Below are positions 1 to 64,000 of a stretch of DNA of 64,000 nt, in pieces. The stretch comes from an uncultured Marinoscillum sp. GTDB lineage: Bacteria; Bacteroidota; Bacteroidia; Cytophagales; MED-G16. How positions within the stretch are numbered: the first letter of the stretch is position 1; each line of letters begins with the position of its first letter. The position numbers were made by a program, and so were the translations under genes. The stretch is from the NCBI GenBank assembly GCA_964527965.1, contig CAZGPH010000005.1, positions 16,395 through 80,394 of the forward strand. Direction: 5' to 3'. The notes under the pieces are model-generated. The model searched no databases. It was not told where the DNA came from and saw only the letters and a program-made list of their open reading frames with translations.

Positions 1-1215
1 ATTAATAAATTAAAAAATTTAGGACCAGGTATAATCATTACCTCAGCTTTTATTGGTCCTGGAACTGTTACAATATGTACATTAGCAGGCATAAATTATG
101 GGTATTCTCTAATTTGGTGTATAATTTTTTCAATTATAGCAACATGTTATCTTCAAGAAGTAAGCTCAAGACTTGGAATAATTTCAAGAAAGGGTCTAAG
201 TGAGATACTGACAGACATAGACAATACCTTTATCAGGAGAATTATTATAAGTATAATTTTTCTTTCTCTCTTTATTGGAAATGCAGCTTATGAATCTGGA
301 AATATTAGCGGGACAGTGATGGGATTAGAAACATTTCTAGGATCTATAGAATTTTCATTACTTTCTTATAAAATTAATTTTACCCCAATAGCTATTGGGA
401 TATTTCTAGCATTAATTATTGGAAATGGATCATATAAAATTTTTGAAAAAATTTTAGTTCTATTAGTCTTTACAATGAGTATTACCTTTGTGCTAGTTGC
501 TATAACATCAACTCCAAGCATAAAAGATTTACTAGGTGGATTAAGACCTAATGTTACTGAAACTAATTTTATTTATGTGGTAGGTTTAATAGGCACAACA
601 GTAGTTCCATATAACTTATTCTTGCATTCATATGTTGCAAAAAAAAGATGGGTAACAGCTGAAGATTATAAGTCATCAGTTTACGATACAGTATTATCCA
701 TTGTTATCGGTGGAATAATATCCTTATCAATAATTATTACAGCAGCTTCATCACAGATTTCTATAAATCAAAATGAGATAAAAAATGCTGTTGATTTAGG
801 TAATCAGTTATCTCCTACTCTTGGATCTTTCTCAAAATATTTTATATCTATTGGATTATTTTGTGCTGGAATTACTTCTTCAATAACAGCACCTATTGCT
901 ACTTCATATGCTCTCTCAGGGATTTTTAATTATAAAGCAGAGTGGAATGATAAAATATTCAAAAGAGTGGCTTATATAGTTATCTCAATAGGTGTTTTCT
1001 TCTCTTCAGTAAATTATAATCCTATCTTAGTAATTAAACTAGCTCAATTCGTAAACGGATTATTTTTACCATTTATAGCCATCTTTTTAATTTGGTCAGT
1101 TAATAAAAGAAATGTTATGGGTAAGTACGTTAATTCTAATTTTTATAATTTACTTGGTATTTTAATTGTACTTATTTCACTAGTAATTAGTTATAGAAGT
1201 TTAATTTTATTATGA
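1..1215 (+). CDS. Nramp-family divalent metal cation transporter (5' end outside window)
   Basis: Frame +1 is open from nt 1. The track ORF simply starts at the first in-frame GTG/ATG at 316. nt 1-315 translate to INKLKNLGPGIIITSAFIGPGTVTICTLAG..., which shows the paired GPG motifs and multi-helix hydrophobic profile typical of Nramp/MntH-type transporters. The stop overlaps the next start (ATGA at 1212-1215). Confidence 0.75.
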   Translation: MNKLKNLGPGIIITSAFIGPGTVTICTLAGINYGYSLIWCIIFSIIATCYLQEVSSRLGIISRKGLSEILTDIDNTFIRRIIISIIFLSLFIGNAAYESGNISGTVMGLETFLGSIEFSLLSYKINFTPIAIGIFLALIIGNGSYKIFEKILVLLVFTMSITFVLVAITSTPSIKDLLGGLRPNVTETNFIYVVGLIGTTVVPYNLFLHSYVAKKRWVTAEDYKSSVYDTVLSIVIGGIISLSIIITAASSQISINQNEIKNAVDLGNQLSPTLGSFSKYFISIGLFCAGITSSITAPIATSYALSGIFNYKAEWNDKIFKRVAYIVISIGVFFSSVNYNPILVIKLAQFVNGLFLPFIAIFLIWSVNKRNVMGKYVNSNFYNLLGILIVLISLVISYRSLILL

Positions 1216-1958
1216 AAAAATTCATTGATTTAAATTGTGATATGGGGGAATCCTACTATGACAAAAAAATTGGAAATGATGAAAAAATACTACCATATAT
1301 AACTTCATGTAACATAGCGTGTGGTTTTCATGGCGGAGATTCTGAAACTATTTCAAAAACAATCTTATTAGCTATAAAGAATAATGTAAAAATAGGTGCT
1401 CACCCATCTTTTCATGATATTGAAGGGTTTGGAAGAAGAAAATATAATCTAAAAAAGAAAGAGCTAGAATCTATTTTATTATATCAAATTTCAGCATTAA
1501 AAGGTATGGCAGAGTCATTTGGTACAAAATTAAATCATGTTAAGCCACATGGTGCACTTTATAATATGGCAAGTATAGATTTAGAAATAGCAGAAATAAT
1601 TGTAAATACAATTAAAAAAATAGATACTAATTTAATCTTATATGGACCTTCGATGAACAAGTGGAAAGAGCTATCCGAAAGTAATGGTATAAAATATTTA
1701 TCTGAAGTATTCTCTGACAGAAATTATAATGATGACCTTACTCTAGTAGACAGAAATCTAAATAATGCTATGATTACTGATCCAGATATTTCATTGAATC
1801 ATATTAACTCAATGATTGATTTAGGAAAAGTTAAGACTATCAGTGGGAAATTAGAAGACATAGAATTAGATACTATATGTATTCACGGTGATCAACCAAA
1901 TGCATTACTATTTGCTAGGACTATATATAATGACCTTAATTCAAAGGGATTAATATGA
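1212..1958 (+). CDS. pxpA: 5-oxoprolinase subunit A (LamB/YcsF family)
   Basis: Contains the LamB/YcsF hallmarks DLNCDMGE, NIACGFHGGD, VKPHGALYN and CIHGD. It has 4-nt ATGA overlaps with both neighbours. Confidence 0.85.
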   Translation: MKKFIDLNCDMGESYYDKKIGNDEKILPYITSCNIACGFHGGDSETISKTILLAIKNNVKIGAHPSFHDIEGFGRRKYNLKKKELESILLYQISALKGMAESFGTKLNHVKPHGALYNMASIDLEIAEIIVNTIKKIDTNLILYGPSMNKWKELSESNGIKYLSEVFSDRNYNDDLTLVDRNLNNAMITDPDISLNHINSMIDLGKVKTISGKLEDIELDTICIHGDQPNALLFARTIYNDLNSKGLI

Positions 1959-2635
1959 TTGATAAACCAAATATCATCCCATCAGGTGATTCAATATTGA
2001 TTATAAGAAGTTTAAAGAAAATTACATCTGATAAACTAAACTCAATACTAGATAGAATTAATTCAGCTAATATCTCTGAAGTAGAAGATGTTTTAATTTT
2101 AAAAGATCATATAGGGATATTTTATAACCCATATAAGTCAACTTTCAAGGAACTAAAATCTAAAATAATTTCTCTTCTTTCAGATGATTCAATAAAAATA
2201 AAATCTAATAAAAAAAGAAATTGGAAAATACCAATATGTTATAATCCTGAATTAGCTCTTGACATTAAAAATGTGTCAGAAATACTTAAAATCGACACAA
2301 AAGAATTTATAGAAAAACATAAAAAATCATCCTATATCGTTGATATGATAGGCTTTCTTCCTGGATTCCTATACCTTGGAGGCTTAGATAATTCTCTAAG
2401 TTTGCCGAGAAAAAAAGTTCCAAGAAAAATTATACCTAAGGGTTCAATAGGAATTGCAGAGAAACAAACTGGAATATATAATATAGAAAGCCCTGGAGGC
2501 TGGAATATAATTGGGAGAACTCCTTTGGAACTTTTTGACAAAAACTCAGAACCACCAATAAAAATAAGACAAGGAGATTCAATTACCTTTTATGAGGTGG
2601 ATATTAATGAATTTAATAGAATTACTAATCTATGA
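1955..2635 (+). CDS. pxpB: 5-oxoprolinase subunit B (KipI / allophanate hydrolase subunit 1 family)
   Basis: Contains the family-typical motifs GFLPGFLYLGGLD, LPRKKVPRKIIPKGSIGIAEKQTGIY and SPGGWNIIGRTP. It sits between pxpA and pxpC. Confidence 0.8.
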   Translation: MIDKPNIIPSGDSILIIRSLKKITSDKLNSILDRINSANISEVEDVLILKDHIGIFYNPYKSTFKELKSKIISLLSDDSIKIKSNKKRNWKIPICYNPELALDIKNVSEILKIDTKEFIEKHKKSSYIVDMIGFLPGFLYLGGLDNSLSLPRKKVPRKIIPKGSIGIAEKQTGIYNIESPGGWNIIGRTPLELFDKNSEPPIKIRQGDSITFYEVDINEFNRITNL

Positions 2636-3573
2636 ATAAAATCAAAATTTTAAGATCTGGACTATATACAACTGTTCAAGACATGAGAAGGGTTGGCTTT
2701 AAAAGATATGGTATTCCAGATAGTGGTCCAATGGATGAATACTCTCATATTTTAGCTAACTGGCTGGTGGGAAACCATTATTCATCAGAAACACTTGAAA
2801 TTAATTATTATGGACCTAAAATTAAATTTAATTTTGACACAACTATTGGTCTTTCTGGAGCAAATTTTAATGCATATCTAAATGATAAAAAACTTGTAAT
2901 AAATAAATCAGTAAAGGTTAAATCAGGAGATTTATTAGATATAGGTATGTGTTTAGATGGTGGAAGGATATATTTATCATTTTCTGCAAAAATGAAATTA
3001 CTTAAATCATTTAATAGCCTCTCGACTTACGATAAGATTAAGATAGGTGGTGTGAATGGTAAAAAATTAGCAAAAAATGATTTTATAAATTTTTTAAAAT
3101 CCAAGGAAGTTATTCACAGAACTATTCCAGATTCATTTAATAGGAAATATCAAAAAATCTCTACCATTAGAATTATAAAAGGAGTCAATTATGATATGAT
3201 TAATGAAAAGTCTATTCAGAATGTATGTAAAGAGTTTAAGGTTAGTTCAGATAGTGATAGGATGGGAATACGCCTAAAAGGAAATAAATTAAAAGTTCTA
3301 AATCAAAACTCTATAGAGAGTACAATAGTATCAAAAGGAACTATACAATTACCTCCTGGAGGTGACCCCATAATCCTTATGAGTGACTCACAGTCAACTG
3401 GAGGATATCCTATCCTAGCTAACATAGCAAGAGTAGATATTCCAAAAGTTTCTCAGATTAAACCAGAAAGTATACTGAAATTTAAGTTTATAACATTAGA
3501 GGAATCAGAGTCTCTTATAAATTTTGAAAAGAGAAAATTTAAATCTAAACTAGGGATTGATCTCTCATCCTAA
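2632..3573 (+). CDS. pxpC: 5-oxoprolinase subunit C (KipA / allophanate hydrolase subunit 2 family)
   Basis: Contains GLYTTVQDMRRVGFKRYGIPDSGPMD, SDRMGIRLKG and GTIQLPPGGDPIILMSDSQSTGGYP. It is the last gene of the pxpABC run. Confidence 0.8.
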   Translation: MNKIKILRSGLYTTVQDMRRVGFKRYGIPDSGPMDEYSHILANWLVGNHYSSETLEINYYGPKIKFNFDTTIGLSGANFNAYLNDKKLVINKSVKVKSGDLLDIGMCLDGGRIYLSFSAKMKLLKSFNSLSTYDKIKIGGVNGKKLAKNDFINFLKSKEVIHRTIPDSFNRKYQKISTIRIIKGVNYDMINEKSIQNVCKEFKVSSDSDRMGIRLKGNKLKVLNQNSIESTIVSKGTIQLPPGGDPIILMSDSQSTGGYPILANIARVDIPKVSQIKPESILKFKFITLEESESLINFEKRKFKSKLGIDLSS

Positions 3574-6531
3574 TTTTTGTTTTAATAATTTAAATTGGTT
3601 TTTTAACTCATTTAACCTCATATAAGCATCATTTCCAGGTTTCTGATCTGCTCTACTTAACATAGACTGTAAATATCTTATCTGATCTATTAACATAGGC
3701 CTCATATAGGTTCCTTCTTGAGTATTTAATTCTTTAGATACTGAGATAAGATCTCTATTTTTTTTCTTTTTCTTCATTTTAGACTCTACCATATTCTCAA
3801 ACATTCTAACCTCAGTCATAAAATCTCTAATTTCTAGTAGAAGTTCTTCTTGCTCATTATAATCATCGCCAGAAATATCTGAAAGTCTTGGATCAGGTAA
3901 AATTTCAAAATCTTGAGAATAAGAATTCCCATCAATATTAAAAATTACTTTATACTTACCAGGTTTAACCATAGGTCCATTTCTAAATGAGAACCTTTTA
4001 TTTTTACTCCAAGAACCTCTATGTCTCATATCCCAATTAAATCTATTAATTCCAGATTTCTTTGAAATTTTTGAACTAGAAATATACGTGAATTCATTTG
4101 TAGACATTTCGTAATCATCAACTTCATCATTACCAGCTGAAGACCTGAAAGAGTTAATAATATTGTCTTCTAAATCATAAATAGAGATTGTTATATCACT
4201 GACTTCATTTGAATTTAATTTATAATCAAAATCTACTGTCGTCTGTGGATATGACACATGATTATTATTTGATGGTCTATACCTATACCTTATAGTATTA
4301 GCAACAGGATAAAGTACTCCTACTTCTTCATTGTCTAAATTTCTTAAATAATTTATGTTATCCATAATCCAAAATGATCTTCCCATTGTAGCTAGTACAA
4401 CATCATCTCTGTGAATTTTAATATCTGTTATTGGTGTCACAGGTAAATTTTGTTGGAAAGAGTGCCAATGATTTCCATCATCCAAGGACATATACATCCC
4501 AAACTCAGTTCCTGCAAATAAAATGCCTTCTTTTTCTGTATCTTCCCTTATTACCCTAACTGGATAATCTTCAGGAATTCCTTTAGTTATCAGTTCCCAT
4601 TCTTCACCGTAATTAAGTGTTTTATATATATAAGGACTCCAGTCACCTAATTGGTATCTTAATATTGTAACAAAGGCCTTTCCCTCTTCATGAGGAGAAG
4701 GTTCTACTGAATCTACCCTTCCACCATTTAATTTCTTATCTGGTGTTACATCTTTCCATGTTCTGCCCCCATCTCTTGTAACATGAACAGGGCCATCATT
4801 TGCACCAACCCATATCAGTCCCTCTTTAAGTTTTGATTCCCTTACAGAGTAAATAGTGCTATAAAACTCTTCGCCAGTAATATCTCTTGTTATTGGAGAT
4901 CCTGATATTACCTGTTTATCTGGATCAAATGCAGTTAAATCAGGAGATATTGTCTCCCATGTTACTCCCTCGTCAGTCGTCTTGTGAAGATATTGCGATG
5001 CGTGATATATAACATTAGAGTCATGAGGAGATACATGAATTGGTGAAACTCTCTGAAACCTATACTTTAGATTTTTTGGATTATGACCATACATATTAGA
5101 CGCTCCTACGTAGTACTGTTTTTCTTGTCCAGTCAATTTATTATAGACACCAAACCTTCCTTTACAGTTAGAATATACAATATTTGGATTTCCAGGTTTA
5201 GGTACAGCTGGTCCTGTTTCACATCCACCTGTATTTGTAATATACGCATTAGGACCTGCTTGTAATCCGTAAGGAGGTAGACTAGGAACAGATACTGTAG
5301 AGTAATTGTCTTGCTGACCTCCGTATAACCAGTAAGGGAACTGATCGTCAACTTCTACCTGATATATCTCAGCTGTGGGTTGATTAAATTGGGTTGACCA
5401 AGTCTCACCCGAATTAAAGGTAATATTTGCTCCTCCATCATTAGACTGAACCCATACTGACGTGTCACTAGAGTTAATCCATATGTCATGGTTATCACCG
5501 TGAGGTGTTGAATAAGATCTCCATGACTTACCAGCATCCCTTGAGATCATAAACCTATTAGCACTAGAATATAAAATATCTGAATTCAGTGGATTAGACT
5601 CTACATTAAGATAATAAAATGGTCTATTTACAAGTTCTTCTCTGTTATTCATATGTTTAAACGTCTTTCCCCTATCCTCAGACTTGTATAATCCTCCCTT
5701 TCCCTCAGAAGCTTCTACCATAACAAATAATCTATCTGGAGATGATTTTGATACAGCAAAATCAATTTTACCTATATATTTACTCTCAATACCTAGGTCT
5801 ATTTTCTTCCAATTTTTACCACCGTCAACAGACTTGTAAGCTCCTCCGTTTACAGACCCACTAATAATCGTCCAAGGTTTCCTTTCTACCCTCCATGAGG
5901 CGGCATATATAGTATTAGGATCATCAGGAGCAAACTCTACGTCAACAATTCCTATAGAGTCAGATATATATAATATCTTATTCCATGTCTTTCCACCATC
6001 TTTAGTCTCAAAAAGACCTCTCTCAGTATTATTTTTAAATGGTTGACCTATAGCAGCTACTAAAACTCTATTAGGGTCATCCGGATGTATTTCAACTGCC
6101 CCAATCTGACCTGAATTTTCAAGACCAATATGATCCCAAGACTTACCAGAATCAGATGATTTATATATACCCTTACCCACAATAATGTTAGACCTTATAC
6201 CGTCTGAACCTGTACCTATATAAACTATTTTTGGATCTTTTTGGTAAACATTTATGGCCCCTATCGAAGGAGATTTAAAATATCCATCAGATATGTTAAA
6301 CCAATTATTTCCAGAGTCAGTGGTCTTCCATACTCCACCACCAGTTGTACCCATATAGAAAGTATTTCTCTCTGTATCTACCCCGTGTACAGTCGTTACC
6401 CTTCCTCCCCTTGTAGGTCCTACATTTCTATACTTCAGGTTTTTAAATATATCATTTCCTTCATTTGGGAATGCTTTTATTGAATTAAAGTTAGGTTGAA
6501 CTAATAAAAGTATAAATATTAATAATCTCAT
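3565..6531 (-). CDS. secreted BNR/Asp-box repeat double beta-propeller protein (sortilin/VPS10-like or GH74-like), function unknown
   Basis: Has an N-terminal signal peptide (MRLLIFILLLVQ...). It carries at least 8 Asp-box motifs of the form SxDxGxTW: SSDSGKSW, TKDGGKTW, SVDGGKNW, SEDRGKTF, SRDAGKSW, TTDEGVTW, TRDGGRTW and SLDDGNHW. A non-propeller C-terminal region of about 200 aa has a K-rich, coiled-coil-like end. Confidence 0.75.
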   Translation of the reverse strand: MRLLIFILLLVQPNFNSIKAFPNEGNDIFKNLKYRNVGPTRGGRVTTVHGVDTERNTFYMGTTGGGVWKTTDSGNNWFNISDGYFKSPSIGAINVYQKDPKIVYIGTGSDGIRSNIIVGKGIYKSSDSGKSWDHIGLENSGQIGAVEIHPDDPNRVLVAAIGQPFKNNTERGLFETKDGGKTWNKILYISDSIGIVDVEFAPDDPNTIYAASWRVERKPWTIISGSVNGGAYKSVDGGKNWKKIDLGIESKYIGKIDFAVSKSSPDRLFVMVEASEGKGGLYKSEDRGKTFKHMNNREELVNRPFYYLNVESNPLNSDILYSSANRFMISRDAGKSWRSYSTPHGDNHDIWINSSDTSVWVQSNDGGANITFNSGETWSTQFNQPTAEIYQVEVDDQFPYWLYGGQQDNYSTVSVPSLPPYGLQAGPNAYITNTGGCETGPAVPKPGNPNIVYSNCKGRFGVYNKLTGQEKQYYVGASNMYGHNPKNLKYRFQRVSPIHVSPHDSNVIYHASQYLHKTTDEGVTWETISPDLTAFDPDKQVISGSPITRDITGEEFYSTIYSVRESKLKEGLIWVGANDGPVHVTRDGGRTWKDVTPDKKLNGGRVDSVEPSPHEEGKAFVTILRYQLGDWSPYIYKTLNYGEEWELITKGIPEDYPVRVIREDTEKEGILFAGTEFGMYMSLDDGNHWHSFQQNLPVTPITDIKIHRDDVVLATMGRSFWIMDNINYLRNLDNEEVGVLYPVANTIRYRYRPSNNNHVSYPQTTVDFDYKLNSNEVSDITISIYDLEDNIINSFRSSAGNDEVDDYEMSTNEFTYISSSKISKKSGINRFNWDMRHRGSWSKNKRFSFRNGPMVKPGKYKVIFNIDGNSYSQDFEILPDPRLSDISGDDYNEQEELLLEIRDFMTEVRMFENMVESKMKKKKKNRDLISVSKELNTQEGTYMRPMLIDQIRYLQSMLSRADQKPGNDAYMRLNELKNQFKLLKQKLG

Positions 6532-7487
6532 TTTTCAATTTTTAGTTGTTTATATACAGCATTTGTAATCATAATATCTTGTACAGCGACACCCGTTAAG
6601 TCGGCAACTGTTATTTCGTCTTCATCTTTTCTATATTTCTTCCCAGAATCAATTATCTCTCCCAATTCTATGAGTTTGTCTTCACTTATTAAATCTTTAT
6701 CTAGAGCCTTTTTTGTTTCTCCTCTTTCCAGACACTGAGAAATACTATCGACAACTAGTGAATCAGCCATTTTTAAGATTTCAGGATCTAACTCCCTTTT
6801 ATCAGGGGTATCAGAGCCAACTGCAGTAATATGAGTGCCTTTCTTCACATCATCTTTAAATATTAATGATTCGTTAGCATTGGTCGTAGTAACTATGAGA
6901 TTTGAATTTTCACATAATTCCTTAGAATTATCTACTATGTTCATCTTAAATTCAAATTTCTTCATATCATCAATATATCTTTCTACCCTACTATTATCTC
7001 TACCTAATATATACACTTCTTTACAATTAACAACATCTGAGAGGTATTCTAATTGCATCCTTGCCTGGATACCATTTCCTACAATACCAATGCCCTTAAC
7101 ATCATTTGGAGCTAAATACTTAGCACATATAGCTCCTGCAATTGCTGTCCTCACATTAGTCAGGTAACCCTCATCATGCAATAAGCATTTTAAGTAACCT
7201 GTATTTTTATCAAACATAACCATGACCCCATGGCTACTAGAAAGACCTAATTTTTCATTATTTGAAAATCCAGATGCTATCTTGACAACATAATTATCTT
7301 GACTTTTGATATATCCATATTTTATATGTACATCTCCAGGAGGTTCATCAAAAAGTAATTCTCCAACAGGTGGAACCACTGAGTTACCCCTTGAGTATTC
7401 TACAAAACCTTTCTCAATTGACTCAATTAGATTTACACCTTTAAGAGCTTCTAGTATTTGATTTTTATTATAAAAATAAGGATTCAT
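6528..7487 (-). CDS. ornithine cyclodeaminase / mu-crystallin family NAD(P)-dependent enzyme
   Basis: The length of about 320 aa fits the family, and the mid-protein Rossmann motif GIGIVGNGIQARMQLEYL is present. Overall similarity to the OCD/mu-crystallin family is judged by eye. It overlaps both neighbours by 4 nt. Confidence 0.7.
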   Translation of the reverse strand: MNPYFYNKNQILEALKGVNLIESIEKGFVEYSRGNSVVPPVGELLFDEPPGDVHIKYGYIKSQDNYVVKIASGFSNNEKLGLSSSHGVMVMFDKNTGYLKCLLHDEGYLTNVRTAIAGAICAKYLAPNDVKGIGIVGNGIQARMQLEYLSDVVNCKEVYILGRDNSRVERYIDDMKKFEFKMNIVDNSKELCENSNLIVTTTNANESLIFKDDVKKGTHITAVGSDTPDKRELDPEILKMADSLVVDSISQCLERGETKKALDKDLISEDKLIELGEIIDSGKKYRKDEDEITVADLTGVAVQDIMITNAVYKQLKIEK

Positions 7488-8428
7488 AGTATTGACTTTA
7501 TAGTTTCTGATCCAATATTACCACCACAAATAATAACAGCAATATTTTTATTTTTAAATTCTTTCTTCATCTTTATTAGAGAAGCAATGGCTACTGCTGC
7601 TGAGCCTTCTATTACAATCTTATCATAATTAAGGGAGTCTCTAATCTGTTCAGCTATCTCCTCCTCAGAAACCAGACAGTAGTCATCAATTAAATTTCTA
7701 CACAAGTCGAAAGTAATTGATCCCTCTTCTACTCCACCAGCAGAACCATCAGAGAGTGTATCTTTTGATTCTGAGTTGATAATTTTCCCATGTTTAATTG
7801 AATTAATCATTATCGATGAATTTTCTGGTGAGCATCCAATAACCTTAATATCTGGATTTTTTGATTTTAGGTAGTGAGCAATACCAGATATAAGTCCTCC
7901 TCCACCTACTGTAATAAACACGACATCAATCTTATCATTTTCCTCTAATATCTCAACACCGATAGTTCCCTGACCTGATATAACATCTATGTCATTATAT
8001 GGAGATATAAATGTATAATTATTTTCTCTGGATACTCTTATAGCCTCATTTTCAGCATCTAGACAGTCATCACCAAACTTTATAACCTCTGAGCCATATG
8101 ATCTTATATTATCAGCTTTAAGCTTCTTTACGTTTGTAGGGACATATATTTTCCCTTTCTTATCTCTTTTATTTAATGCGTATGAGACCGCAGCTCCATG
8201 GTTTCCAGAAGAGGCAGTAACTACTGGTCTGTCAGAATTCATATTTACAACTTTATTTAGTGCCCCTCTTACCTTAAAAGATCCTGTTTTCTGTAAATTT
8301 TCAAGTTTTAAATAGATTTCTGATCCACATTCTTTAGAGAGTCTTTCCGAGTAAGATAACGGTGTTCGGTTAATATATTTTTTAATTCTCTTAAGAGATT
8401 CTTCTGAGGAAGGAATATCTAAATTCAT
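7484..8428 (-). CDS. PLP-dependent threonine/serine dehydratase-like enzyme (tryptophan-synthase-beta fold)
   Basis: Contains KLENLQKTGSFKVRGALNK (PLP-lysine motif SFKxRGA), SSGNHGAAVSYA and the glycine loop VGGGGLISGIA. Confidence 0.75.
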   Translation of the reverse strand: MNLDIPSSEESLKRIKKYINRTPLSYSERLSKECGSEIYLKLENLQKTGSFKVRGALNKVVNMNSDRPVVTASSGNHGAAVSYALNKRDKKGKIYVPTNVKKLKADNIRSYGSEVIKFGDDCLDAENEAIRVSRENNYTFISPYNDIDVISGQGTIGVEILEENDKIDVVFITVGGGGLISGIAHYLKSKNPDIKVIGCSPENSSIMINSIKHGKIINSESKDTLSDGSAGGVEEGSITFDLCRNLIDDYCLVSEEEIAEQIRDSLNYDKIVIEGSAAVAIASLIKMKKEFKNKNIAVIICGGNIGSETIKSIL

Positions 8429-8430
8429 AC

Positions 8431-9267
8431 TTAAGAAAACTTTGATTTATTAATCTTTCTCATCTTCTTAAAGGGTATAAGAAACAGATCAGTAAAAGAA
8501 TTTATTTTATCATCTTTCATGTGAGTATCAATACCATAAACTATTGAAGATGAGTCATTTGCGCTATGAAAGGTCCCAAAGATTCTATCCCAAATTGAGA
8601 AGATATTACCATAATTTTTATCAGTTAAAGGTAGCTGGAAATGATGATGGACCTTGTGCATATTAGGAGTCACAAATACATAAGAGATGACTCTTTCAAG
8701 AGTTTGAGGAAGTCCTACATTAGCGTGAGTAAGGTGAGCAAATAATACAGATATACTTTGGTATAGCATCACTATTCCGATAGATGCTCCTGATACGTAT
8801 ATTCCTAGTATTGTAAATAAAATTCTAAATACGGTCTCCCCAGGATGATGCCTCAAACCTGTAGTAACATCTACATTCTCATCAGAATGGTGTACCACGT
8901 GAAATTTCCACATCCATGGGACCTTATGCTCAACAAGATGGACAAGATAGGCGCCTACTAGATCTAAAATAAGCAAGCATATTATTACTTCAACAAATAA
9001 AGGGAGATCAAATAGGTAAATGAAACCAATACCATATGTGTTTACAATCTCTGTTGATTTTAACAACACAAATGCAAATCCAAAACCTATTATAGCTGTT
9101 GTGATAGTAAAAAGAAGGTTTAAGATGGCATGGTTTGTTTTCTTATAATTAAGAGAATAAAAGGGAATGATACCCTCTAATACCCAAAAGAAGACAATTC
9201 CACCAAGAAGAATTATAGTCCTAAAGATGACTGGAACATCAGAAAAAAAGGAAATAATTTCACTCAT
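8431..9267 (-). CDS. fatty acid hydroxylase / sterol desaturase superfamily membrane di-iron enzyme
   Basis: Has four or more hydrophobic helices. It also carries the histidine boxes HLVEH, HVVHHSD and HKVHHH that characterise this superfamily. Confidence 0.75.
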   Translation of the reverse strand: MSEIISFFSDVPVIFRTIILLGGIVFFWVLEGIIPFYSLNYKKTNHAILNLLFTITTAIIGFGFAFVLLKSTEIVNTYGIGFIYLFDLPLFVEVIICLLILDLVGAYLVHLVEHKVPWMWKFHVVHHSDENVDVTTGLRHHPGETVFRILFTILGIYVSGASIGIVMLYQSISVLFAHLTHANVGLPQTLERVISYVFVTPNMHKVHHHFQLPLTDKNYGNIFSIWDRIFGTFHSANDSSSIVYGIDTHMKDDKINSFTDLFLIPFKKMRKINKSKFS

Positions 9268-10553
9268 GTCAATGAATTAATGATATCAAATGTTTTGTCT
9301 ATCTCTGATTTTTGGTTGTAAATATGTACCGAGTGCCTCATCAAATCCTTACCCACAGACCTTGGCTGGAGTCTTTCCCTATCCCATAATGTTTTCTGAA
9401 GTGCAGGACCAGTCAATCCTTTTACCTTATAAGTAGTCAATCCAGCACATAATTCTTCATTATGAGAGGACACTATCTCTACATTAGGAAGCTCTTTTAA
9501 TCCATCTCTAAGATATTTTCCCAATTCCTTTACTCTTCCTAACCACCTCTCCTTACCAATCATATTAAAAAAGTCTATTGAAGCTTCAAGACCTACTCTA
9601 AGTGACGGATTACCTGTTCCTGACTGCTGTAAGCTAAATCCTTTATCCTCTTTATTATCCCAGTTGTAACTGGAGAGAGTTGGCCATATGTCTTCTGATA
9701 TTGATTTATCCAGGTATAATAAACCACTACCAGGAGGAGAAAGAAACCACTTGTGTAGACTTGAGTAGTATGCATCACAACTTAAATCTTTGAGGTCAAC
9801 ATCTATCTGACCAATAGACTGAGCTCCGTCTATTACCGTAAATATTCCTCTTTCTCGAGCAAATGTACATATCTCTTTTACTGGCATCACAGTTCCATAT
9901 ACTGAAATTATATGGGGTATTGCTATTACCTTTGTATTCTTCGTTACCTGACCCAGAATAGAATCAATTATCTCATCCTTATCATTTGCGGGGACAGGCA
10001 TAACTGCCTGCTTGTAAACAATCCCTTTCCTTTTTGCTAGTTGTTTCCATGCAGCATATCCACCACCATGTTCTTGGTCTGTGTTTATGACTTCATCTCC
10101 CTTCTTTAAATTTAGACCGTGAGCAACAAAATTCATTCCAAAAGTAGCATTCTGGATAAGAGATAACTCCTTAAAGTCACAGTTAAGGACTTTACCTAGT
10201 TTAGTTCTAATCTTTTCGTATGGATCATATCCGGCTAGTAAGTTTGGGCCTTCTCCCTTATAATCTGTCTTTGCTCCATTTATTGAATTATTTCTCATAT
10301 CTGAAATAACAGAATTAAGTACATAATTAGACTGAACACCTAGCGTCCCATTATTAAAGTATGTATCATTCTTATCTGTTGGAAAAAGGTTTCTAACTTC
10401 AGACCAGTACGTTTGTTCATTCTTGTTATTTAGAAAATTAGAGATATCAGATAGAGAGGTAGAATCATTTGATTTACTTATAAAACCAAGTGCTGGTAAT
10501 GTAGATACACCTAGTGCAGTTTTTTTTATAAAATTTCTTCTAGAATTTTTCAT
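9264..10553 (-). CDS. class V aminotransferase-fold PLP enzyme (isopenicillin-N-epimerase / cysteine-desulfurase-like) with twin-arginine signal
   Basis: The N-terminus MKNSRRNFIKKTALGVSTLPALG matches the Tat motif S-R-R-x-F-[IL]-K. The PLP-lysine context is SSLHKWFLSPPGSG. The stop overlaps the hydroxylase start. Confidence 0.75.
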   Translation of the reverse strand: MKNSRRNFIKKTALGVSTLPALGFISKSNDSTSLSDISNFLNNKNEQTYWSEVRNLFPTDKNDTYFNNGTLGVQSNYVLNSVISDMRNNSINGAKTDYKGEGPNLLAGYDPYEKIRTKLGKVLNCDFKELSLIQNATFGMNFVAHGLNLKKGDEVINTDQEHGGGYAAWKQLAKRKGIVYKQAVMPVPANDKDEIIDSILGQVTKNTKVIAIPHIISVYGTVMPVKEICTFARERGIFTVIDGAQSIGQIDVDLKDLSCDAYYSSLHKWFLSPPGSGLLYLDKSISEDIWPTLSSYNWDNKEDKGFSLQQSGTGNPSLRVGLEASIDFFNMIGKERWLGRVKELGKYLRDGLKELPNVEIVSSHNEELCAGLTTYKVKGLTGPALQKTLWDRERLQPRSVGKDLMRHSVHIYNQKSEIDKTFDIINSLT

Positions 10554-10590
10554 TATTTTAAATATAGTTATTTTTCAGATGAATCATCAT

Positions 10591-13500
10591 TTAATTCTCA
10601 TACCTTCCTGGTGTATAAGGAGCACCTAGTGACTTCATCTTATCCTCAATACTTTTAACATTTTCAACTAGCATATCCACTCTTGATTTAAGAGGTAAAA
10701 ACTCCTCTTTTGCTATCTTAAGACTATTAACATGAGTTCCTGTTGGCGATGCAGTAGAATACTTCTGCTCATTAGCAATAATGCCTACCCTGGAAGATGG
10801 TGTAGGAATCTGCTGCATATCAAGCCTTCTCTTCACATTATCACCATAAAATAAGATATTAATATCTCTCAGATCATCTTTCACCTGCTTCATCTGAGAC
10901 GAGAGCTCTTCAATTGGCCTCTCAAGTCTTAAAACAGCAACTTCAAAGTACTTGATCTTATCACTAATCTCAGATAATATCCTAGAGTAAGAGCTAATCT
11001 CCCCTTGCAATGTTGCTACATCCCTCTGGAATTTGATTTTGGCCTCTCTGTCTTCAGCAGGAAGGACTGTATTATCAAGAAGTGTCACAGTAAACTCTTT
11101 AGCATCTACAAGTGGTGTTGACTCCCCGTCAACAAAGTAATCCATCTGAACTGTGTACGTACCTGGTTCGACCAGAGTACCTTCACTCACACCCGCAAAA
11201 GGGTTATAGAATGATGATGATGACAGGTTTATGGGATTAGTTACCTCGTACCTTAAGTCCCAATGGAACCTATTAAAACCTTTAGAAGGTGACTTAAATA
11301 CCTTTTTAACTACTAGGCCATCAGAGTTTTTAACTGTAAATAATAGCTTGGCTTCATCCTCATCCATCTCTGCCTTGAGAGCATCATAATCAGGATAGAA
11401 TACATCTTTTTTGTCTTTAATTAAACCTTTTTCTTTTTCCTGCCTCTGGTCTCTTATCGACTTATAGTTTTTATCATAATAATAACTAATCATAGCCACT
11501 GGGTCTAGGTTATCTGCTGTGTAGAAATTATCTCCCTGAAAAGCTTTTCCTGGCAATCCCAAAGGTGATGCCTTCTCCCACATTATCGCATCCCTAGTAG
11601 GTAAAATCATCGCATTTTGTGATATAGTCTTATTTTCTATGTTTCTAAGTAAAGAGTAGTCATCTAAGACGTAAAAACCTCTACCAAATGTCCCAAGAAC
11701 AAGATCACTCATCTCTCTTTGTATCGCAATATCTCTGACAGCTATTGTTGGAAGCCCACTCGATAACTCTTTCCATGTCCCCCCATTATCAGGAGAGAAA
11801 AATGCTCCAAACTCTGTCCCACAAAATATAAGTCCAGGATCTAGATGATCTTCCTCGATAGCGTACACACTACCTCTAGACGGGAGGTTACTACTGATCG
11901 ATGACCAGGTATTTCCCTTATCTTTTGTCATGAAGACATACGGCCTGAAGTCACCATACTTATGATGGTTAAATACAACATAAATTACATTTTCATTGTG
12001 TTGAGACGTATATACCGCATTCACATATGACTGAGATGGTGCACCAGGAATATTATCAATTTTCCTCCATGATTCACCTCCATTAGTTGTTATCTGCACA
12101 AGACCATCGTCTGTACCTATAACGATAAGGTCCTCGTCAAGTGTAGACTCAGAAAGGGCTACTATTGTACCATAAGGAGATGTCGAGCCATTCTTAGCCA
12201 CAGCGTCCATACTCAGGACTCTGTCATATACTTTTAGTTTATTTCTGTCAATATTACGTGATAAGTCATCGCTAATCACATCCCAATTATTTCCGTAATC
12301 ATCTGATCTGAATACCTTATTAGCAGCGAAATATAATCTTCCTGACTTATGACTACTCACTGCGAGTGGTGCGTCCCAATTCCACTTGTAACCTAACTCT
12401 CCTTTTCTTGAGATCGGTTTAATTCCTACCTCTTCCCCACTTCTTTTATCATACCTTACCAGCCAACCATACTGAGACTGGGCATATACTATATCTGGAT
12501 TTTCAGGGTCAACCTGTGACTCAAAACCATCACCTCCGTGTGTTATAAACCAATCCTGATTAGTGATCCCATGAGAATTATTAACTCTTGAAGGACCACC
12601 AATACTGAAGTTATCTTGAGTTCCACCATAAATATTATAAAATGGGATATCATTATCAACTGCCACTTTATAAAATTGAGTCACGGGAAGGTTTTTCTTA
12701 AAATCCCAGTTTTTAGCACCGTCAAAAGTCTCATAAATACCACCATCACACCCTACTAGCCAGTGCTGATTATTATTAGGGTTTATCCACATAGCGTGAT
12801 TATCTACATGTTTAAAGTCTTCCCCTACATTTTTAAAGGTCTTACCCCCATCTTTTGTTACTGACATCCACGTGTCCATGAGATACACAGTACCTAGTTC
12901 AACCGGATCTGCAAATATCTCCTGGTAATAGTTACCACTTGTCACTTTACCACTTTGCTTTGTCCAAGACTCTCCCATATCTACAGACTTATAGAAACCA
13001 CCCTTCCTATCAGCAGCCTCAACAATAGCGTACAAGACGTTATTATCAACAGGAGAGATGTCCATGCCAATTCTCCCTATTTCTACTGATGGAAGTCCTT
13101 TGTTAATTTTTTTCCATGAGTTTCCAGCATCTGTTGACTTATAAATACCAGATCCTGGTCCACCACCAACATAAGTATACACGTGTCTTCTCCTCTGATG
13201 AGCAGTTGCGTATAACACTCTAGAATCTTTTGGGTCCATATGGATCTCATTAAAACCAGTATGCTCATCGATATTTAGTATCCTATTCCAGTTATTTCCA
13301 CCGTCAACTGTCTTGTACACACCTCTTTCGCCACCGCTACTCCAAAGGGGGCCATAAGCAGAGACATAGACAATATCAGAATTATTTGGATCAACAATTA
13401 TGTTACCTATATGTTCAGAGGTCTTCAGACCTACATTTTTCCAAGATTTTCCAGCATCCGTCGACTTATACACACCGTCTCCATAAGCAACTGATCTCTG

Positions 13501-13857
13501 GTTATTATTCTCTCCAGTACCAACCCATACCGTATTTGAATTATTTGGGTCAATAGTAACTGAAGCGATAGAGTAAGAATTTTCATTGTCAAATACAGGG
13601 ATATACTCAAGTCCCCAATTAGAAGTTTTCCACACACCACCAGAAGCAACTGCGACATAATATTCAAATGGATTATTCTTATTAACTGCTATATCAGAAA
13701 CTCTTCCAGAAGTTAATGCGGGACCAACAGATCTCCACTTTAATGCATTAATCGAAACCTTTTCAAGATGGTTCTCAATCATTTTATTTTTTTTCTGGGA
13801 TAATAATTCCTCTTGACTTGAAATAATTAAAAAGAATAGTATGTAAAAAAATCTCAT
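10591..13857 (-). CDS. secreted BNR/Asp-box repeat double beta-propeller protein, paralog of 3565-6531
   Basis: Has a signal peptide (MRFFYILFFLIISSQ). Asp-box motifs include STDAGKSW (twice, counting STDAGNSW), TVDGGNNW, SVDMGESW, TKDGGKTF, TFDGAKNW, SDDYGNNW, TTNGGESW, TKDKGNTW and SPDNGGTW. The N-terminal stretch WRSVGPA..SGRV....GGVWKT is shared with the 988-aa paralog. Confidence 0.75.
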   Translation of the reverse strand: MRFFYILFFLIISSQEELLSQKKNKMIENHLEKVSINALKWRSVGPALTSGRVSDIAVNKNNPFEYYVAVASGGVWKTSNWGLEYIPVFDNENSYSIASVTIDPNNSNTVWVGTGENNNQRSVAYGDGVYKSTDAGKSWKNVGLKTSEHIGNIIVDPNNSDIVYVSAYGPLWSSGGERGVYKTVDGGNNWNRILNIDEHTGFNEIHMDPKDSRVLYATAHQRRRHVYTYVGGGPGSGIYKSTDAGNSWKKINKGLPSVEIGRIGMDISPVDNNVLYAIVEAADRKGGFYKSVDMGESWTKQSGKVTSGNYYQEIFADPVELGTVYLMDTWMSVTKDGGKTFKNVGEDFKHVDNHAMWINPNNNQHWLVGCDGGIYETFDGAKNWDFKKNLPVTQFYKVAVDNDIPFYNIYGGTQDNFSIGGPSRVNNSHGITNQDWFITHGGDGFESQVDPENPDIVYAQSQYGWLVRYDKRSGEEVGIKPISRKGELGYKWNWDAPLAVSSHKSGRLYFAANKVFRSDDYGNNWDVISDDLSRNIDRNKLKVYDRVLSMDAVAKNGSTSPYGTIVALSESTLDEDLIVIGTDDGLVQITTNGGESWRKIDNIPGAPSQSYVNAVYTSQHNENVIYVVFNHHKYGDFRPYVFMTKDKGNTWSSISSNLPSRGSVYAIEEDHLDPGLIFCGTEFGAFFSPDNGGTWKELSSGLPTIAVRDIAIQREMSDLVLGTFGRGFYVLDDYSLLRNIENKTISQNAMILPTRDAIMWEKASPLGLPGKAFQGDNFYTADNLDPVAMISYYYDKNYKSIRDQRQEKEKGLIKDKKDVFYPDYDALKAEMDEDEAKLLFTVKNSDGLVVKKVFKSPSKGFNRFHWDLRYEVTNPINLSSSSFYNPFAGVSEGTLVEPGTYTVQMDYFVDGESTPLVDAKEFTVTLLDNTVLPAEDREAKIKFQRDVATLQGEISSYSRILSEISDKIKYFEVAVLRLERPIEELSSQMKQVKDDLRDINILFYGDNVKRRLDMQQIPTPSSRVGIIANEQKYSTASPTGTHVNSLKIAKEEFLPLKSRVDMLVENVKSIEDKMKSLGAPYTPGRYEN

Positions 13858-13892
13858 CTTTGGTGTGTTTAGGTTAATTAGTTTTTAAATTT

Positions 13893-16301
13893 TTAGTTTA
13901 TTTTCAGCTTCACATTATCAGGCTTCACATTATTATTTTTAACATATTTCTCTAACCAAGAGTCCATCTCATAAAGCATATGCAAAATAGATTCTTTTGC
14001 TCTGTAACCGTGACTTTCTTTTGGTAACATCACTAACTTTGATGTTCCACCGTGACCCTTTATTGCATTAAAAAATCTTATACTCTGAACAGGGAAAGTA
14101 CCAGAGTTGTTATCCTCTTCACCATGAATCAAAAGTATTGGCTCATTAACTTTATCTGCGTGCATAAAAGGAGACATATAATTATATAATTCAGGAGCTT
14201 CCCAGTAAGTCCTCTCCTCTCTCTGGAACCCAAAAGGAGTAAAAGTTCTATTGTAGGCACCACTCCTAGCAATTCCAGCAGCAAATAAATCTGAGTGAGC
14301 AAGCAAGTTAGCAGTCATAAAGGCACCATATGAATGACCCCCAACTCCAACTCTGTCTCTATCTCCAATGCCCATATCTGAAATTTTATCAATAGCGGCC
14401 TTCGCATTCATAACTAACTGATCTCTAAAAGAATCATTTGGCTGATCACCATCAAATCCAACTATAGGCATCTCAGTACTCGCCATAACAGCATAACCCC
14501 TTAAGGCCCAGAAGATAGGTGACCCATAACTAATTCTAGTAAACCTATAAGGTGAATTTCTTACCTGACTTGCAACTTTCTTAGAGGTATATTCTCTTGG
14601 GTATGCCCATATCAAAACAGGAAGTCTTCCCTCCTCATCTGGGTTATATGATTCTAATGTATACACAATAGAGCTAAGGTCAATACCGTCATCTCTCTTA
14701 TAATTAATTACTTCTTTCTTTAGTTGTTCTAACTTTTTATAAGGATTCTCAAAAAAAGTGATTTGCTTTATATCTTTTGAACTTAAGTTTCTTATAAAAT
14801 AATTTGGATTATCTGTCTTAGATTCTCTAGAAGTTATTAAGTTATTTAAGTTATTTCCTGCTAGTTTTATTGGTCTCTCATAGTACGGAGCTTCAGATCT
14901 AAATAAAATATTAGTCTCAAGTGTTTTTAAATTTAATTGACTTAAAAAAGGTCTATACCCTTCAGGTGAACCACCCTGTCCTATCATATATACAGAGTTT
15001 TTCTTTATCTCTAAAACATTTCTGTTAAACTTATTAGATATTAATACCGGAGAACCTGGATCAGAGTAAATATCATCATACTGTCTATCAAATAAGGTTT
15101 TTACAATAGTTCTTGAGTCAGTATCTATTAATGAAGTAATCTCATTTCTATTTTTCCATAACCTCTCCCCAAGCAGTGCCTCATTTCCCGTACCCCATAT
15201 TATATTTCTAAACCTAAGTTTTGTCCTAACGAGTTCTTTCTTTTCTGAAGTAAACGGACTAGATAAAGTATACACAATATCTCTATTTTCAGTAATTACC
15301 TTTGGGTCTCCTCCATCATTTGCCTCAACCCAGTAAAGTTCACTACCAAGATCATTCCTCCATGAGACAGACCTTTTCCCAGGTCTTGTTGCATCAAAAC
15401 CCTTAGGCCTTACCTCATCAAGTGGTATATCAGCTATCAAACTGACTGTACCACTTACTAGGTTTTTTACATCAACAACATATGGAAACCTATAGTATGG
15501 CACTAAGTATGAAAATGGTTTTGTAATAGTTTTAGTCATTAAAAATTCATTATCTGGAGAAAGATCGAAATCTTTAATCATTCCATTTTGAATCATCTCA
15601 GAAGAGCCATTTAATGACATTTTATGAAGTTCTACAGAAGCATAATGCTCAAAGTGTATCTCATCATTTTTATTTTTAATAAGATCTTGATAAGTCCTTG
15701 ATGGTGCATTTTGGTCTGTAGTCTCTTGGATTATTGGACCAGATGGAACAGAGCTAATAATAGGCTTCTTTTTATTAGAACGTAAACTCACAAGAAGTTC
15801 ATCACTCGAATTATACCACTGAAATGGACTATTAAGAATATCATTTATATATCTATCTGATACCTTCTTAGATGTTTTTGATTTTATATCAAGCACCCAT
15901 AGCTCAACTCCATCATCGGTAGTATTAGTAAAAGCAATTTTTTCTTCATCAGGAGACCACTGAAAAAATGAAAACTTTCCATTTAAAGGGAAATCTACTG
16001 AGATATTCTCTCCGGAATTTATGTAGAGTAATGAAAATGACTTATAATATGTCATTCTAGATGATGTGTACCTTACAGGATCTAATCTGGTCCCAGCAAT
16101 TCTCAGCTCGTCTTTAGCAAGTTCATCGATAGACTGGTAACCGTCTCTATTTAAAACCAAACCTAAATCACCATCCTTAGTTAGGCTAATGGTTGGTTGA
16201 GGATCAGCTTCAATTAATGATCTTATTACATCAGGAGGTATTTTATAATCTTGAGATAGTAGTGGAAAATAAATTAAGAGTAGGAATAGTATTTTTTTCA
16301 T
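13893..16301 (-). CDS. S9 family serine peptidase (prolyl oligopeptidase / dipeptidyl-aminopeptidase-like)
   Basis: Has a signal peptide and an N-terminal propeller-like region. The C-terminal alpha/beta hydrolase carries the nucleophile elbow GGHSYGAFM, then LLIHGEEDNN (Asp) and ESHGY (His). Confidence 0.8.
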   Translation of the reverse strand: MKKILFLLLIYFPLLSQDYKIPPDVIRSLIEADPQPTISLTKDGDLGLVLNRDGYQSIDELAKDELRIAGTRLDPVRYTSSRMTYYKSFSLLYINSGENISVDFPLNGKFSFFQWSPDEEKIAFTNTTDDGVELWVLDIKSKTSKKVSDRYINDILNSPFQWYNSSDELLVSLRSNKKKPIISSVPSGPIIQETTDQNAPSRTYQDLIKNKNDEIHFEHYASVELHKMSLNGSSEMIQNGMIKDFDLSPDNEFLMTKTITKPFSYLVPYYRFPYVVDVKNLVSGTVSLIADIPLDEVRPKGFDATRPGKRSVSWRNDLGSELYWVEANDGGDPKVITENRDIVYTLSSPFTSEKKELVRTKLRFRNIIWGTGNEALLGERLWKNRNEITSLIDTDSRTIVKTLFDRQYDDIYSDPGSPVLISNKFNRNVLEIKKNSVYMIGQGGSPEGYRPFLSQLNLKTLETNILFRSEAPYYERPIKLAGNNLNNLITSRESKTDNPNYFIRNLSSKDIKQITFFENPYKKLEQLKKEVINYKRDDGIDLSSIVYTLESYNPDEEGRLPVLIWAYPREYTSKKVASQVRNSPYRFTRISYGSPIFWALRGYAVMASTEMPIVGFDGDQPNDSFRDQLVMNAKAAIDKISDMGIGDRDRVGVGGHSYGAFMTANLLAHSDLFAAGIARSGAYNRTFTPFGFQREERTYWEAPELYNYMSPFMHADKVNEPILLIHGEEDNNSGTFPVQSIRFFNAIKGHGGTSKLVMLPKESHGYRAKESILHMLYEMDSWLEKYVKNNNVKPDNVKLKIN

Positions 16302-16324
16302 ATGTTAAAATAATAAATATTTAA

Positions 16325-16894
16325 CTAAAACCTATACCCAATCATTATACCTCCTCTGTATGGTATCCACTGTGCACTAAAATTAACATTAGAATTAATA
16401 TCATATCTAGTTCCTGTATTCTTCTCAAAACCTTCGTAAGTGGCCTTAGACCAACCTCCTCCTATAAACGCATCAACTAACCACCTGTCCTTAAACTGCC
16501 ACTGGTACCCTGCAGATATACCTGCAAAAAGGATATATCCGTACTGGTACTTGTTCTGGGAAGCATAAGATGAGTTCTTTGAAAGTTTGAACATACCGTA
16601 GCCAAAATGAGTACCAAAGTATAAGCCATCGTTCACATTATTAATATAATACCTAACCTCAGGAATTATCTGATTAAAAACATAAGGTCTAGATGAAAAT
16701 TTATCAATTGTCACAGAATTCCAAAATGACATCGTAGCATCAAGTTGAAAGGTAAATTTCTTAGATATAGGGACTTCTATACCAATTCCTGGGACACCAA
16801 CTAATGATGTAGCGCCATTAAGTTTTATATAAGTTTGAGAGTAAACATTATAGCTAAAAAAAAAGAGAAATAATAATAACCTTGTCTTCATCAA
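16325..16894 (-). CDS. small outer-membrane beta-barrel protein (DUF3575-like)
   Basis: Has a signal peptide MMKTRLLLFLFFFSYNVYSQ and alternating aromatic/hydrophobic beta-strand periodicity. It ends in an aromatic residue (..IGYRF). The family assignment is from memory only. Confidence 0.5.
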   Translation of the reverse strand: MMKTRLLLFLFFFSYNVYSQTYIKLNGATSLVGVPGIGIEVPISKKFTFQLDATMSFWNSVTIDKFSSRPYVFNQIIPEVRYYINNVNDGLYFGTHFGYGMFKLSKNSSYASQNKYQYGYILFAGISAGYQWQFKDRWLVDAFIGGGWSKATYEGFEKNTGTRYDINSNVNFSAQWIPYRGGIMIGYRF

Positions 16895-18783
16895 TTAAAG
16901 AAATACCACTTTACTCCTAAATCTAATACTTTTTTCTGAGCAGGATAGTAAGGTGTGACAAAATATCCATCAAATTTATCAAATTGACTAAAATGAGTCA
17001 TCTTAAGGAAAACTCTAAAATTCTGCACTTGCATAGCATAGAATAAGTTTAGCCTTAAATTTCTCTCTAAAAGAAAATTATTTTGAATATAAAATGTTTG
17101 CAATGAAGGTTCGTAAGCATTTCCATAGTACTCTGACATTAGATACGCATTAACTCCAAACTGTACTGGAATAGAGTTATCAAACCATTGACCACTATAA
17201 TATAACCTTGAATACAGATGATGTTTTGGAATACTTAATATATCTCCAGAAGATTTTGATACTGTATTGTATGAGTATCTACTCTCAAGATTTATTATTT
17301 TATTAAATAAATTAAAATTAAAATTAACTCCAAATTGATTATTAAATAAAACCTCATTATGTTGAGTTGGTAGTCTCTCGTTTGAAAAATAAATATAATC
17401 CTTAACTGATGTCAGTCTGATGAATGGAGAGAATAAAATGTATTTTGAACTGACCTTCAGATCAGCCTCTAATGAATTAATAAATGATGAATTAAATTCA
17501 TTATTCCAGACAAAATGGTTTCCAGAGTACGAAGTCTGAAATATTGTTGGGACATGTAATCCGCTATAGTAACTTACATCTAAAATTTTTGATTCTATTT
17601 TTCCAAGGAAACTATAGTCACCAGTCGTCTTCAACTTAAAGTCTGCAAGAATATCAAATTGACTTTTAGAAAGATTAAGTATTCCCCCAAGATAAAATTC
17701 ATTAAATTTATTTGACTCTAAATCATCTGTATATCTGTAGTTAAAAGTTTTATAATTAGCATAAAAATTATAATTAACATCACCTAATAGCCCTCTGATT
17801 CCAACCCTATTATCTATTGACTTTATCTTAATTGAGTCTGAGGTAAAAGTATTGTTAAGAAAAAAATTATTATAAAATGCAGTATTTTCAACATAATTTT
17901 CATCTAAATAGTCTACTTGCTGAGTATTATATTTAAGATCATTATATATCTCAAGACCATCGACTAATTTATAATTTATAAAAGCATTTAACCTTTTTCT
18001 TCTCTCAAGGTTCTCAACACTATTTAATCTTGTACTAAAATCATTATAAATGAAAAACTCTAATGGAAGAGAGTCAGAAACTACATCAACACCACCATTA
18101 CCTAAAATTTGATGTCTAAAAGAGACAAAATCTGAGTATAACGTTAATTTTTTATCTTCAGATTTATGATATATAAATAACTTAAAAAGTGAGGATTTTA
18201 TGTTTTTATCACCTTTAGCTTTAGATGCTGCCACCTGTTTGTCAGCAGAGATTCTATGAATATCAAAACCAATATTCCAGTTTTTATTAATATTTCTAGA
18301 AAAAACAAAATCAACCATAGACCTTCCATTTCCACCAAAAAATAGAGACAAATCTATGTAAGGTGATTTTGTATCATAAAATTTTGGTTGAGATGATACT
18401 AGGTAATAATTATCTAGCGAATTTATTCCTGATGTAAGTGAAAAGGTTGAAGTATTATAATTAAATATATTATTTAGAGGAGTTCCAATATTACCTAAGC
18501 TCTGGTATGTAAAATGGTTTATTTCATCAAATGAAACTTTTTCAATATTTGTTAGTGAAGAGTCTAAAGTAATAAAAGTTGTGTCTCCAGATAAAAAGTT
18601 ATTCTTGGACATATATCTAGAAGTTGTCATACCATATACAGTCTTTGTTGAGTCATCCAAAATAGTTCTGGATTTCTCTCCTTTGTTTTCACTTCCTCTA
18701 TTATTTATATTTTGACTTCCCCTCTGCTGAGACATCACCTGTATGCTTGAAAAGATTAAAATGATGAAAAAGTATGCTCTCAT
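16891..18783 (-). CDS. large outer-membrane beta-barrel protein (Bacteroidota 'putative porin'-like)
   Basis: Has a signal peptide (MRAYFFIILIFSSIQVMSQ). The composition is rich in N, Y, F and S with a beta-strand pattern throughout. It overlaps the downstream barrel gene by 4 nt. Confidence 0.45.
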   Translation of the reverse strand: MRAYFFIILIFSSIQVMSQQRGSQNINNRGSENKGEKSRTILDDSTKTVYGMTTSRYMSKNNFLSGDTTFITLDSSLTNIEKVSFDEINHFTYQSLGNIGTPLNNIFNYNTSTFSLTSGINSLDNYYLVSSQPKFYDTKSPYIDLSLFFGGNGRSMVDFVFSRNINKNWNIGFDIHRISADKQVAASKAKGDKNIKSSLFKLFIYHKSEDKKLTLYSDFVSFRHQILGNGGVDVVSDSLPLEFFIYNDFSTRLNSVENLERRKRLNAFINYKLVDGLEIYNDLKYNTQQVDYLDENYVENTAFYNNFFLNNTFTSDSIKIKSIDNRVGIRGLLGDVNYNFYANYKTFNYRYTDDLESNKFNEFYLGGILNLSKSQFDILADFKLKTTGDYSFLGKIESKILDVSYYSGLHVPTIFQTSYSGNHFVWNNEFNSSFINSLEADLKVSSKYILFSPFIRLTSVKDYIYFSNERLPTQHNEVLFNNQFGVNFNFNLFNKIINLESRYSYNTVSKSSGDILSIPKHHLYSRLYYSGQWFDNSIPVQFGVNAYLMSEYYGNAYEPSLQTFYIQNNFLLERNLRLNLFYAMQVQNFRVFLKMTHFSQFDKFDGYFVTPYYPAQKKVLDLGVKWYFFN

Positions 18784-18786
18784 ACC

Positions 18787-19785
18787 TTAGATATATTCAG
18801 ATAATTTATTTTTAAATAGAAATTTAATTTGAATTGGGATATAATATACGCTATAAGGGTCTAATAAATTTGAAAATTCACATATTTTAACAGCATCTTT
18901 CTCAGTCATTACCAAAGAAATATCATCATCAAGAATATCAATTATTGAGAGGATTTCATTCTCTTTATACACATGGTGGTCATCAAATTTTATTTTTTTA
19001 ATGACTTCATATTTTGAGTTAATAAAATCAAAAAATTTATTAGGATAAGCTATTGATGATATAACAACTACCTTATTAAATAATTTTGAGCCAAATAAGC
19101 TAACTGGATTCAAGTATTCTGTTTTCGAAAATAATATTGGAGCTTTCTTATCAGAATATTTTTGAGATTTAGTTATAAAGTCTCTTCTTTCTTCAATGCC
19201 CATATCATTAGGACAATTTGAAAAGATAATAATATCTGCTCTTTTTGCATTATATCTAGACTCTCTAAGCATTCCCAAAGGAAAGACATTATCGTTAAAG
19301 AAAGGTCTATTGTAAGATGATATAAGAATATCTACATCTTTTTTAAAAGAATGATTCTGGAAAGCATCATCCATTATAACATAATTAATTCCATTTTTAT
19401 CACAATACTCTAGTGCAGAATTCCTATTCTCTGACACCATTACCTTAGAATAATTACTGAATTTATTTAAGTACTGAGTAGGCTCATCTCCAATAGTTCT
19501 AGAATTATCTTTTTCTGTTGCAACAATAAATCCCCTTGTTTTCCTCTTATACCCTCTACTAACGATAGAAAAAAATATTTTTTTTTTAATATAATACCTA
19601 GAAATATATTCTACAGTTGGAGTCTTACCAGCCCCTCCTATAATTAAATTTCCAACGGAAATTATTTTAGATTTATATAATTTAGGTTTAAGTATTCCTG
19701 AATCATATAAAAAATTTCTTAGACTTGAAAAAAATCGAAATATCTGAGAAATTGGAAAAAATAAAATATTTTTGAAAAAATTCAT
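18787..19785 (-). CDS. lpxK: tetraacyldisaccharide 4'-kinase
   Basis: Contains the P-loop VGNLIIGGAGKTPTVEYI. Size and overall pattern fit LpxK. Confidence 0.8.
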   Translation of the reverse strand: MNFFKNILFFPISQIFRFFSSLRNFLYDSGILKPKLYKSKIISVGNLIIGGAGKTPTVEYISRYYIKKKIFFSIVSRGYKRKTRGFIVATEKDNSRTIGDEPTQYLNKFSNYSKVMVSENRNSALEYCDKNGINYVIMDDAFQNHSFKKDVDILISSYNRPFFNDNVFPLGMLRESRYNAKRADIIIFSNCPNDMGIEERRDFITKSQKYSDKKAPILFSKTEYLNPVSLFGSKLFNKVVVISSIAYPNKFFDFINSKYEVIKKIKFDDHHVYKENEILSIIDILDDDISLVMTEKDAVKICEFSNLLDPYSVYYIPIQIKFLFKNKLSEYI

Positions 19786-19790
19786 TGAAT

Positions 19791-20879
19791 ATGAAATTAA
19801 GTAAAATTATTGAATCTTTAGAGAAATGGGCTCCTCCAATTTACCAAGAGCATTATGATAATTCAGGCCTAATGGTTGGAGATAAGGAATCATCTATCAA
19901 TGGATGCCTTATTTCATTAGATTGTACAGAGAAGGTTGTCGAAGAAGCAATAAACAAGAATTGTAACCTCATTGTGTCTCATCACCCAATAATTTTTGGT
20001 GGAATAAATTCAGTAGACACTTCGCATTGGGCAGGAAGAGTGATAACTAAAGCAATCCAAAATAATATAAATATTTATGCAATCCATACCAATCTAGACA
20101 ACATTAAAGATGGAGTAAATAATAAAATATCTAATATTCTAAATTTAAAAAACATAAAATTTTTAAAAGCTAAAGAGGGTTTCTCTAAAAAATTAGAAAT
20201 TTATATACCAGAAAAGGATAAAGATAAGTTCTTAGATAAAATTTATGAAATAGGAGTTGGTCATATTGGAAAGTACAAAGAATGTTCATTTCAGCATAAA
20301 GGAAAAGGAACTTTTATTCCCCAAAAAGAATCTAACCCTTCTCAAGGATCAGTAAATAAGAAAGAAGAAATTGAAGAAATAAAATTAGAATTATTTTTTG
20401 ATTCTAAAGTAATGCACAATGTTGTGGATATTATCAACTCATCTCACCCATATGACGAACCTAATTACTTTATAACGGACTCATTGATAAAATCAAGAGA
20501 TGTAGGGTCAGGAATGATTGGAGATAGGAAAATTAAATTCAATGAGCTTCTAGAAGAACTAAAAGTAAAATTTGGATCTAAGTCAATAAAATACACTAAA
20601 ATACTTAATGAAGATATTAAGAAAATTGCTGTTTGTGGTGGATCAGGAAGTTTTCTTATTAATGATGCTATAAAAAAAGGAGCCGATGTATTTATTACAT
20701 CAGATTTTAAATATCATGATTTTTTTGAGGCTAATAATAAGATAGTATTAGTAGATATAGGACACTATGAAAGTGAACAGTTTACAAAAGATTTGATATT
20801 TGAATTTTTAAACAAAAATTTAATTAATATTGCACTTCATTTAACAGATGAGAACACAAATCCAATAAAATATTATTAA
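19791..20879 (+). CDS. Nif3-like dinuclear metal centre protein (YbgI/YqfO family)
   Basis: Contains LIVSHHPIIF, YAIHTNLDN and DIGHYESEQ, plus the mid-protein insert typical of long NIF3 forms. I prefer the ATG at 19791 (MKLSKIIESLEKWAP...) over the track's TTG at 19785. Confidence 0.8.
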   Translation: MKLSKIIESLEKWAPPIYQEHYDNSGLMVGDKESSINGCLISLDCTEKVVEEAINKNCNLIVSHHPIIFGGINSVDTSHWAGRVITKAIQNNINIYAIHTNLDNIKDGVNNKISNILNLKNIKFLKAKEGFSKKLEIYIPEKDKDKFLDKIYEIGVGHIGKYKECSFQHKGKGTFIPQKESNPSQGSVNKKEEIEEIKLELFFDSKVMHNVVDIINSSHPYDEPNYFITDSLIKSRDVGSGMIGDRKIKFNELLEELKVKFGSKSIKYTKILNEDIKKIAVCGGSGSFLINDAIKKGADVFITSDFKYHDFFEANNKIVLVDIGHYESEQFTKDLIFEFLNKNLINIALHLTDENTNPIKYY

Positions 20880-20883
20880 GTAA

Positions 20884-21693
20884 ATGGAACATAGCATAGA
20901 AAAAAAATTAGAGAATCTGCTAAAGTTACAAGAGATAGACTCTAAAATATTTGAAATAAAAAAAGTAAGAGGAGCTCTTCCTGAGGAGGTACAAGACCTA
21001 GAAGACGAATTAGTTGGTTATAACACTCGGTTAGACAACTTCAAATCAGATATAGATAATAAAAATAAGGATATTGATGACTTAAAAAACAAGACCAAAG
21101 ACGCTAAAAAACTTGTAAAGAAGTATAAAGAGCAACAGATGAATGTTAAAAACAACAGAGAATATGATGCTGTCTCAAAAGAAATTGAACTACAAGAGCT
21201 TGATTCAAAACTTTTTGTGAAAAGTGTTGGAGAAAATGAAGTGAAAATTGAGGAAATAAATGAGGAAATAAAATCTACAAAAAAAGTAATTAAAGAGAGA
21301 ACTCAAGTTTTAAAGTCTAAGAAAGCAGATTTAGATTTATTATCGAATGAAAGTAAAGAAGAAGAAAAAAAATTAGATACACTTAAAACTAAAGCCTCAA
21401 AAAAGATTGAACCTAGTTTATTATTATCTTATGAAAAACTTGTAAATAGACAGAGAAATGGCCTTGCTGTTGTAAAAGTTTCAAGAGGTGCTTGCGGAGG
21501 ATGTTTTAACATAGTACCACCACAAAGGCAAGCTGAAATTAAAGAGAAAAAGAAAATAATTCTCTGTGAATACTGTGGAAGAATACTTGCTGATGTTATT
21601 GTAGAAGAAGTAGTAGAAAAACCAAAGAAAAGAACTAAAAGAAAAACAACTACAAAGACAAAGAAAACTACTTCCAAAGCTGCAAAAAAGTAA
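20884..21693 (+). CDS. coiled-coil C4 zinc-ribbon protein (COG1579-like) with K/T-rich basic tail
   Basis: A long heptad-like coiled coil is followed by CGGC...(x19)...CEYC. This gene typically follows NIF3. The C-terminal tail is EKPKKRTKRKTTTKTKKTTSKAAKK. Confidence 0.7.
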   Translation: MEHSIEKKLENLLKLQEIDSKIFEIKKVRGALPEEVQDLEDELVGYNTRLDNFKSDIDNKNKDIDDLKNKTKDAKKLVKKYKEQQMNVKNNREYDAVSKEIELQELDSKLFVKSVGENEVKIEEINEEIKSTKKVIKERTQVLKSKKADLDLLSNESKEEEKKLDTLKTKASKKIEPSLLLSYEKLVNRQRNGLAVVKVSRGACGGCFNIVPPQRQAEIKEKKKIILCEYCGRILADVIVEEVVEKPKKRTKRKTTTKTKKTTSKAAKK

Positions 21694-21696
21694 GCT

Positions 21697-22290
21697 CTAG
21701 CTTATATGATTTCTTAGATTTTTAGCTACTATATTATATTTCTTATTATTATAATCAATTATATACACACCTGTATTAGAGTGAGTATACTTATCCATTT
21801 TAGTAAGATCATTATCAATTATTTTTGATAATAAAATCCTTAATGCTCTACCATGGATACATAACAAGACATTTTCATAACTTTCTTTAATAATCTTATC
21901 AAAACCTCTAACTAGCCTCTCTGACATTTCATTAGGAGATTCACCATTCTCAAACTTATTATCAAGATCACCCGATAACCATGAATTTATCAGTTCTTCA
22001 TATTCTTTTAAATCATCACTTTTTCCTTGATTTATCCCCCAACTTATCTCATTAAATTCCTTTAATTTTTTGCAAGGAATACCTGCCTCAGTAAATCTTC
22101 TAACAGTCTGATAAGTTCTCTTAAGAGCTGAGACATATACCATATCAAATGGAATAGATTTATAATAATCATAGAAAAGAGAGGACTGGTTATCTCCAAA
22201 CTTATTGATATCACTATCAACTTCTGAACCTTGTATTATACCCTTTTTATTGTACTCAGTCTGCGCATGACGCATTATATACAATCTCAT
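21697..22290 (-). CDS. histidine phosphatase (phosphoglycerate-mutase-like) family protein
   Basis: The N-terminal MRHAQTEYN is the RHG-type catalytic motif, and the second His lies in LCIHGRALR. The start overlaps the upstream stop (TAATG at 22288-22292). Confidence 0.75.
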   Translation of the reverse strand: MRLYIMRHAQTEYNKKGIIQGSEVDSDINKFGDNQSSLFYDYYKSIPFDMVYVSALKRTYQTVRRFTEAGIPCKKLKEFNEISWGINQGKSDDLKEYEELINSWLSGDLDNKFENGESPNEMSERLVRGFDKIIKESYENVLLCIHGRALRILLSKIIDNDLTKMDKYTHSNTGVYIIDYNNKKYNIVAKNLRNHIS

Positions 22291-23627
22291 TAAACAAAAA
22301 ATAGGTTAAGTGAGACTATATAAAAAACTGTGAATAGAGTTTGTAAAATGATAGTATTTATATTTGATTTCACAAGCTCTCTACTCTCATAGTTCTTCCA
22401 TAGATTAATAAAAATAAAAAGACCAAATAAATACAATACAGAATTACCAATCAAGAATACATTTTTATCAAAATATTGATGGGTGTTAAGTAAATCTGTT
22501 AGGTAGACTGATGAATAAAATGCTAACGACAAAATAACCAAATAACCCCATCTAGCAGCTTTTTTACCAAATGTTACAACAAGATGATTCTTTCCAGTTG
22601 ATGCATCACTTGCTGCGTCAGGAAATTGATTAATATATAAAATATTTGTAGTCAACAATCCAAATGGAACACCAAGTGAGAGAAGCATGTAAAACTCAGT
22701 TGAAAATAGATTAATAGTTTCTGAAGATATAGCATAACCAGTACCTAGTGTTAGCAGAGGACCAAAAGCAAGAAAAATAGCAAGTTCTCCCAAACCTCTT
22801 CTCGCAACTAGCCTTAGTGGTCTAGCAGTATAGAAATAACCTAAAAATAGACCGATTAAGCCAACACCTAATGCACCTTTAATATTTTCAACTGAACCTG
22901 TTACACTGAAAATATTATAAAATAAAATGGATGCTAATACTAAAGATGAAATTAGAAGAGCTGTCGCTACTGTTTTGGTTTTATTTAAAGTTATTATACC
23001 TAATTCTATAGCCCTACTCCCTCCTGTTATTGCAGCTCCACCAGGTTGGAAATATTCGTTATTAGCCTCATCTGTACCATCACTTACATCAAAATAGTCA
23101 TTAAATACATTGGAAGCTAAATGTAGAAATAATACCCCTATTACGGCTAATACTAGACTAGCAACATTAAACAAACCATCTCCAATACCAGCATAGTACG
23201 ATGCTATAGCAAACATTGGAAGAGTTGAGGCGCTTGTAAATGGTATCCTTGTAATGGCTACACCTTTAATTATTTTTGTAGAAAGGTTAATTGGTACTTC
23301 AACATTTTCACTAATGACTTCTGTAACACCACAATATCCTGTTTGCGCATTACTTTTTCCATCAGCAAATGTTGGCCTTATACTTATTTTTGCATTTATT
23401 TTAGACCCATCCTTATTTAAAAAATAAGTTTTACCAACATATTCACCTAATTTATCAGCAGTTGCTAACCAATTAGCAACATTTTGGATAACAATTTCTC
23501 CAGGTGAAAAAATTGATACTCTTTTCTTTCCAACAATTTCATCTTTTTCATAGCCAAAAATCTTTACTGCATCGTCATTCATGGTAAGAACTCTACCCTC
23601 CATATCACAGGTTATAACACTTTTCAT
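22290..23627 (-). CDS. PAS domain fused to UbiA/MenA-type integral-membrane prenyltransferase
   Basis: Residues 1 to about 110 are PAS-like (ITCDMEGRVLTMNDDAVKIFGYEKDEIVGKKRVSIFSPGE ... NKDGSKINAKISIRP). About 8 TM helices follow. The Asp-rich motifs are NVFNDYFDVSDGTDEAN (MenA-like NDYFD) and INQFPDAASDASTGKNHL. Confidence 0.7.
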   Translation of the reverse strand: MKSVITCDMEGRVLTMNDDAVKIFGYEKDEIVGKKRVSIFSPGEIVIQNVANWLATADKLGEYVGKTYFLNKDGSKINAKISIRPTFADGKSNAQTGYCGVTEVISENVEVPINLSTKIIKGVAITRIPFTSASTLPMFAIASYYAGIGDGLFNVASLVLAVIGVLFLHLASNVFNDYFDVSDGTDEANNEYFQPGGAAITGGSRAIELGIITLNKTKTVATALLISSLVLASILFYNIFSVTGSVENIKGALGVGLIGLFLGYFYTARPLRLVARRGLGELAIFLAFGPLLTLGTGYAISSETINLFSTEFYMLLSLGVPFGLLTTNILYINQFPDAASDASTGKNHLVVTFGKKAARWGYLVILSLAFYSSVYLTDLLNTHQYFDKNVFLIGNSVLYLFGLFIFINLWKNYESRELVKSNINTIILQTLFTVFYIVSLNLFFV

Positions 23628-23706
23628 ATTATCTATTTTAAGTTTATTTAATGTTCACAATTCTATATACTGAATAAATGAATTTTAGTTCAAATATTTC
23701 CGTAAT

Positions 23707-24492
23707 TTAAATCTTTTTTTTATTCTGTTTATCTAAAATTTTAATCATTCCATCTAATGTCAAGGTTGGAATTATATCATGAAAAAATCCTTTTAATGGT
23801 TTTGCAAATTTAGATAGACCCCCTGTGGCAACAACTTTTGTTTTTCCACTTAATTCAGTTTTAATTTTATCAATCATTTCCCTTATAAGTCCAACATAAC
23901 CGAACATAATACCACTTTGAATAGAATGAATAGTATTTTTTCCAATTACTTTATCAGGTAGTATAATATCTATAGAAGGTAATTTAGCAGTATTCTTATA
24001 AAGAGAATTGATTGCTGTCTGTAATCCTGGGACAATATTAACTCCAAGAATATGATTTGACTTTGAAACAACTGTAAAAGTGAGAGCAGTTCCAAAATCA
24101 ATGACTATTACATTTTCATTATACATACTAGATGCCTCTACTGCATTACATACTAGATCGGATCCAATCTCGTTTACATCATCTATTTTTATCTTTACAA
24201 GATTTACTTTCGAAGGTTTTACGATGAAAATATCTTCACATAGAATATCATTACAAGATAATCTTACAACATCGGTTAGAGTAGGAACCACACTACTTAT
24301 GACTACTTTCTCAACATTTGAAGGATTAAAATCATTAAGAGAAATAATTTTTTGAAGTTTATTTTTGAAAGTCCAGTAGGTTATGTTCTTTCTAGAGCTA
24401 AGTCTATATATTTTTTCCCATTTACCATCTACATATAGCCCAATAACAACATTAGAATTACCTATATCAACTGCAACCTTAATCTTTTTCAT
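23707..24492 (-). CDS. coaX: type III pantothenate kinase
   Basis: Contains VAVDIGNSNVVIG, IDFGTALTF and VATGG, which are the ASKHA-fold motifs of CoaX. Confidence 0.8.
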   Translation of the reverse strand: MKKIKVAVDIGNSNVVIGLYVDGKWEKIYRLSSRKNITYWTFKNKLQKIISLNDFNPSNVEKVVISSVVPTLTDVVRLSCNDILCEDIFIVKPSKVNLVKIKIDDVNEIGSDLVCNAVEASSMYNENVIVIDFGTALTFTVVSKSNHILGVNIVPGLQTAINSLYKNTAKLPSIDIILPDKVIGKNTIHSIQSGIMFGYVGLIREMIDKIKTELSGKTKVVATGGLSKFAKPLKGFFHDIIPTLTLDGMIKILDKQNKKKI

Positions 24493-27130
24493 TAAATAAA
24501 TTTAATTGGTCCGAGTCTAGGTCAAGTTCTAAAGATTCTCCTACATCAAAATTTTCTTGATTTGACTCTTCATTATCCTTTACATTTTTATTCTGAGATA
24601 ATACCTTATCTTCATTTTTTTCTACGGGAGTAATCTCATCCCTCTTTGAGAATGTGAAAGTACCTGATCTTATCTTATCAAAATTTATTTTATTACCAAT
24701 AGATTTCCATCCTTTAATATCAATAAATTCATCTAAATTGATTTCAGTTGGTTGAAGTTTCTTATTTCTAAAGTATTTAAATGAGATCGTTTCTCCAGAT
24801 TTAAAAGATGCATACTCTAACTTTGATCCTTTCTCTTGAGAAATAAATAAAAACTTCTTATTCATGGTATTAGTTTCTATGTTAAATCTCTTTACATAAT
24901 AATTTTTTAGTTTTCCATCATAATATGCAGCAGACATAATCCCATTATCCATATACTTATCAAGAAAAAGAATATTATTCCAGTCATACCTATTAGTTAA
25001 CTCAAAAGATGTTAACTCATAATTTCCATCTTTATAAACTGCAATAATCATATCATCTCCATTAAATTTTCCTAAGTACTCTCCTCTTTGCTCAGTATTT
25101 AACCTTCCGATAGAATTATCATAATAAATTTTAATACCAGATAAAGTCGATAAGCCAACACTTTTCTCCTTAACTGCCCTGACCCTGTACTTTGATAATA
25201 TATTTCCTCTTGCTGCCTTACCCTTTATTTCTATTTCTGAGTAATCGTAATCAAATACTTTTTTTCTTGCTTTTTGTGATGCATGAATATGTACAGTTAC
25301 CACCTCAGACTCACCATTAGGTCTAGAAGCGATATAAAGAAGTTTTGATCCCTTATCTCCCTTCCCTAGACTATAAATCTTTTCTTTTGTCGCTGAAGTT
25401 ACCTGAAATCTTTTCACATAAGAAAAGCCTTTCTTTAGATCAAGATATGCAGCATTAAATACCATTCTCTTATCGCTTTTCTTCCATATTTGTGTTAGAA
25501 CAATATTTTTACCAACAAAGACCTTATCCTGAATTTTAACAATTTTATAGGAACCATCAGCACAGAAAGATATTATATCATCAATATCTGAACAGTTACA
25601 AACAAATTCTTCCTTCTTTATACCAAAACCTATAAAACCTTCTTTTCTGTTAACATATAGTTTCACATTATTAGCAGCAACAGATTTAACTTTTATTGTA
25701 TCAAATTTCACTATATCTGTCTTCCTCTCTCTACCCTTCCCATACTTATTAAGAATATTATAATAATAGTCAATAGTATAATCTACTAAATTTTTAAGGT
25801 TCTTATTAGTTTTATTTAGCTCCTCATTTAATTTAACTAATGAATCGTTTAATCTTTCTTTATCAAATTTTGATATCCTCTTAATTTTGATCTCAGTAAG
25901 TCTTATAATATCTTCCTTAATTATCTCCCTGTAGAATTCTTTTTTATACGGTTTTAGGCCATTATCTATTGTTTCAATGACTTGATTCCATGTCTCACAA
26001 TCTTCAATTTTTTGATATATTTTATTTTCAATAAATATTCTCTCAAGAGTTGAAAATAGAATTTTTTCTTTTAGTTCATCTCTCCTAATCTCTAGCTCCT
26101 TCTTTAATAAATTCTTGGTTGACTCAGCAGAGTATTTTAGTATTTCTTTTACTCCAAGAAATTCTGGTTTCTCCTTTACAATTACACATGCATTAGGTGA
26201 TACTGACACCTCACAGTCTGTGAAAGCATAAAGAGCATCAATAGTAATGCTGGGTGACTGATTTTTATGTAAATGGACTAAAATTTCTACTTTTTCTGCT
26301 GTATTATCAACTACCTTCCTAATCTTAATTTTACCTTTATCATTAGCCTTAATAATAGAGTCTATTAAGCTAGTTGTAGTTGTATTATAAGGAATATCAT
26401 CTATTACAAGAGTGGACTTATCAAACTCTCTAATTTTTGATCTTACTCTGATTTTTCCACCTCTCTTTCCATCATTATAATCCGTTATATCAACCATACC
26501 ACCATTAGGGAAGTCAGGATACAACTTAAATGATTTTCCTTTTAAATAAGAAATTGACGACTTGATTAGCTCACAAAAATTATGTGGCATTATCTTAGTA
26601 GATAAACCTACCGCGATACCTTCTACCCCCTGAGCAAGGAGTAAAGGAAACTTGACCGGTAAGTTAGTAGGTTCTTTTTTTCTACCATCATATGAAAGCT
26701 TCCATAATGTAGTCTTTTCATTAAAAAGAGTTTCAAGACCAAATTTTGATATTCTTGCCTCAATATATCTAGATGCTGCTGCTTTATCACCTGTCCTAAC
26801 ATCACCCCAGTTACCTTGAGTATCTATAAGTAAATCTTTCTGACCTAAATTCACTAGGGCATCTTCTATTGATGCGTCTCCATGTGGATGGAATTGCATG
26901 CTACTCCCAATAATATTGGCACACTTATTATACCTTCCGTCCTCAATGTTATTCATAGAATGAAGAATCCTTCTCTGCACTGGTTTTAGACCATCATCTA
27001 TAGAGGGGATAGCTCTTTCAAGTATAACATAGGAGGCATAATCTAAGAACCAATCCTCGTAAAGATCAGATACTGGATTATCATTTGATATTGATCCATC
27101 TAGTTCTTTATTAATTTTATCCTCACTCAT
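24479..27130 (-). CDS. parC: DNA topoisomerase IV subunit A
   Basis: Contains [14 protein letters not shown] and HPHGD, and the active-site Tyr context is [11 protein letters not shown]. It lies directly downstream of parE with a 4-nt overlap. The length (883 aa) matches Bacteroidota ParC. Confidence 0.8.
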
Positions 27131-28992
27131 TCTTTAACGTCAATTAAATCTTTCTCTACTCTTAACTTCTCTATAATAAACTCTTGTCTCTGCTGTGTAT
27201 TTTTACCCATGTAAAAAGAAAGCAGTTCATTAATCTTAGACTTTCTGTTAAGAATTATTGGCTCAAGCCTTATATCATCTCCAATAAAATTTTTAAATTC
27301 AGAAGGAGAAATTTCACCAAGACCTTTAAACCTCGTAATTTCAGGGTTTTTCCCAATTTCTTCTACAGCTTTATTTCTTTCTTCGTCATCATAACAGTAA
27401 AATGTTTTTTTCTTATTTCTTACTCTAAACAGAGGAGTCTCTAGAATATAAACATGTCCCATCTTCACGAGGTCTGGAAAGAACTGTAAAAAATATGTTA
27501 AAAGAAGTAATCTTATGTGCATTCCATCAACATCTGCGTCAGTAGCTATTATTATCTTATTATACCTTAAACCTTCTAAGCCATCCTCAATATTTAAAGC
27601 GTGCTGGAGGAGATTGAATTCCTCATTTTCATATACTATCTTCTTAGTATGACCAAAACAGTTAAAAGGCTTACCCCTAAGACTAAAAACTGCCTGTGTT
27701 TGAACATTTCTAGACTTTGTAATTGACCCACTTGCTGAATCACCCTCCGTTATAAAAACCATAGAATTACCTTTTATTTCGTCGTCTCCCCTCTTATCGT
27801 TTAGATGAACTCTACAGTCTCTTAACTTTTTATTATGGACCTTAGCCTTTTTTGCTCTTTCGTTTGCTAATTTTTTAATTCCAGCTATCTCTTTCCTCTC
27901 CCTCTCTGATTGGAGGATTCTCTTCTGGAGTGCCTGAGCCGTCTCTGGATTTTTATGCAGGTAGTTGTCCAGCTCTTTCTTTACAAAATCATTTACAAAT
28001 GATCTGACAGTCTGACCTTTTGGACTTATGTTTAGAGATCCTAATTTTGTCTTTGTCTGTGACTCGAACACTGGCTCTTGTACTCTAATAGCTACTGCAC
28101 CTGCTACACTAGCTCTGATATCTGTAGCGTCATAGTCTTTCTTATAATATTCTCTCACCGCCTTTACAATACCCTCCTTAAATGCTGCTAGATGAGTTCC
28201 TCCTTGAGTTGTGTACTGTCCATTAACAAATGAGTAGTATTCTTCACCATAATTGTTTGTATGTGTCAAAGAACACTCAATATCTTGACCTTTAAAATGT
28301 ATTATAGGGTATCTTATTGATTCTACGTCAGTCTTATTTTCTAGTAGATCAAGAAGTCCGTTCTCTGAGTGATACTTTTTACCATTGTAGTTAAGCGTAA
28401 GTCCAGAATTTAAGTAAGCATAATTCCATATCTGATCCTCAAGATATTCTGGTATATAATTATAATTTTTAAATATAGAGTTATCAGGCTCAAACATTAT
28501 AAAAGTACCATTTCTTTCCTCTGTAGAGTGGATGTCTTTATCTGATGTAGTTATTCCCCTCTCAAACTCTGCATTTTTTGTTTCTCCTTCTCTAAATGAT
28601 TCTATATGAAACTTGGTAGATAAAGCATTCACTGCCTTAAGTCCCACTCCATTTAATCCTACTGATTTCTGGAATGCCTCAGAATCATATTTACCACCGG
28701 TATTTATCTTTGACACACAGTCAATAACTTTACCAAGAGGAATTCCTCTACCGTAATCTCTTACCTCAACCTTATGGTCTCTGACTTTAATCTTTATGAC
28801 TTTCCCATGTCCCATAAGATGTTCATCTATGGAGTTGTCTATAACCTCTTTTATAAGTACATATATACCATCATCTTTAGCAGACCCATCACCCAATTTC
28901 CCGATGTACATACCTGGACGAGTTCGTATATGTTCCTTCCAATCTAATGACTTTATACTATCCTCAGTGTACGTGTTTTTCTTATTTTCCAT
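27127..28992 (-). CDS. parE: DNA topoisomerase IV subunit B
   Basis: GHKL ATPase motifs are EVIDNSIDE and [12 protein letters not shown]. The Toprim motif is [10 protein letters not shown], and [12 protein letters not shown] is also present. At 621 aa it is shorter than typical GyrB. Confidence 0.8.
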
Positions 28993-29010
28993 TAAGGAAT
29001 TAAATATAAG

Positions 29011-29036
29011 AATGAATTACAATAAATTCATTTTTT
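29011..29036. terminator. candidate AT-rich hairpin between the adhesin operon and parE
   Basis: AATGAATT-ACAATA-AATTCATT forms a perfect 8-bp inverted repeat with a 6-nt loop. An A-run and a T-run flank it on the two sides. It lies in the 46-bp gap between the PorP/SprF stop and the parE start. The stem is weak and almost all A/T. Confidence 0.3.
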
Positions 29037-29038
29037 AA

Positions 29039-29998
29039 CTAAAAAATATCGAAAGCTTTTAGCCTAATAGAGTAAATTGGGACATTATTTCTTACATTAT
29101 CCCCAATAAAGTTATTTATAAAAATTTCTATTGATGTCTTATCGTAAAAGTTAAGAGCAACACCTGCAAAAACCTCAACTAGATCTCGAGAACCACCCAT
29201 TACCGAAATGTTTCCAGAAAGAGGGATTTTAGCTCCAAAAGAATAGAAATTTGGTTCGTCATCAATAATTACATAGTTACCACTAAGCGAAAGTATACTT
29301 TCTCCGATAGGTACATCATATGATACTGTGGCTATAGTAGCATTTCCAAAAGGATCAAATTTACCCTCTTGATAACTATATTTTTCTTCGCTAGTTAGGG
29401 CAACTTTTGAAGAGATTCCTATCAAAAAATTTCTTGTGTATACAGTAATTCCTGGAGTAATTCCAAATAATGATTGTTTAAATCCACTATTTGACCAGTT
29501 CTGATAAAGTGGATCAGAAGTATCCCATGCTAGAAGATTAAACTTATCTTGAGAGAATGATGCTTTCATAGCAAACATTACATTCATTTCTCTATTAAGT
29601 TGTTGTCTATAACCAAATGTTAAACCAGCTGAAAGTCTTCTAAAAATATCATTTGAGTAATTCAATAAGTCAATACTTGTCTGGAAGTGATTATTAGTAA
29701 TCCTCTGAGAATTTCTTGTTCCACTGTTACTTGAGAAGTATCCTGGAGCGGGACAATATATCATATTATCTGTCATCCTAAAACTTGCAGAAGCATAACT
29801 TAGGGCAGAGTTAAACCTTGATCCTCTGAGTGATCTTGTGTCAAGAATTGTCAGGGAATTTCTTCCATCAATTCCGGATAGAGCTGGATTTACCAATATG
29901 TTATTGTCTGATGCACGAAGTATCTCTACATACTCCTGAGAGTAAGAAGTCAAGAAGGTAAAAAAACTAAGAAATAGTATTACAAATTTTTTCATCAT
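29039..29998 (-). CDS. PorP/SprF-family type IX secretion system outer-membrane protein (copy 2)
   Basis: Has a signal peptide ending in SYSQ and an early NPALSG motif. The beta-barrel-like periodicity, the size of about 320 aa and the position immediately downstream of type-B CTD cargo (4-nt overlap) all fit. Confidence 0.7.
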   Translation of the reverse strand: MMKKFVILFLSFFTFLTSYSQEYVEILRASDNNILVNPALSGIDGRNSLTILDTRSLRGSRFNSALSYASASFRMTDNMIYCPAPGYFSSNSGTRNSQRITNNHFQTSIDLLNYSNDIFRRLSAGLTFGYRQQLNREMNVMFAMKASFSQDKFNLLAWDTSDPLYQNWSNSGFKQSLFGITPGITVYTRNFLIGISSKVALTSEEKYSYQEGKFDPFGNATIATVSYDVPIGESILSLSGNYVIIDDEPNFYSFGAKIPLSGNISVMGGSRDLVEVFAGVALNFYDKTSIEIFINNFIGDNVRNNVPIYSIRLKAFDIF

Positions 29999-32766
29999 CT
30001 ATCTAAAAATATTACTCCAACAATGGTTCTGGCCCTAATGTCACCATATTCAACAGGTGTTATCTCATAAAAATACATCCCTCTCTTCGCATCTCCAGTG
30101 GTATTTTTATCTACACCATCCCATATAATGTCATTATTCACAATACCATCAAACACTATTCTCTGGTACCTGTCCATTATCTTGACCTCAAATGTAACGT
30201 TTCCAAGTATTATATTCTTATATTTTACAGTAAAAAAGTCATTGAACCTATCTGAATTAGGAGTAAAGTATGATGGAAGCTCATACTCTGGATACTGGAT
30301 GTTTTCAATATTAATTAGAACTTTAGCGTAGTTAGATATACAGCCAAGGGAGTCCTGAACAGCATATGTAATACTATCTCTTTTAGTAGGAGATCCTATA
30401 TAATCATACGTTATTGTACCATCATTATTCACAACTAAATCCCCGTATAATGGCGGATCTAATATAAAAATACTTGAGGAATCAAGCGGATTATCAATAT
30501 CAAAATCATTTGCTATTAAATCTTTAGTTATAATATCATTAGTCAATGCATTCACAGATATTGTGTCATCTAAAGCTGTTGGACAATCATTAATTGAGTT
30601 GATTCTAATAGTTACAGTAGCCTTATCAGAGCAACTTGTAGAAGGATCCGGGTCTGTTATTTCATACTCAAATGTTACAATTTCAGGTCCAGGAGGACTT
30701 ATTTGAGTTGGTGGTGTGTATGTAAATGATCCATCAGACCTTAACTCTAAGTTCCCAATAGAAGGTGCAATAGTTACAGCATAGTTATTATCAGTAATTA
30801 CCAAGTCATTATCAGTATCATTTTTTGCAACTGTAGAGTCTAATACCTGTCCTTCATTTATAAAAAATGAATCATCTACTGCATCAGGACAATCGTTAAC
30901 TTGGTCTATACATATCGTAACTATGGCTGTGTCTAAACTATAAAAGTCTCCGTCAAATGCTACATATGTAAAGTAATCACTATCATCTTCACCACCATCG
31001 TGTGTGTAAGTAAACGTGCCGTCAGGATTAAAGAGAAGTGTACCGTGGGATACTCCTTGAATTAATTGAGCAGTTAAAATACTATCCTTTGGATCAGGAT
31101 CATTATCATTTCCTAGTACTCCAGTCGAATATGTGGCAATATTTAATGTTTCTCCCTCTTTAAGACATGGTATAAATCCATCATTATTTACTACAGGAGG
31201 TTTATCATTGACTGAATCAACCGATAATATAACTGTATATACTGAACCATTGCATTCCCCGTCTGAAAGTCTATAAGAAAATTGATCTTCAAAATTTTCA
31301 CTGTCATCATGTGTGTAGATAAAAGAACCATCAGATCCTAATGTAAAAGGACCAGCATGATATAATGGAGGTGTGATTAGAGATGCAGTTAACACATCAC
31401 ATGTATTATCATCTGTATCATTAAATAAGACACCAAGATTAGCTCCTATACTGATAGTCTGACCCTCTGATATTTTATAAAAATCATTTTCACCAATAGG
31501 ACACACATTATTTATGGTGATAAATACAGTATCTATAGATTCCGTAAGAGAATCTTTGACCTTGAATAAAAAATAATCTTCATTAGGCATATCTGTGCAG
31601 TCATGTTTATATATAAATGATCCATTAGAATTTATATCTCCAGAAGGAAGTAAAGTTCCCCTGAATGGATCTTGAAAAATTTCAACTGAAAGTTCAAGTC
31701 CAAGGTTACTTGATGAAACAGTAAGAATACTCTGTGATGAGTCAACCACAAGTTCCTTTCCTTCATCTACTGCAAAACTTAGTGAGCTAGTAGTAGGAGA
31801 TGGACTATTTATGCTAATAAAAACTGTGTCAGTCTCAACTGCATTATCTTGCCCATCTGATAGTTGGTATACAAAGTAGTCTTGATTAGGTATAAATGTA
31901 CCATCATGGATGTATATAAATGTTCCGTTAGAGTCTAGACTAAATGTGCCTATGTGCATACTTGGCGGCTGAACAAGAGTTACTCTTAACGTATCACATA
32001 CAAAAGAGTCAACATCATTTAGTAATATGCCATTTAACTCGTCAACATTTAATGTAGCACCATGATCTACAGAATACATATCTGGCTCTCCGAAAGGTGC
32101 CTCATTCTGAATAAATATAATAACACTATCTTGAAGTTCCGATGTCAGAAGACCATCATTAACTTTATACTGAAACACATCTAATGTTGCGTCATTACAT
32201 CCGTGGATATATGTAAAGGCTCCTCTGTTTCCAATTGAAAATATACCTTCGTTATAAAAAGGAGGAATGGTAAGTACAGCTCTTAATTCACTATTTATAT
32301 TATCTGTATCTAAATCGTTTTTGACTATAAGTAAAGAATCTGAATTTAAAACTACCAAAGTATCTCCCTCATTCACATAAAAAGTATCCTGAACAACTAC
32401 TGGCTTATCATTAACTGGCGTAATGCTTATCACAACGTCTGCAGTATCAAAACAAACTCCGTCTGTCATTACATATGTAAACAAATCAGAATAAAATTCA
32501 TCTCCAGCGTGCTGGTAGGTATAATCACCGTTAGACTCGAAAGTAAGAGAACCATGGTCAGGTAAATTAATAACGCTAAATATTTGGAGAAGATCACCAT
32601 CTAAATCTATATCATTACTAAGAACATTTCCATTAGTTATACCTCCCTCGTTAAGGATATTTCCATCATCAGCAGCAGTAGGACAACTATTTATATCATC
32701 TCCAATCAAATTACCATTAACTGAAAAGACAATTAAAAAAAGAAGGGCAAATACTTTTCTTAGCAT
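29995..32766 (-). CDS. secreted protein with 8 cadherin-like/'tandem-95'-type repeats of about 100 aa and a T9SS type B C-terminal domain
   Basis: Each of the eight repeats has the pattern ...GVLxNDxD...L.a.L...P.hG.l.l..dGsFtYthd....D.F.Y...DG......v.I.I..vND.P. The C-terminus is YFTPNSDRFNDFF...GMYFYEI...GVIFLDR. I place the start at the internal Met (MLRKVFALLFLIVFSVNG signal peptide). The track start at 32814 would add 16 aa. Confidence 0.75.
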   Translation of the reverse strand: MLRKVFALLFLIVFSVNGNLIGDDINSCPTAADDGNILNEGGITNGNVLSNDIDLDGDLLQIFSVINLPDHGSLTFESNGDYTYQHAGDEFYSDLFTYVMTDGVCFDTADVVISITPVNDKPVVVQDTFYVNEGDTLVVLNSDSLLIVKNDLDTDNINSELRAVLTIPPFYNEGIFSIGNRGAFTYIHGCNDATLDVFQYKVNDGLLTSELQDSVIIFIQNEAPFGEPDMYSVDHGATLNVDELNGILLNDVDSFVCDTLRVTLVQPPSMHIGTFSLDSNGTFIYIHDGTFIPNQDYFVYQLSDGQDNAVETDTVFISINSPSPTTSSLSFAVDEGKELVVDSSQSILTVSSSNLGLELSVEIFQDPFRGTLLPSGDINSNGSFIYKHDCTDMPNEDYFLFKVKDSLTESIDTVFITINNVCPIGENDFYKISEGQTISIGANLGVLFNDTDDNTCDVLTASLITPPLYHAGPFTLGSDGSFIYTHDDSENFEDQFSYRLSDGECNGSVYTVILSVDSVNDKPPVVNNDGFIPCLKEGETLNIATYSTGVLGNDNDPDPKDSILTAQLIQGVSHGTLLFNPDGTFTYTHDGGEDDSDYFTYVAFDGDFYSLDTAIVTICIDQVNDCPDAVDDSFFINEGQVLDSTVAKNDTDNDLVITDNNYAVTIAPSIGNLELRSDGSFTYTPPTQISPPGPEIVTFEYEITDPDPSTSCSDKATVTIRINSINDCPTALDDTISVNALTNDIITKDLIANDFDIDNPLDSSSIFILDPPLYGDLVVNNDGTITYDYIGSPTKRDSITYAVQDSLGCISNYAKVLINIENIQYPEYELPSYFTPNSDRFNDFFTVKYKNIILGNVTFEVKIMDRYQRIVFDGIVNNDIIWDGVDKNTTGDAKRGMYFYEITPVEYGDIRARTIVGVIFLDR
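29998..30291 (-). other. T9SS type B (gliding-motility-associated, CHU_C-like) C-terminal sorting domain
   Basis: The last ~98 aa read YELPSYFTPNSDRFNDFFTVKY...IMDRYQRIVFDG...WDG....G....GMYFYEI... Confidence 0.7.
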
Positions 32767-32830
32767 GTATTGTAATTTGATATTTAACGCAAATTTAGTC
32801 AATATATTTTCCAAATCTTAATTCTAAAGT

Positions 32831-35800
32831 CTAATCTCTTTTAATAAAAACAAAGCCAGTAAGTGGTTTTGTATCATTTCCTAGATCTAAAATATAGAAG
32901 TATGTTCCCTCAGGTAATGCTCCATCACCAAAAAATATCTTCATCTGATTAGTACCGTCCCAGTCGTTACTATATTTTCTTTTCTCAAATACCCTATTAT
33001 TCCATCTGTTATATATTCTAATTTTATGATTTGGATACTGTTCAAGTCCCCTAATTACCCAAGTGTCATTTATCCCATCATTATTCGGTGAAAATCCATT
33101 AGGAATATGTAAGTCCTTATGATAGACCTCTATCTCAAATGGGGAGGTAAGTATATCATCTTCACATAAATAGGAAGGCGATGATATAATAAGCCTATAG
33201 CTCAAGAAGATGTTATCTAACTGATTCTGATCAAAGTTTACACCTGAAATTTTTAATAAATTAGTATTTGACCCTGTGTAAGATGTCAGACCCATGACCG
33301 TGTCAGATATGTTCTTCCAGAATAGACTGTACTCATCTTGTACCTGCCACTGGTAAACAAATCTGTTGGTTAAGTTAACATCTACAAATAGGCTGAATGT
33401 ATCACCTTCTCTAACTAGAGAATACATCTCAGGAGAACTTAATATATCTATAGTAAAGCCTTCCTCTAGGAAGTCATAGGTGCCATTATTATCATTATCC
33501 ACTGGTAATTCATATCCTGTATCAGAATCGACTAGACCTAATGAATCTACAGAAACAGGACTATTTCCAAGCATTCCATCATTATCTTTATCTTGAAACC
33601 CTGCCTCCCTCACATCAAAACAATCATCGTCGTCAGAGTCAAAGTCTCTGTTATTATTTCTTCCATCAGAATCTACGTCATTGCACACATAGGCATAAAT
33701 TTTATTGTCGGAAATAAAAGTTGATGGGCCGTCATGGTTAGTGTTTTTCACTTCTAAATTAAACCCTTCCTTACATGAGAAGCTAAAACTCTTATCTAAA
33801 ACCCAACCATCAACGGTATTATCCATATAAGGTATCACATCTACCATCTGACCGTCAATAGTCTCAGAATATAGTTTAATAGATCCGTCTCTTATCACTA
33901 ACTCTATTTTTATATTTTTATCCCAAGGGAACCATTTATTTCCAAAAATTCCTCCATTAAACTCCCTTGTGAGGTAAGGATCAGCTTTCCCACGGGTCAC
34001 ATCCCAGTGGTACTGATTAAATGAAAGTATTGTCTTTCCGTCAACCCTCACTTGTATGCCATCATCAAAGTTCATGTCAGACACGTAGTAACAGCTCTCG
34101 TATACATCTCCTGGTGACACAAACATAGAGACGTTAATATTATTACCATATATGTCTCCAAATCCTCCAGATCCAGTATTTCCTGTGAATTGAGCTACGA
34201 TAGGATACCCAGATGTTATAAGCGTATCTACATCACCACTTATAAGTAAACTTGAATTGTTTTCACATTCTAAAGAGTCGTAAATTCCGTCATTGTCATC
34301 ATCTAGATCAGAAAAATCTCCGACAAAGTCCACGTCAAAATCTTTAGCTATTTTAATTCTAAAAGGATCAGAAACTACCTGTCCTCCACAAATGAATGAT
34401 GGAGTTGATACAATTACTCTAAATATTCTGTTATTATAACTAATGTCTGCATTCATAATTTCAAGGATATTTGAGGTGTTAGATAGTCCTTCCCAAGTCA
34501 TACCTCCGTTATCACTTACTTGCCACATAAAAAGCACTTTAGTGTCTGAATTTTTAACCTCAACTGTTACACTTACTGAGGAGTCACTTCTCTCTACAAT
34601 GTATACGTCCGATGGCTCAACAATAATATTTACTTCAGACCCAAAATCAAGGTAATCCGAAATGAAGTTACTGTCTCTATCCACTGGATCTGTGTACCCA
34701 TTTCCATCTCCCCCACTAATAACCTTACCATTTTCATCAACAACAACTGGAACGCCTCCTAACATACCGTCTCCATCAGGGTCAGAAAATCCAGCTTCTA
34801 TCACATCATCACAACCATCTCCGTCTGAGTCTTGATCAAAAGAGTTAATTATACCATCTCCATCTGTGTCTCCATTACCTTCTACATAATCATATATCCC
34901 ATCATTATCATCATCAACATCATCTGTGTCAGGAATACCATCAACATCATTATCAGGTAATACAGTTAGTAATCTAGAAGTACTTGTTGTGTCATCTCCG
35001 CATCTGTAGGATGGAGTAGAAACTATCACCCTATATAGATTTTTAGATAAGGTAAGAGGTGCTCCCAAAATCTTTAAAGTATCTGTAGATACTCCTGAGT
35101 ATGGTAAAGAATCCTCAACAATTTGCCATGTTATACCACCATCCTTTGAGAGTTCCCATGTATATGAAATATTACTTAAAGATGAAGATGAAACAGCAAA
35201 GTAGGTATCACTCTGCTCTGTAATAATTTGTGATTCAGATATAGAATCTAGAGATACTGGACCTCCAAACTCTAAGAAGTCATAAACCCCGGAATTATCA
35301 TTATCCTCAGGTACTTTGTAATTACAGAACCCATAATTTCCTGAAATTATAATATCGTCTATTATCCCAAATAGGAAATCTCCCGAATCCTGAGAACCTC
35401 CAATTAGAACAGGTGAACTATTTAAACCTATCCCGGTTGAATCCACAAATGAGAGTACAGTATCACCATTAACAAAGTGCGTATACACATCCCCATCTTT
35501 CTGTATTACGAGGTGGTACCAATCAAATTGATTAAATAGTGTCTCCACTGAAGGCATTTCATCTTGTCCATCACCTACATCAAAAATAAGTTCTGAGGTA
35601 TCGTTCACATATTCATACTTATATACCCAAGATGAATCTGTAGAATACTTTTGAATTAATGGCTTTGTTTCTCCAGAGTTAATTAGATCATAAGGTTTTA
35701 CCCATAATGAAACAGAAAATCTCTCATACAAACCTAGATTTAGAAGTGAATCATGAACAACAGATATGTAGTCATCAACACCATCAAATAAGTATGCTGA

Positions 35801-38800
35801 ATTTGGGATTCCAAATCTATCTGCATCTAGAGAAGGGCCGTTTAAAATTCCATTGAAATTATTACCTGAGGAGTCAGCAGAGTTACCGCTAAAATCATAT
35901 TTTGCTATATATTCTTCAACTACAAGACCTAAACCGTCAACCTTGACAGGTGAATTACCTAGTATCCCGTCATTATCAGGATCTACACAACCAGATTCCA
36001 ATACATCAAAGCAACCATCACCGTCTGAATCGAGGTCAAATGAGTTTATTATACCATCACCATCAGCGTCTCCATCACCCTCGTAAATATCATATATACC
36101 ATCGTTATCGTCGTCAAGATCATCTTCGTCAGCAATTCCATCTTTATCATTATCAGGTAGTACAGTTAGTGCAACACTGGAAAACACATCTTCATCACAT
36201 ACAAATGCTGGAGTCGAAATTTTAACTTTGAACTGGTACTCATTAAATTCAAGTGGTGCGTTAGTGAGAGTAAGAACAGATGAATTTGTTCCTGTATAAA
36301 TAGCATTATCAGCAATATCTAGCCAATTTTCCCCCTCATCTTCTGAAACCATCCACTGAAATATTGCTGTGCCATCAACTAAATATTCTACCTCATATCT
36401 TGCGTCTCTTGTCTCTATGATAGAAACACTTAAAGGGTCAGAAGTGATAGTGATAGCAGATCCCTTTTCAAGGAAGTCATACACTGCATTAGAGTCTCTG
36501 TCAAGAGGATTAACATACCCATCCAACCTCGGAATTACTGTGCCTAATGAGTCTACTTCTACAGGTGATGTACCAAGAATACCGTCTCCGTCTCCGTCAG
36601 TAAAACCAGCCTCGGTAACATCTAGACATCCGTCTCCATCAGAATCAAGGTCAAAAGCATTAGGTATGCCGTCAGAATCTGCGTCCCCGACCCCCTCATC
36701 TACATCAAAGATGCCGTCATTATCATCATCTAGATCATCAACATCTGGAATTTTATCCTTGTCATTATCAGGAAGACAATTTAGCACGGCACTACTACAA
36801 TAAACAGGTTCCGAGCAATAAAGTTGGTTTGATATCACTACCCTATACTGATTTTGATCCATCTCGATCACCACACTATCTATTTTTAAAGTATCAGAAT
36901 TTATCCCTGAGTATACACTTGTATCCGCTAAATTGATCCATCCCTCTCCGAGGTTGAGTTGCCACTGGTACGTTATAGGACCTTCGTAATCTACACCCAC
37001 AAAGAAAAAAGTTTGTGTTTCTATTGCGATCCTCACATCTTCAGGGTCTAAGGTAACCAAAGGACTTAATGAGACTTCCTTATAGTCTTTAACTCCGTTT
37101 ATATCTAAGTCTAAGGGGTCGGTGTAGCCGTCTTCTACAGGTTGTCCCCCTCCTAATGCCGAACAAGTTCCAGTTATTATAACACTCTGATTATTTACTG
37201 AACCACCAGTTGCGGCAGTAAAACCATAATAAACCTTTGAATTACCATTAAATATTTCATTTACTATGTCTTTTGTAGAGGAAATTATTACGTTTCCATC
37301 CCAAGAAACAGTTAAGTTTTTGTTTGTGCTATTCCAGCTAAATATGACTTCATGGTAAATATTATCAGCTATCTCTGAGGTAAATATATACTCATTGTTA
37401 TGTATTGACGTCTGACCATCATATACAATGGCTGCATGATCACCATCTGGATCATTTGTATTCCACTTATATGTATCAAATTCAACGGCTACAGAAGGTG
37501 CTATTCCCATGTAACCAATACCACCTCCCGTTGAACCCTGATCTGAAGATAATGGCTGCAAAACAAATGCTATTCCATCTGCACCATTCGCACCTTGAAT
37601 ATTTCCTAAATTTAATTTAGACTTAACTTCAAAATCTTTTGAGAGGTCAACAGTTTCCAGAGACCATACGGCCCCAGACTGGTTACCTAACTCTTCTGTA
37701 AGTAGGTAAGAACTATCTGTCTCAATAAACTGTGCTGAACCTACAATGTTATAGTCAGTAACATTCAGAGGAGAACATTCTTGAATCCCATCACATCCAA
37801 TAACTACACCTAGAGAGTCAACTACAACGGGTGAGATACATAATATTCCGTCATCATCAGGGTCACTAAAACCAGCTTCAACAACATCAAAACAACCGTC
37901 TCCATCTGTGTCAAGGTCAAAACTATTAATAATCCCATCTCCGTCTAAATCGGTAGTATCCTCCTCAGAGTCAAATATCCCATCATTATCGTCATCTAAA
38001 TCTATCTCGTCGGGTACACAGTCCCCGTCATTGTCTGGAAGCATTTTTATTGAGGCAGCGTTTGTGGTATCTCCAACACCACATACAAATCCTTTGGTCT
38101 CCACAATTGCCCTGTACATATTTCCGACAAAAGAGCTATCAAAATCAATTATCTTAAGCTTTTTATCAATAATACCCTCGTAATTCTCTACATCAAATAT
38201 CCTCTTCCAAGAGTTACCTGAGTCATAACTTACCTGCCAACGGTAAGATACGTTTACTCCTTCTCCCTCAGCCTCGAAGAATAAGTCAATATTATCTAAG
38301 TCTGGACAGGGTTCTAATATTATATCTTCAGGGTGTGTGACTATAGAGAGCTGGAATCCATTTTCCCTGAAATCAGGAGCTCCGCTTCCATCTAGGTCAG
38401 CTGGTAGTGTGTACCCGTCAACAACATCAGTATTATCATCATTTTTAATCACCATACCACGGACGTCTACATATACTCCATTTGTAGAGCCATACCCCAA
38501 AATTCCGTTATTGTCTTGGTCTGTGAACCCTGCCTCTTGTGTGTCAAAACATCCGTCATTATCAGAGTCTAGATCATACCTGTTAATTAGGCCGTCTCCG
38601 TCAGTGTCTTCATCTCCCTCCCAGGCATCTAATATCCCATCATTGTCATCGTCAAGGTCATCAGCGTCAGTCACACCATCTTCATCAAAGTCTGAGTATG
38701 AATAAAAATAACCAGCAAGACCCTGTACCGAGTTATATCCGTAGTACTGACCATATACAGGTCCGTCAGATTCTATGGTAAGTCTTTTGTCAGGACCTAG

Positions 38801-40684
38801 AGGAAGTATAGTCGCGAGGTCTGAGTTATCGAAAAGGTACCATGAGAGGTCATCTCTACCCTCTATAGTCTCTGTGAAGGGTGTGTATGAGCTTGCTTGA
38901 GTACCATTTAGCTTAAGGTCTGCACCTGTAGAAGATAGTATCCTTAGTTCCATCTCAAACTTTGTGGTTGCAATATCTTCGATATTATAGATTCCGTCAA
39001 TCTTATTTGAAGCCAAAGGGTTAATTCCACTCACAAGCATCATCGCCTGTTTTGCAGCATTCCCATCCTGTCCGGCCATATTCTGGTACCCGTAAACTCT
39101 CTTGTTTGAGAGGACATAAATCTGGTTATCAGAAGTTACGTTATCACCTCCAAAGTATAGTAATTTATACTCACCAGCATCTATTATATGATCTGCAGGA
39201 GTTGAGGCAGTATCTGCTGCTGCTGTGTGTAGCCATATCTTGGTATTGTCTTCGTGAGCGACAATGATCGCGTACTCGTTGGTATTACTCTGCTCACCAT
39301 TGATATTAATTTCTCCTCCAGATCTAAGGAAGACATACTCATTTGATACATTTTCAATCGGTTTTATCTGGTCAAAACCTATATCCCTTCCGTTCCCCTG
39401 CCAGGAATTACTTCCTCCCCAGAATCCAACGTTAACAACAATATTTTTATCAGACTCAAGAAGAGCACCTACTAACGCGTCATAATGTTCTAAAGATGAA
39501 CCCGGAGTGTTATCCAGTGCAAATGCGTGTGTCTGGTACTGGTTCAGGAAGAATGTATAGTCTCCATTGCTATCTAAAACGTAGTCTTGACTATTACCAA
39601 GGACATTTTCCCAATCTGATTCCTCCCCACCAAGTCCTGACAATTTGACTTCAGTCAGATCTTTTTCAAGTGCTAAAACAGTGAAAAATACTCTCCTGTG
39701 TATCGACTGAATGTTTGATATCCCATGACCTAATCTGAAAGTTTTACCTGAAGCTGACTCACCCTTAAGAAATGAAGAGTTTGCCTGCTGACGGTCATAG
39801 AAATTAAGTGATGACCCGTCGTCCCACCTCCAACCTCCGGAAGGTTCAGAATATAATGGGTCAGAGGGATCTTGGAATAGACCTATCCAAGGACCATATT
39901 CCTGATCTTCAAAAGGAAGTTCTTCAAACCAATCGACGATTTGATCTTGTTCCTCTTGAGTATTTATACTTACTAAGTACCCGCCTAGTCCTATTGCTAT
40001 ATCTCTTGACTCTGTCCAAGTGAATTCATTTAATTCACTTTCTATATTTGACATAAAATAGCTGTGACCATCAAAAAAACCAAGAAATATATAGTCAATA
40101 CCCAAGGAGTCCAGATTATAATCAAACTCAACTATAAAAGGAAGTTTATTATTATTAGATAGATCATTCCATAGCCCATTCCACCAGATATGTGCATAAT
40201 TTTCCTCACCATTGTCATTAGAACAGCAGTCATTAGGTTCATCAAAATCTCCTTTAGTATTCCAACTCGTATACTGTGTAAGTACATTAGGATCAAAATT
40301 TCCTGCCTGAAACCTTGTCTCTACAAATATTGGGATAGGTTTTGAGAGGCCGACATCACTAAAACCTTCTACCATCATACCCTTATCAGAGAGGTTGCTA
40401 CCTAGGTCTTCAGTTAAAATTATAAGTGGGGTCTTCTCATCGTTCCCCACCCTATAGGATATGGACCTACCCTTAATTAGAGTCAAAACATCATAATCTT
40501 GGGATCCAAACTTTGAAACCTTAATATAGATGTCATCATCATCATGAGGAGATGTTATGTATATATACTGTTCTTTTGCGAAGAGTGTATTCTTCTGGTT
40601 TGAGTGAACTGGGCCAACGTAATGGACTATAGACTGCGAGTAGACATTAAAACAAAGGAAAAATAGAGGTATAAGTAGTCTCAT
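32831..40684 (-). CDS. 2,617-aa secreted modular adhesin-like protein (TSP3-like Ca wires, Ig-like, C-type-lectin-like, L-type-lectin-like and LamG domains) with T9SS type B C-terminal domain
   Basis: Has a signal peptide [17 protein letters not shown]. It carries 5 full and 2 partial acidic modules of the form [66 protein letters not shown]. It has 6 Ig-like domains (Y.WQVS.D.G..W ... Y..G..t..L.I ... YR.vvs.P...C). Lectin and LamG domains are listed below. The C-terminus is [19 protein letters not shown]....[10 protein letters not shown]...GTYFYIL. Confidence 0.85.
32834..33115 (-). other. T9SS type B C-terminal sorting domain of the 2,617-aa protein
   Basis: Residues ~2524-2617 read [54 protein letters not shown]...[12 protein letters not shown]. 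Confidence 0.75.
35330..35905 (-). other. LamG / concanavalin-A-like lectin domain (Laminin_G_3-like)
   Basis: Residues ~1594-1785 read [47 protein letters not shown]...FSVSLWVKP...[20 protein letters not shown]...VLIGG. Confidence 0.6.
37160..37762 (-). other. L-type (legume-like) lectin domain
   Basis: Residues ~975-1175 read [27 protein letters not shown]...[28 protein letters not shown]...[35 protein letters not shown]...[18 protein letters not shown]. Confidence 0.6.
39797..40267 (-). other. C-type-lectin-like domain with apparently permuted segment order
   Basis: In residues ~140-296, [12 protein letters not shown]...[16 protein letters not shown]...PFIVEF (the C-terminal-half motifs EPN, E and WND) comes first. 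GHSYFMSN...[32 protein letters not shown]...PWIGLFQD...[17 protein letters not shown] (the N-terminal-half motifs) follows. Confidence 0.5.
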
Positions 40685-40749
40685 CAGTACATAAATATAC
40701 TAATCATGGGTTAAAACATGATAAAAGAGTACCTATAATTAATGATTAT

Positions 40750-43074
40750 TTAATCTCTTGTCCTTGCTCCACCAAGTTCTACGATGATAAACTCAGTCCT
40801 CCTATTTAGCTGGTGCTGTGCCTCAGTTAATGTACCACAGCCATTTGGACTCGGGATATTTGGTGAAGTCTCACCAAAACCTTTACCGTATATCCTGTCT
40901 TTATTATTAATTCTTTCTTGAACGTAAGCAGCAGAAGATTTTGCCCTTCTATCTGAAAGGTAGACATTGTAATCATCATTTCCTCTACAGTCAGTATGAG
41001 AACCAAGTTCTATAACCATACCAGGGTAATCATTGAGAACCTGGACAATTTTATCTAATTCTAAAGCAGCGTCGGGCCTTATATTAGCCTTATCAAAGTC
41101 AAAGTATATAGGATTTATCTCAATTATATCTGCAAGGTCAACTCCAACAGCTAGTTTACTCAAAACAACAAAACTTGTGTCTGATTGTACTCCGTCAGAC
41201 GCAAGATAAAAAATGGTATCAGAAGTGTAAGGTATCTCGTCATCAGGAATGTAGTTAACACCACCATCATCTGTAAACTCTATCTCTCCAAATACTGGGT
41301 CACCAATAATTATAGCCTCAAGCTCATCTCCTCCGGGATCTGAGTCATTAGCAAGGAGTGTATCTGATATAATCCTAACAGGGCTACTAGGATCGAAAAT
41401 TATAAGATCCTGCTGTGCAAGTGGCACCGTTGGGTCTATAATCTTAATCTTAACATTAACTGGTTCACTCTGCTGAGGACCGTTAGACACAATATAAGTA
41501 AAAGAATCTAGAACAGCTGTCCTGTCAGTACTTACGTATGAAAACGTACCGTTATCTTTAAAGTCAAGACTACCCATAGTAGGTAGATCATCTAATATAG
41601 TAGATCTAGAAACAAGTCCCTGCAATATATCATATGATGTACCTAGTACCTCTCCGTCATTAACTAATACTCCCATATCTCCAAGTACCAAGGTGTCTCC
41701 TCTGGCCATAGTATAATAGTCATCAATACCGTAAGGAGGTTTAATATCAATTTTAAAAGAGTATATATCGTCTTCACCTTTACCTCCCTGCCTGTTAGAA
41801 GATATGTACCCAAACTTAAATTTAGAGTCTATAAAGAAGCAGAAGTCATCTTTAGATGAGTTAAATGGTGAACCTACATTCTGAACCTCTTGTTCCTGAG
41901 TACCAAGTTTTATCGTCATGAAAATATCAAGACCTCCAAGACCAGGATGAGAATTTGAGGCAAAAAACAGGACATCTTCTCTGAAGCTAAATGGGAAAAC
42001 TTCGTCACCTTCGGTATTAACACCAGGACCAAGGTTTACAGGTTTTGAGAACCTTCCGTTTCTGTCAATATTCACATAGTATATATCAAACCCACCAAGA
42101 CCGTCTGGCATATTAGAGGAGAAATACAGTCTAGTTCCGTCCTTACTAAGAGACGGGTGCATCACCGAGTACTCGTTATTATTAAAAGGTAAATTTCTAA
42201 CTCTCGATAAAGTTCCGTTGTTATAGCTTGCTGAGTATATGTTTAGATGTAGAGCGTCATCCCTTCCTGATTTAGTTCCAGACCTAGTAAAATAAACCAT
42301 CTTACCGTCTTCTGAGACAATTGCAGGACCATCCTGAAATGCAGTGTTCATCTCTGGTCCAGAGATAAGCTTTGCGTCGTATGAGTAGACACTATCCTCT
42401 GTAAATTCAGAATTAAAAAGATTGAAAGTAGGTCTCTCTGGTCTAATATATTTACCCCTACTGATTTTACCGGTATTTTGAATTCCAGATGAAGTAAACA
42501 TCATCTTAATATCTTCTCCATCGTCTCCAGAACGGATAGCATATCCGCCAAAATCTGATAATTCAGTGTTTGTAGCTAAGTTTTTAAGGTCGTAATCACT
42601 TACAGTATTAAGTAGAGCCTGGTAGTAATTATCATCTGTCTCAAATAGCGATACTCTAACTTCTCTCGCCTTCTGTCTTGCGTATTTCTTTCTATTCTTA
42701 TTAGCCTCGTTGTACTGACCTGTGATATCTTGGAGTTGAGAGAGGTTAAGGTAGTCCTCTGGCTCGATATCATCTCCAGCATTTACTATCGTCTCAAACA
42801 TGACAAGAGCCTTGTCCAAGGAGTCAATCTCTCTATAAGAAAGAGCTAGTTTTCTCTGAATTTCTACTCTTGGGTTCACTACTTTCTCGTACCTTTCAAC
42901 GGCCTTACCAAAGCTTTCATTATTATAATGGAAATTACCCCAGTTTATATTTTTAGTGTTATCATCACCCTTACTTAACTCAAATAGAGGGAATCTACTC
43001 TTCTTATCTTCTACCTCTTGAGAGCTAGAAACTAAAGGTAATAAAAGAAGTATCGTAAAAAGTATTCTATTCAT
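40750..43074 (-). CDS. OmpA-family peptidoglycan-binding protein with TPR-like N-terminus, TolB-like PD40 propeller repeats and two cadherin-like repeats
   Basis: Has a signal peptide MNRILFTILLLLPLVSSSQ. PD40-type motifs include HPSLSKDGTRLYFSSNMPDGLGGFDIYYV and LFFASNSHPGLGGLDIFM. Two repeats of about 95 aa (nt ~41155-41736) resemble those of the 939-aa protein. The C-terminal OmpA_C motifs are IYFDFDKANIRPDA...GSHTDCRGNDDYNVYLSDRRA...NRRTEFII. Confidence 0.8.
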   Translation of the reverse strand: MNRILFTILLLLPLVSSSQEVEDKKSRFPLFELSKGDDNTKNINWGNFHYNNESFGKAVERYEKVVNPRVEIQRKLALSYREIDSLDKALVMFETIVNAGDDIEPEDYLNLSQLQDITGQYNEANKNRKKYARQKAREVRVSLFETDDNYYQALLNTVSDYDLKNLATNTELSDFGGYAIRSGDDGEDIKMMFTSSGIQNTGKISRGKYIRPERPTFNLFNSEFTEDSVYSYDAKLISGPEMNTAFQDGPAIVSEDGKMVYFTRSGTKSGRDDALHLNIYSASYNNGTLSRVRNLPFNNNEYSVMHPSLSKDGTRLYFSSNMPDGLGGFDIYYVNIDRNGRFSKPVNLGPGVNTEGDEVFPFSFREDVLFFASNSHPGLGGLDIFMTIKLGTQEQEVQNVGSPFNSSKDDFCFFIDSKFKFGYISSNRQGGKGEDDIYSFKIDIKPPYGIDDYYTMARGDTLVLGDMGVLVNDGEVLGTSYDILQGLVSRSTILDDLPTMGSLDFKDNGTFSYVSTDRTAVLDSFTYIVSNGPQQSEPVNVKIKIIDPTVPLAQQDLIIFDPSSPVRIISDTLLANDSDPGGDELEAIIIGDPVFGEIEFTDDGGVNYIPDDEIPYTSDTIFYLASDGVQSDTSFVVLSKLAVGVDLADIIEINPIYFDFDKANIRPDAALELDKIVQVLNDYPGMVIELGSHTDCRGNDDYNVYLSDRRAKSSAAYVQERINNKDRIYGKGFGETSPNIPSPNGCGTLTEAQHQLNRRTEFIIVELGGARTRD

Positions 43075-43076
43075 AT

Positions 43077-44024
43077 CTAAAAGTATCTAGGTGATTTGAT
43101 AATGTCTTTCTTCTTGAACATAAAATCATACCTTAGCATTATCTCGTGACTTCCTCCGTTGTACTTAAATGTAGTATTTCCTAGTGAGTAGTCGTAAGTA
43201 TAACCTATTGCTATATTATCATTTAAATTAATTCCTGCCATTAGTCCAAGTCCTCCACCAACTTTACTAGTTGGTATAATTCTTCCCATAGCTGTCCTAG
43301 CCATTCCACCTAGCCAGAAAAAGTCTTTGAATACTGCATAGGCACTAATATCCATAGTAATAGGAGCATTCTTAGTCATCTTAAAATATACACTTGGCCT
43401 TAATTTTATATCTCTACTAATCTCAAATAATGCACCTCCAATCGCAAACAAATGTCTCTGTGATTGGTCAAATTCTTTTTCTAATAAATTTGGCACTGAT
43501 AAGCCAGCGTACCACTTCGTAGTATTATAGTACACTCCAGCTCCAACATTTGGAAGAAATTTCTTTCTTACGTCTCTACTAAATGAAGGGTCTATCTGGT
43601 CAGGATCTCCCGCGTCTAAATCTAACATTGAGAAGTCAGAGCTGTACGCGTTACCTCCACCTTTTATTCCAAATGAGAGTTTATGTCCACTCTGGCTTAC
43701 CTTTAAGTGGTAAGCTAAATCTATGGCAAAGTATGTAGATTTTATAGGTCCTATCTTATCATTAAGTACAGATAAACCAAAACCAAGTTCGTCGTTAAAA
43801 AGAGGTGAGTTTAGTGAAAGAGTCTGTGTCCTAGGGGCCCCGTCAAAATTTATCCACTGAGATCTCAGCACAGAAAGTACACTTAATACCTCTCTAGAAC
43901 CGACATAACCTGGATTTATTGCCTGAGTGTTGAACATGTAATGACTAAACATAGCGTCCTGTTGTGCTCTAGCCGAGAAGCTAGCACTTATGACAACTAA
44001 AAACAATATTACTTTTCTCATCAT
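43077..44024 (-). CDS. PorP/SprF-family type IX secretion system outer-membrane protein (copy 1)
   Basis: Has a signal peptide MMRKVILFLVVISASFSARAQ followed by QDAMFSHYMFNTQAINPGYVGSRE, the classic PorP/SprF N-terminal motif. I prefer the start at 44024. The track start at 44066 would overlap the giant gene. It lies 13 nt downstream of the giant gene's stop and 2 nt upstream of the OmpA gene. Confidence 0.8.
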   Translation of the reverse strand: MMRKVILFLVVISASFSARAQQDAMFSHYMFNTQAINPGYVGSREVLSVLSVLRSQWINFDGAPRTQTLSLNSPLFNDELGFGLSVLNDKIGPIKSTYFAIDLAYHLKVSQSGHKLSFGIKGGGNAYSSDFSMLDLDAGDPDQIDPSFSRDVRKKFLPNVGAGVYYNTTKWYAGLSVPNLLEKEFDQSQRHLFAIGGALFEISRDIKLRPSVYFKMTKNAPITMDISAYAVFKDFFWLGGMARTAMGRIIPTSKVGGGLGLMAGINLNDNIAIGYTYDYSLGNTTFKYNGGSHEIMLRYDFMFKKKDIIKSPRYF

Positions 44025-44037
44025 TACTTTCACAAAT

Positions 44038-47000
44038 TTATTCATTTCCTCTTCTAATATAAACAATACCTTTTCTGTACCTATTATCTTCTTCTACTGC
44101 ATTTCCATCAATATCTGTGTCACCTAGGTCGATAACAAAGAAGTATACAGTCTCTGGCAATAATTTACCATTAGTATTACCAAAGTTAGCAATTCCTTCA
44201 AAATATTTCTGAGGGTCATCATTTTTATAACCTTCCATCTCAAATACCTTAAGTTCCCATCTATTATAAATCTGCACGACACTATTAGGATAGTAGTCTA
44301 TTCCCGTAATAACCCAGTTATCATTTGTACCGTCACTATTTGGAGAGAATCCTTCAGGTATATGGAGATCTCTAAACTTGACGTCAAGCACCATAGCTTC
44401 AGATAGTACGAAAGCACATCTGTATCCAGTAGCAGTAACTTTCACCCTGTAAAGCGTGTTGTCGAATTCATCAAATGTAACATCTGTTATAGTCATTGAG
44501 TCTGTGTCTATGCCGCTGAATTGTAGACCATTAGCAAGATCGGTCCATGTAGTGTCCTGCTCGTCATCAGAGACAACACCCATCTGCCACTGGTACTCAG
44601 CTGGCAAGTCACCATCAACCGTCACACCAACAGAGTAAGAAACATTATCTCCCTGGAATACTGTTCCAGCATCCTGAGGTTGAGAAGTGATATTTACTAC
44701 AAGTATCAATGCATCATAGCAATCTAACACACCGTTATTATCAGAATCCACAGGAAGTACATAACCTTCTTCTTCATCAGTTACCACAAGACCATTATCG
44801 TCAATCTCAGGAAGACCAACTCCCAATATACCGTCACCATCAAGGTCAGCAAACCCAGCTTCTACCACGTCATTACATCCGTCATCGTCACTGTCTAAGT
44901 CTAAATAGTTAGGTATTCCATCGTCTAAATCTTCAGTGACATCACTATTAGGTTGACCTGTACCCTCAGAGCCATCAGCCATACCGTCATTATCAGCATC
45001 TACATATCCTACGTCGTCAGAGTCTATCATTCCGTCGTCATTAGTATCTAAGTCAGTAAACTCATTTGTGCCGTCTTCGTCAAAGTCCGCATCAATTCCG
45101 TCTCCACCTTCTACAACATCAAATATTCCGTCGTTATCAGAGTCGAGGTCTTGGTAGTCATTAGCACCGTCACCGTCAGAGTCTATGACAGGAGTGTCCT
45201 CAGTCTGATCTGCCATACCATCGCCATCAGCATCAACAAACGTGAAGTTAACGTCATTATCTAAGGTGTCAATCATTCCGTCTCCGTTCGTATCAAATAC
45301 ACCGTCTCCACCCTCAATAACATCCTGGATACCGTCATTATCAGAGTCAATATCTACAAAGTCAGGATTTCCGTCATTGTCCGTATTTGTTACAGGAGTC
45401 GTCTCAGAGTCGTCATCCATCCCGTCATTATCTGAGTCAGAATATCCTGTATCAGAGTCATTGATTACACCATCATCATTAGTGTCAAGAGAGCTATCTC
45501 CACCTTCTTCCACGTCGTATATACCGTCGTTATCAGAGTCTATATCTAAGTGGTTAGGTAAGCTGTCTCCATCAGAATCCAATACGTCTGTAGGCTCAGA
45601 GTCGTCGTCCATACCGTCTCCGTCAGAGTCAGAGTAATCGCTATCATTTGAGTCAATAGCACCGTCTCCATTAGTGTCAAGGTTACCGTCTCCGGACTCA
45701 GTGACATCATGAATACCGTCATTATCTGAGTCAATATCTATGTAGTCAGGAACACCGTCAGAGTCGCTATCAGTCTCAGGAGTTAATTCCGCTGTGTCGT
45801 TCATTCCGTTACCGTCAAGATCAAAGTAACCGTTGTCTTGAGAACAGATACACCCAATCACACCGTCTCCGTCAACATCAAGGTCACTGTCTCCACCCTC
45901 TACAACATCAAATATACCGTCGTTGTCAGAGTCAATGTCTTGGAAGTCTGGCACAAGGTCATTATCACTATTTGTCACTGGTGTAGACTCTGCGTCATCG
46001 TCCATTCCGTCTCCGTCAGTATCTGTGAATCCAGTATCTCCAGAGTTTATTACACCGTCATCATTGGTGTCTAAGTCACCGTCTCCACCCTCTTCAACGT
46101 CAAATATACCGTCGTTATCAGAGTCAATATCTATATAGTCAGGGATACCATCTCCTAGCTGGTCTCCGTCTGTGTGTACTACTGGAGTTGATTCTGAGTC
46201 ATCGTCCATTCCGTCTCCGTCAGAGTCAACATAACCGTCATCATTAGGATCAATTGCACCGTCTCCATTAGTGTCAAGGTTACCGTCTCCACCCTCAATT
46301 ACGTCATGTATACCGTCGTCGTCAGAGTCGATGTCTAGGTAATTAGGAACTCCATCAGAGTCACTGTCAAGCTCAGAAGTTAACTCTGCTGTGTCGTCCA
46401 TTCCGTCAGCGTCTAGATCAGTATAACCCGTGTCATTTGAGTCAATAACTCCGTCGTTATTAGTATCTAAGTCTCCGTCTCCACCTTCTTCCACATCGAA
46501 TATACCGTCGTTGTCAGAGTCAATATCTTGGTAGTCAGGGATAAGGTCAAAGTCGCTGTTTGTAACTAGAGTAGTTTCTGCTGTGTCGTCCATTCCGTCG
46601 TCATCAGCATCTACAAAACCTGTGTCATTGGTGTCTATTACACCGTCATTGTTAGTGTCTAAGTCACCGTCTCCACCTTCAACTACATCAAATATACCGT
46701 CGTTATCAGAGTCGATATCTAAGTAGTCAGGGATTCCGTCTCCTAGCTGGTCTCCGTCAGTGTGTACTACTGGGGTAGACTCCGCGTCATCGTCCATTCC
46801 GTCTGCGTCGACATCTGAGTAACCTGTGTCATTGGTGTCTATAACTCCGTCGTTATTAGTGTCTAGACCTCCGTCTCCGCCCTCATCAACATCAAATATT
46901 CCGTCGTTATCAGAGTCGATATCAAGGTAATTAGGTTTTCCGTCACCGTCATTGTCAGGTACAGTGGTAGGTTCAGAACTGTCGTCCATTCCGTCACCGT

Positions 47001-50000
47001 CTAGGTCAGTATAACCCGTGTCATTGGTGTCTATAACTCCGTCGTTATTAGTATCTAAGTCTCCGTCTCCACCTTCTTCAACGTCGAATATACCGTCGTT
47101 ATCAGAGTCAATATCTAGGTAGTCAGGGTTTCCGTCACCATCACTATCAGGAGCTGGAATTAACTCACTGTCGTCATCCATTCCGTCACCGTCAACATCT
47201 GAGAACCCGTCGTCATTTGAATCTATAACACCGTCGTTATTAGTGTCTAGATCACCGCTTCCACCCTCTTCAACGTCGAATATACCATCGTTATCAGAAT
47301 CAATATCTAGGTAGTCAGGGTTTCCGTCTCCGTCATAATCAGGCTGAGGTGTGTCCTCACTGTCGTCAGCCATTCCGTCGTTATCTTCGTCAGAGAATCC
47401 GTCGTCATTATCATCAATCATACCGTCACCGTTAGTGTCAAGGTCACCGTCTCCTCCTTCAACAACATCAAATATGCCGTCGTTATCGGAGTCGATATCT
47501 AAGAAGTCTGGTGTGCCGTCTCCGTCAGTATCTGGCTCAGGCGTATCTTCTGAATCATCTGCCATACCGTCCTCGTCTTCATCTGCAAATCCATCATCAT
47601 TCTCGTCTATCATGCCATCACCGTTGGTGTCAAGGGCTCCGTCTCCACCCTCTATCACGTCTGGGATTCCGTCATTATCGGAGTCAAGATCTAAGTAATT
47701 TGGTATTCCGTCACCATCTAAGTCACCATATCCTTCGTCAACATTAGGAATTCCGTCATTGTCAAGGTCGATGTCAGTTATAACTGTTACTAAGGCTGAG
47801 TTAGAGGTTGATGGTATAGCACAAGCGCTAGTAGGTATGTCAACAATAACTCGGTAGTATGTAGAGTCAATGATAGTGTCAGCACCCGAAATAAATAATG
47901 TATCTGTAAAAGATCCTATGTACATAAGAGTATCAAAAATACCCTCACCCCTATCTAAATAGAATGTGGTGTCAGTAACATTAGACCAAGAAGAACCGTC
48001 ATCAGACTTCTGCCACTGGTATGATGCACTATCTTGTACATCTGCTTCTACGAATAGGTACCCTGTAGTCTTATCAGGAATCTGAATACTAATAGGCTGT
48101 GTTGTGATTGATATATCAAAGTTGTCAACTTCTTTAAAGTCTACCACTCCAGAACCGTCTGAGTCATTTGGTTCGGTGTACCCGTCTTCAGGTACGTCAC
48201 TACCAGGAACTGGCACACAAACATTTTCTAACCATACCACCTGGTTATTATATGCTGCACCTGTCGCGGCAGTGAAACCATAGTATACTTCAGCATCATC
48301 ACTAAATATATCTGCTACAATGTCTTTTGTTAGAGTAATAATTTCAGTTCCATCCCATGACACCGTCATAGTCTTTGTCTCTGCGGTCCAGTTAAATACA
48401 AAATCATGGTATAGACCGTCCTCTATGCCTGGACTAAATATGTGAAGGTTAGTATGTGTTCCGTATGGCACTCCATCAAATATTACTGCGGCATGATTAG
48501 ATGCTGTACCAGAGAAACTATTATTATACGTGTCAAACTCGACAGCTACTGATGGTGATATGCCAGCATATCCTAATCCTCCACCTTCACCTCCAAGGTC
48601 TGATGCTAGTGGCTGTATCACAAAAGCAATTCCGTCAGCTCCAGAAGGATTACTTCCTAGGTTTAATTTTCCTTCTACCTTAAAGTCTTCTGTTAGGTTA
48701 ATTTTTTCTTTAGACCATACAGAACCAGACTGAGTAGTTGTAGCTCTTGTAAGTCTATAGACTTCATTATCTCCGTCATCTGTCCACTTCTCAGCGTCTC
48801 CTACTAGGTTGTAGTCTTCGTCGTCAATACTGTTACATGCTAAGGACGCGCAGCCTATTACCTGACCAATATTATTAACAATTACAGGACTTGTACAAAG
48901 AATTCCGTCTCCGTCAGGGTCACTAAACCCAGCTTCAAGTACATCGAAACAACCGTCTCCGTCAGAGTCGAGGTCGTAGTGGTTAGGGATTCCGTCGTTA
49001 TCGTAGTCGTCGTCATTCTCAGAGTCGATAACCTCTAGAGTGTCCACAATACCGTCATTATCGTCGTCAATATCTATATCGTTTGGAATTCCGTCCTCAT
49101 CATAGTCATTAGTCACCCTTATTGGGATTACAGACGTAGTGTCGTTGTCACCACAAGCATAAGCAGGAGTAGAGACTATCATCTTGTACTGGTAGTTATT
49201 CATAGAAACTGGAGCTCCAAGAATAGTTAAGGTGTCTGTGTCAACTCCGCTATAAGGTGCAAATGGAGGTAATAATATCCATGAATTACCAGAGTCTATG
49301 CTCACATACCATTCGTATTCTGCAGAACCAGTTACATCTACAACAGTACCTATTACAATTGTGTCTCCTACTTCAACCTTATCAAGAACAGGCTCAGAGA
49401 TAATAAACGCAGCAGATCCCACCTCTCTGTAGTCTTCAACACCGTTAGCGTCTCCGTCTTTAGGCTTAAAGTAACCTTGAGAAGTCGTACCGTCCGCACT
49501 CTGGATTACTCTTCCAAGCTCATCTACTTTGACAGGGCTGTTACCAAGAATACCGTCAGGGAGTGTGTCATTATCATCAAATCCAGCTTCTATAACGTCA
49601 GCACATCCGTCTCCGTCAGAGTCGAGGTCGAAGTGGTTAGGGATTCCGTCACCGTCTAAGTCAGTAGTATCTTCCTTAGTGTCTAGAATTCCGTCGTTGT
49701 CGTCGTCCACATCGATATCATCTGGAATTCCGTCTGCGTCGTTATCTGGAAGAATTTCAAGGAGCGCAGGTGCTGAAAGTACACCAGGATCACAAGCAAA
49801 TGCAGGATTTCTAACTGTAGTCCTGTACATGTATCCGTTTATATCTTTAGGTGGTTTAGGGATATATAATGTATCATTTTTAATTCCTGAGTATGTAAGG
49901 CTATCAGCAGAGGTGATATCTTTCCAAGTCGTGGCAGAGTCACTACTTACCTGCCAGTCGAATACTACGTTTCCACTTTCATCACCTTCTAGTGTACCAG

Positions 50001-53000
50001 AGACACTTATATCTTTCACTGACTGGCTGTTCCAGTAATTTCCGGTAGAAGCTGTAAATCCAAAGTTTACCTGGCTCATTCCAAAAACTTCTGAGACAAT
50101 ATCTGAGGTTGCAGAGACAATTTCAATTCCTCCTATTGAGACAGCGAGCTTATTAGCATCTGCATCCCAAGAAACTGAGATGTTTTTGTATGTGTTATCT
50201 TCAAGCTCTGAAACATTTTTCGTGGATAATACTGTCCTAGCACCATTTTTAAGAGATACTATCGCGACAAAGTCTTCAGTCTGGCCGTGAGTATCAAACT
50301 CTACAGCAATTGCATTACTGATATTTCCACCTCTATATCCAAGGTTTGCGTAATTAGATCCATATGCTGAGGTACCATTTGGCTGGAGGACAAACGCCAC
50401 TCCCTCACCTCCGTTGCTACCATACGAACCGAAATTAATTTTTGATGAGACAACAAAGTCTCTGTCAATATGTATCTTCTTCTTGTTCCATAGCTGACCA
50501 TCTCTGTAACTGGTACTTGTCAAGTAGAAGTAAGATGTCTGCCAAGAAGCGTTATCTTGAGTGAACCAGTCATAGTAGTTGAAAGGATAATTACTCATTG
50601 CACCACCTACCGCAGTTCCTTTAGCTACGAAGTATACTGCTGTACCTTGGGTTCCAGATACAGTGTCAGGGCTTGAGACAAGAACTGCCACAGTTCCAAA
50701 CTCAAGGAAGTCAAAAGTACCCGAGTTATCGTTATCAGCTGGTAGTGTGTACCCGTCTGAACCAGAAGTTACAAGTCCTAGAGTGTCAACAGTAACAGGG
50801 GAGTTTCCTAATAAACCGTCGTCATCTCCGTCAGTGAAACCAGCCTCTACAGCATCAAGACATCCGTCTCCGTCTGAGTCAAGGTCAAAATGGTTAGGGA
50901 TTCCGTCACCGTCAGTGTCTTCGTCTGTCTCTAGAGAGTCTAAAATACCGTCATTGTCGTCGTCTAAGTCAATTTCGTCAATTATTCCGTCCTTGTCATT
51001 ATCAAGGAAAATAGCAACCCTGATACAGTCTCCTCCTGACTCTGGAGAACAAGCGTAAGCAGGATCAATAACAGCCCTTCTGATCCTCACACCGTCTAGT
51101 GTAGCGGTCGCGTTCTTAAGAGTAAGGTTATCAGAATCAACATCTTCGAATGTAGGTGCACCAGCAAAACCTCCCACTGGGAATGGGTTATCCATCTCAG
51201 TATTGAAGCTAGAACCTAGAGAACATCCCCTACACGTCTTCCAGTCATTCACGTTGAATGTAGAAGAGTAAATTCTTCCGTCTTTCCTGTATGCCCATCC
51301 TAGAGTATAATCCCAAAGCTCTCCCGAGCCGTCTTTACCTGGGGTGCCAAACACGTCCACAATGCTATCGTTTTTGTAAAGAACTATCGCGTCGTCACCG
51401 TCAAAGTTATTATACAGAGACTGCTGTGAAGGATTATCTCCGAACCATGACTTGTAGTAGAGGTCATTTGATGACACCGTGTAGAACTTACCAGAGTCTA
51501 GAGATACTGCGCTGAGAGAGTACTCTTCTCCGTCTGAGGCAGCACCGTCTCTCGCTATCTCTATACCGTAAATACTAAGGTCAGCAATGTCTTCGAGTGC
51601 ATAGAATTCGATAACAGAAGGCTCTATCCCTCCAATATCTCCCCTGAATATACCTGTCATCATAAGTCCCGGAGACTTCTCGATGATTGTACATTCTGAG
51701 CAGTCGTCGTTACACATCTGCCATACCACGTCACCAGTTCCATCGTAAGTTACTGATGTTGTGAATGTTGTGTCAGAACCCTCTTTTACAATGACTATGT
51801 CGTCGTCTTCGTAGCTGTCAGAGAATTCAGGGACATCTCCAGCCTGCTTGAAGTCGTACATTCCGTTGTCGTCAAGGTCGTTAGGTTCCTTGTATCCTTT
51901 ATATATAGACTCTCCAGAAGAGGCATCTATCTCGCAGATGCTCTTGATATACACTCTCTGCTCTTGAGCATAATTATAGTTATCTGAGGTGAATCCGAAG
52001 TACGCCAGATTAGATCCGCTGAGCACGTCTTTTACTATATCAACCTGGTATGTCATGAGAACTTTACCATCGAACTCGACAGTTACAGTCTTAGTAGATG
52101 CATTCCATGAGAACACAAACTCCCTCCACTGTCCGTCTTCAATATTTTCCAATGTCTCGGTGATGATTGGACGCTGTGAATGGTAATTATATCCATAACC
52201 ACTAGTTGTAGTTACTCCAAGAGTAGATGTTCCAGCAATATTATTACCATTTATATGTAAAGAGGAGTGGTCAGCTTCTGGGTCATAACTACCATCGTCT
52301 CTCGTATCAAACTCGACAGATAATGCGTTATTAAACTGCATTGCCATCTGTCCCCAATAATATAAAGAGTATTGGTTATTATTTTGTGTGATATTGAATG
52401 CTATACCTGAACCACCATTACCATCTTTATCTCCTAGGTAGAGGTCGGCCTTTATGACAAAGTCTCCTCTTAGGTCTACCCTGCCGTTATTTGGAGATCC
52501 CTGCCTGAACACAGAACCATAATTGTACGTACTGGCATTAGTTAGTCTGTAGTAACCTGGTGTTTTTTCAGAGTCAGCTACATATCCTGCGTTTTGTCCT
52601 GTTTTCCAAGACATGTTTGTGTAAGGGTCATCATCACAGCTTGAGTCGTCTAAACACACAACCTTACCTAAATCATCTACGACAACTGGGCTAGTACATA
52701 GTAACCCGTCTCCGTCTAGGTCTTCGAATCCAGCCTCTTCCACGTCGAGACACCCGTCATTGTCTGAGTCTAGATCAAACCAGTCTGGAATTCCGTCACC
52801 GTCTGTGTCTATACCTGTCTCTACAGAGTCTAATATCCCGTCATTATCGTCATCTAAATCGATTATATCTATTATTCCGTCTTGGTCGTTGTCTCCAGCT
52901 AATATAGCTGAAACAACCGCTGAAGGTGTGTCTGGACCACACTTGAATGAAGGAGTGCTCGCAACCAGCCTGTACTGATAATCACCCATTGCAAACGTCA

Positions 53001-56000
53001 CATTTGTTATGTTTAGAGTGGTGTCTGTCTTTCCTGAGAAGTAGGATGTGTCCTGACCAATTACAAGGGTATCTACCACGCTATTCCAGTTACTTCCGTC
53101 GGCACTGTACTCCCACTGGTAAGTAATTGCTCCATCAGCCGTGAAAGATGCTGTGAAAGACGCATTTTGACCTGCTATTATAGTATCGTTTACTGGAACT
53201 GTATTTGCGACTGCATCAGATCCAAACTCTAGAAGGTCTAAGACCCCGTTCTCATCAATATCATCTTCTGGAGGTTGGTATCCACCATGACCTATCACAG
53301 TACCCACAGAAGTTACTTCAAATGGAGATGTTCCAAGGAATCCGTCGTCGTCTCCATCTTCGTACCCTGCCTCTACAGCGTCGACGCATCCGTCTCCGTC
53401 TGAGTCGTTATCTTTTGAGTTAGGGATTCCGTCTCCGTCTGTGTCTACGTCCTCGCCCTCACTTATGTCTATGATACCGTCATTATCGTCATCAATATCA
53501 ATATTATCTGGTATACCGTCTTCATCCCAATCCTCTGAGTTTATAATCATCACCGGAACAGAATATACCGTGTCACCACAAGCAAACGCTGGAGTTGTGA
53601 GCATGACCCTGAATTTATTGGCAACGTAGTCAGTTATATTGTCAACATTGAGAGTATCAGTAGTCACAGTAGAGAAATCTTCCACATTCGATAGGTCTGT
53701 CCAAGATTCTCCTGTCGTATCCAAAAGAATCTGCCACTGATATCCAATAACTGCATCAGAAGAAGCCTCTACAAAGAACTTCACCTTCTCTTCATAGTAT
53801 ATCTGGTTATTAGGTTGTCTCACAATCTCTACCTGAGACCCAACCTCTTTGTAGTCCATGACTCCGTTTCCGTCTAGGTCTAGGGCAGATGGTGTAGAGT
53901 ACCCTCCCTGGTTAATAACTCTACCCTGGTTATCAACAGATACTGGAGAAGTTCCCAAGTATCCGTCATTATCAGGATCAGTAAATCCAGCTTCAACAGC
54001 ATCAAAACAGCCGTCTCCGTCAGAATCTAGGTCAATGTAATTAGGGAATCCGTCACCATCAATATCGGTAGTGTCCTCGTCAACGTCTAATATACCGTCA
54101 TTATCTGCGTCAAGGTCTAGCTTATCCACATAACCGTCATTATCGTAATCTGGAAGGAATACGTTTAGAGTAGAAATATCAGTCGAAACGATTGGAGCAC
54201 AAGAAAATCCTGAAGTTTGTAACTCTAAGTTAAAGAGGTAACCATTCATTGAGAAAGGAATATTTTCTATTCTTAAGGTGTCAGTGTTCACACCAGACAT
54301 TACAACAGAGGTTCCGAAAGATGCCACTGGGAATGAGTAGAATAAGGTGTCACCATTATCAAGTACCTTATAATCATCTGGGCCTGAGCCAGCAGATAAA
54401 TTAGTAAACTCATTATTTAGACATTCATCACAAGTTGTCCAGTCCTGAGCCCTGAAGTTATTAGATACTTGAGTTGTGTCTTTCTTATATCTCCATCCCT
54501 TATTATATCCATCAGTCTCACTTCCCTCAACCTTGTCTACCTCGACCCATTTTGAAGAAGCATAACCCTCAGGAGCATACTCTAAGGTCACATTATTTTT
54601 TCCAGTTAGTTGGGTATTAAGGTTATTTACCTGGTGGTATTTATAGTTATTTAAGTTAAAATTATTATTTGAACCAGATCCTGCTAAGAAACTAATCGCG
54701 TCACCAGACGTGTATACAATGTAGTAGAATTCTCCCTTGGTAAGAGTCACACATGATGATGTGGTGTTACCCAGTACATACTCTGCATTTCCAAACTTCA
54801 CCTTATAGTCTCTCAGACAGTCTACATCTCTCAGTGCCTTGAACTCAATAAGTTTAGGTCTCTGACTGCTTCTATTTGCCTCCATTACACCAGTGATGAT
54901 AAGAGAAGGAGTATTCTGAAGAGTTCTGAAAGTACTTCCTCCGTCATCACTCTGCTGCCATCTCTGAGTTATCACACTAGGTGAACTTCCAGATCCTACC
55001 ATTATCGTATCATCTAACAATAACACATTAACTGTAGCAGGATTTAAGGTTATATTAACCGTGTCACCTGCCTCAAGGTAATCATTTACCCCGTTATTAT
55101 CCAGGTCGCTAGGGTCTGAGTATCCATCAATTCCACTTGTGACAAGACCATTAACATCAACAAATACATCCTGAGGACCAAGGTAACCATCACCATTTTC
55201 GTCAGTAAATCCGGCCTCTAACACGTCATCACAACCGTCACCGTCTGAGTCTAAGTCTAGACAATTTGGAAGTCCGTCACCGTCTGTGTCTATGTCACAT
55301 CCCTCAAAAAGATCTGGTATACCATCATTATCTGAGTCTAAGTCAACGTAATCTGGGACACCGTCTCCGTCAGTGTCAGACATGGCATCAACCTTAAGGT
55401 TAGCACATACTGAGAACACTGTCGTATCACACTTGAATCCTGGAGTAGTGAGAACTACTCTAAAGTTCTTGTCATTGTAAGATAATGGAGTCCTCAAAAT
55501 CTGTAATGTATCATTTTTAACTCCTTTGAATTCTGAAGGACCAGAGAATCTAAATAGTGGGTAAGCGTCCTGTACTATGTCGTTACCGTTAGCACTGGTT
55601 CCTCCTATCAGACTAAATTCTTTCTTCTTGATATTCCAGTCGTCAGCATTATAAGTGAGAGATGCTCCCCTACCATTTTTTCTGTAAGCCCATCCTTCTT
55701 CTACATCCCATGCTGATCCATCTGCCGAGACTGAGTGGTCACCGTAAACATCAACTTTATCCCACTGGTTACTAGTGTTTTTCTCATATAGTGTGATATT
55801 AAACCTGTTATACCTCACCATATCATAAGTACCGTATACCGACTGAGATTTATAAGCTGTTGAGGCCTCATTGCTAAAGAAGTTAGTCCAACTACTATTA
55901 TAGTATAACATAAAGTACTGACCCTGCTTAAGGTCTGTATTTGATAAAGTATAACCTGGGCTACTACCTGAAGTTCCTGCGCTTGTGGTTATCCCGTAAT

Positions 56001-59000
56001 TACTTAGGTTGTCTATATCTCTAAGAGCGTAAAGCTCAACACCGTAATAAGCTCTATTTTTAGTCTCAAATAATCCTGTAATCATCAGAGCTGGCGACTC
56101 GTTGAGATCTGTCCACGTCTCACAGTCGTCACTTATCTGCCACTGGTAATTTATCATACCATCAGAAGAAGCCTCAACAGTAAGCTCCATATCGCTAAAT
56201 TCAGAGACGTTATTGTTATTATTTGGCTGGACATCGATAACAACCTGAGAACCTGACTCTAGGTAATCTTTTACACCGTTACCATCCAAGTCATCAGGGG
56301 TAGTATATCCAGTTCCAGAAGTGACTCTTCCCTTAGAATCCACAGTTGCTGCCTTATCTTTCTTACCGTCTCCATTAGTGTCTACTGAGTCTCCTAGGAT
56401 TCCGTCTCCGTCAGGATCTAAAAATCCAGCCTCTATAACGTCATCACATCCATCGTCGTCAGAGTCAAGGTCAAATGAGTTAGGGATTCCATCACCGTCT
56501 AAATCGTCAATAAACTCATCTACGTCAAGGATTCCGTCGTTGTCGTCGTCTTCATCGAAAAGGTCTTGGATTCCATCACCATCGTTGTCAGGTAGCGCTA
56601 TAAGTCTCGCGTTCAGCGTAGTATCATTTTCACCACATGAAAATCCTGGAGTGCTTAAGATAGCTCTGAACAGGTTGCTATTCATTGTAGTTGATATCGG
56701 ATCTATTGTAAGAATGGCATTATTAGAACCTGAGAAAGCACCTTCATCTTTTATATCTGCCCAGCTATCTCCGTTGTCTTCACTTACTTGCCACTGATAT
56801 GCTATAGGTGATATCGCAGTTCCCGAGGTAGTAAACGTCTCAGACTTACCATCTGAAGAGACCACATTGGATGGGTTTGTTATCGAAGTTAACGGTCCAC
56901 CAGCTTCCTGGAAGTCGTACACTCCGTTGTCATCACTATCATATCCGTCAGTCACACCATAAGGGTGGCCGTCCACCATACCAATTCCAGCAATAATTTC
57001 AGGGTCACCAGTTCCTGGCCTACCGTCTCCGTCAGGGTCATCGTACCCGGCCTCCACTACATCGTAACAACCGTCACCATCTGAGTCAAGGTCTAGGTAG
57101 TCAGGGGTTCCGTCTCCGTCTGTGTCAAGGTTATCTGGAGCTTTCTCCTCCGTGTTAAGGATACCGTCGTTATCTGAGTCAAGATCAAATGCATTGTCTA
57201 TCCCATCACCATCAGAGTCGTCTTTTGCAGTAAGTTTTCCAGCGTTAGAGTACACAGGGTCTGCACATACTAGTGCAGGAGTCACTACCTTTATCCTGTA
57301 GTAGTACCCGTCAATATCCTCTGTAACAGCGGTTAAACTCAGTGTGTTAGTATTTACTCCAGAGTAATACGTTCCGTCCTCAAGATCTGTCCACGTGAGA
57401 GTGTCGTCATCACTAAATTGCCACTGGTATGTGATAGAGGCGTCTCCAGTGACAGTAACACTAAACTGTCCGTCGTCACCACCTTGTCTCACAATATCAA
57501 TAGGATGAGATGTTATCTCAGCCTGAGAACTCACCTGTAAGAAGTCTTTGGTGCCGTCTGAATCCGTGTCTAGCGGTGTGTCGTACTCGTGTCCTTCAAC
57601 TTTTCCTGACGCGTCAACACTTGGTGTTCCAGATCCTATTACACCGTCTTGGTCTCCGTCCTCAAAACCTGCTTCAAGTACGTCAAGACACCCGTCTCCG
57701 TCGGAATCGTCATCGATTCTGTTAGGGACTCCGTCTCCGTCAGTGTCGAGATCCTCACCCCCCTCGTCCACGTCAAGGATACCGTCGTTATCATCGTCAG
57801 CATCTTCTCTGTCCGGGACACCGTCCTCGTCAGTATCATAAGGAATTATAGATATTGTTGCAACGCAAGACGTATCACCCTCACCACAAGAGAATGCTGG
57901 AGTAGATACCTTAACCCTCACCTGTGCACCGTGGTACTCGTCGTAAGATAAATTCTTTAGTGTAAGAGAAGCCGTTGTTGAACCATTCTCAGACTGCGTT
58001 GTGCTGTACGCGTTAAGAGCATACGGTGTGGAAGAAGCTGAGTTTGTGCTAGCTGTACCGAAACAGTCATTACAAGCAGTCCAGTCACCAATTTTAAATG
58101 ATTTGGAAGATAACTTATTATTTTTTCTCTTTAGCCAGCCCCTGCTATACTCCCAGTCTTTTCCTGTCCCGTCTTCACCCCTAACACCAACAACATCGAC
58201 TACGTCAGTGTTTCCATTCCATCCAGTGTTTCCGTCGGCATCTCTGTGAACTATCTCGAACACGTCATTTCCACCCTGCATATTTTGACTTAACGTATTA
58301 CCTACATCAAAAACTTTGGCGTATCCTGAGGCTGTGGTAGGGTACGTGTTATCAAAGAAGTAGTAGAATTGCCAGTAGTCGTAGTATAACAATATCTTCT
58401 GTCCCTTTTTGACAGAACCTGATAATGAGTTGTAGTTATAACCTGATGATGTATTTCCGTTTTGGTAGCCATAAATCCTATATCTCGACAAATCTTCTAT
58501 ATCCGTAGTAGCCACTAACTCAATAAACTTAGGTGTTCCTGTGTAACTACTTGATCTGTAAGAATAGCCTAAGCCTACAAACATTAGTCCTGACTCAGAG
58601 ATGTCTTTCCATGTCTTACCAGTATCTTTTGTTATCTCCCACTGGTAGTCAACATTTCCAGCCTCGACTGTTGCAAGCGCATTAAATACACCATTTCCAC
58701 CTTCGGCAACAGTAACTGCGTCTGGACACTCTAGAGCAGTAATTGGCGCTCCCTCTTCTAAGAAGTCATAAATTCCGTTATTATCAAGGTCATTTGGCAC
58801 TCCGTACCCACCGAAGCTGTTAACTCTACCATTGGCTGAAATTGACAACACACCAAGAGAGTTCAGAGAGTCTATAAACATTGTCACAACCGAATCCGGG
58901 CCTAACAGTCCGTCAGCATTTGCGTCCAAGTACCCTGCCTCTTCGACGTCTAGACATCCGTCACCGTCAGAATCAGGGTCAAATCTATTTGGTATACCGT

Positions 59001-62000
59001 CCTGGTCATTGTCCTGGTCACCTGTTCCCTCGTACGTATCTAAGATACCGTCATTGTCGTCGTCTTGGTCATCGGAATCTCTCACTCCGTCCTTGTCATT
59101 ATCAGGGTAAACTGTAAGAGTAGCCTCTAAATTAAGAGGCGCGACACCACACTTGTAAGATGCAATAGTCAGTACTACCCTGTACCTGTAACCAGAAAGT
59201 TCAGCACTTGGCTGAGTAAGTATTAACTCGTTTGTGTTTGTGCCAGAGTACGGGGCCTGTTCTGGAACATTAAACCATGATGCTCCATCGTCCCTACTCT
59301 CTTGCCACTGGTAGGATATTTGATCCCCAGAAGGTACGGAAGCAGTAATCTTGAAATTACCAGTTCCAGACGAAAGCATCGTAAGATTTGACTGGTTTAG
59401 TATTGCGTTGAGAACATTCTGTCCAAATTGCAGGAAGTCTTTTGATCCGTTACCGTCTTGGTCAACAGGCGTAGTGTAACCATCTCCAGCCTGACCTGAT
59501 GTGATCCTACCAAGAGAATCAACAGTGTAAGGGAGGTCATCACCTAAGATACCGTCGTCGTTAGTGTCTATAATTTTATCAGTAAACCCAGCCTCTGTGA
59601 CGTCTAAACATCCGTCTCCATCCGAATCCAGATCAAATCTGTTCCTTATACCGTCTCCGTCAAGGTCTCCCTCACCCTCGTCAGTGTCAAGGATACCGTC
59701 GTTATCGTCGTCAAGGTCTACATTATTTAAAATTCCGTCATTATCATTGTCTACATCGACATCCAACCTTGCAGGAGGAGTATATGTCGTGTCATGACAT
59801 GCGTACCCAGGAGTAGTTATCCTTAGCCTGTACCTCCACTCGTCCATTCCCTGAGTGACATCGTAAATATTCAGAGTACTTTCATATACACCACCATAGG
59901 AAGCAGATCCTGTGTTAACACAAATTCCTTCAAAATTTATACCTATTCCTCTGCTGTCTGGGTCTAGTATTCCAGACACGTCTGAGTACTTAATAGTAAC
60001 TGTCGAGACGCCGTCAGGGAAGGTTAGCCTTGCTGTTCCCTTATTATCGGCAGCAGACTCGCTATTATCTTTAGCAGTAAGTGTGTTTCCACTTATTGAG
60101 AATGTAGGGTTAGCATTTAGTGAGTCGGCAGTAGGATTACCCACATCAGAGGTAACTACTATCTTATCCTTCCACCCTGCTGTCTTAGAGTCAATATCTG
60201 TAAGTAGAATTCTAAGACCACTCACTGGGTTTGTAAATGTTATAGTCGTTGTAACCTCAGAATTACCAGATCCAGACTTAGGGTCTAGGCTTAGTCCTAA
60301 TGTCTGGACACCACCAAAAGCAGAATTCTCAATTTTTGGGTATCCAGTATCCCACACCACATCAGTGTTTTCAGTAATTTTTATAGTAGCATCGGTACTA
60401 GTACCTTGCATAATGTCTTTGAATGTACCTTCTAAGTTACCACCAGTCCATGTCCACGGTCCATTACCCCAGTCCGATGTGGTACACACGTCAGTGGCAC
60501 CTGTAGAACCTGTTCCGTTATCCCCAGCATCAATATCTGTCCAGGTATTTGCATTATCTTTTGACACCTGCCAGTGAAGTTTAGTAGCTCCAGAAGCATT
60601 ATAGTTGACATTAAAAGTGGCCGTGTCACTACCTTCAGAAAGGAAGTAATTACTATAATTTACTATAGTTACTGTACTACCTACTTCTAAGTAGTCAGCA
60701 GTTCCGTTACCGTCCTCGTCCAGAGGGGTATCGAAATTGTGGTCTTTAACTCCACCATCAGATTCTACTTCTGGGGTTCCTGTTCCCAAAATCCCATCTC
60801 CGTCAGGATCAGTGAAACCTGCCTCGACAACGTCAAGACACCCGTCACCGTCAGAATCTAAGTCAAACTTGTCTACAATTCCGTCACCGTCAGTATCCGT
60901 GTCTTCACCCTCGACTGAGTCTAAGATTCCGTCGTTATCATCGTCAATATCTGTGTCATCAGGTATTCCGTCTCTGTCATTATCTCCAACCACTGTTATT
61001 GTAACTGCACAGGTAGTGTCATTATCTCCACAAACGTAACTTGGAGTACTTCCTATTGCCCTGAACTGGTATCCGTTAGCAGAAGCTGGTACATTAGTTA
61101 CCACTAAGGAGTCTCCCTTTGAGAAATCGTAATCAATTACAGAAGTAGTAAATGTCTTGACCGGGAATGGTGTCGTGGCTCCTGCGTTAGTAGAAGACTC
61201 AAGGCAGTCCTTACACTGCGTCCAGTCGCTGTCGCTATAGTTAGGTGTTGGCTTAGAACCTTGCTTCCTATATAACCACCCGTCATCATAATTTAATACT
61301 GTCGAAGCTGTTCCATTTCCTACCCTGTCAACGTAAGTCCAAGTGTTATTTATATTCTTCTCTAGGGCGTAGGAATCATTACCATCCCTCATAGTAGTAT
61401 AAAAATAGTCTTCGTATACGGTGTGGTCATATAAGTTATCAATATCAGAACCGAAGAATGTATTTGCGGTAGACTTATCAGATGGGTAGTAGATGAGTAG
61501 GTACTCGCCCTTCTTCATCTGGATATTTTGTTGGTACATAACCCAAGAGTAATTATATGTGTTACCGTTTGTAATATTATCCCTCATCCTGTAATTTCTA
61601 AGGTCTGCATCTTTTAAGGCATATATCTCAATGAACTTAGGGTACCCGTCATTACTAGTTGAAGTCTTTCCATATCCTATCCCTGATATAATAATCTCTG
61701 ATGATGATTCGTCATTGACGTCTGACCAGGTCTTACCGGTATCAGCACTTACCTGCCACTCGTAGTTTACAGAGGTCTCTCCCTGCCCACTCGCGATAGT
61801 TATAATTTCTACGTTAGAACCCTCTGTCGCTGTGATGTCGTCAGGACAGCTCATGCTCGTGATAGCAGCTCCAGCCTCCTGGAAGTCTTTTACTCCGTTG
61901 CCGTCCTGGTCAAGTCCGGTGGTTCCAGAAGCTCCAGAGACACTTCCGTTAGAGTTTATGGTAGGGTTTGCGTCTCCATACACTCCGTCATTATTAGGGT

Positions 62001-64000
62001 CTCTGTCAGTGGAAGTACCATATGCCTCGTCTACATCGTAGCAGCCATCATTATCTGAATCTAAATCTTTTGAGTCAGGGTTACCATCTCCGTCAGTGTC
62101 GGTGACACCATTTCCTTCCTGGGTATCAAGGATACCGTCATTGTCATCGTCCACATCGATCTCATCCCTTATGCCGTCTAAGTCGAAGTCATCTCTCACG
62201 AGTAGAGTTGTTACTGCTGAAGTGTCAGCAACAGCACAAGCAAAGCCTGGATTTGTGACAATCACCCTGTACTGGTAGCCATTTAAATCATCAAATACTG
62301 GGTTTATGGTAAGAGAATTTGTTCCGTATCCTGTGTAGGCAGTAGTAGTAGTAGTAGATGAAACCGCTTCCTTTATACTTATACCATCAATAGAGAGATA
62401 TGCTCCAGTTGAACCAGAAGATGTAGGTGTAGTTTGTACAACAAATCCAATACTATAATTCCCTGTTGTCGGAGCAGTATAATTTAAGCTCGCGTTATTC
62501 CATCCAGTTCCATGTACCATCTCGCCTCCGTCTCCAATAAGAGTTGTTGGTGCATTCGTACCAGCGTCAATAAAAACTCTTATTTTTCCACTATTATTAA
62601 GTTTAAAACTATTACAATCAGAACTATTACAAGCACCAAAATTAGCTTGCTCATAGCTTATAGTGTAGGTTTCACCTGCTTCTAGGGAAACATTTTGATA
62701 TATTCCTTCCTCATAACTCATATCAGTTCTATCGTGGAATCCAACCCAAGTACCTCCATCATTAGAGTTTGAAACATTAACACCATCAGGAATATAGTAA
62801 GTACCACCCACAGCCTCATTTTCAAGATTATTGATATCAGATGTTATGTCTGAAGCAAGCCTAGTCCAACCAGTCGGTGCAACACAACATTTTACAGTAC
62901 CATCTAAGGAACCATTTGTAAATAAATTTACTCCAGATCCAGATCCCGAAGTAAAGGTAACGGTATCATTTTCAGCGTTTATCGTGGTCCAGTTCGTCGA
63001 GTCGCTACTCACCTGCCACGTGTAACCCACAGTAGATGGGTAATCAACAACAGTCCACCCTCCCACAGGTTCTGAGTAATCTGGGCTGCTGGTGTCTTGG
63101 TAGTGACCAATCCAAATATTTCTACTAGTTCCTTTTTTGGCTCTCACAGCCTCATGTATTAGCTGATTCTCTGCTGCGTCTCCAATGACCGTGAGATAAC
63201 CTCCAATTCCTTCTGCAGTTGTCTTAGCCGTGGTCCAGTAGCGCTGATAATTATCACTCACATAGTATGAGTGACCATTATAATCGTCCATAAGCTTTGT
63301 GAATCCAGAGATAGCATCATTTCTTGTCTTATTAAACTCAACCACGATCCAGTTATAGGAGTTACTTACATCATCCCACCTACCATTACTTATATACATA
63401 TGCATATAATTTCCTGAGTTATTAGGCTCACCACCATTCCAGTTAAAATAAGACGAGGAATTTGGAATTCCATCAATTGTGGTACTTACGACTAGAGAAG
63501 TAGAAGAATTATTAGCCCCAATAGAGGTTGTAGGTAGATCAGAAGATATCGTAGGAGAAAATCCTTTCTCTAAATAATCTGATACCCCAGAATTATCTCC
63601 ATCTGCGGGAGTTCCGTAACCGTGTCCAGTAACCTTACCGTCTGTACCAGCACAGTTAGCATTTGCACATAATCTTCCTTCTGAGTCATAACCACTAAAT
63701 CCTGCCTCCTGCGCGTCTAAACATCCGTCATCGTCTGAGTCGAGGTCTAGTCTGTTAGGTATCCCGTCACCGTCTGTGTCAAGGTCTTTTCCTCCCTCTT
63801 CTGTATCTAGGATTCCGTCGTTGTCGTCGTCAAGGTCGACACTATTTTTTATTCCGTCATTGTCTGGATCAGATGACACTGTAAGCTGAGCAGGGAGTGA
63901 GTAGGCAGGTCCTGCAGAGCAGGCGTATACTGTAGGAGTTGCCTTCATTCTGTACAAGTTCTTATCAAAGTTTGCCGGTGCAGACTTCACTCTAAGCGTG
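44038..64000 (-). CDS. giant secreted modular adhesin-like protein (at least 6,650 aa visible, N-terminus outside window) with T9SS type B C-terminal domain
   Basis: A single uninterrupted minus-strand frame runs from the window edge to TAA at 44038-44040. The frame is still open upstream of the track's GTG at 63990, and no signal peptide is present there. The visible part has 16 TSP3-like acidic modules and 16 Ig-like domains. It also has 5 LTD-like inserts, 2 jelly-roll-like inserts, 3 L-type-lectin-like domains, 1 permuted CTLD-like domain and a 14-unit acidic array. The C-terminus is [21 protein letters not shown]....[11 protein letters not shown]...[10 protein letters not shown]. Confidence 0.9.
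44041..44375 (-). other. T9SS type B C-terminal sorting domain of the giant protein
   Basis: The last ~110 aa read [53 protein letters not shown]...[14 protein letters not shown]...[10 protein letters not shown]. Confidence 0.75.
44930..47775 (-). repeat. in-frame tandem array of 14 poly-acidic units, 64-75 aa (about 192-225 bp) each
   Basis: The unit consensus is (Y/F)[63 protein letters not shown]. I counted 14 occurrences of D[IL]DSD[ND]DGI. The boundaries were mapped by reverse-translating nt 47761-47775 (DIDLD) and nt 44881-44940 ([20 protein letters not shown]). Confidence 0.85.
48215..48825 (-). other. L-type (legume-like) lectin domain, copy 3 of the giant protein
   Basis: Reads [34 protein letters not shown]...[26 protein letters not shown]...[22 protein letters not shown]...NHAAVIFDG...[18 protein letters not shown]. 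It closely parallels the domain at 37160-37762. Confidence 0.6.
49990..50590 (-). other. L-type-lectin-like domain, copy 2 of the giant protein (more divergent)
   Basis: Reads ...[53 protein letters not shown]...[28 protein letters not shown]...[18 protein letters not shown]. Confidence 0.5.
51212..51675 (-). other. lamin-tail-domain (LTD)-like insert 5
   Basis: Reads [54 protein letters not shown]...[44 protein letters not shown]...NDWKTCRGC. Confidence 0.5.
51925..52630 (-). other. L-type-lectin-like domain, copy 1 of the giant protein (divergent)
   Basis: Reads ...[19 protein letters not shown]...[31 protein letters not shown]...[27 protein letters not shown]...[18 protein letters not shown]. 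Confidence 0.45.
54405..54910 (-). other. LTD-like insert 4
   Basis: Reads [44 protein letters not shown]...GKNNVTLEY...[24 protein letters not shown]...QDWTTCDEC. Confidence 0.45.
55610..56098 (-). other. LTD-like insert 3
   Basis: Reads [41 protein letters not shown]...[46 protein letters not shown]...DDWN. Confidence 0.45.
58055..58595 (-). other. LTD-like insert 2
   Basis: Reads [45 protein letters not shown]...[12 protein letters not shown]...[28 protein letters not shown]...GDWTACNDC. Confidence 0.45.
61195..61700 (-). other. LTD-like insert 1
   Basis: Reads [44 protein letters not shown]...[28 protein letters not shown]...[11 protein letters not shown]...SDWTQCKDC. Confidence 0.45.
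63037..63459 (-). other. C-type-lectin-like domain with the same permuted order as in the 2,617-aa protein
   Basis: In residues ~178-318 of the visible protein, [41 protein letters not shown] comes first. [44 protein letters not shown]...NIWIGHYQD...[10 protein letters not shown] follows. Reverse translation of nt 63421-63460 reads [13 protein letters not shown]. Confidence 0.5.

Follow-up and report, generated by a model that had tools for sequence, protein, structure and literature searches.

In Flavobacterium johnsoniae, five or six operons combine a cargo gene with PorP-like and PorE-like genes, and the cargo Fjoh_3952 forms static foci (PMC12618676). A sequence-only reading of the DNA described here had stated that type-B T9SS cargos need a cognate carrier, a rule that is documented (PMC12618676). 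In the Fjoh_3952/Fjoh_3951/Fjoh_3950 operon, a type-B cargo, a SprF-like carrier and a PorE-like protein are encoded in that order and in tight linkage. The SprB-SprF pair likewise joins a giant cargo whose C-terminal domain (CTD) is of type B to a PorP/SprF-family carrier encoded immediately after it, and the sprB operon is without a PorE-like gene. In P. gingivalis, where PorP and PorE belong to the T9SS core and each exist as a single copy, the type-B CTD protein PG1035 is bound to PorP, which in turn binds the peptidoglycan-binding PorE. In other marine and Gram-negative bacteria, multi-thousand-residue acidic adhesins with Ca2+-stiffened Ig-like repeats and sugar- or ligand-binding domains include MpIBP of Marinomonas primoryensis, SiiE and LapA/BapA; these are secreted by a T1SS and carry RTX signals as well as modules for periplasmic retention.

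The stretch of DNA analyzed here (the window; 64,000 nucleotides) comes from an uncultured marine planktonic member of the Cytophagales, binned as “Marinoscillum”/Flammeovirgaceae, that is abundant and belongs to a lineage known from metagenomes of the surface ocean and from single-cell genomes. Positions 29039-64000 hold six co-directional genes on the minus strand (as are all features given below) which encode, in order of transcription, a giant cargo, PorP/SprF-1 (PorP1), a PorE-like OmpA protein, a 2,617-aa cargo, a 939-aa cargo and PorP/SprF-2 (PorP2). With the ~1,095 giant-gene codons outside the window included, the cluster measures ~38.2 kb. With a probability of roughly 0.7, we interpret it as a conserved chromosomal cluster encoding three Sec- and T9SS-exported, lectin-rich surface proteins together with dedicated outer-membrane carriers, in which the giant cargo would be part of a static adhesin complex. 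The order from the giant gene through PorP1 and the PorE-like gene to the 2,617-aa gene is kept in six relatives (L001-L004, L006 and L007; PorP1 80-99% identical). The arrangement of the genes has precedent in Flavobacterium, and the locus is a new example of it rather than a new system; only these particular proteins are uncharacterized. Compared with the Fjoh_3952 operon, the cargo here is far larger (~7,750 aa), its domain set differs (Asp-rich TSP3-like/Ig modules, L-type lectins and a permuted C-type lectin-like domain [CTLD]), a second paralogue, of 2,617 aa and with a compatible CTD, lies downstream, and the organism is a planktonic marine bacterium of the Cytophagales rather than a soil Flavobacterium.

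Cargo genes and their C-terminal domains

The giant gene (44038..>64000), recognized as a type-B T9SS cargo by a continuous open reading frame and CTD matches, runs on without a stop to the window's final base (64000) and is thus cut at its N terminus, leaving the C-terminal 6,653 codons. Gene calls on public contigs with the same PorP1 sequence give a full length of 7,747-7,748 aa, and a signal peptide is seen only in the giant orthologue of relative L030 (67% identical) if the start is a TTG at 5188. The 2,617-aa cargo (32831..40684) was recognized by CTD and domain matches, and a hydrophobic N terminus is visible in its translation. The 939-aa cargo (29995..32814) is a cadherin-like/tandem-95-repeat protein (Cadherin_4, PF17803, 255 bits; Big_9, PF17963, 231 bits) whose translation reads from a hydrophobic N terminus, MLRKVFALLFLIVFSVNG.

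All three cargos had been credited with a type-B CTD, and all score at or above the cutoffs of CHU_C (PF13585; 27 bits) and TIGR04131 (35 bits). The giant CTD (44113..44364; PF13585 at residues 3243-3326 of the 3,350-aa C-terminal piece) reached 67.4 and 39.1 bits, respectively, both above cutoff, the 2,617-aa CTD (32837-33109) reached 98.9 and 57.9 bits, and the divergent 939-aa CTD (30049-30282) reached 34.3 bits with CHU_C and 35.0 bits with TIGR04131, exactly at the cutoff. In 3 of 3 cargos the matches end 3-25 residues before the stop, at the extreme C terminus.

The cassette pattern of type-B cargo plus PorP/SprF holds, and so do its spacings: PorP1 starts 13 nt past the stop of the giant gene, the PorE-like gene begins 2 nt after PorP1, and the 939-aa gene and PorP2 overlap by 4 nt. 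Both carriers therefore lie directly 3′ of a cargo gene in the sprB-sprF style (13-nt gap and 4-nt overlap), as had been proposed, and relatives keep this placement.

Proposed wall anchoring and the question of gliding

PorP1 (43077..44024; 315 aa, the same in public gene calls) is a canonical type-B carrier, a predicted outer-membrane barrel that matches PF11751 with 257.5 bits (cutoff, 22.3) and TIGR03519 with 263 bits (cutoff, 90.55). The gene that follows (40750..43074; matches to NF053607, NF052230, PD40, Big_9 and OmpA) encodes a signal peptide, a TPR/beta-propeller region, two Big_9/cadherin-like domains and a peptidoglycan-binding OmpA_C domain. By its sequence this protein is PorE-like and is not PorE. 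Its match to NF053607 (CHU_0125; 358 bits) is under the equivalog cutoff, and that to NF052230 (T9SS_PorE) reaches 273 bits against a cutoff of 600 and aligns only residues 40-442 and OmpA_C. A carboxypeptidase-regulatory-like domain (CRD), which PorE contains between beta-propeller and OmpA_C, was not detected in the protein; two Big_9 domains lie in that stretch and are extra relative to Fjoh_3950. The best PDB match of the OmpA_C domain is the PorE structure 6TOP (E = 4e-20). The giant cargo, PorP1 and this protein resemble the PG1035-PorP-PorE set of P. gingivalis, with the difference that the counterparts of PorP and PorE here are cargo-dedicated paralogues. An OmpA-family peptidoglycan-binding protein had been noted at this position; family and spacing were right and the PorE-like nature had been missed. 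That nature makes the first cassette one of the cargo/PorP-like/PorE-like operons already on record, a type linked to static anchoring, and the locus cannot be called an uncharacterized system, since operons of this kind have been described in F. johnsoniae. By analogy with the Fjoh_3952 operon, a static, wall-tethered adhesin would be expected.

As in sprB-sprF, a PorP/SprF gene comes after genes for very large type-B CTD proteins, and the cargos might instead be mobile gliding adhesins that ride the gliding track and propel the cell; the second cassette has no PorE-like gene of its own. We consider this reading highly improbable. In F. johnsoniae the static cargos have a PorE-like wall anchor and the mobile ones are without, and here one is encoded directly 3′ of PorP1. 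No match to the SprB repeat (PF13573) was found in any of the three cargos by profile search (E ≤ 0.01 to 1), consistent with the original statement that they contain no SprB-type repeats. Movement requires the periplasmic Cys-X-Cys C-terminal tail of SprF, which is disulfide linked to GldK and needed for attachment to the track (PMC12635249), a motif described for SprF and its close homologues only (PMC12635249). Neither carrier has such a tail: there are 0 cysteines in the PorP1 sequence, and PorP2, with a single cysteine (Cys82), ends at the barrel (...LKAFDIF) without a C-terminal tail. The host, moreover, belongs to a planktonic lineage. The suggestion of a gliding adhesin variant is accordingly disfavored, on the missing repeats and tails.

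Carrier assignment of the two smaller cargos

PorP2 (29039..29998) is a highly divergent putative carrier. Its PF11751 match (43.4 bits, above the cutoff of 22.3) covers model positions 15-164 only, its TIGR03519 score (54.8 bits) is under the 90.55-bit cutoff, BLASTP gave no significant match between PorP2 and PorP1, and only 20 matches at E ≤ 1e-3 were found among 1.84 billion representatives. Alignment of PorP2 with the PorP1 family by hhalign (91% probability, E = 9e-7) points, at the sequence level, to a divergent member of PorP/SprF. The 4-nt overlap with the 939-aa gene is kept in four relatives (L026, L027, L029 and L031), and overlap with a 939-like gene persists down to a PorP2 relative of 32% identity, whose upstream cargo CTD is 939-like as well. 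We read the 939-aa cargo and PorP2 as a co-diverged, probably translationally coupled cognate pair with a CTD subclass of its own.

The sequence-only reading had the locus consist of two independent cassettes and the 2,617-aa and 939-aa cargos share PorP2. Gene order alone is compatible with this, as the PorE-like gene and PorP2 flank both cargo genes and the 2,617-aa gene has no carrier gene directly 3′ of it, and F. johnsoniae has one carrier common to three orphan cargos (PMC12618676). Those orphans, however, have closely similar CTDs (PMC12618676), whereas over the last 110 aa the 2,617-aa CTD shares 25% identity with the 939-aa CTD and 44% with that of the giant (giant versus 939-aa, 29%). 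In other genomes, CTDs encoded upstream of PorP1-type carriers gave values of 170-251 against the 2,617-aa CTD and 40-93 against the 939-aa CTD, whereas those upstream of PorP2-type carriers gave 388-474 against the 939-aa CTD and 75-108 against the 2,617-aa CTD. The 2,617-aa CTD therefore groups with CTDs adjoining PorP1-type carriers, while PorP2 and a 939-like CTD vary together as a pair of their own, even where the carriers are 32% identical. The 2,617-aa gene, a paralogue of the giant gene, is accessory and variable, coming and going without effect on the 939-aa/PorP2 unit: it is split in L026 and L029 and absent from L009, which yet retains the 939-aa gene, PorP2 and parE. CTD classes and comparative synteny make sharing of PorP2 by both cargos doubtful, and we regard it as unlikely. 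The 2,617-aa cargo, whose CTD falls into the PorP1 class, is therefore more probably served by PorP1 than by PorP2. Carrier crosstalk is seen among similar CTDs (PMC12618676), and a similar CTD is described as a necessary, though insufficient, condition for carrier specificity (PMC12618676), so that the assignment to PorP1 is a probability only.

Domain composition and likely role

The giant protein contains ~15 modules of an Asp-rich TSP3-like/EF-hand segment and an Ig-like domain and is strongly acidic (16% Asp, 129 DxDxDG motifs, pI ~4). Tandem repeat search (TRF), protein self-matches and the sequence itself delimit a diverged array (70-78% matches) of ~11 tandem 192-bp (64-aa) Asp-rich DxDxDG repeats at 45605..47695. 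The repeats had been called TSP3, but with best scores of 12.8 and 14.9 bits they stay under the 25-bit cutoff of the profiles (TSP_3, PF02412, and TSP3_bac, PF18884), and they are TSP3-like only. The module profile matches the TSP3-like region of the bacterial OmpA structure 5wtl (E = 7e-6) and also calmodulin EF-hand pairs, and the module is best described as TSP3-like DxDxDG repeats with predicted Ca2+ binding. TSP3-like/Ig modules also occur in the 2,617-aa protein.

Three L-type (legume-like) lectin domains of the giant match PF18483 with a sum of 311.5 bits: lectin 1 at 51943..52581 (78.1 bits, 0.2 bits under the cutoff of 78.3 when the 720-aa piece was scanned alone; Lectin_legB, 31.3 bits), lectin 2 at 50014..50556 (114.3 bits) and lectin 3 at 48232..48822 (169.1 bits). 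The 2,617-aa protein has one L-type lectin (37175-37756; 142.3 bits), a Laminin_G_3 domain (35345-35785; PF13385, 45 bits) and an IgGFc_binding domain (38738-39757). The L-type lectin, LamG and cadherin-like assignments are strongly confirmed, with Pfam matches above the gathering score. The C-type lectin assignment is confirmed by PF00059 (Lectin_C) above gathering score, but the halves of the domain are circularly permuted. In the giant (62995..63507; PDB profile matches in swapped order), the EPN...WDD half comes first and the N-terminal half second, and Lectin_C gave a sub-threshold 14.7-18.8 bits in the natural order (18.8 over model positions 3-52) and 26.5 bits over 3-97 once un-permuted. 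In the 2,617-aa protein (39755-40327), the marginal 22.8 bits in the whole protein (cutoff, 22.6) rose to 38.4 bits over model positions 4-104 on un-permuting in silico. EPN and WND/WDD motifs are present in the CTLDs, and PDB CTLD matches reach E ~1e-6.

Five paralogous beta-sandwich inserts of the giant (61135..61722, 57991-58614, 55555-56136, 54355-54936 and 51130-51708) had been read as LTD. They gave no Pfam match at E ≤ 1 (LTD, PF00932, included) and no match by PDB sequence search, and Foldseek with an AF2 model (pLDDT 65) returned weak likenesses to a Wzt carbohydrate-binding domain (E = 4e-3) and to lamin tails (E = 0.03-0.05, TM 0.3-0.5), which leaves the LTD call unsupported. The view that the cargos are built from domains typical of eukaryotic extracellular matrix is overstated: TSP3 and LTD stay under threshold in Pfam, and among solved structures the Asp-rich module has its nearest relative in the bacterial OmpA 5wtl.

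On the models for F. johnsoniae and P. gingivalis, each cargo would be directed by its type-B CTD to the T9SS translocon and across the outer membrane, where a PorP/SprF-family carrier would collect it and keep it on the cell surface. The giant, PorP1 and the PorE-like protein (unit 1) would form a static complex tied to peptidoglycan through OmpA_C, displaying a very long, acidic, Ca2+-stiffened fiber of Asp-rich/Ig-like modules whose heads would be the three L-type lectins, the permuted EPN-type C-type lectin and the five beta-sandwich inserts; the 939-aa cadherin-repeat cargo and PorP2 would make up unit 2. We infer that the cargos are surface exposed and bind Ca2+ and glycans. They would probably mediate Ca2+-dependent attachment to the glycans of algae or particles, or of one cell to another, rather than track-driven gliding. 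The acidity of the giant and the abundance of lectins fit the earlier idea of a calcium-dependent, glycan-binding surface system, if not its description as an uncharacterized kind.

A multivalent lectin architecture would also suit the capture of other cells, and a related marine Cytophagales has type-B cargos by porP, some of them candidate GhpA-like proteins as suggested by HHpred (PMC12998431). Release of the products, as shed fibers or matrix or as a contact or capture device like the T9SS-secreted grappling hook GhpA of Aureispira, is nevertheless very unlikely, as a carrier gene together with a PorE-like gene speaks for products kept at the wall, there is no indication of predation, and similarity to solved structures was limited to lectin, Ig, OmpA and EF-hand folds. 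Compared with MpIBP, SiiE and LapA/BapA, the adhesins proposed here would be alike in size, acidity and Ig-like repeats and would differ in being T9SS type-B cargos held by PorP-family carriers. The 939-aa protein weakly matches a BapA/LapF-family model (NF045619; 76.9 bits).

Gene layout and synteny of the cluster

By architecture and inferred mechanism, the cluster belongs to an established class, the adhesin operons that join a T9SS type-B cargo to PorP-like and PorE-like partners, and the kind of system is therefore not the uncharacterised one that a sequence-only reading had proposed. Six genes, all on the minus strand, run almost without intergenic gaps through the right-hand 35 kb of the window. 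The giant cargo ORF (44038..>64000, its frame still open at base 64000) is followed after 13 nt by the 315-aa carrier PorP1 (43077..44024) and, 2 nt further on, by a 774-aa PorE-like protein (40750..43074). The 2,617-aa cargo (32831..40684) starts 65 nt after the PorE-like gene, the 939-aa cargo (29995..32814) overlaps by 4 nt with the 319-aa carrier PorP2 (29039..29998), and parE and parC come next. The spacings of 13 and 2 nt and the 4-nt overlap reported earlier were reproduced. Gene spacing suggests an operon structure; a sigma-70/terminator scan, the coverage of which did not extend to Bacteroidota promoters, gave nothing above shuffled expectation. Public metagenome contigs encoding an identical PorP1 carry gene calls of 7,747-7,748 aa for the giant protein, so ∼1,095 codons lie beyond the window and the cluster spans ∼38 kb. 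Protein-database searches with sub-regions of the giant or the 2,617-aa protein recovered only fragments, so the giant's length is taken from those gene calls. A short giant of 1,441 aa (contig L020) was rejected as an artefact of a 100-N scaffold gap.

The nearest genomes come from uncultured marine Cytophagales, as MAGs and SAGs under the label Marinoscillum or Flammeovirgaceae. Six relatives' contigs (L001-L004, L006 and L007; PorP1 80-99% identical) keep the giant, PorP1, PorE-like and 2,617-aa genes in this order. In the SAG AG-426-P19 (L009, 2686-9482; PorP1 74% identity) the 2,617-aa gene is missing, and the PorE-like gene leads directly to the 939-aa gene, PorP2, parE and parC. In other lineages the 2,617-aa homologue is split or shortened (1332+/1056 aa in L026; 669/435 aa in L029), yet the pair of cadherin cargo and PorP2, with its 4-nt overlap, is invariant. 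The giant gene has a GC of 43% and a GC3 of 0.36 (neighbours: GC 30-35%, GC3 0.20-0.30), a rise that is due in part to Asp/Gly-rich composition but not entirely, as GC3 is raised too. A mobile island was rejected, the cluster being syntenic across the clade and adjoining parE/parC.

Three contigs 77-93% identical to the locus (L005, L008 and L013) sit in MAG bins labelled Gammaproteobacteria or Methanobacteriota archaeon, likely through binning contamination. In another lineage (L026, 11106-19084), a 514-aa unknown protein and a VWA+OmpA protein take the place of parE after PorP2; further along, a 1,618-aa SprB-repeat protein and more cadherin/CHU_C cargos make up an expanded adhesin cluster.

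Sorting domains, carriers and their pairing

All three cargos had been said to end in type-B C-terminal sorting domains (CTDs), and profile searches bore this out, each reaching the cutoffs of both PF13585 (27 bits) and TIGR04131 (35 bits) (giant: 67.4 and 39.1 bits; 2,617-aa: 98.9 and 57.9 bits; 939-aa: 34.3 and 35.0 bits). Of the two proposed PorP/SprF homologues, PorP1 is canonical (PF11751, 257.5 bits; TIGR03519, 263 bits), while the call for PorP2 held against PF11751 (43.4 bits, Pfam cutoff 22.3, with just half of the model covered) and not against TIGR03519 (54.8 bits, cutoff 90.55). BLASTP detected no similarity between PorP2 and PorP1; profile-profile comparison of PorP2 with the PorP1 family gave 91% probability (E 9e-7). 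A search of 1.84 billion cluster representatives with PorP2 returned 20 hits at E<=1e-3, with three full-length clusters at E<=1e-20. On these profile scores PorP2 is a very divergent PorP/SprF member. One relative, 32% identical and from another metagenome, likewise has a 4-nt overlap with a cargo bearing a clearly 939-type CTD.

The rule given in the sequence-only reading, that type-B cargo needs a cognate carrier, is documented: each CTD has its cognate carrier, and non-cognate cargo can also be taken on provided that the two CTDs are close relatives (PMC12618676). Over the last 110 residues, the giant and 2,617-aa CTDs are 44% identical, against 29% for giant/939-aa and 25% for 2,617-aa/939-aa. 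In other genomes, CTDs directly upstream of PorP1-type carriers gave alignment scores of 170-251 against the 2,617-aa CTD, 132-166 against the giant and 40-93 against the 939-aa CTD, and those upstream of PorP2-type carriers scored 75-108 against the 2,617-aa and 388-474 against the 939-aa CTD. Taken with the published rule, these CTD classes suggest two functional units, in which the giant would use PorP1 and the PorE-like protein, the variable 2,617-aa paralogue probably doing likewise, and the 939-aa protein would use PorP2. The proposal that the 2,617-aa and 939-aa cargos share PorP2 is thus doubtful for the former, with its PorP1-type CTD; the genome comparison upheld the pairing of PorP2 with 939-type cargo.

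The protein after PorP1 had been described as an OmpA-family peptidoglycan-binding protein, which fits its OmpA_C domain (best solved relative 6TOP, from P. gingivalis PorE and covering its peptidoglycan-binding C-terminal domain; E 4e-20) but is too general, missing the likeness to PorE. Its N-terminal 400 residues score 358 bits with the CHU_0125 model and 273 bits with the PorE model (both below the equivalog cutoffs), and two Big_9/cadherin-like domains follow. Flavobacterium johnsoniae has five or six operons combining a type-B cargo with PorP-like and PorE-like proteins; no PorE-like gene accompanies sprB-sprF or the other mobile cargos, and Fjoh_3952, from an operon with the PorE-like Fjoh_3950, forms static foci only (PMC9143113, PMC12618676). 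SprF is tied to the moving track by a Cys-X-Cys in its periplasmic C-tail, through a disulfide to GldK (PMC12635249). PorP1 has no cysteine, and PorP2 has one, invariant, in a loop and lacks a C-tail altogether. Every PorP1-type carrier with a PorE-like gene after it has a C-tail free of cysteine (KKKDIIKSPRYF; PorP1 tail, window 43077-43110), whereas two distant homologues (L014 and L016) have a tail Cys (VECPYFF and VECPSYY), reminiscent of SprF's track-linking cysteines, and no PorE-like gene within 10 kb. This pattern, in a small sample, fits the static-versus-mobile dichotomy. The suggestion of a gliding adhesin variant is therefore unlikely, given the PorE-like partner and the carriers' lack of SprF-type tail cysteines; SprB repeats were not found in the cargos, as the sequence-only reading had already stated.

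Domain architecture of the cargos

L-type lectin domains were found in the giant (three) and the 2,617-aa protein (one) at 78-169 bits apiece, Laminin_G_3 was confirmed at 45 bits, and the 939-aa protein carries seven cadherin-like/Big_9 repeats. An IgGFc_binding domain in the 2,617-aa protein (80.6 bits) was absent from the earlier domain list. Self-comparison resolved the giant into ∼15 modules, each an Asp-rich stretch of ∼120 aa followed by an Ig-like one of ∼100 aa, plus five paralogous inserts of ∼190 aa; its C-terminal array of 64-aa Asp-rich repeats is encoded by diverged 192-bp DNA repeats. The protein is 16% Asp and 11% Gly, with a pI of ∼4 and 129 DxDxDG motifs. The Asp-rich module scored 12.8 and 14.9 bits with Pfam TSP_3 and TSP3_bac (cutoff 25), short pieces also remaining sub-threshold. 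A profile of 13 copies matched the TSP3-like region of bacterial OmpA 5wtl (E 7e-6), with calmodulin EF-hand pairs matched by the second half of the module (E ∼1e-3), so that "TSP3-like Ca2+-binding DxDxDG repeats" is a fair description. The inserts, previously read as LTD, had no match in Pfam or PDB sequence searches; an AF2 model gave a beta-sandwich (pLDDT 65, pTM 0.72), for which the best Foldseek matches, all weak, were the Wzt carbohydrate-binding domain and lamin tail domains. With no sequence support and weak fold resemblance, the LTD identity was not accepted. The earlier list therefore stands for the L-type lectin, LamG, cadherin-like and (permuted) C-type lectin domains, but not for LTD or, by Pfam cutoff, TSP3; nor do the sub-threshold TSP_3 scores and the bacterial OmpA relative favor its description of the domains as typical of eukaryotic extracellular matrix.

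The C-type lectin-like domain (CTLD) of the 2,617-aa protein (39755-40327) and the giant (62995-63507) has its EPN...WND/WDD Ca2+-sugar half ahead of the N-terminal half, and the PDB profile hits fall on these halves in the reverse of the usual order. Re-joining the halves canonically turned a partial Lectin_C match into a single full-length one in both proteins (2,617-aa: from 29.5 bits, model 4-64, to 38.4 bits, model 4-104; giant: from 18.8 to 26.5 bits), which indicates that the CTLD is circularly permuted in both cargos. An AF2 model of the region (pLDDT 54) was of too low a quality to confirm the fold and gave no meaningful Foldseek hit, so the evidence for the call is the sequence profiles together with the un-permutation test.

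The five LTD-like inserts (51130-61722) and the giant's CTLD are nested within Ig-like modules, a domain-in-domain architecture in which the host module has a W-x-x-S-x-D-x-G-x-x-W strand before the insert and a YR-V-x-STP-x-x-C-G strand after it.

Place among known systems and in the ocean

Particular to the cluster are its extremely large cargo, a multi-lectin and putatively Ca2+-binding design, the permuted CTLD, the domain-in-domain insertions, the Big_9 domains of the PorE-like protein and a second CTD/carrier pair that is rare and divergent. With these features it serves well as a new example and as a test bed, and leaves the known paradigm unchanged. One locus offers a T9SS test set of a canonical and a highly divergent CTD/carrier pair, along with an "orphan" cargo whose carrier is predictable from its CTD class, and it shows outside Flavobacterium, too, that a PorE-like partner goes with a carrier lacking tail cysteines.

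Domain content suggests a function in adhesion that depends on Ca2+ and targets the glycans of algae or particles. An identical PorP1 protein occurs in 62 assembly blocks, Tara Oceans samples among them, and the locus recurs, nearly identical, in dozens of ocean metagenome assemblies, Tara and others; it therefore probably shapes the lineage's encounters with particles or phytoplankton. In this low-GC marine planktonic bacterium, ∼38 kb of coding sequence is spent on three predicted surface proteins and the partners that would export and anchor them. A bolder reading would hold jointly that the 939-aa CTD and PorP2 form a separate, very rare sorting-signal/carrier subclass, that the giant is a peptidoglycan-tethered, Ca2+-stiffened multi-lectin fibre with a permuted EPN-type CTLD, and that an abundant free-living planktonic Cytophagales catches algal glycans, particles or host cells with it. 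We give all three together roughly one chance in four; if true, surface-ocean bacteria would have in the fibre a major attachment organelle that has gone unrecognised.

In the long-read contig L030, only housekeeping genes, divergently oriented, lie upstream of the giant orthologue, whose N-terminus (5188-5600), with the TTG at 5188 taken as the start, has a signal peptide followed by a domain of cupredoxin type (HPF...YICTLHSQM, with amicyanin-like Cys-His-Met spacing); the gene is called there in pieces of 1488, 663, 622 and 4554 aa, probably through frameshift errors. A Sortilin/BNR gene upstream of this orthologue resembles two genes for large Sortilin/Vps10-BNR repeat proteins in the window (3565-6531, 988 aa; 10591-13857, 1,088 aa), between which lies a small amino-acid-metabolism block (ornithine cyclodeaminase, PLP enzyme, fatty-acid hydroxylase and aminotransferase). 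Beside lpxK, adjacent outer-membrane genes for a DUF3575 protein (189 aa) and a Porin_10 protein (630 aa) at 16325-18783 are apparently unrelated to the cassette.

Follow-up and report, generated by a model that had tools for sequence, protein, structure and literature searches.

Giant RTX, Bap and SiiE-type adhesins of marine and aquatic bacteria, among them the ice-binding adhesin of Marinomonas primoryensis, carry Ca2+-rigidified Ig-like extenders. In thrombospondin, the calcium wire lies packed on a domain of L-type-lectin-like fold. In the sea, Bacteroidota play a major part in degrading algal and particulate organic matter, and the attachment of planktonic cells to substrates, on which the gene described here bears, is poorly understood. 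Proteins with a C-terminal domain (CTD) of type B bind a cognate PorP-like protein, while PorE ties PorP to the peptidoglycan (PMC9143113). The F. johnsoniae operon Fjoh_3952-3951-3950, encoding a type-B substrate, an SprF-like and a PorE-like protein, produces static foci only, whereas the mobile type-B substrates of the same organism are without a linked porE-like gene (PMC12618676). By analogy, a linked porE-like gene would mark a static adhesin, a rule drawn from one tested F. johnsoniae operon and a postulate.

The stretch of DNA analysed here, referred to as the window, comprises 64,000 nt in total, and holds the greater part of a giant gene together with two putative partner genes:

44038..63999, minus strand: giant gene, putative adhesin, C-terminal 6,653 codons and stop (open frame, orthologs, dN/dS 0.09)
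43077..44045, minus strand: putative PorP/SprF-like outer-membrane shuttle or anchor, 322 aa (Pfam PorP_SprF)
40750..43074, minus strand: PorE-like protein, 774 aa (signal peptide, PD40, Big_9/cadherin-like, C-terminal OmpA)

We consider it likely that the giant protein is a static type-B T9SS cell-surface adhesin of marine planktonic Marinoscillum-like Cytophagales.

The giant gene and its orthologs

The giant frame lies on the minus strand and is open from 44041 to 63999, i.e., for 6,653 codons, with the stop at 44038-44040. It runs past the window end, so that the 5' end and the N-terminus lie outside the 64,000 nt. The first-pass annotation of this DNA had described a single frame of at least 6,650 aa over the last 20 kb; the open frame agrees with that, and the strand, which was left unstated, is corrected to minus. 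Roughly, the window covers the C-terminal ~80% of the protein, and the full size would be about 7,700-8,400 aa. Two metagenome contigs with the exact PorP/SprF-like protein are too short to reach the 5' end, and the N-terminus is deduced from orthologs only, two of which (P0001 and L001) begin with signal-peptide-like sequence. A 60-mer taken from the end of the window had no exact match in the genome and metagenome contig collections.

Given its high repetitiveness and the missing 5' end, the gene could be an assembly artefact in which repeats have collapsed or expanded, or else a pseudogene in decay, and one long-read ortholog, L001, was in fact called as four pieces. We read the breaks in L001 as sequencing frameshifts, short of proof. 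Against an artefact, the internal DNA repeat copies were only 60-80% identical to each other (TRF/repeat comparison), and no long near-identical stretches were found among them. Furthermore, independent MAGs, SAGs, and metagenomes contained colinear open frames. The closest ortholog, L002, showed 95.8% identity over 3,342 colinear aa, and its length differed by 3 aa. In the flank upstream of the orthologous PorP genes, the frames of L002, L006, and L007 were open as far as sequence was available, and that of L004 was open for 2,341 aa, after which it breaks. The dN/dS ratio from ortholog comparison, 0.09 over 3,306 codons, argues against a pseudogene. Because of the open codons, the diverged internal repeats, the open colinear orthologs and the low dN/dS, we regard the gene as real and under selection; the artefact or pseudogene reading is largely refuted and in our judgement highly improbable. 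Assembly collapse or expansion and pseudogene decay, which the first-pass annotation had named as the outcomes that would count against it, are thus ruled out as far as sequence allows, and the search for orthologs which it proposed gave colinear open frames in Marinoscillum-like MAGs and SAGs. The strong conservation means that the protein is clearly important to the cell, and the gene, at ~24 kb, sits in genomes that may be small, judging from single-cell genomes of other uncultured marine Bacteroidota.

The identity of the PorP-like protein places the locus with Marinoscillum-like Cytophagales and not with Flavobacteriaceae. The G+C content of the giant gene was 0.40-0.46, compared to 0.28-0.38 elsewhere in the window. 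Horizontal transfer was considered as the reason and set aside in favour of the Asp/Gly-rich composition; an adjoining paralog shows the same trend.

Architecture of the repeated cassette

Whole-protein Pfam/NCBIfam scans gave no matches in the first 3,400 aa, and per-module scans were then used. The visible protein was resolved into the following parts, all on the minus strand and with amino acids numbered from the first visible residue:

63913..63999, minus: 17th Ig-like domain, C-terminal strands (Ig HMM, aa 1-29 = model 76-104)
62206..63870, minus: cassette 1, Ig1 with two inserts (Ig HMM, Pfam, PDB matches)
63055-63474, minus: putative permuted C-type lectin insert of cassette 1, EPN motif, aa 176-315
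62356-62967, minus: second insert of cassette 1, 200-aa, aa 345-548 (weak TIGR04362, PF04151)
60994..62190, minus: cassette 2, Ig2 split by LTD-like insert (insert 61135-61704, aa 766-955)
59779..60987, minus: cassette 3, Ig3 split by 200-aa insert (insert 59905-60504, aa 1166-1365)
59113..59757, minus: cassette 4, plain, aa 1415-1629
57853..59103, minus: cassette 5, Ig5 split by LTD-like insert (insert 57988-58572, aa 1810-2004)
56614..57837, minus: cassettes 6 and 7, plain, aa 2055-2462 (cassette 6 modelled)
55408..56595, minus: cassette 8, Ig8 split by LTD-like insert (insert 55537-56094, aa 2636-2821)
54181..55380, minus: cassette 9, Ig9 split by LTD-like insert (insert 54301-54909, aa 3031-3233)
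52900..54156, minus: cassettes 10 and 11, plain, aa 3282-3700
51037..52899, minus: cassette 12, acidic module, linker lectin, split Ig12
51934-52551, minus: L-type lectin in the linker of cassette 12, aa 3817-4022
51154-51696, minus: LTD-like insert in Ig12 of cassette 12, aa 4102-4282
49774..51009, minus: cassette 13, acidic module and split Ig13 (Ig HMM pieces 4422-4486, 4659-4742)
50017-50532, minus: L-type lectin nested in Ig13 of cassette 13, aa 4490-4661
49111..49752, minus: cassette 14, plain, aa 4750-4963
47770..49107, minus: cassette 15, acidic module, linker lectin, EF loop, Ig15
48205-48849, minus: L-type lectin in the linker of cassette 15, aa 5051-5265 (Pfam Lectin_L-type_dom)
44902..47769, minus: tandem array, 14 acidic repeats of 64 aa each, aa 5411-6366 (TRF, protein alignment)
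44374..44901, minus: cassette 16, last acidic unit (DGC), EF-type loop, Ig16, aa 6367-6542
44041..44364, minus: T9SS sorting domain of type B (CTD), aa 6546-6653 (CHU_C, TIGR04131)

The acidic module was found in 16 copies, each comprising five DxDxDG-type loops and the marker DxDSDxDGC. DxDxDG-type loops numbered 130 in the giant, compared to 1.7, and at most 6, in 500 shuffles. The 16 EF-type loops have the form DxDx(N/D/S)GxxD(Y/F)x(E/Q/D) and all fit the 12-residue EF-hand consensus at positions 1, 3, 5, 6, and 9, while position 12 is occupied by E (12/16), Q (3/16) or D (1/16). An HMM trained on the plain copies recognized 16 complete Ig-like domains and the partial one at aa 1-29. The 16 iterations of the cassette given in the first-pass annotation were recovered for acidic modules, EF-type loops and Ig-like domains alike.

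Structure prediction per module had also been suggested there, and AlphaFold2 modelled cassette 6 in its entirety as a single unit (pLDDT 94.8, pTM 0.81). For the acidic stretch, residues 1-110, DSSP assigned almost no helix or strand, at pLDDT >90. No entering helix was present before the EF-type loop in the model, i.e., the helix-loop-helix context was not seen, and there was just a 3-residue helical turn, residues 107-109, which overlaps the loop end; the best EF-hand/lanmodulin matches of the cassette profile in PDB had E values of 0.02-0.03. The Ig part matched I-set Ig domains in Foldseek (E ~2e-5, probability 1.0), namely those of MuSK, titin, Robo, and Dscam, with rmsd of 2-3 A over ~100 residues. 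Pfam Ig_3 scored 22.9 bits in the Pfam scans, under the cut-off of 30. On the basis of the model the domain is assigned to the I-set Ig fold, and the Ig-like call made earlier holds.

The two cysteines of the cassette were invariant across 30 cassettes. In 120 relatives, the DGC position was occupied by Cys in 64 of the 77 modules preceding an Ig motif, compared to 85 of the 642 others. The two invariant cysteines probably form a disulfide linking the acidic stretch to the Ig domain.

The acidic modules had been described as thrombospondin type-3-like. Pfam TSP_3 (PF02412) gave no match on them at E<=1 in either whole-protein or per-module scans, where the HMMER bias filter could mask weak matches in Asp-rich sequence, and neither thrombospondin nor COMP was retrieved from PDB at E<=1 by the 30-cassette profile. 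Membership in TSP_3 was rejected on these grounds, which leaves a resemblance in motif only. Some relatives of the giant have precomputed PF02412 matches. No solved structure matching the acidic modules was found by PDB profile search or Foldseek, and a calcium geometry for them is suggested by the motif and the model only. In the same way, calcium binding and stiffening of the stalk are predicted from the loop motifs and the confident AlphaFold model.

Among the 120 best database relatives, 52 have the complete cassette, which is also present in a paralog of 2,617 aa located 3 kb downstream, as well as in Flavobacteriia in culture. The cassette recurs across Bacteroidota and is uncharacterised. 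The domain vocabulary had been thought to differ from that of SprB and RTX adhesins. With respect to these two the claim stands, as neither the SprB repeat PF13573 nor the RTX repeat PF00353 gave a match in whole-protein or per-module Pfam scans; the vocabulary is not unique, being shared with the 52 relatives.

Lectins and nested inserts

Half of the 16 Ig domains (Ig1, 2, 3, 5, 8, 9, 12, and 13) are split by inserts, Ig1 twice. Nested inserts had been noticed before, in seven of the sixteen domains. Lectins had been reported to replace the linker in three places, which is true for cassettes 12 and 15, while the third is nested in Ig13. Domain annotation by profile HMMs, another proposal of the first-pass annotation, gave CHU_C at the C-terminus and the three L-type lectins (PF18483, 311.5 bits over 3 stretches, E 4.6e-93), with 81.7 bits for a single domain (cut-off 78.3).

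The first insert of cassette 1 matched half of the Pfam Lectin_C model (PF00059) with E 7.7e-5 and 23.8 bits, the cut-off being 22.6. Its EPN...WDD half resembles MBP-C (E 5.7e-6) and the other half DC-SIGN (3e-5). Because the two halves match PDB lectins in reversed order, we assign the insert, from these alignments, as a circularly permuted C-type lectin domain. The second insert of the same cassette (ins1b) gave weak matches to choice-of-anchor C (TIGR04362, E 1.3e-3) and PPC (PF04151, 5e-3); neither it nor the Ig3 insert (ins3) could be matched convincingly to a family or a PDB entry.

The remaining five inserts, in Ig2, Ig5, Ig8, Ig9, and Ig12, are copies of one LTD-like type of ~180 aa with a conserved GW.YRK...DW..C..C tail. 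A word-indexed search with the insert profile returned 16 proteins, and an exhaustive search 1,639 cluster representatives; the lower number is an effect of the word index, so that the family is not rare. Small members of the family align to the LTD-containing N-terminal region of ExeM, at model positions 9-175, with E values from 2.5e-13 to 9e-5. Pfam LTD (PF00932) was matched by four of 24 family members, at best with 2.5e-7, and by none of the five copies in the window. An hhalign comparison of the insert with lamin A was not significant. The AlphaFold2 model of Ig2 with its insert had pLDDT 74.5, and the highest-probability Foldseek match was the lamin Ig-like domain 1ufg (0.82), a weak match with E 0.048. 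From the alignments of family members we tentatively assign the five inserts, whose window copies are without a Pfam LTD match, to a divergent lamin-tail-like family outside Pfam coverage. The many different binding heads that had been foreseen are supported by the L-type lectins (three), the C-type lectin (one) and the LTD-like inserts (five).

The acidic array ahead of cassette 16

Ahead of cassette 16 lies an array of 14 units of 64 aa; TRF reports a 192-nt period for it, with which the protein alignment agrees. Each unit has four DxDxDG loops, and the array contains 31% Asp and zero Ig domains. Its units read DGI at the loop position which reads DGC in cassettes. Orthologs have 12-14 units. 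The array (aa 5411-6366, 956 aa) was absent from the description in the first-pass annotation.

A composition of this kind invites the view that the protein is a shed polyanionic Ca-binding polymer, which would serve as a matrix or capsule-like coat, a Ca buffer or a mineral nucleator, with adhesion not its main role. Asp makes up 16% of the protein overall and 31% of the 956-aa array, the putative Ca2+ loops number at least 130, and some T9SS cargo is released to the medium (PMC12618676). However, the eleven inserted lectin or binding-type domains on an Ig scaffold are typical adhesin traits, and a type-B CTD accompanied by a cognate PorP-like/PorE-like pair is linked to surface retention. 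In addition, the binding domains show conservation on a par with the acidic parts (omega 0.13 vs 0.05). We therefore judge a shed polymer to be quite improbable, and keep to the reading of the giant as a surface-bound adhesin.

The C-terminus and the adjoining partner genes

The C-terminal domain exceeded the cut-offs of both TIGR04131 (39.1 bits vs 35) and Pfam CHU_C (E about 1e-19, 70.6 bits vs 27). The ATG of the PorP/SprF-like gene overlaps the stop of the giant by 8 nt (ATGAATAA), and its product matched Pfam PorP_SprF (PF11751) with E 2e-76. In the PorE-like protein Pfam recognized a PD40 beta-propeller repeat (3e-10), Big_9 (1e-12) and an OmpA peptidoglycan-binding domain (2.7e-12); no TPR domain was detected. 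PorE likewise has PD40 and OmpA domains. The exact PorP/SprF-like protein and the same gene order were found in two JGI metagenomes (two contigs), and the giant-PorP order was kept at the related loci whose upstream frame was examined. The type-B CTD had already been proposed as the anchor, and the CTD matches together with the adjoining PorP-like and PorE-like genes support this. By analogy to the operons described, the giant is probably fixed to the cell wall through its adjoining T9SS partners.

The same CTD and SprF-like partner could also mean that the giant is a mobile gliding adhesin similar to SprB, bound to the SprF-like protein and propelled on a helical track so that the cell moves over surfaces, since some type-B CTDs route whatever cargo they bear to the gliding machinery (PMC12618676). 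The gene order argues otherwise: a PorE-like OmpA gene follows directly after the PorP-like gene, whereas the mobile substrates of F. johnsoniae are without such a linked gene, and the PorE-linked substrate tested there is static. No SprB repeats were found in the giant by whole-protein or per-module Pfam scans, no gliding genes were found within the 64-kb window, and the relatives of the locus come from planktonic MAGs and SAGs. We regard a mobile adhesin as unlikely, and the static adhesin as the preferred reading.

Proposed mode of action and significance

For this putative static adhesin, Ca2+ binding, a stiff chain, disulfides, exposure at the cell surface and ligands are predicted, and the following mode of action is proposed. 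A signal peptide at the N-terminus, as in the orthologs, would lead the protein to Sec export, and the type-B CTD to crossing of the outer membrane by T9SS. The PorP/SprF-like barrel encoded by the overlapping gene would collect the giant, and together with the PorE-like OmpA protein would hold it fixed and tied to peptidoglycan. Such a complex would therefore make it a static adhesin and not a traveller on tracks like SprB. The extracellular part would form a long stalk of at least 17 cassettes, each of which combines five DxDxDG loops in an acidic stretch with an EF-type loop and an Ig domain of the I-set, to which the cell-proximal array of 14 x 64 aa would add ~56 further loops. Seawater with ~10 mM Ca2+ would load at least 130 loops, ordering and stiffening the chain. 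Two loops of the Ig domain would be the sites of insertion, so that the heads are displayed sideways; in the window these would be three L-type lectins, one permuted EPN-type C-type lectin, five lamin-tail-like domains and two 200-aa inserts. Judging from the domain families, such a fibre would be multivalent and directed mostly at glycans, and would attach to particles, algal surfaces or other cells.

More tentatively, and with less than even confidence, we suggest that the cassette represents a new structural unit, one in which a disulfide would staple a calcium stretch of five loops to an I-set Ig domain, with the EF-type loop as a cap. Two Ig loops would serve as general sockets for whole binding domains (L-type lectin, permuted C-type lectin, lamin-tail branch). 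Some 17 or more such units and a 14-unit calcium spring beside the anchor would then form a static fibre bearing heads all along it, by which abundant planktonic Cytophagales would capture glycans, particles or algal cells in a Ca-dependent manner.

For a static type-B T9SS adhesin, the giant provides a concrete candidate from beyond the model organisms. Its cassette, modelled at the high pLDDT given above, makes the predicted Ca dependence and disulfide staple tractable on a small fragment. The protein also carries nested domains, among them members of the uncharacterised LTD-like family with ~1,600 cluster representatives and the putative permuted C-type lectin.

Comparison with known systems

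The closest parallels are the F. johnsoniae operon Fjoh_3952-3951-3950 and PG1035-PorP-PorE of P. gingivalis, which share with the present locus the type-B CTD and the order of cargo, PorP/SprF-like and PorE-like OmpA genes. The cargo here is far larger (~8,000 aa) and has another set of modules, and the PorE-like protein here has Big_9/cadherin-like and PD40 domains, with no TPR detected. SprB, the gliding adhesin of F. johnsoniae (6,497 aa), is alike in size class, repetitiveness, type-B CTD and an SprF/PorP-like gene next to it (PMC9143113). Unlike at sprB, a porE-like gene is linked here (PMC9143113, PMC12618676), and in place of PF13573 repeats the unit is a calcium-loop/EF-loop/Ig cassette with nested lectins.

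The acidic modules resemble the calcium wire of thrombospondin/COMP, and a bacterial OmpA with TSP3-like repeats (5wtl), in their contiguous DxDxDG loops and little secondary structure, with 5wtl reaching only E 0.56 against the cassette profile. In contrast to thrombospondin, the giant is not Cys-rich, having one Cys per five loops, and the partner of the wire is a predicted I-set Ig domain. The LTD of Shewanella ExeM occupies aa 28-128 of that protein, in which its function is unknown (PMC6085458); the five inserts described here are longer at ~180 aa, have a conserved tail, and are without a Pfam LTD match of their own.

With giant RTX, Bap, and SiiE-type adhesins the protein would have in common a very long Ca2+-dependent Ig-like extender which shows sugar- or protein-binding modules. 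It differs from RTX adhesins in that PF00353 is not matched and the C-terminus is a T9SS CTD with PorP and PorE instead of T1SS, and from all three in that the heads are nested along the stalk, whereas they are clustered at the tip in the others. The giant is a striking case, so far uncharacterised, of a giant adhesin whose kind is known, and not a new kind of system.

The giant gene and its repeats

The longest open stretch in the window is a single frame on the minus strand, open at 44041-63999 (6,653 codons) with its stop codon at 44038-44040, far longer than the runner-up of 2,622 codons. The frame passes the window end and its N-terminus lies outside; residues are numbered from the window edge. 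G+C content was 0.40-0.46 along the gene (window 44001-64000) vs 0.28-0.38 in the remaining window, and the raised values were attributed to Asp/Gly-rich coding.

The first-pass annotation had described one long repetitive frame in the last 20 kb, built from a three-part cassette with 16 acidic modules and 16 Ig-like domains, and this description held in both respects. The marker DxDSDxDGC was present in 16 copies, and the 16 acidic modules aligned as five successive DxDxDG-type loops. After the acidic modules 16 EF-type loops were located, DxDx(N/D/S)GxxD(Y/F)x(E/Q/D), with Glu at position 12 in twelve, Gln in three and Asp in one. An HMM made from eight uninterrupted Ig-like copies recovered 16 complete domains in the giant protein, Ig1 to Ig16 from the N-terminal side, together with the C-terminal part of a 17th (aa 1-29). 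Altogether the protein contains 130 DxDxDG-type loops; 500 shuffled versions of it averaged 1.7 and never exceeded 6. A separate element that is absent from the first-pass annotation, aa 5411-6366, consists of 14 tandem 64-aa repeats with four DxDxDG loops each; this array is 31% Asp and has no Ig domains.

Eight Ig domains (Ig1, 2, 3, 5, 8, 9, 12, and 13), and not seven as counted earlier, are split by nested inserts, with two inserts in Ig1. Seven inserts enter at one common loop, HMM positions 66-68, directly past the SxDxGxxW strand, and the two others enter earlier, between model positions of about 27 and 60.

Orthologs, selection and full length

Nineteen related loci were retrieved from genome collections with the PorP/SprF-like protein encoded downstream. 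All 18 loci examined had an upstream frame ending at the PorP gene, which in most close relatives extends to the edge of the available DNA. By PorP identity the window is placed in the marine planktonic Cytophagales: a 'Flammeovirgaceae' MAG scored 98%, and values of 74-93% were obtained for a 'Marinoscillaceae' long-read MAG and for MAGs and SAGs of uncultured Marinoscillum. In the closest relative, L002 (MAG 'Flammeovirgaceae bacterium NAT912'), the frame was 95.8% identical over 3,342 residues and colinear with aa 3315-6653; in the remaining Marinoscillum-like MAGs and SAGs identity was 62-88%. Against L002, dN/dS (Nei-Gojobori) was 0.09 over 3,306 codons, with regional values of 0.13 for the cassettes and 0.05 for both the 64-aa array and the last cassette with the C-terminal sorting domain (CTD). 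Two JGI marine metagenomes also encode the exact PorP protein, and there the genes are in the order seen in the window.

The first-pass annotation had named an assembly artefact or an interrupted frame as the findings that would overturn it. Judged by their sequence the repeat copies are old; DNA identity between them is mostly 60-80% and long near-identical stretches are absent, so that nothing of that kind could mislead an assembler. Together with the colinear open orthologs, the low dN/dS and the gene order in the metagenomes, this excludes both an artefact and a pseudogene as far as sequence can. The comparison of orthologs and copy numbers proposed at that stage gave 12 to 14 of the 64-aa units among orthologs with DNA spanning the array. 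The orthologs are not alike around cassettes 14-15, and this one variable region suggests occasional turnover of modules.

Two orthologs extend beyond the equivalent of aa 1. In the protein P0001, whose N-terminal end has a signal-peptide-like sequence and then a cupredoxin-like domain, that equivalent is residue 1080. In the locus L001 (a 236-kb 'pilon' contig) gene calling divided the ortholog into four pieces in a row, 1488, 663, 622, and 4554 aa long, and the last of them is cut off by the end of the locus. Directly ahead of the first piece the N-terminal domain seen in P0001 recurs in frame, at a distance of about 1,710 codons from the equivalent of aa 1. The breaks near nt 10,000, 11,990, and 13,900 (L001 10001-13972) were read as sequencing frameshifts, but they could be real interruptions in that strain. 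From these upstream lengths the full giant protein probably comprises about 7,700-8,400 aa. In both ortholog N-termini (P0001 aa 1-150; L001 nt about 5212-5600) the domain after the signal peptide is cupredoxin-like and contains a C-x2-H-x2-M motif (YYYICVNHPDMQG / WYICTLHSQMKG), a hint that the distal tip may bear a copper site.

Structure of the cassette

Cassette 6 (aa 2046-2256) was modeled with AlphaFold2 from an alignment of 30 cassettes, with a mean pLDDT of 94.8 and a pTM of 0.81 across all 211 residues. Residues 1-110 are almost without regular secondary structure in the model and a beta-sandwich follows; the high pTM suggests a defined mutual arrangement of the acidic part and the Ig domain. 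Foldseek matched the sandwich to I-set Ig domains (E about 2e-5, rmsd 2-3 A over about 100 residues), among them those of MuSK, titin, Robo, Dscam, contactins and the capsid-associated Ig-like domains of phages N4 and Moo19, in agreement with the Ig-like character assigned earlier. None of the top matches appears to cover the acidic part, since their alignments span only some 100-130 columns, about as long as the Ig part.

The acidic module had been called thrombospondin type-3-like. As a description of how the module may work this is fair, but membership in the TSP3 family was rejected, because Pfam TSP_3 had no match in scans of the giant protein and the cassette sequence profile did not retrieve thrombospondin or COMP from the PDB. 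The best PDB matches to the profile were EF-hand proteins including lanmodulin (E 0.02-0.03), and an OmpA protein with TSP3-like repeats followed at E 0.56.

Two cysteines are invariant in the 30-cassette alignment, that of DGC and one after the last Ig strand motif, and both are present in every Ig-bearing cassette of the giant protein. The 14 Ig-less array units have DGI at the DGC position, and DGC returns in the final unit, which precedes Ig16. In 120 relatives a rough regex count found the DGC-position cysteine in 64 of 77 modules with a following Ig motif vs 85 of 642 without. These observations suggest that the two cysteines pair within one cassette.

Lectin domains and other inserts

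The predicted binding domains and inserts, all on the minus strand, are:

aa 3817-4022 and aa 5051-5265: L-type lectin domains in linkers (PF18483, Ig HMM)
aa 4490-4661: L-type lectin domain inside Ig13 (PF18483, Ig HMM)
aa 176-315, window 63055-63474: C-type lectin domain, first insert of Ig1 (PF00059, PDB profile matches)
aa 345-548, window 62356-62967: second insert of Ig1, 200 aa (weak choice-of-anchor C, E 1.3e-3, and PPC, E 5e-3)
aa 1166-1365, window 59905-60504: insert of Ig3, 200 aa
window 61135-61704, 57988-58572, 55537-56094, 54301-54909, and 51154-51696: inserts like the lamin-tail domain (LTD), roughly 180 aa each (mutual homology)

The L-type lectin assignment is secure by profile score (three copies, 311 bits in total). 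Lectins had been said to replace the linker in three places; this applies to two of them, while the third is nested in Ig13. The C-type lectin domain scored 23.8 bits at a cut-off of 22.6. For aa 180-222, with the NGRWDDV and VVEF stretches, the match is to mannose-binding protein C, in its C-terminal half with the Ca/sugar site (E 5.7e-6); for aa 240-298 it is to the DC-SIGN CRD, in its N-terminal half (E 3e-5). Since the EPN/WDD half thus stands first and the DC-SIGN N-terminal-like half second, an order repeated in the ortholog fragments P0004 and P0003, the domain appears to be circularly permuted. In animal C-type lectins EPN is the motif associated with mannose-, GlcNAc- or fucose-type specificity.

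The inserts in Ig2, 5, 8, 9, and 12 are mutually homologous (26-35% identity, common FIE(L/I)YA...VD..G...GW.YRK...DW..C..C) and had no match in Pfam or NCBIfam. An exhaustive search gave 1,639 cluster representatives of the family (50% clustering, E<=1e-3); many of the best matches have the domain close to their N-terminus, and among the small members scanned several have T9SS or PEP-CTERM sorting tails. We tentatively treat the five inserts as a putative divergent, Pfam-unannotated branch of the LTD superfamily, linked to LTD only indirectly through three kinds of matches. Firstly, small members match positions 9-175 of the ExeM nuclease model (E 2.5e-13 to 9e-5), and in Shewanella ExeM a lamin-tail domain has been placed in the N-terminal region (PMC6085458). 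Secondly, four of 24 family members matched Pfam LTD (best 2.5e-7). Thirdly, a moderate AlphaFold model of Ig2 with its insert (pLDDT 74.5) had the lamin Ig-like domain 1ufg as its highest-probability Foldseek match (probability 0.82, E 0.048). An hhalign comparison with lamin A alone was not significant. Searches gave no family or PDB match for the Ig3 insert and no convincing one for the second Ig1 insert.

Predicted secretion and anchoring, and neighboring genes

The last 108 residues match CHU_C (E 1.2e-19) and, above cut-off, the type-B sorting domain TIGR04131, which confirmed the type-B CTD proposed earlier. The next gene downstream encodes a PorP/SprF family protein (E 2e-76). The ATG of this gene and the stop codon of the giant gene overlap by 8 nt, an arrangement that suggests that the two are transcribed together and that their translation may be coupled. 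The product of the second gene downstream (774 aa) begins with a signal peptide and ends in an OmpA domain, with a PD40 propeller repeat and a Big_9/cadherin-like domain between them, and by this make-up it resembles PorE. Type-B CTD proteins bind their own PorP-like protein, which PorE links to peptidoglycan, and non-mobile type-B adhesins have been postulated to have PorE partners and mobile ones such as SprB to lack them (PMC9143113). Fjoh_3952 of F. johnsoniae, the cargo of an operon with SprF-like and PorE-like genes, formed only static foci in a 2025 study (PMC12618676). As the order cargo, PorP/SprF-like, PorE-like in the window is that of this static class, we infer by analogy that the giant protein would be a fixed adhesin.

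The 29-64 kb cluster, which adjoins parE and parC, holds three type-B cargo genes, two shuttle genes and one PorE-like gene. A paralogous adhesin of 2,617 aa (window 32831-40684, minus) runs from a signal peptide of its own to a type-B CTD and contains four of the acidic/Ig cassettes (about 40% identity), with further matches to L-type lectin, IgGFc-binding-like, LamG_3 and C-type lectin domains; no PorP-like gene directly follows it. The third cargo protein (939 aa; window 29039-32814 including the next gene, minus) has seven bacterial cadherin-like/Big_9 repeats, and that next gene encodes the other PorP/SprF-like protein of the cluster, which is more divergent (E 4e-11). At window 3565-6531 and 10591-13857 (minus) lie genes for two large Sortilin/VPS10-BNR repeat proteins, and a gene of this type also flanks the orthologous locus (L001 1-1349), which may reflect conserved synteny or a functional link.

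Comparison with known adhesins

Scored as one unit, the complete cassette was present, in 96 copies altogether, in 52 of the 120 best database relatives, and the 2,617-aa paralog just downstream has it four times. Cultured Flavobacteriia (Aureibaculum, Spongiimicrobium, Maribacter) also have proteins with the cassette; their annotations go no further than hypothetical, 'glycine-rich' or 'beta strand repeat-containing'. Among the names given to uncultured relatives is 'gliding motility-associated C-terminal domain-containing'. Literature searches found no characterised member of the cassette family. In Gram-positive bacteria, pilus adhesins are a known case of domains nested within Ig-like scaffolds. 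Calcium-binding repeat adhesins, including thrombospondin type-3 repeats, had been noted in marine flavobacterial genomes as early as 2009 (PMC2668756).

The first-pass interpretation was partly supported, in its lectin heads and type-B CTD among other points, and we consider a static, calcium-ordered, multivalent lectin fibre the most likely function. Given the recurrence of the cassette and these precedents, the giant protein is of a kind already known, a giant, repetitive, probably calcium-dependent T9SS adhesin; particular to it are the module set, the regular Ig-loop insertion sites, the size, and the static-anchor context.
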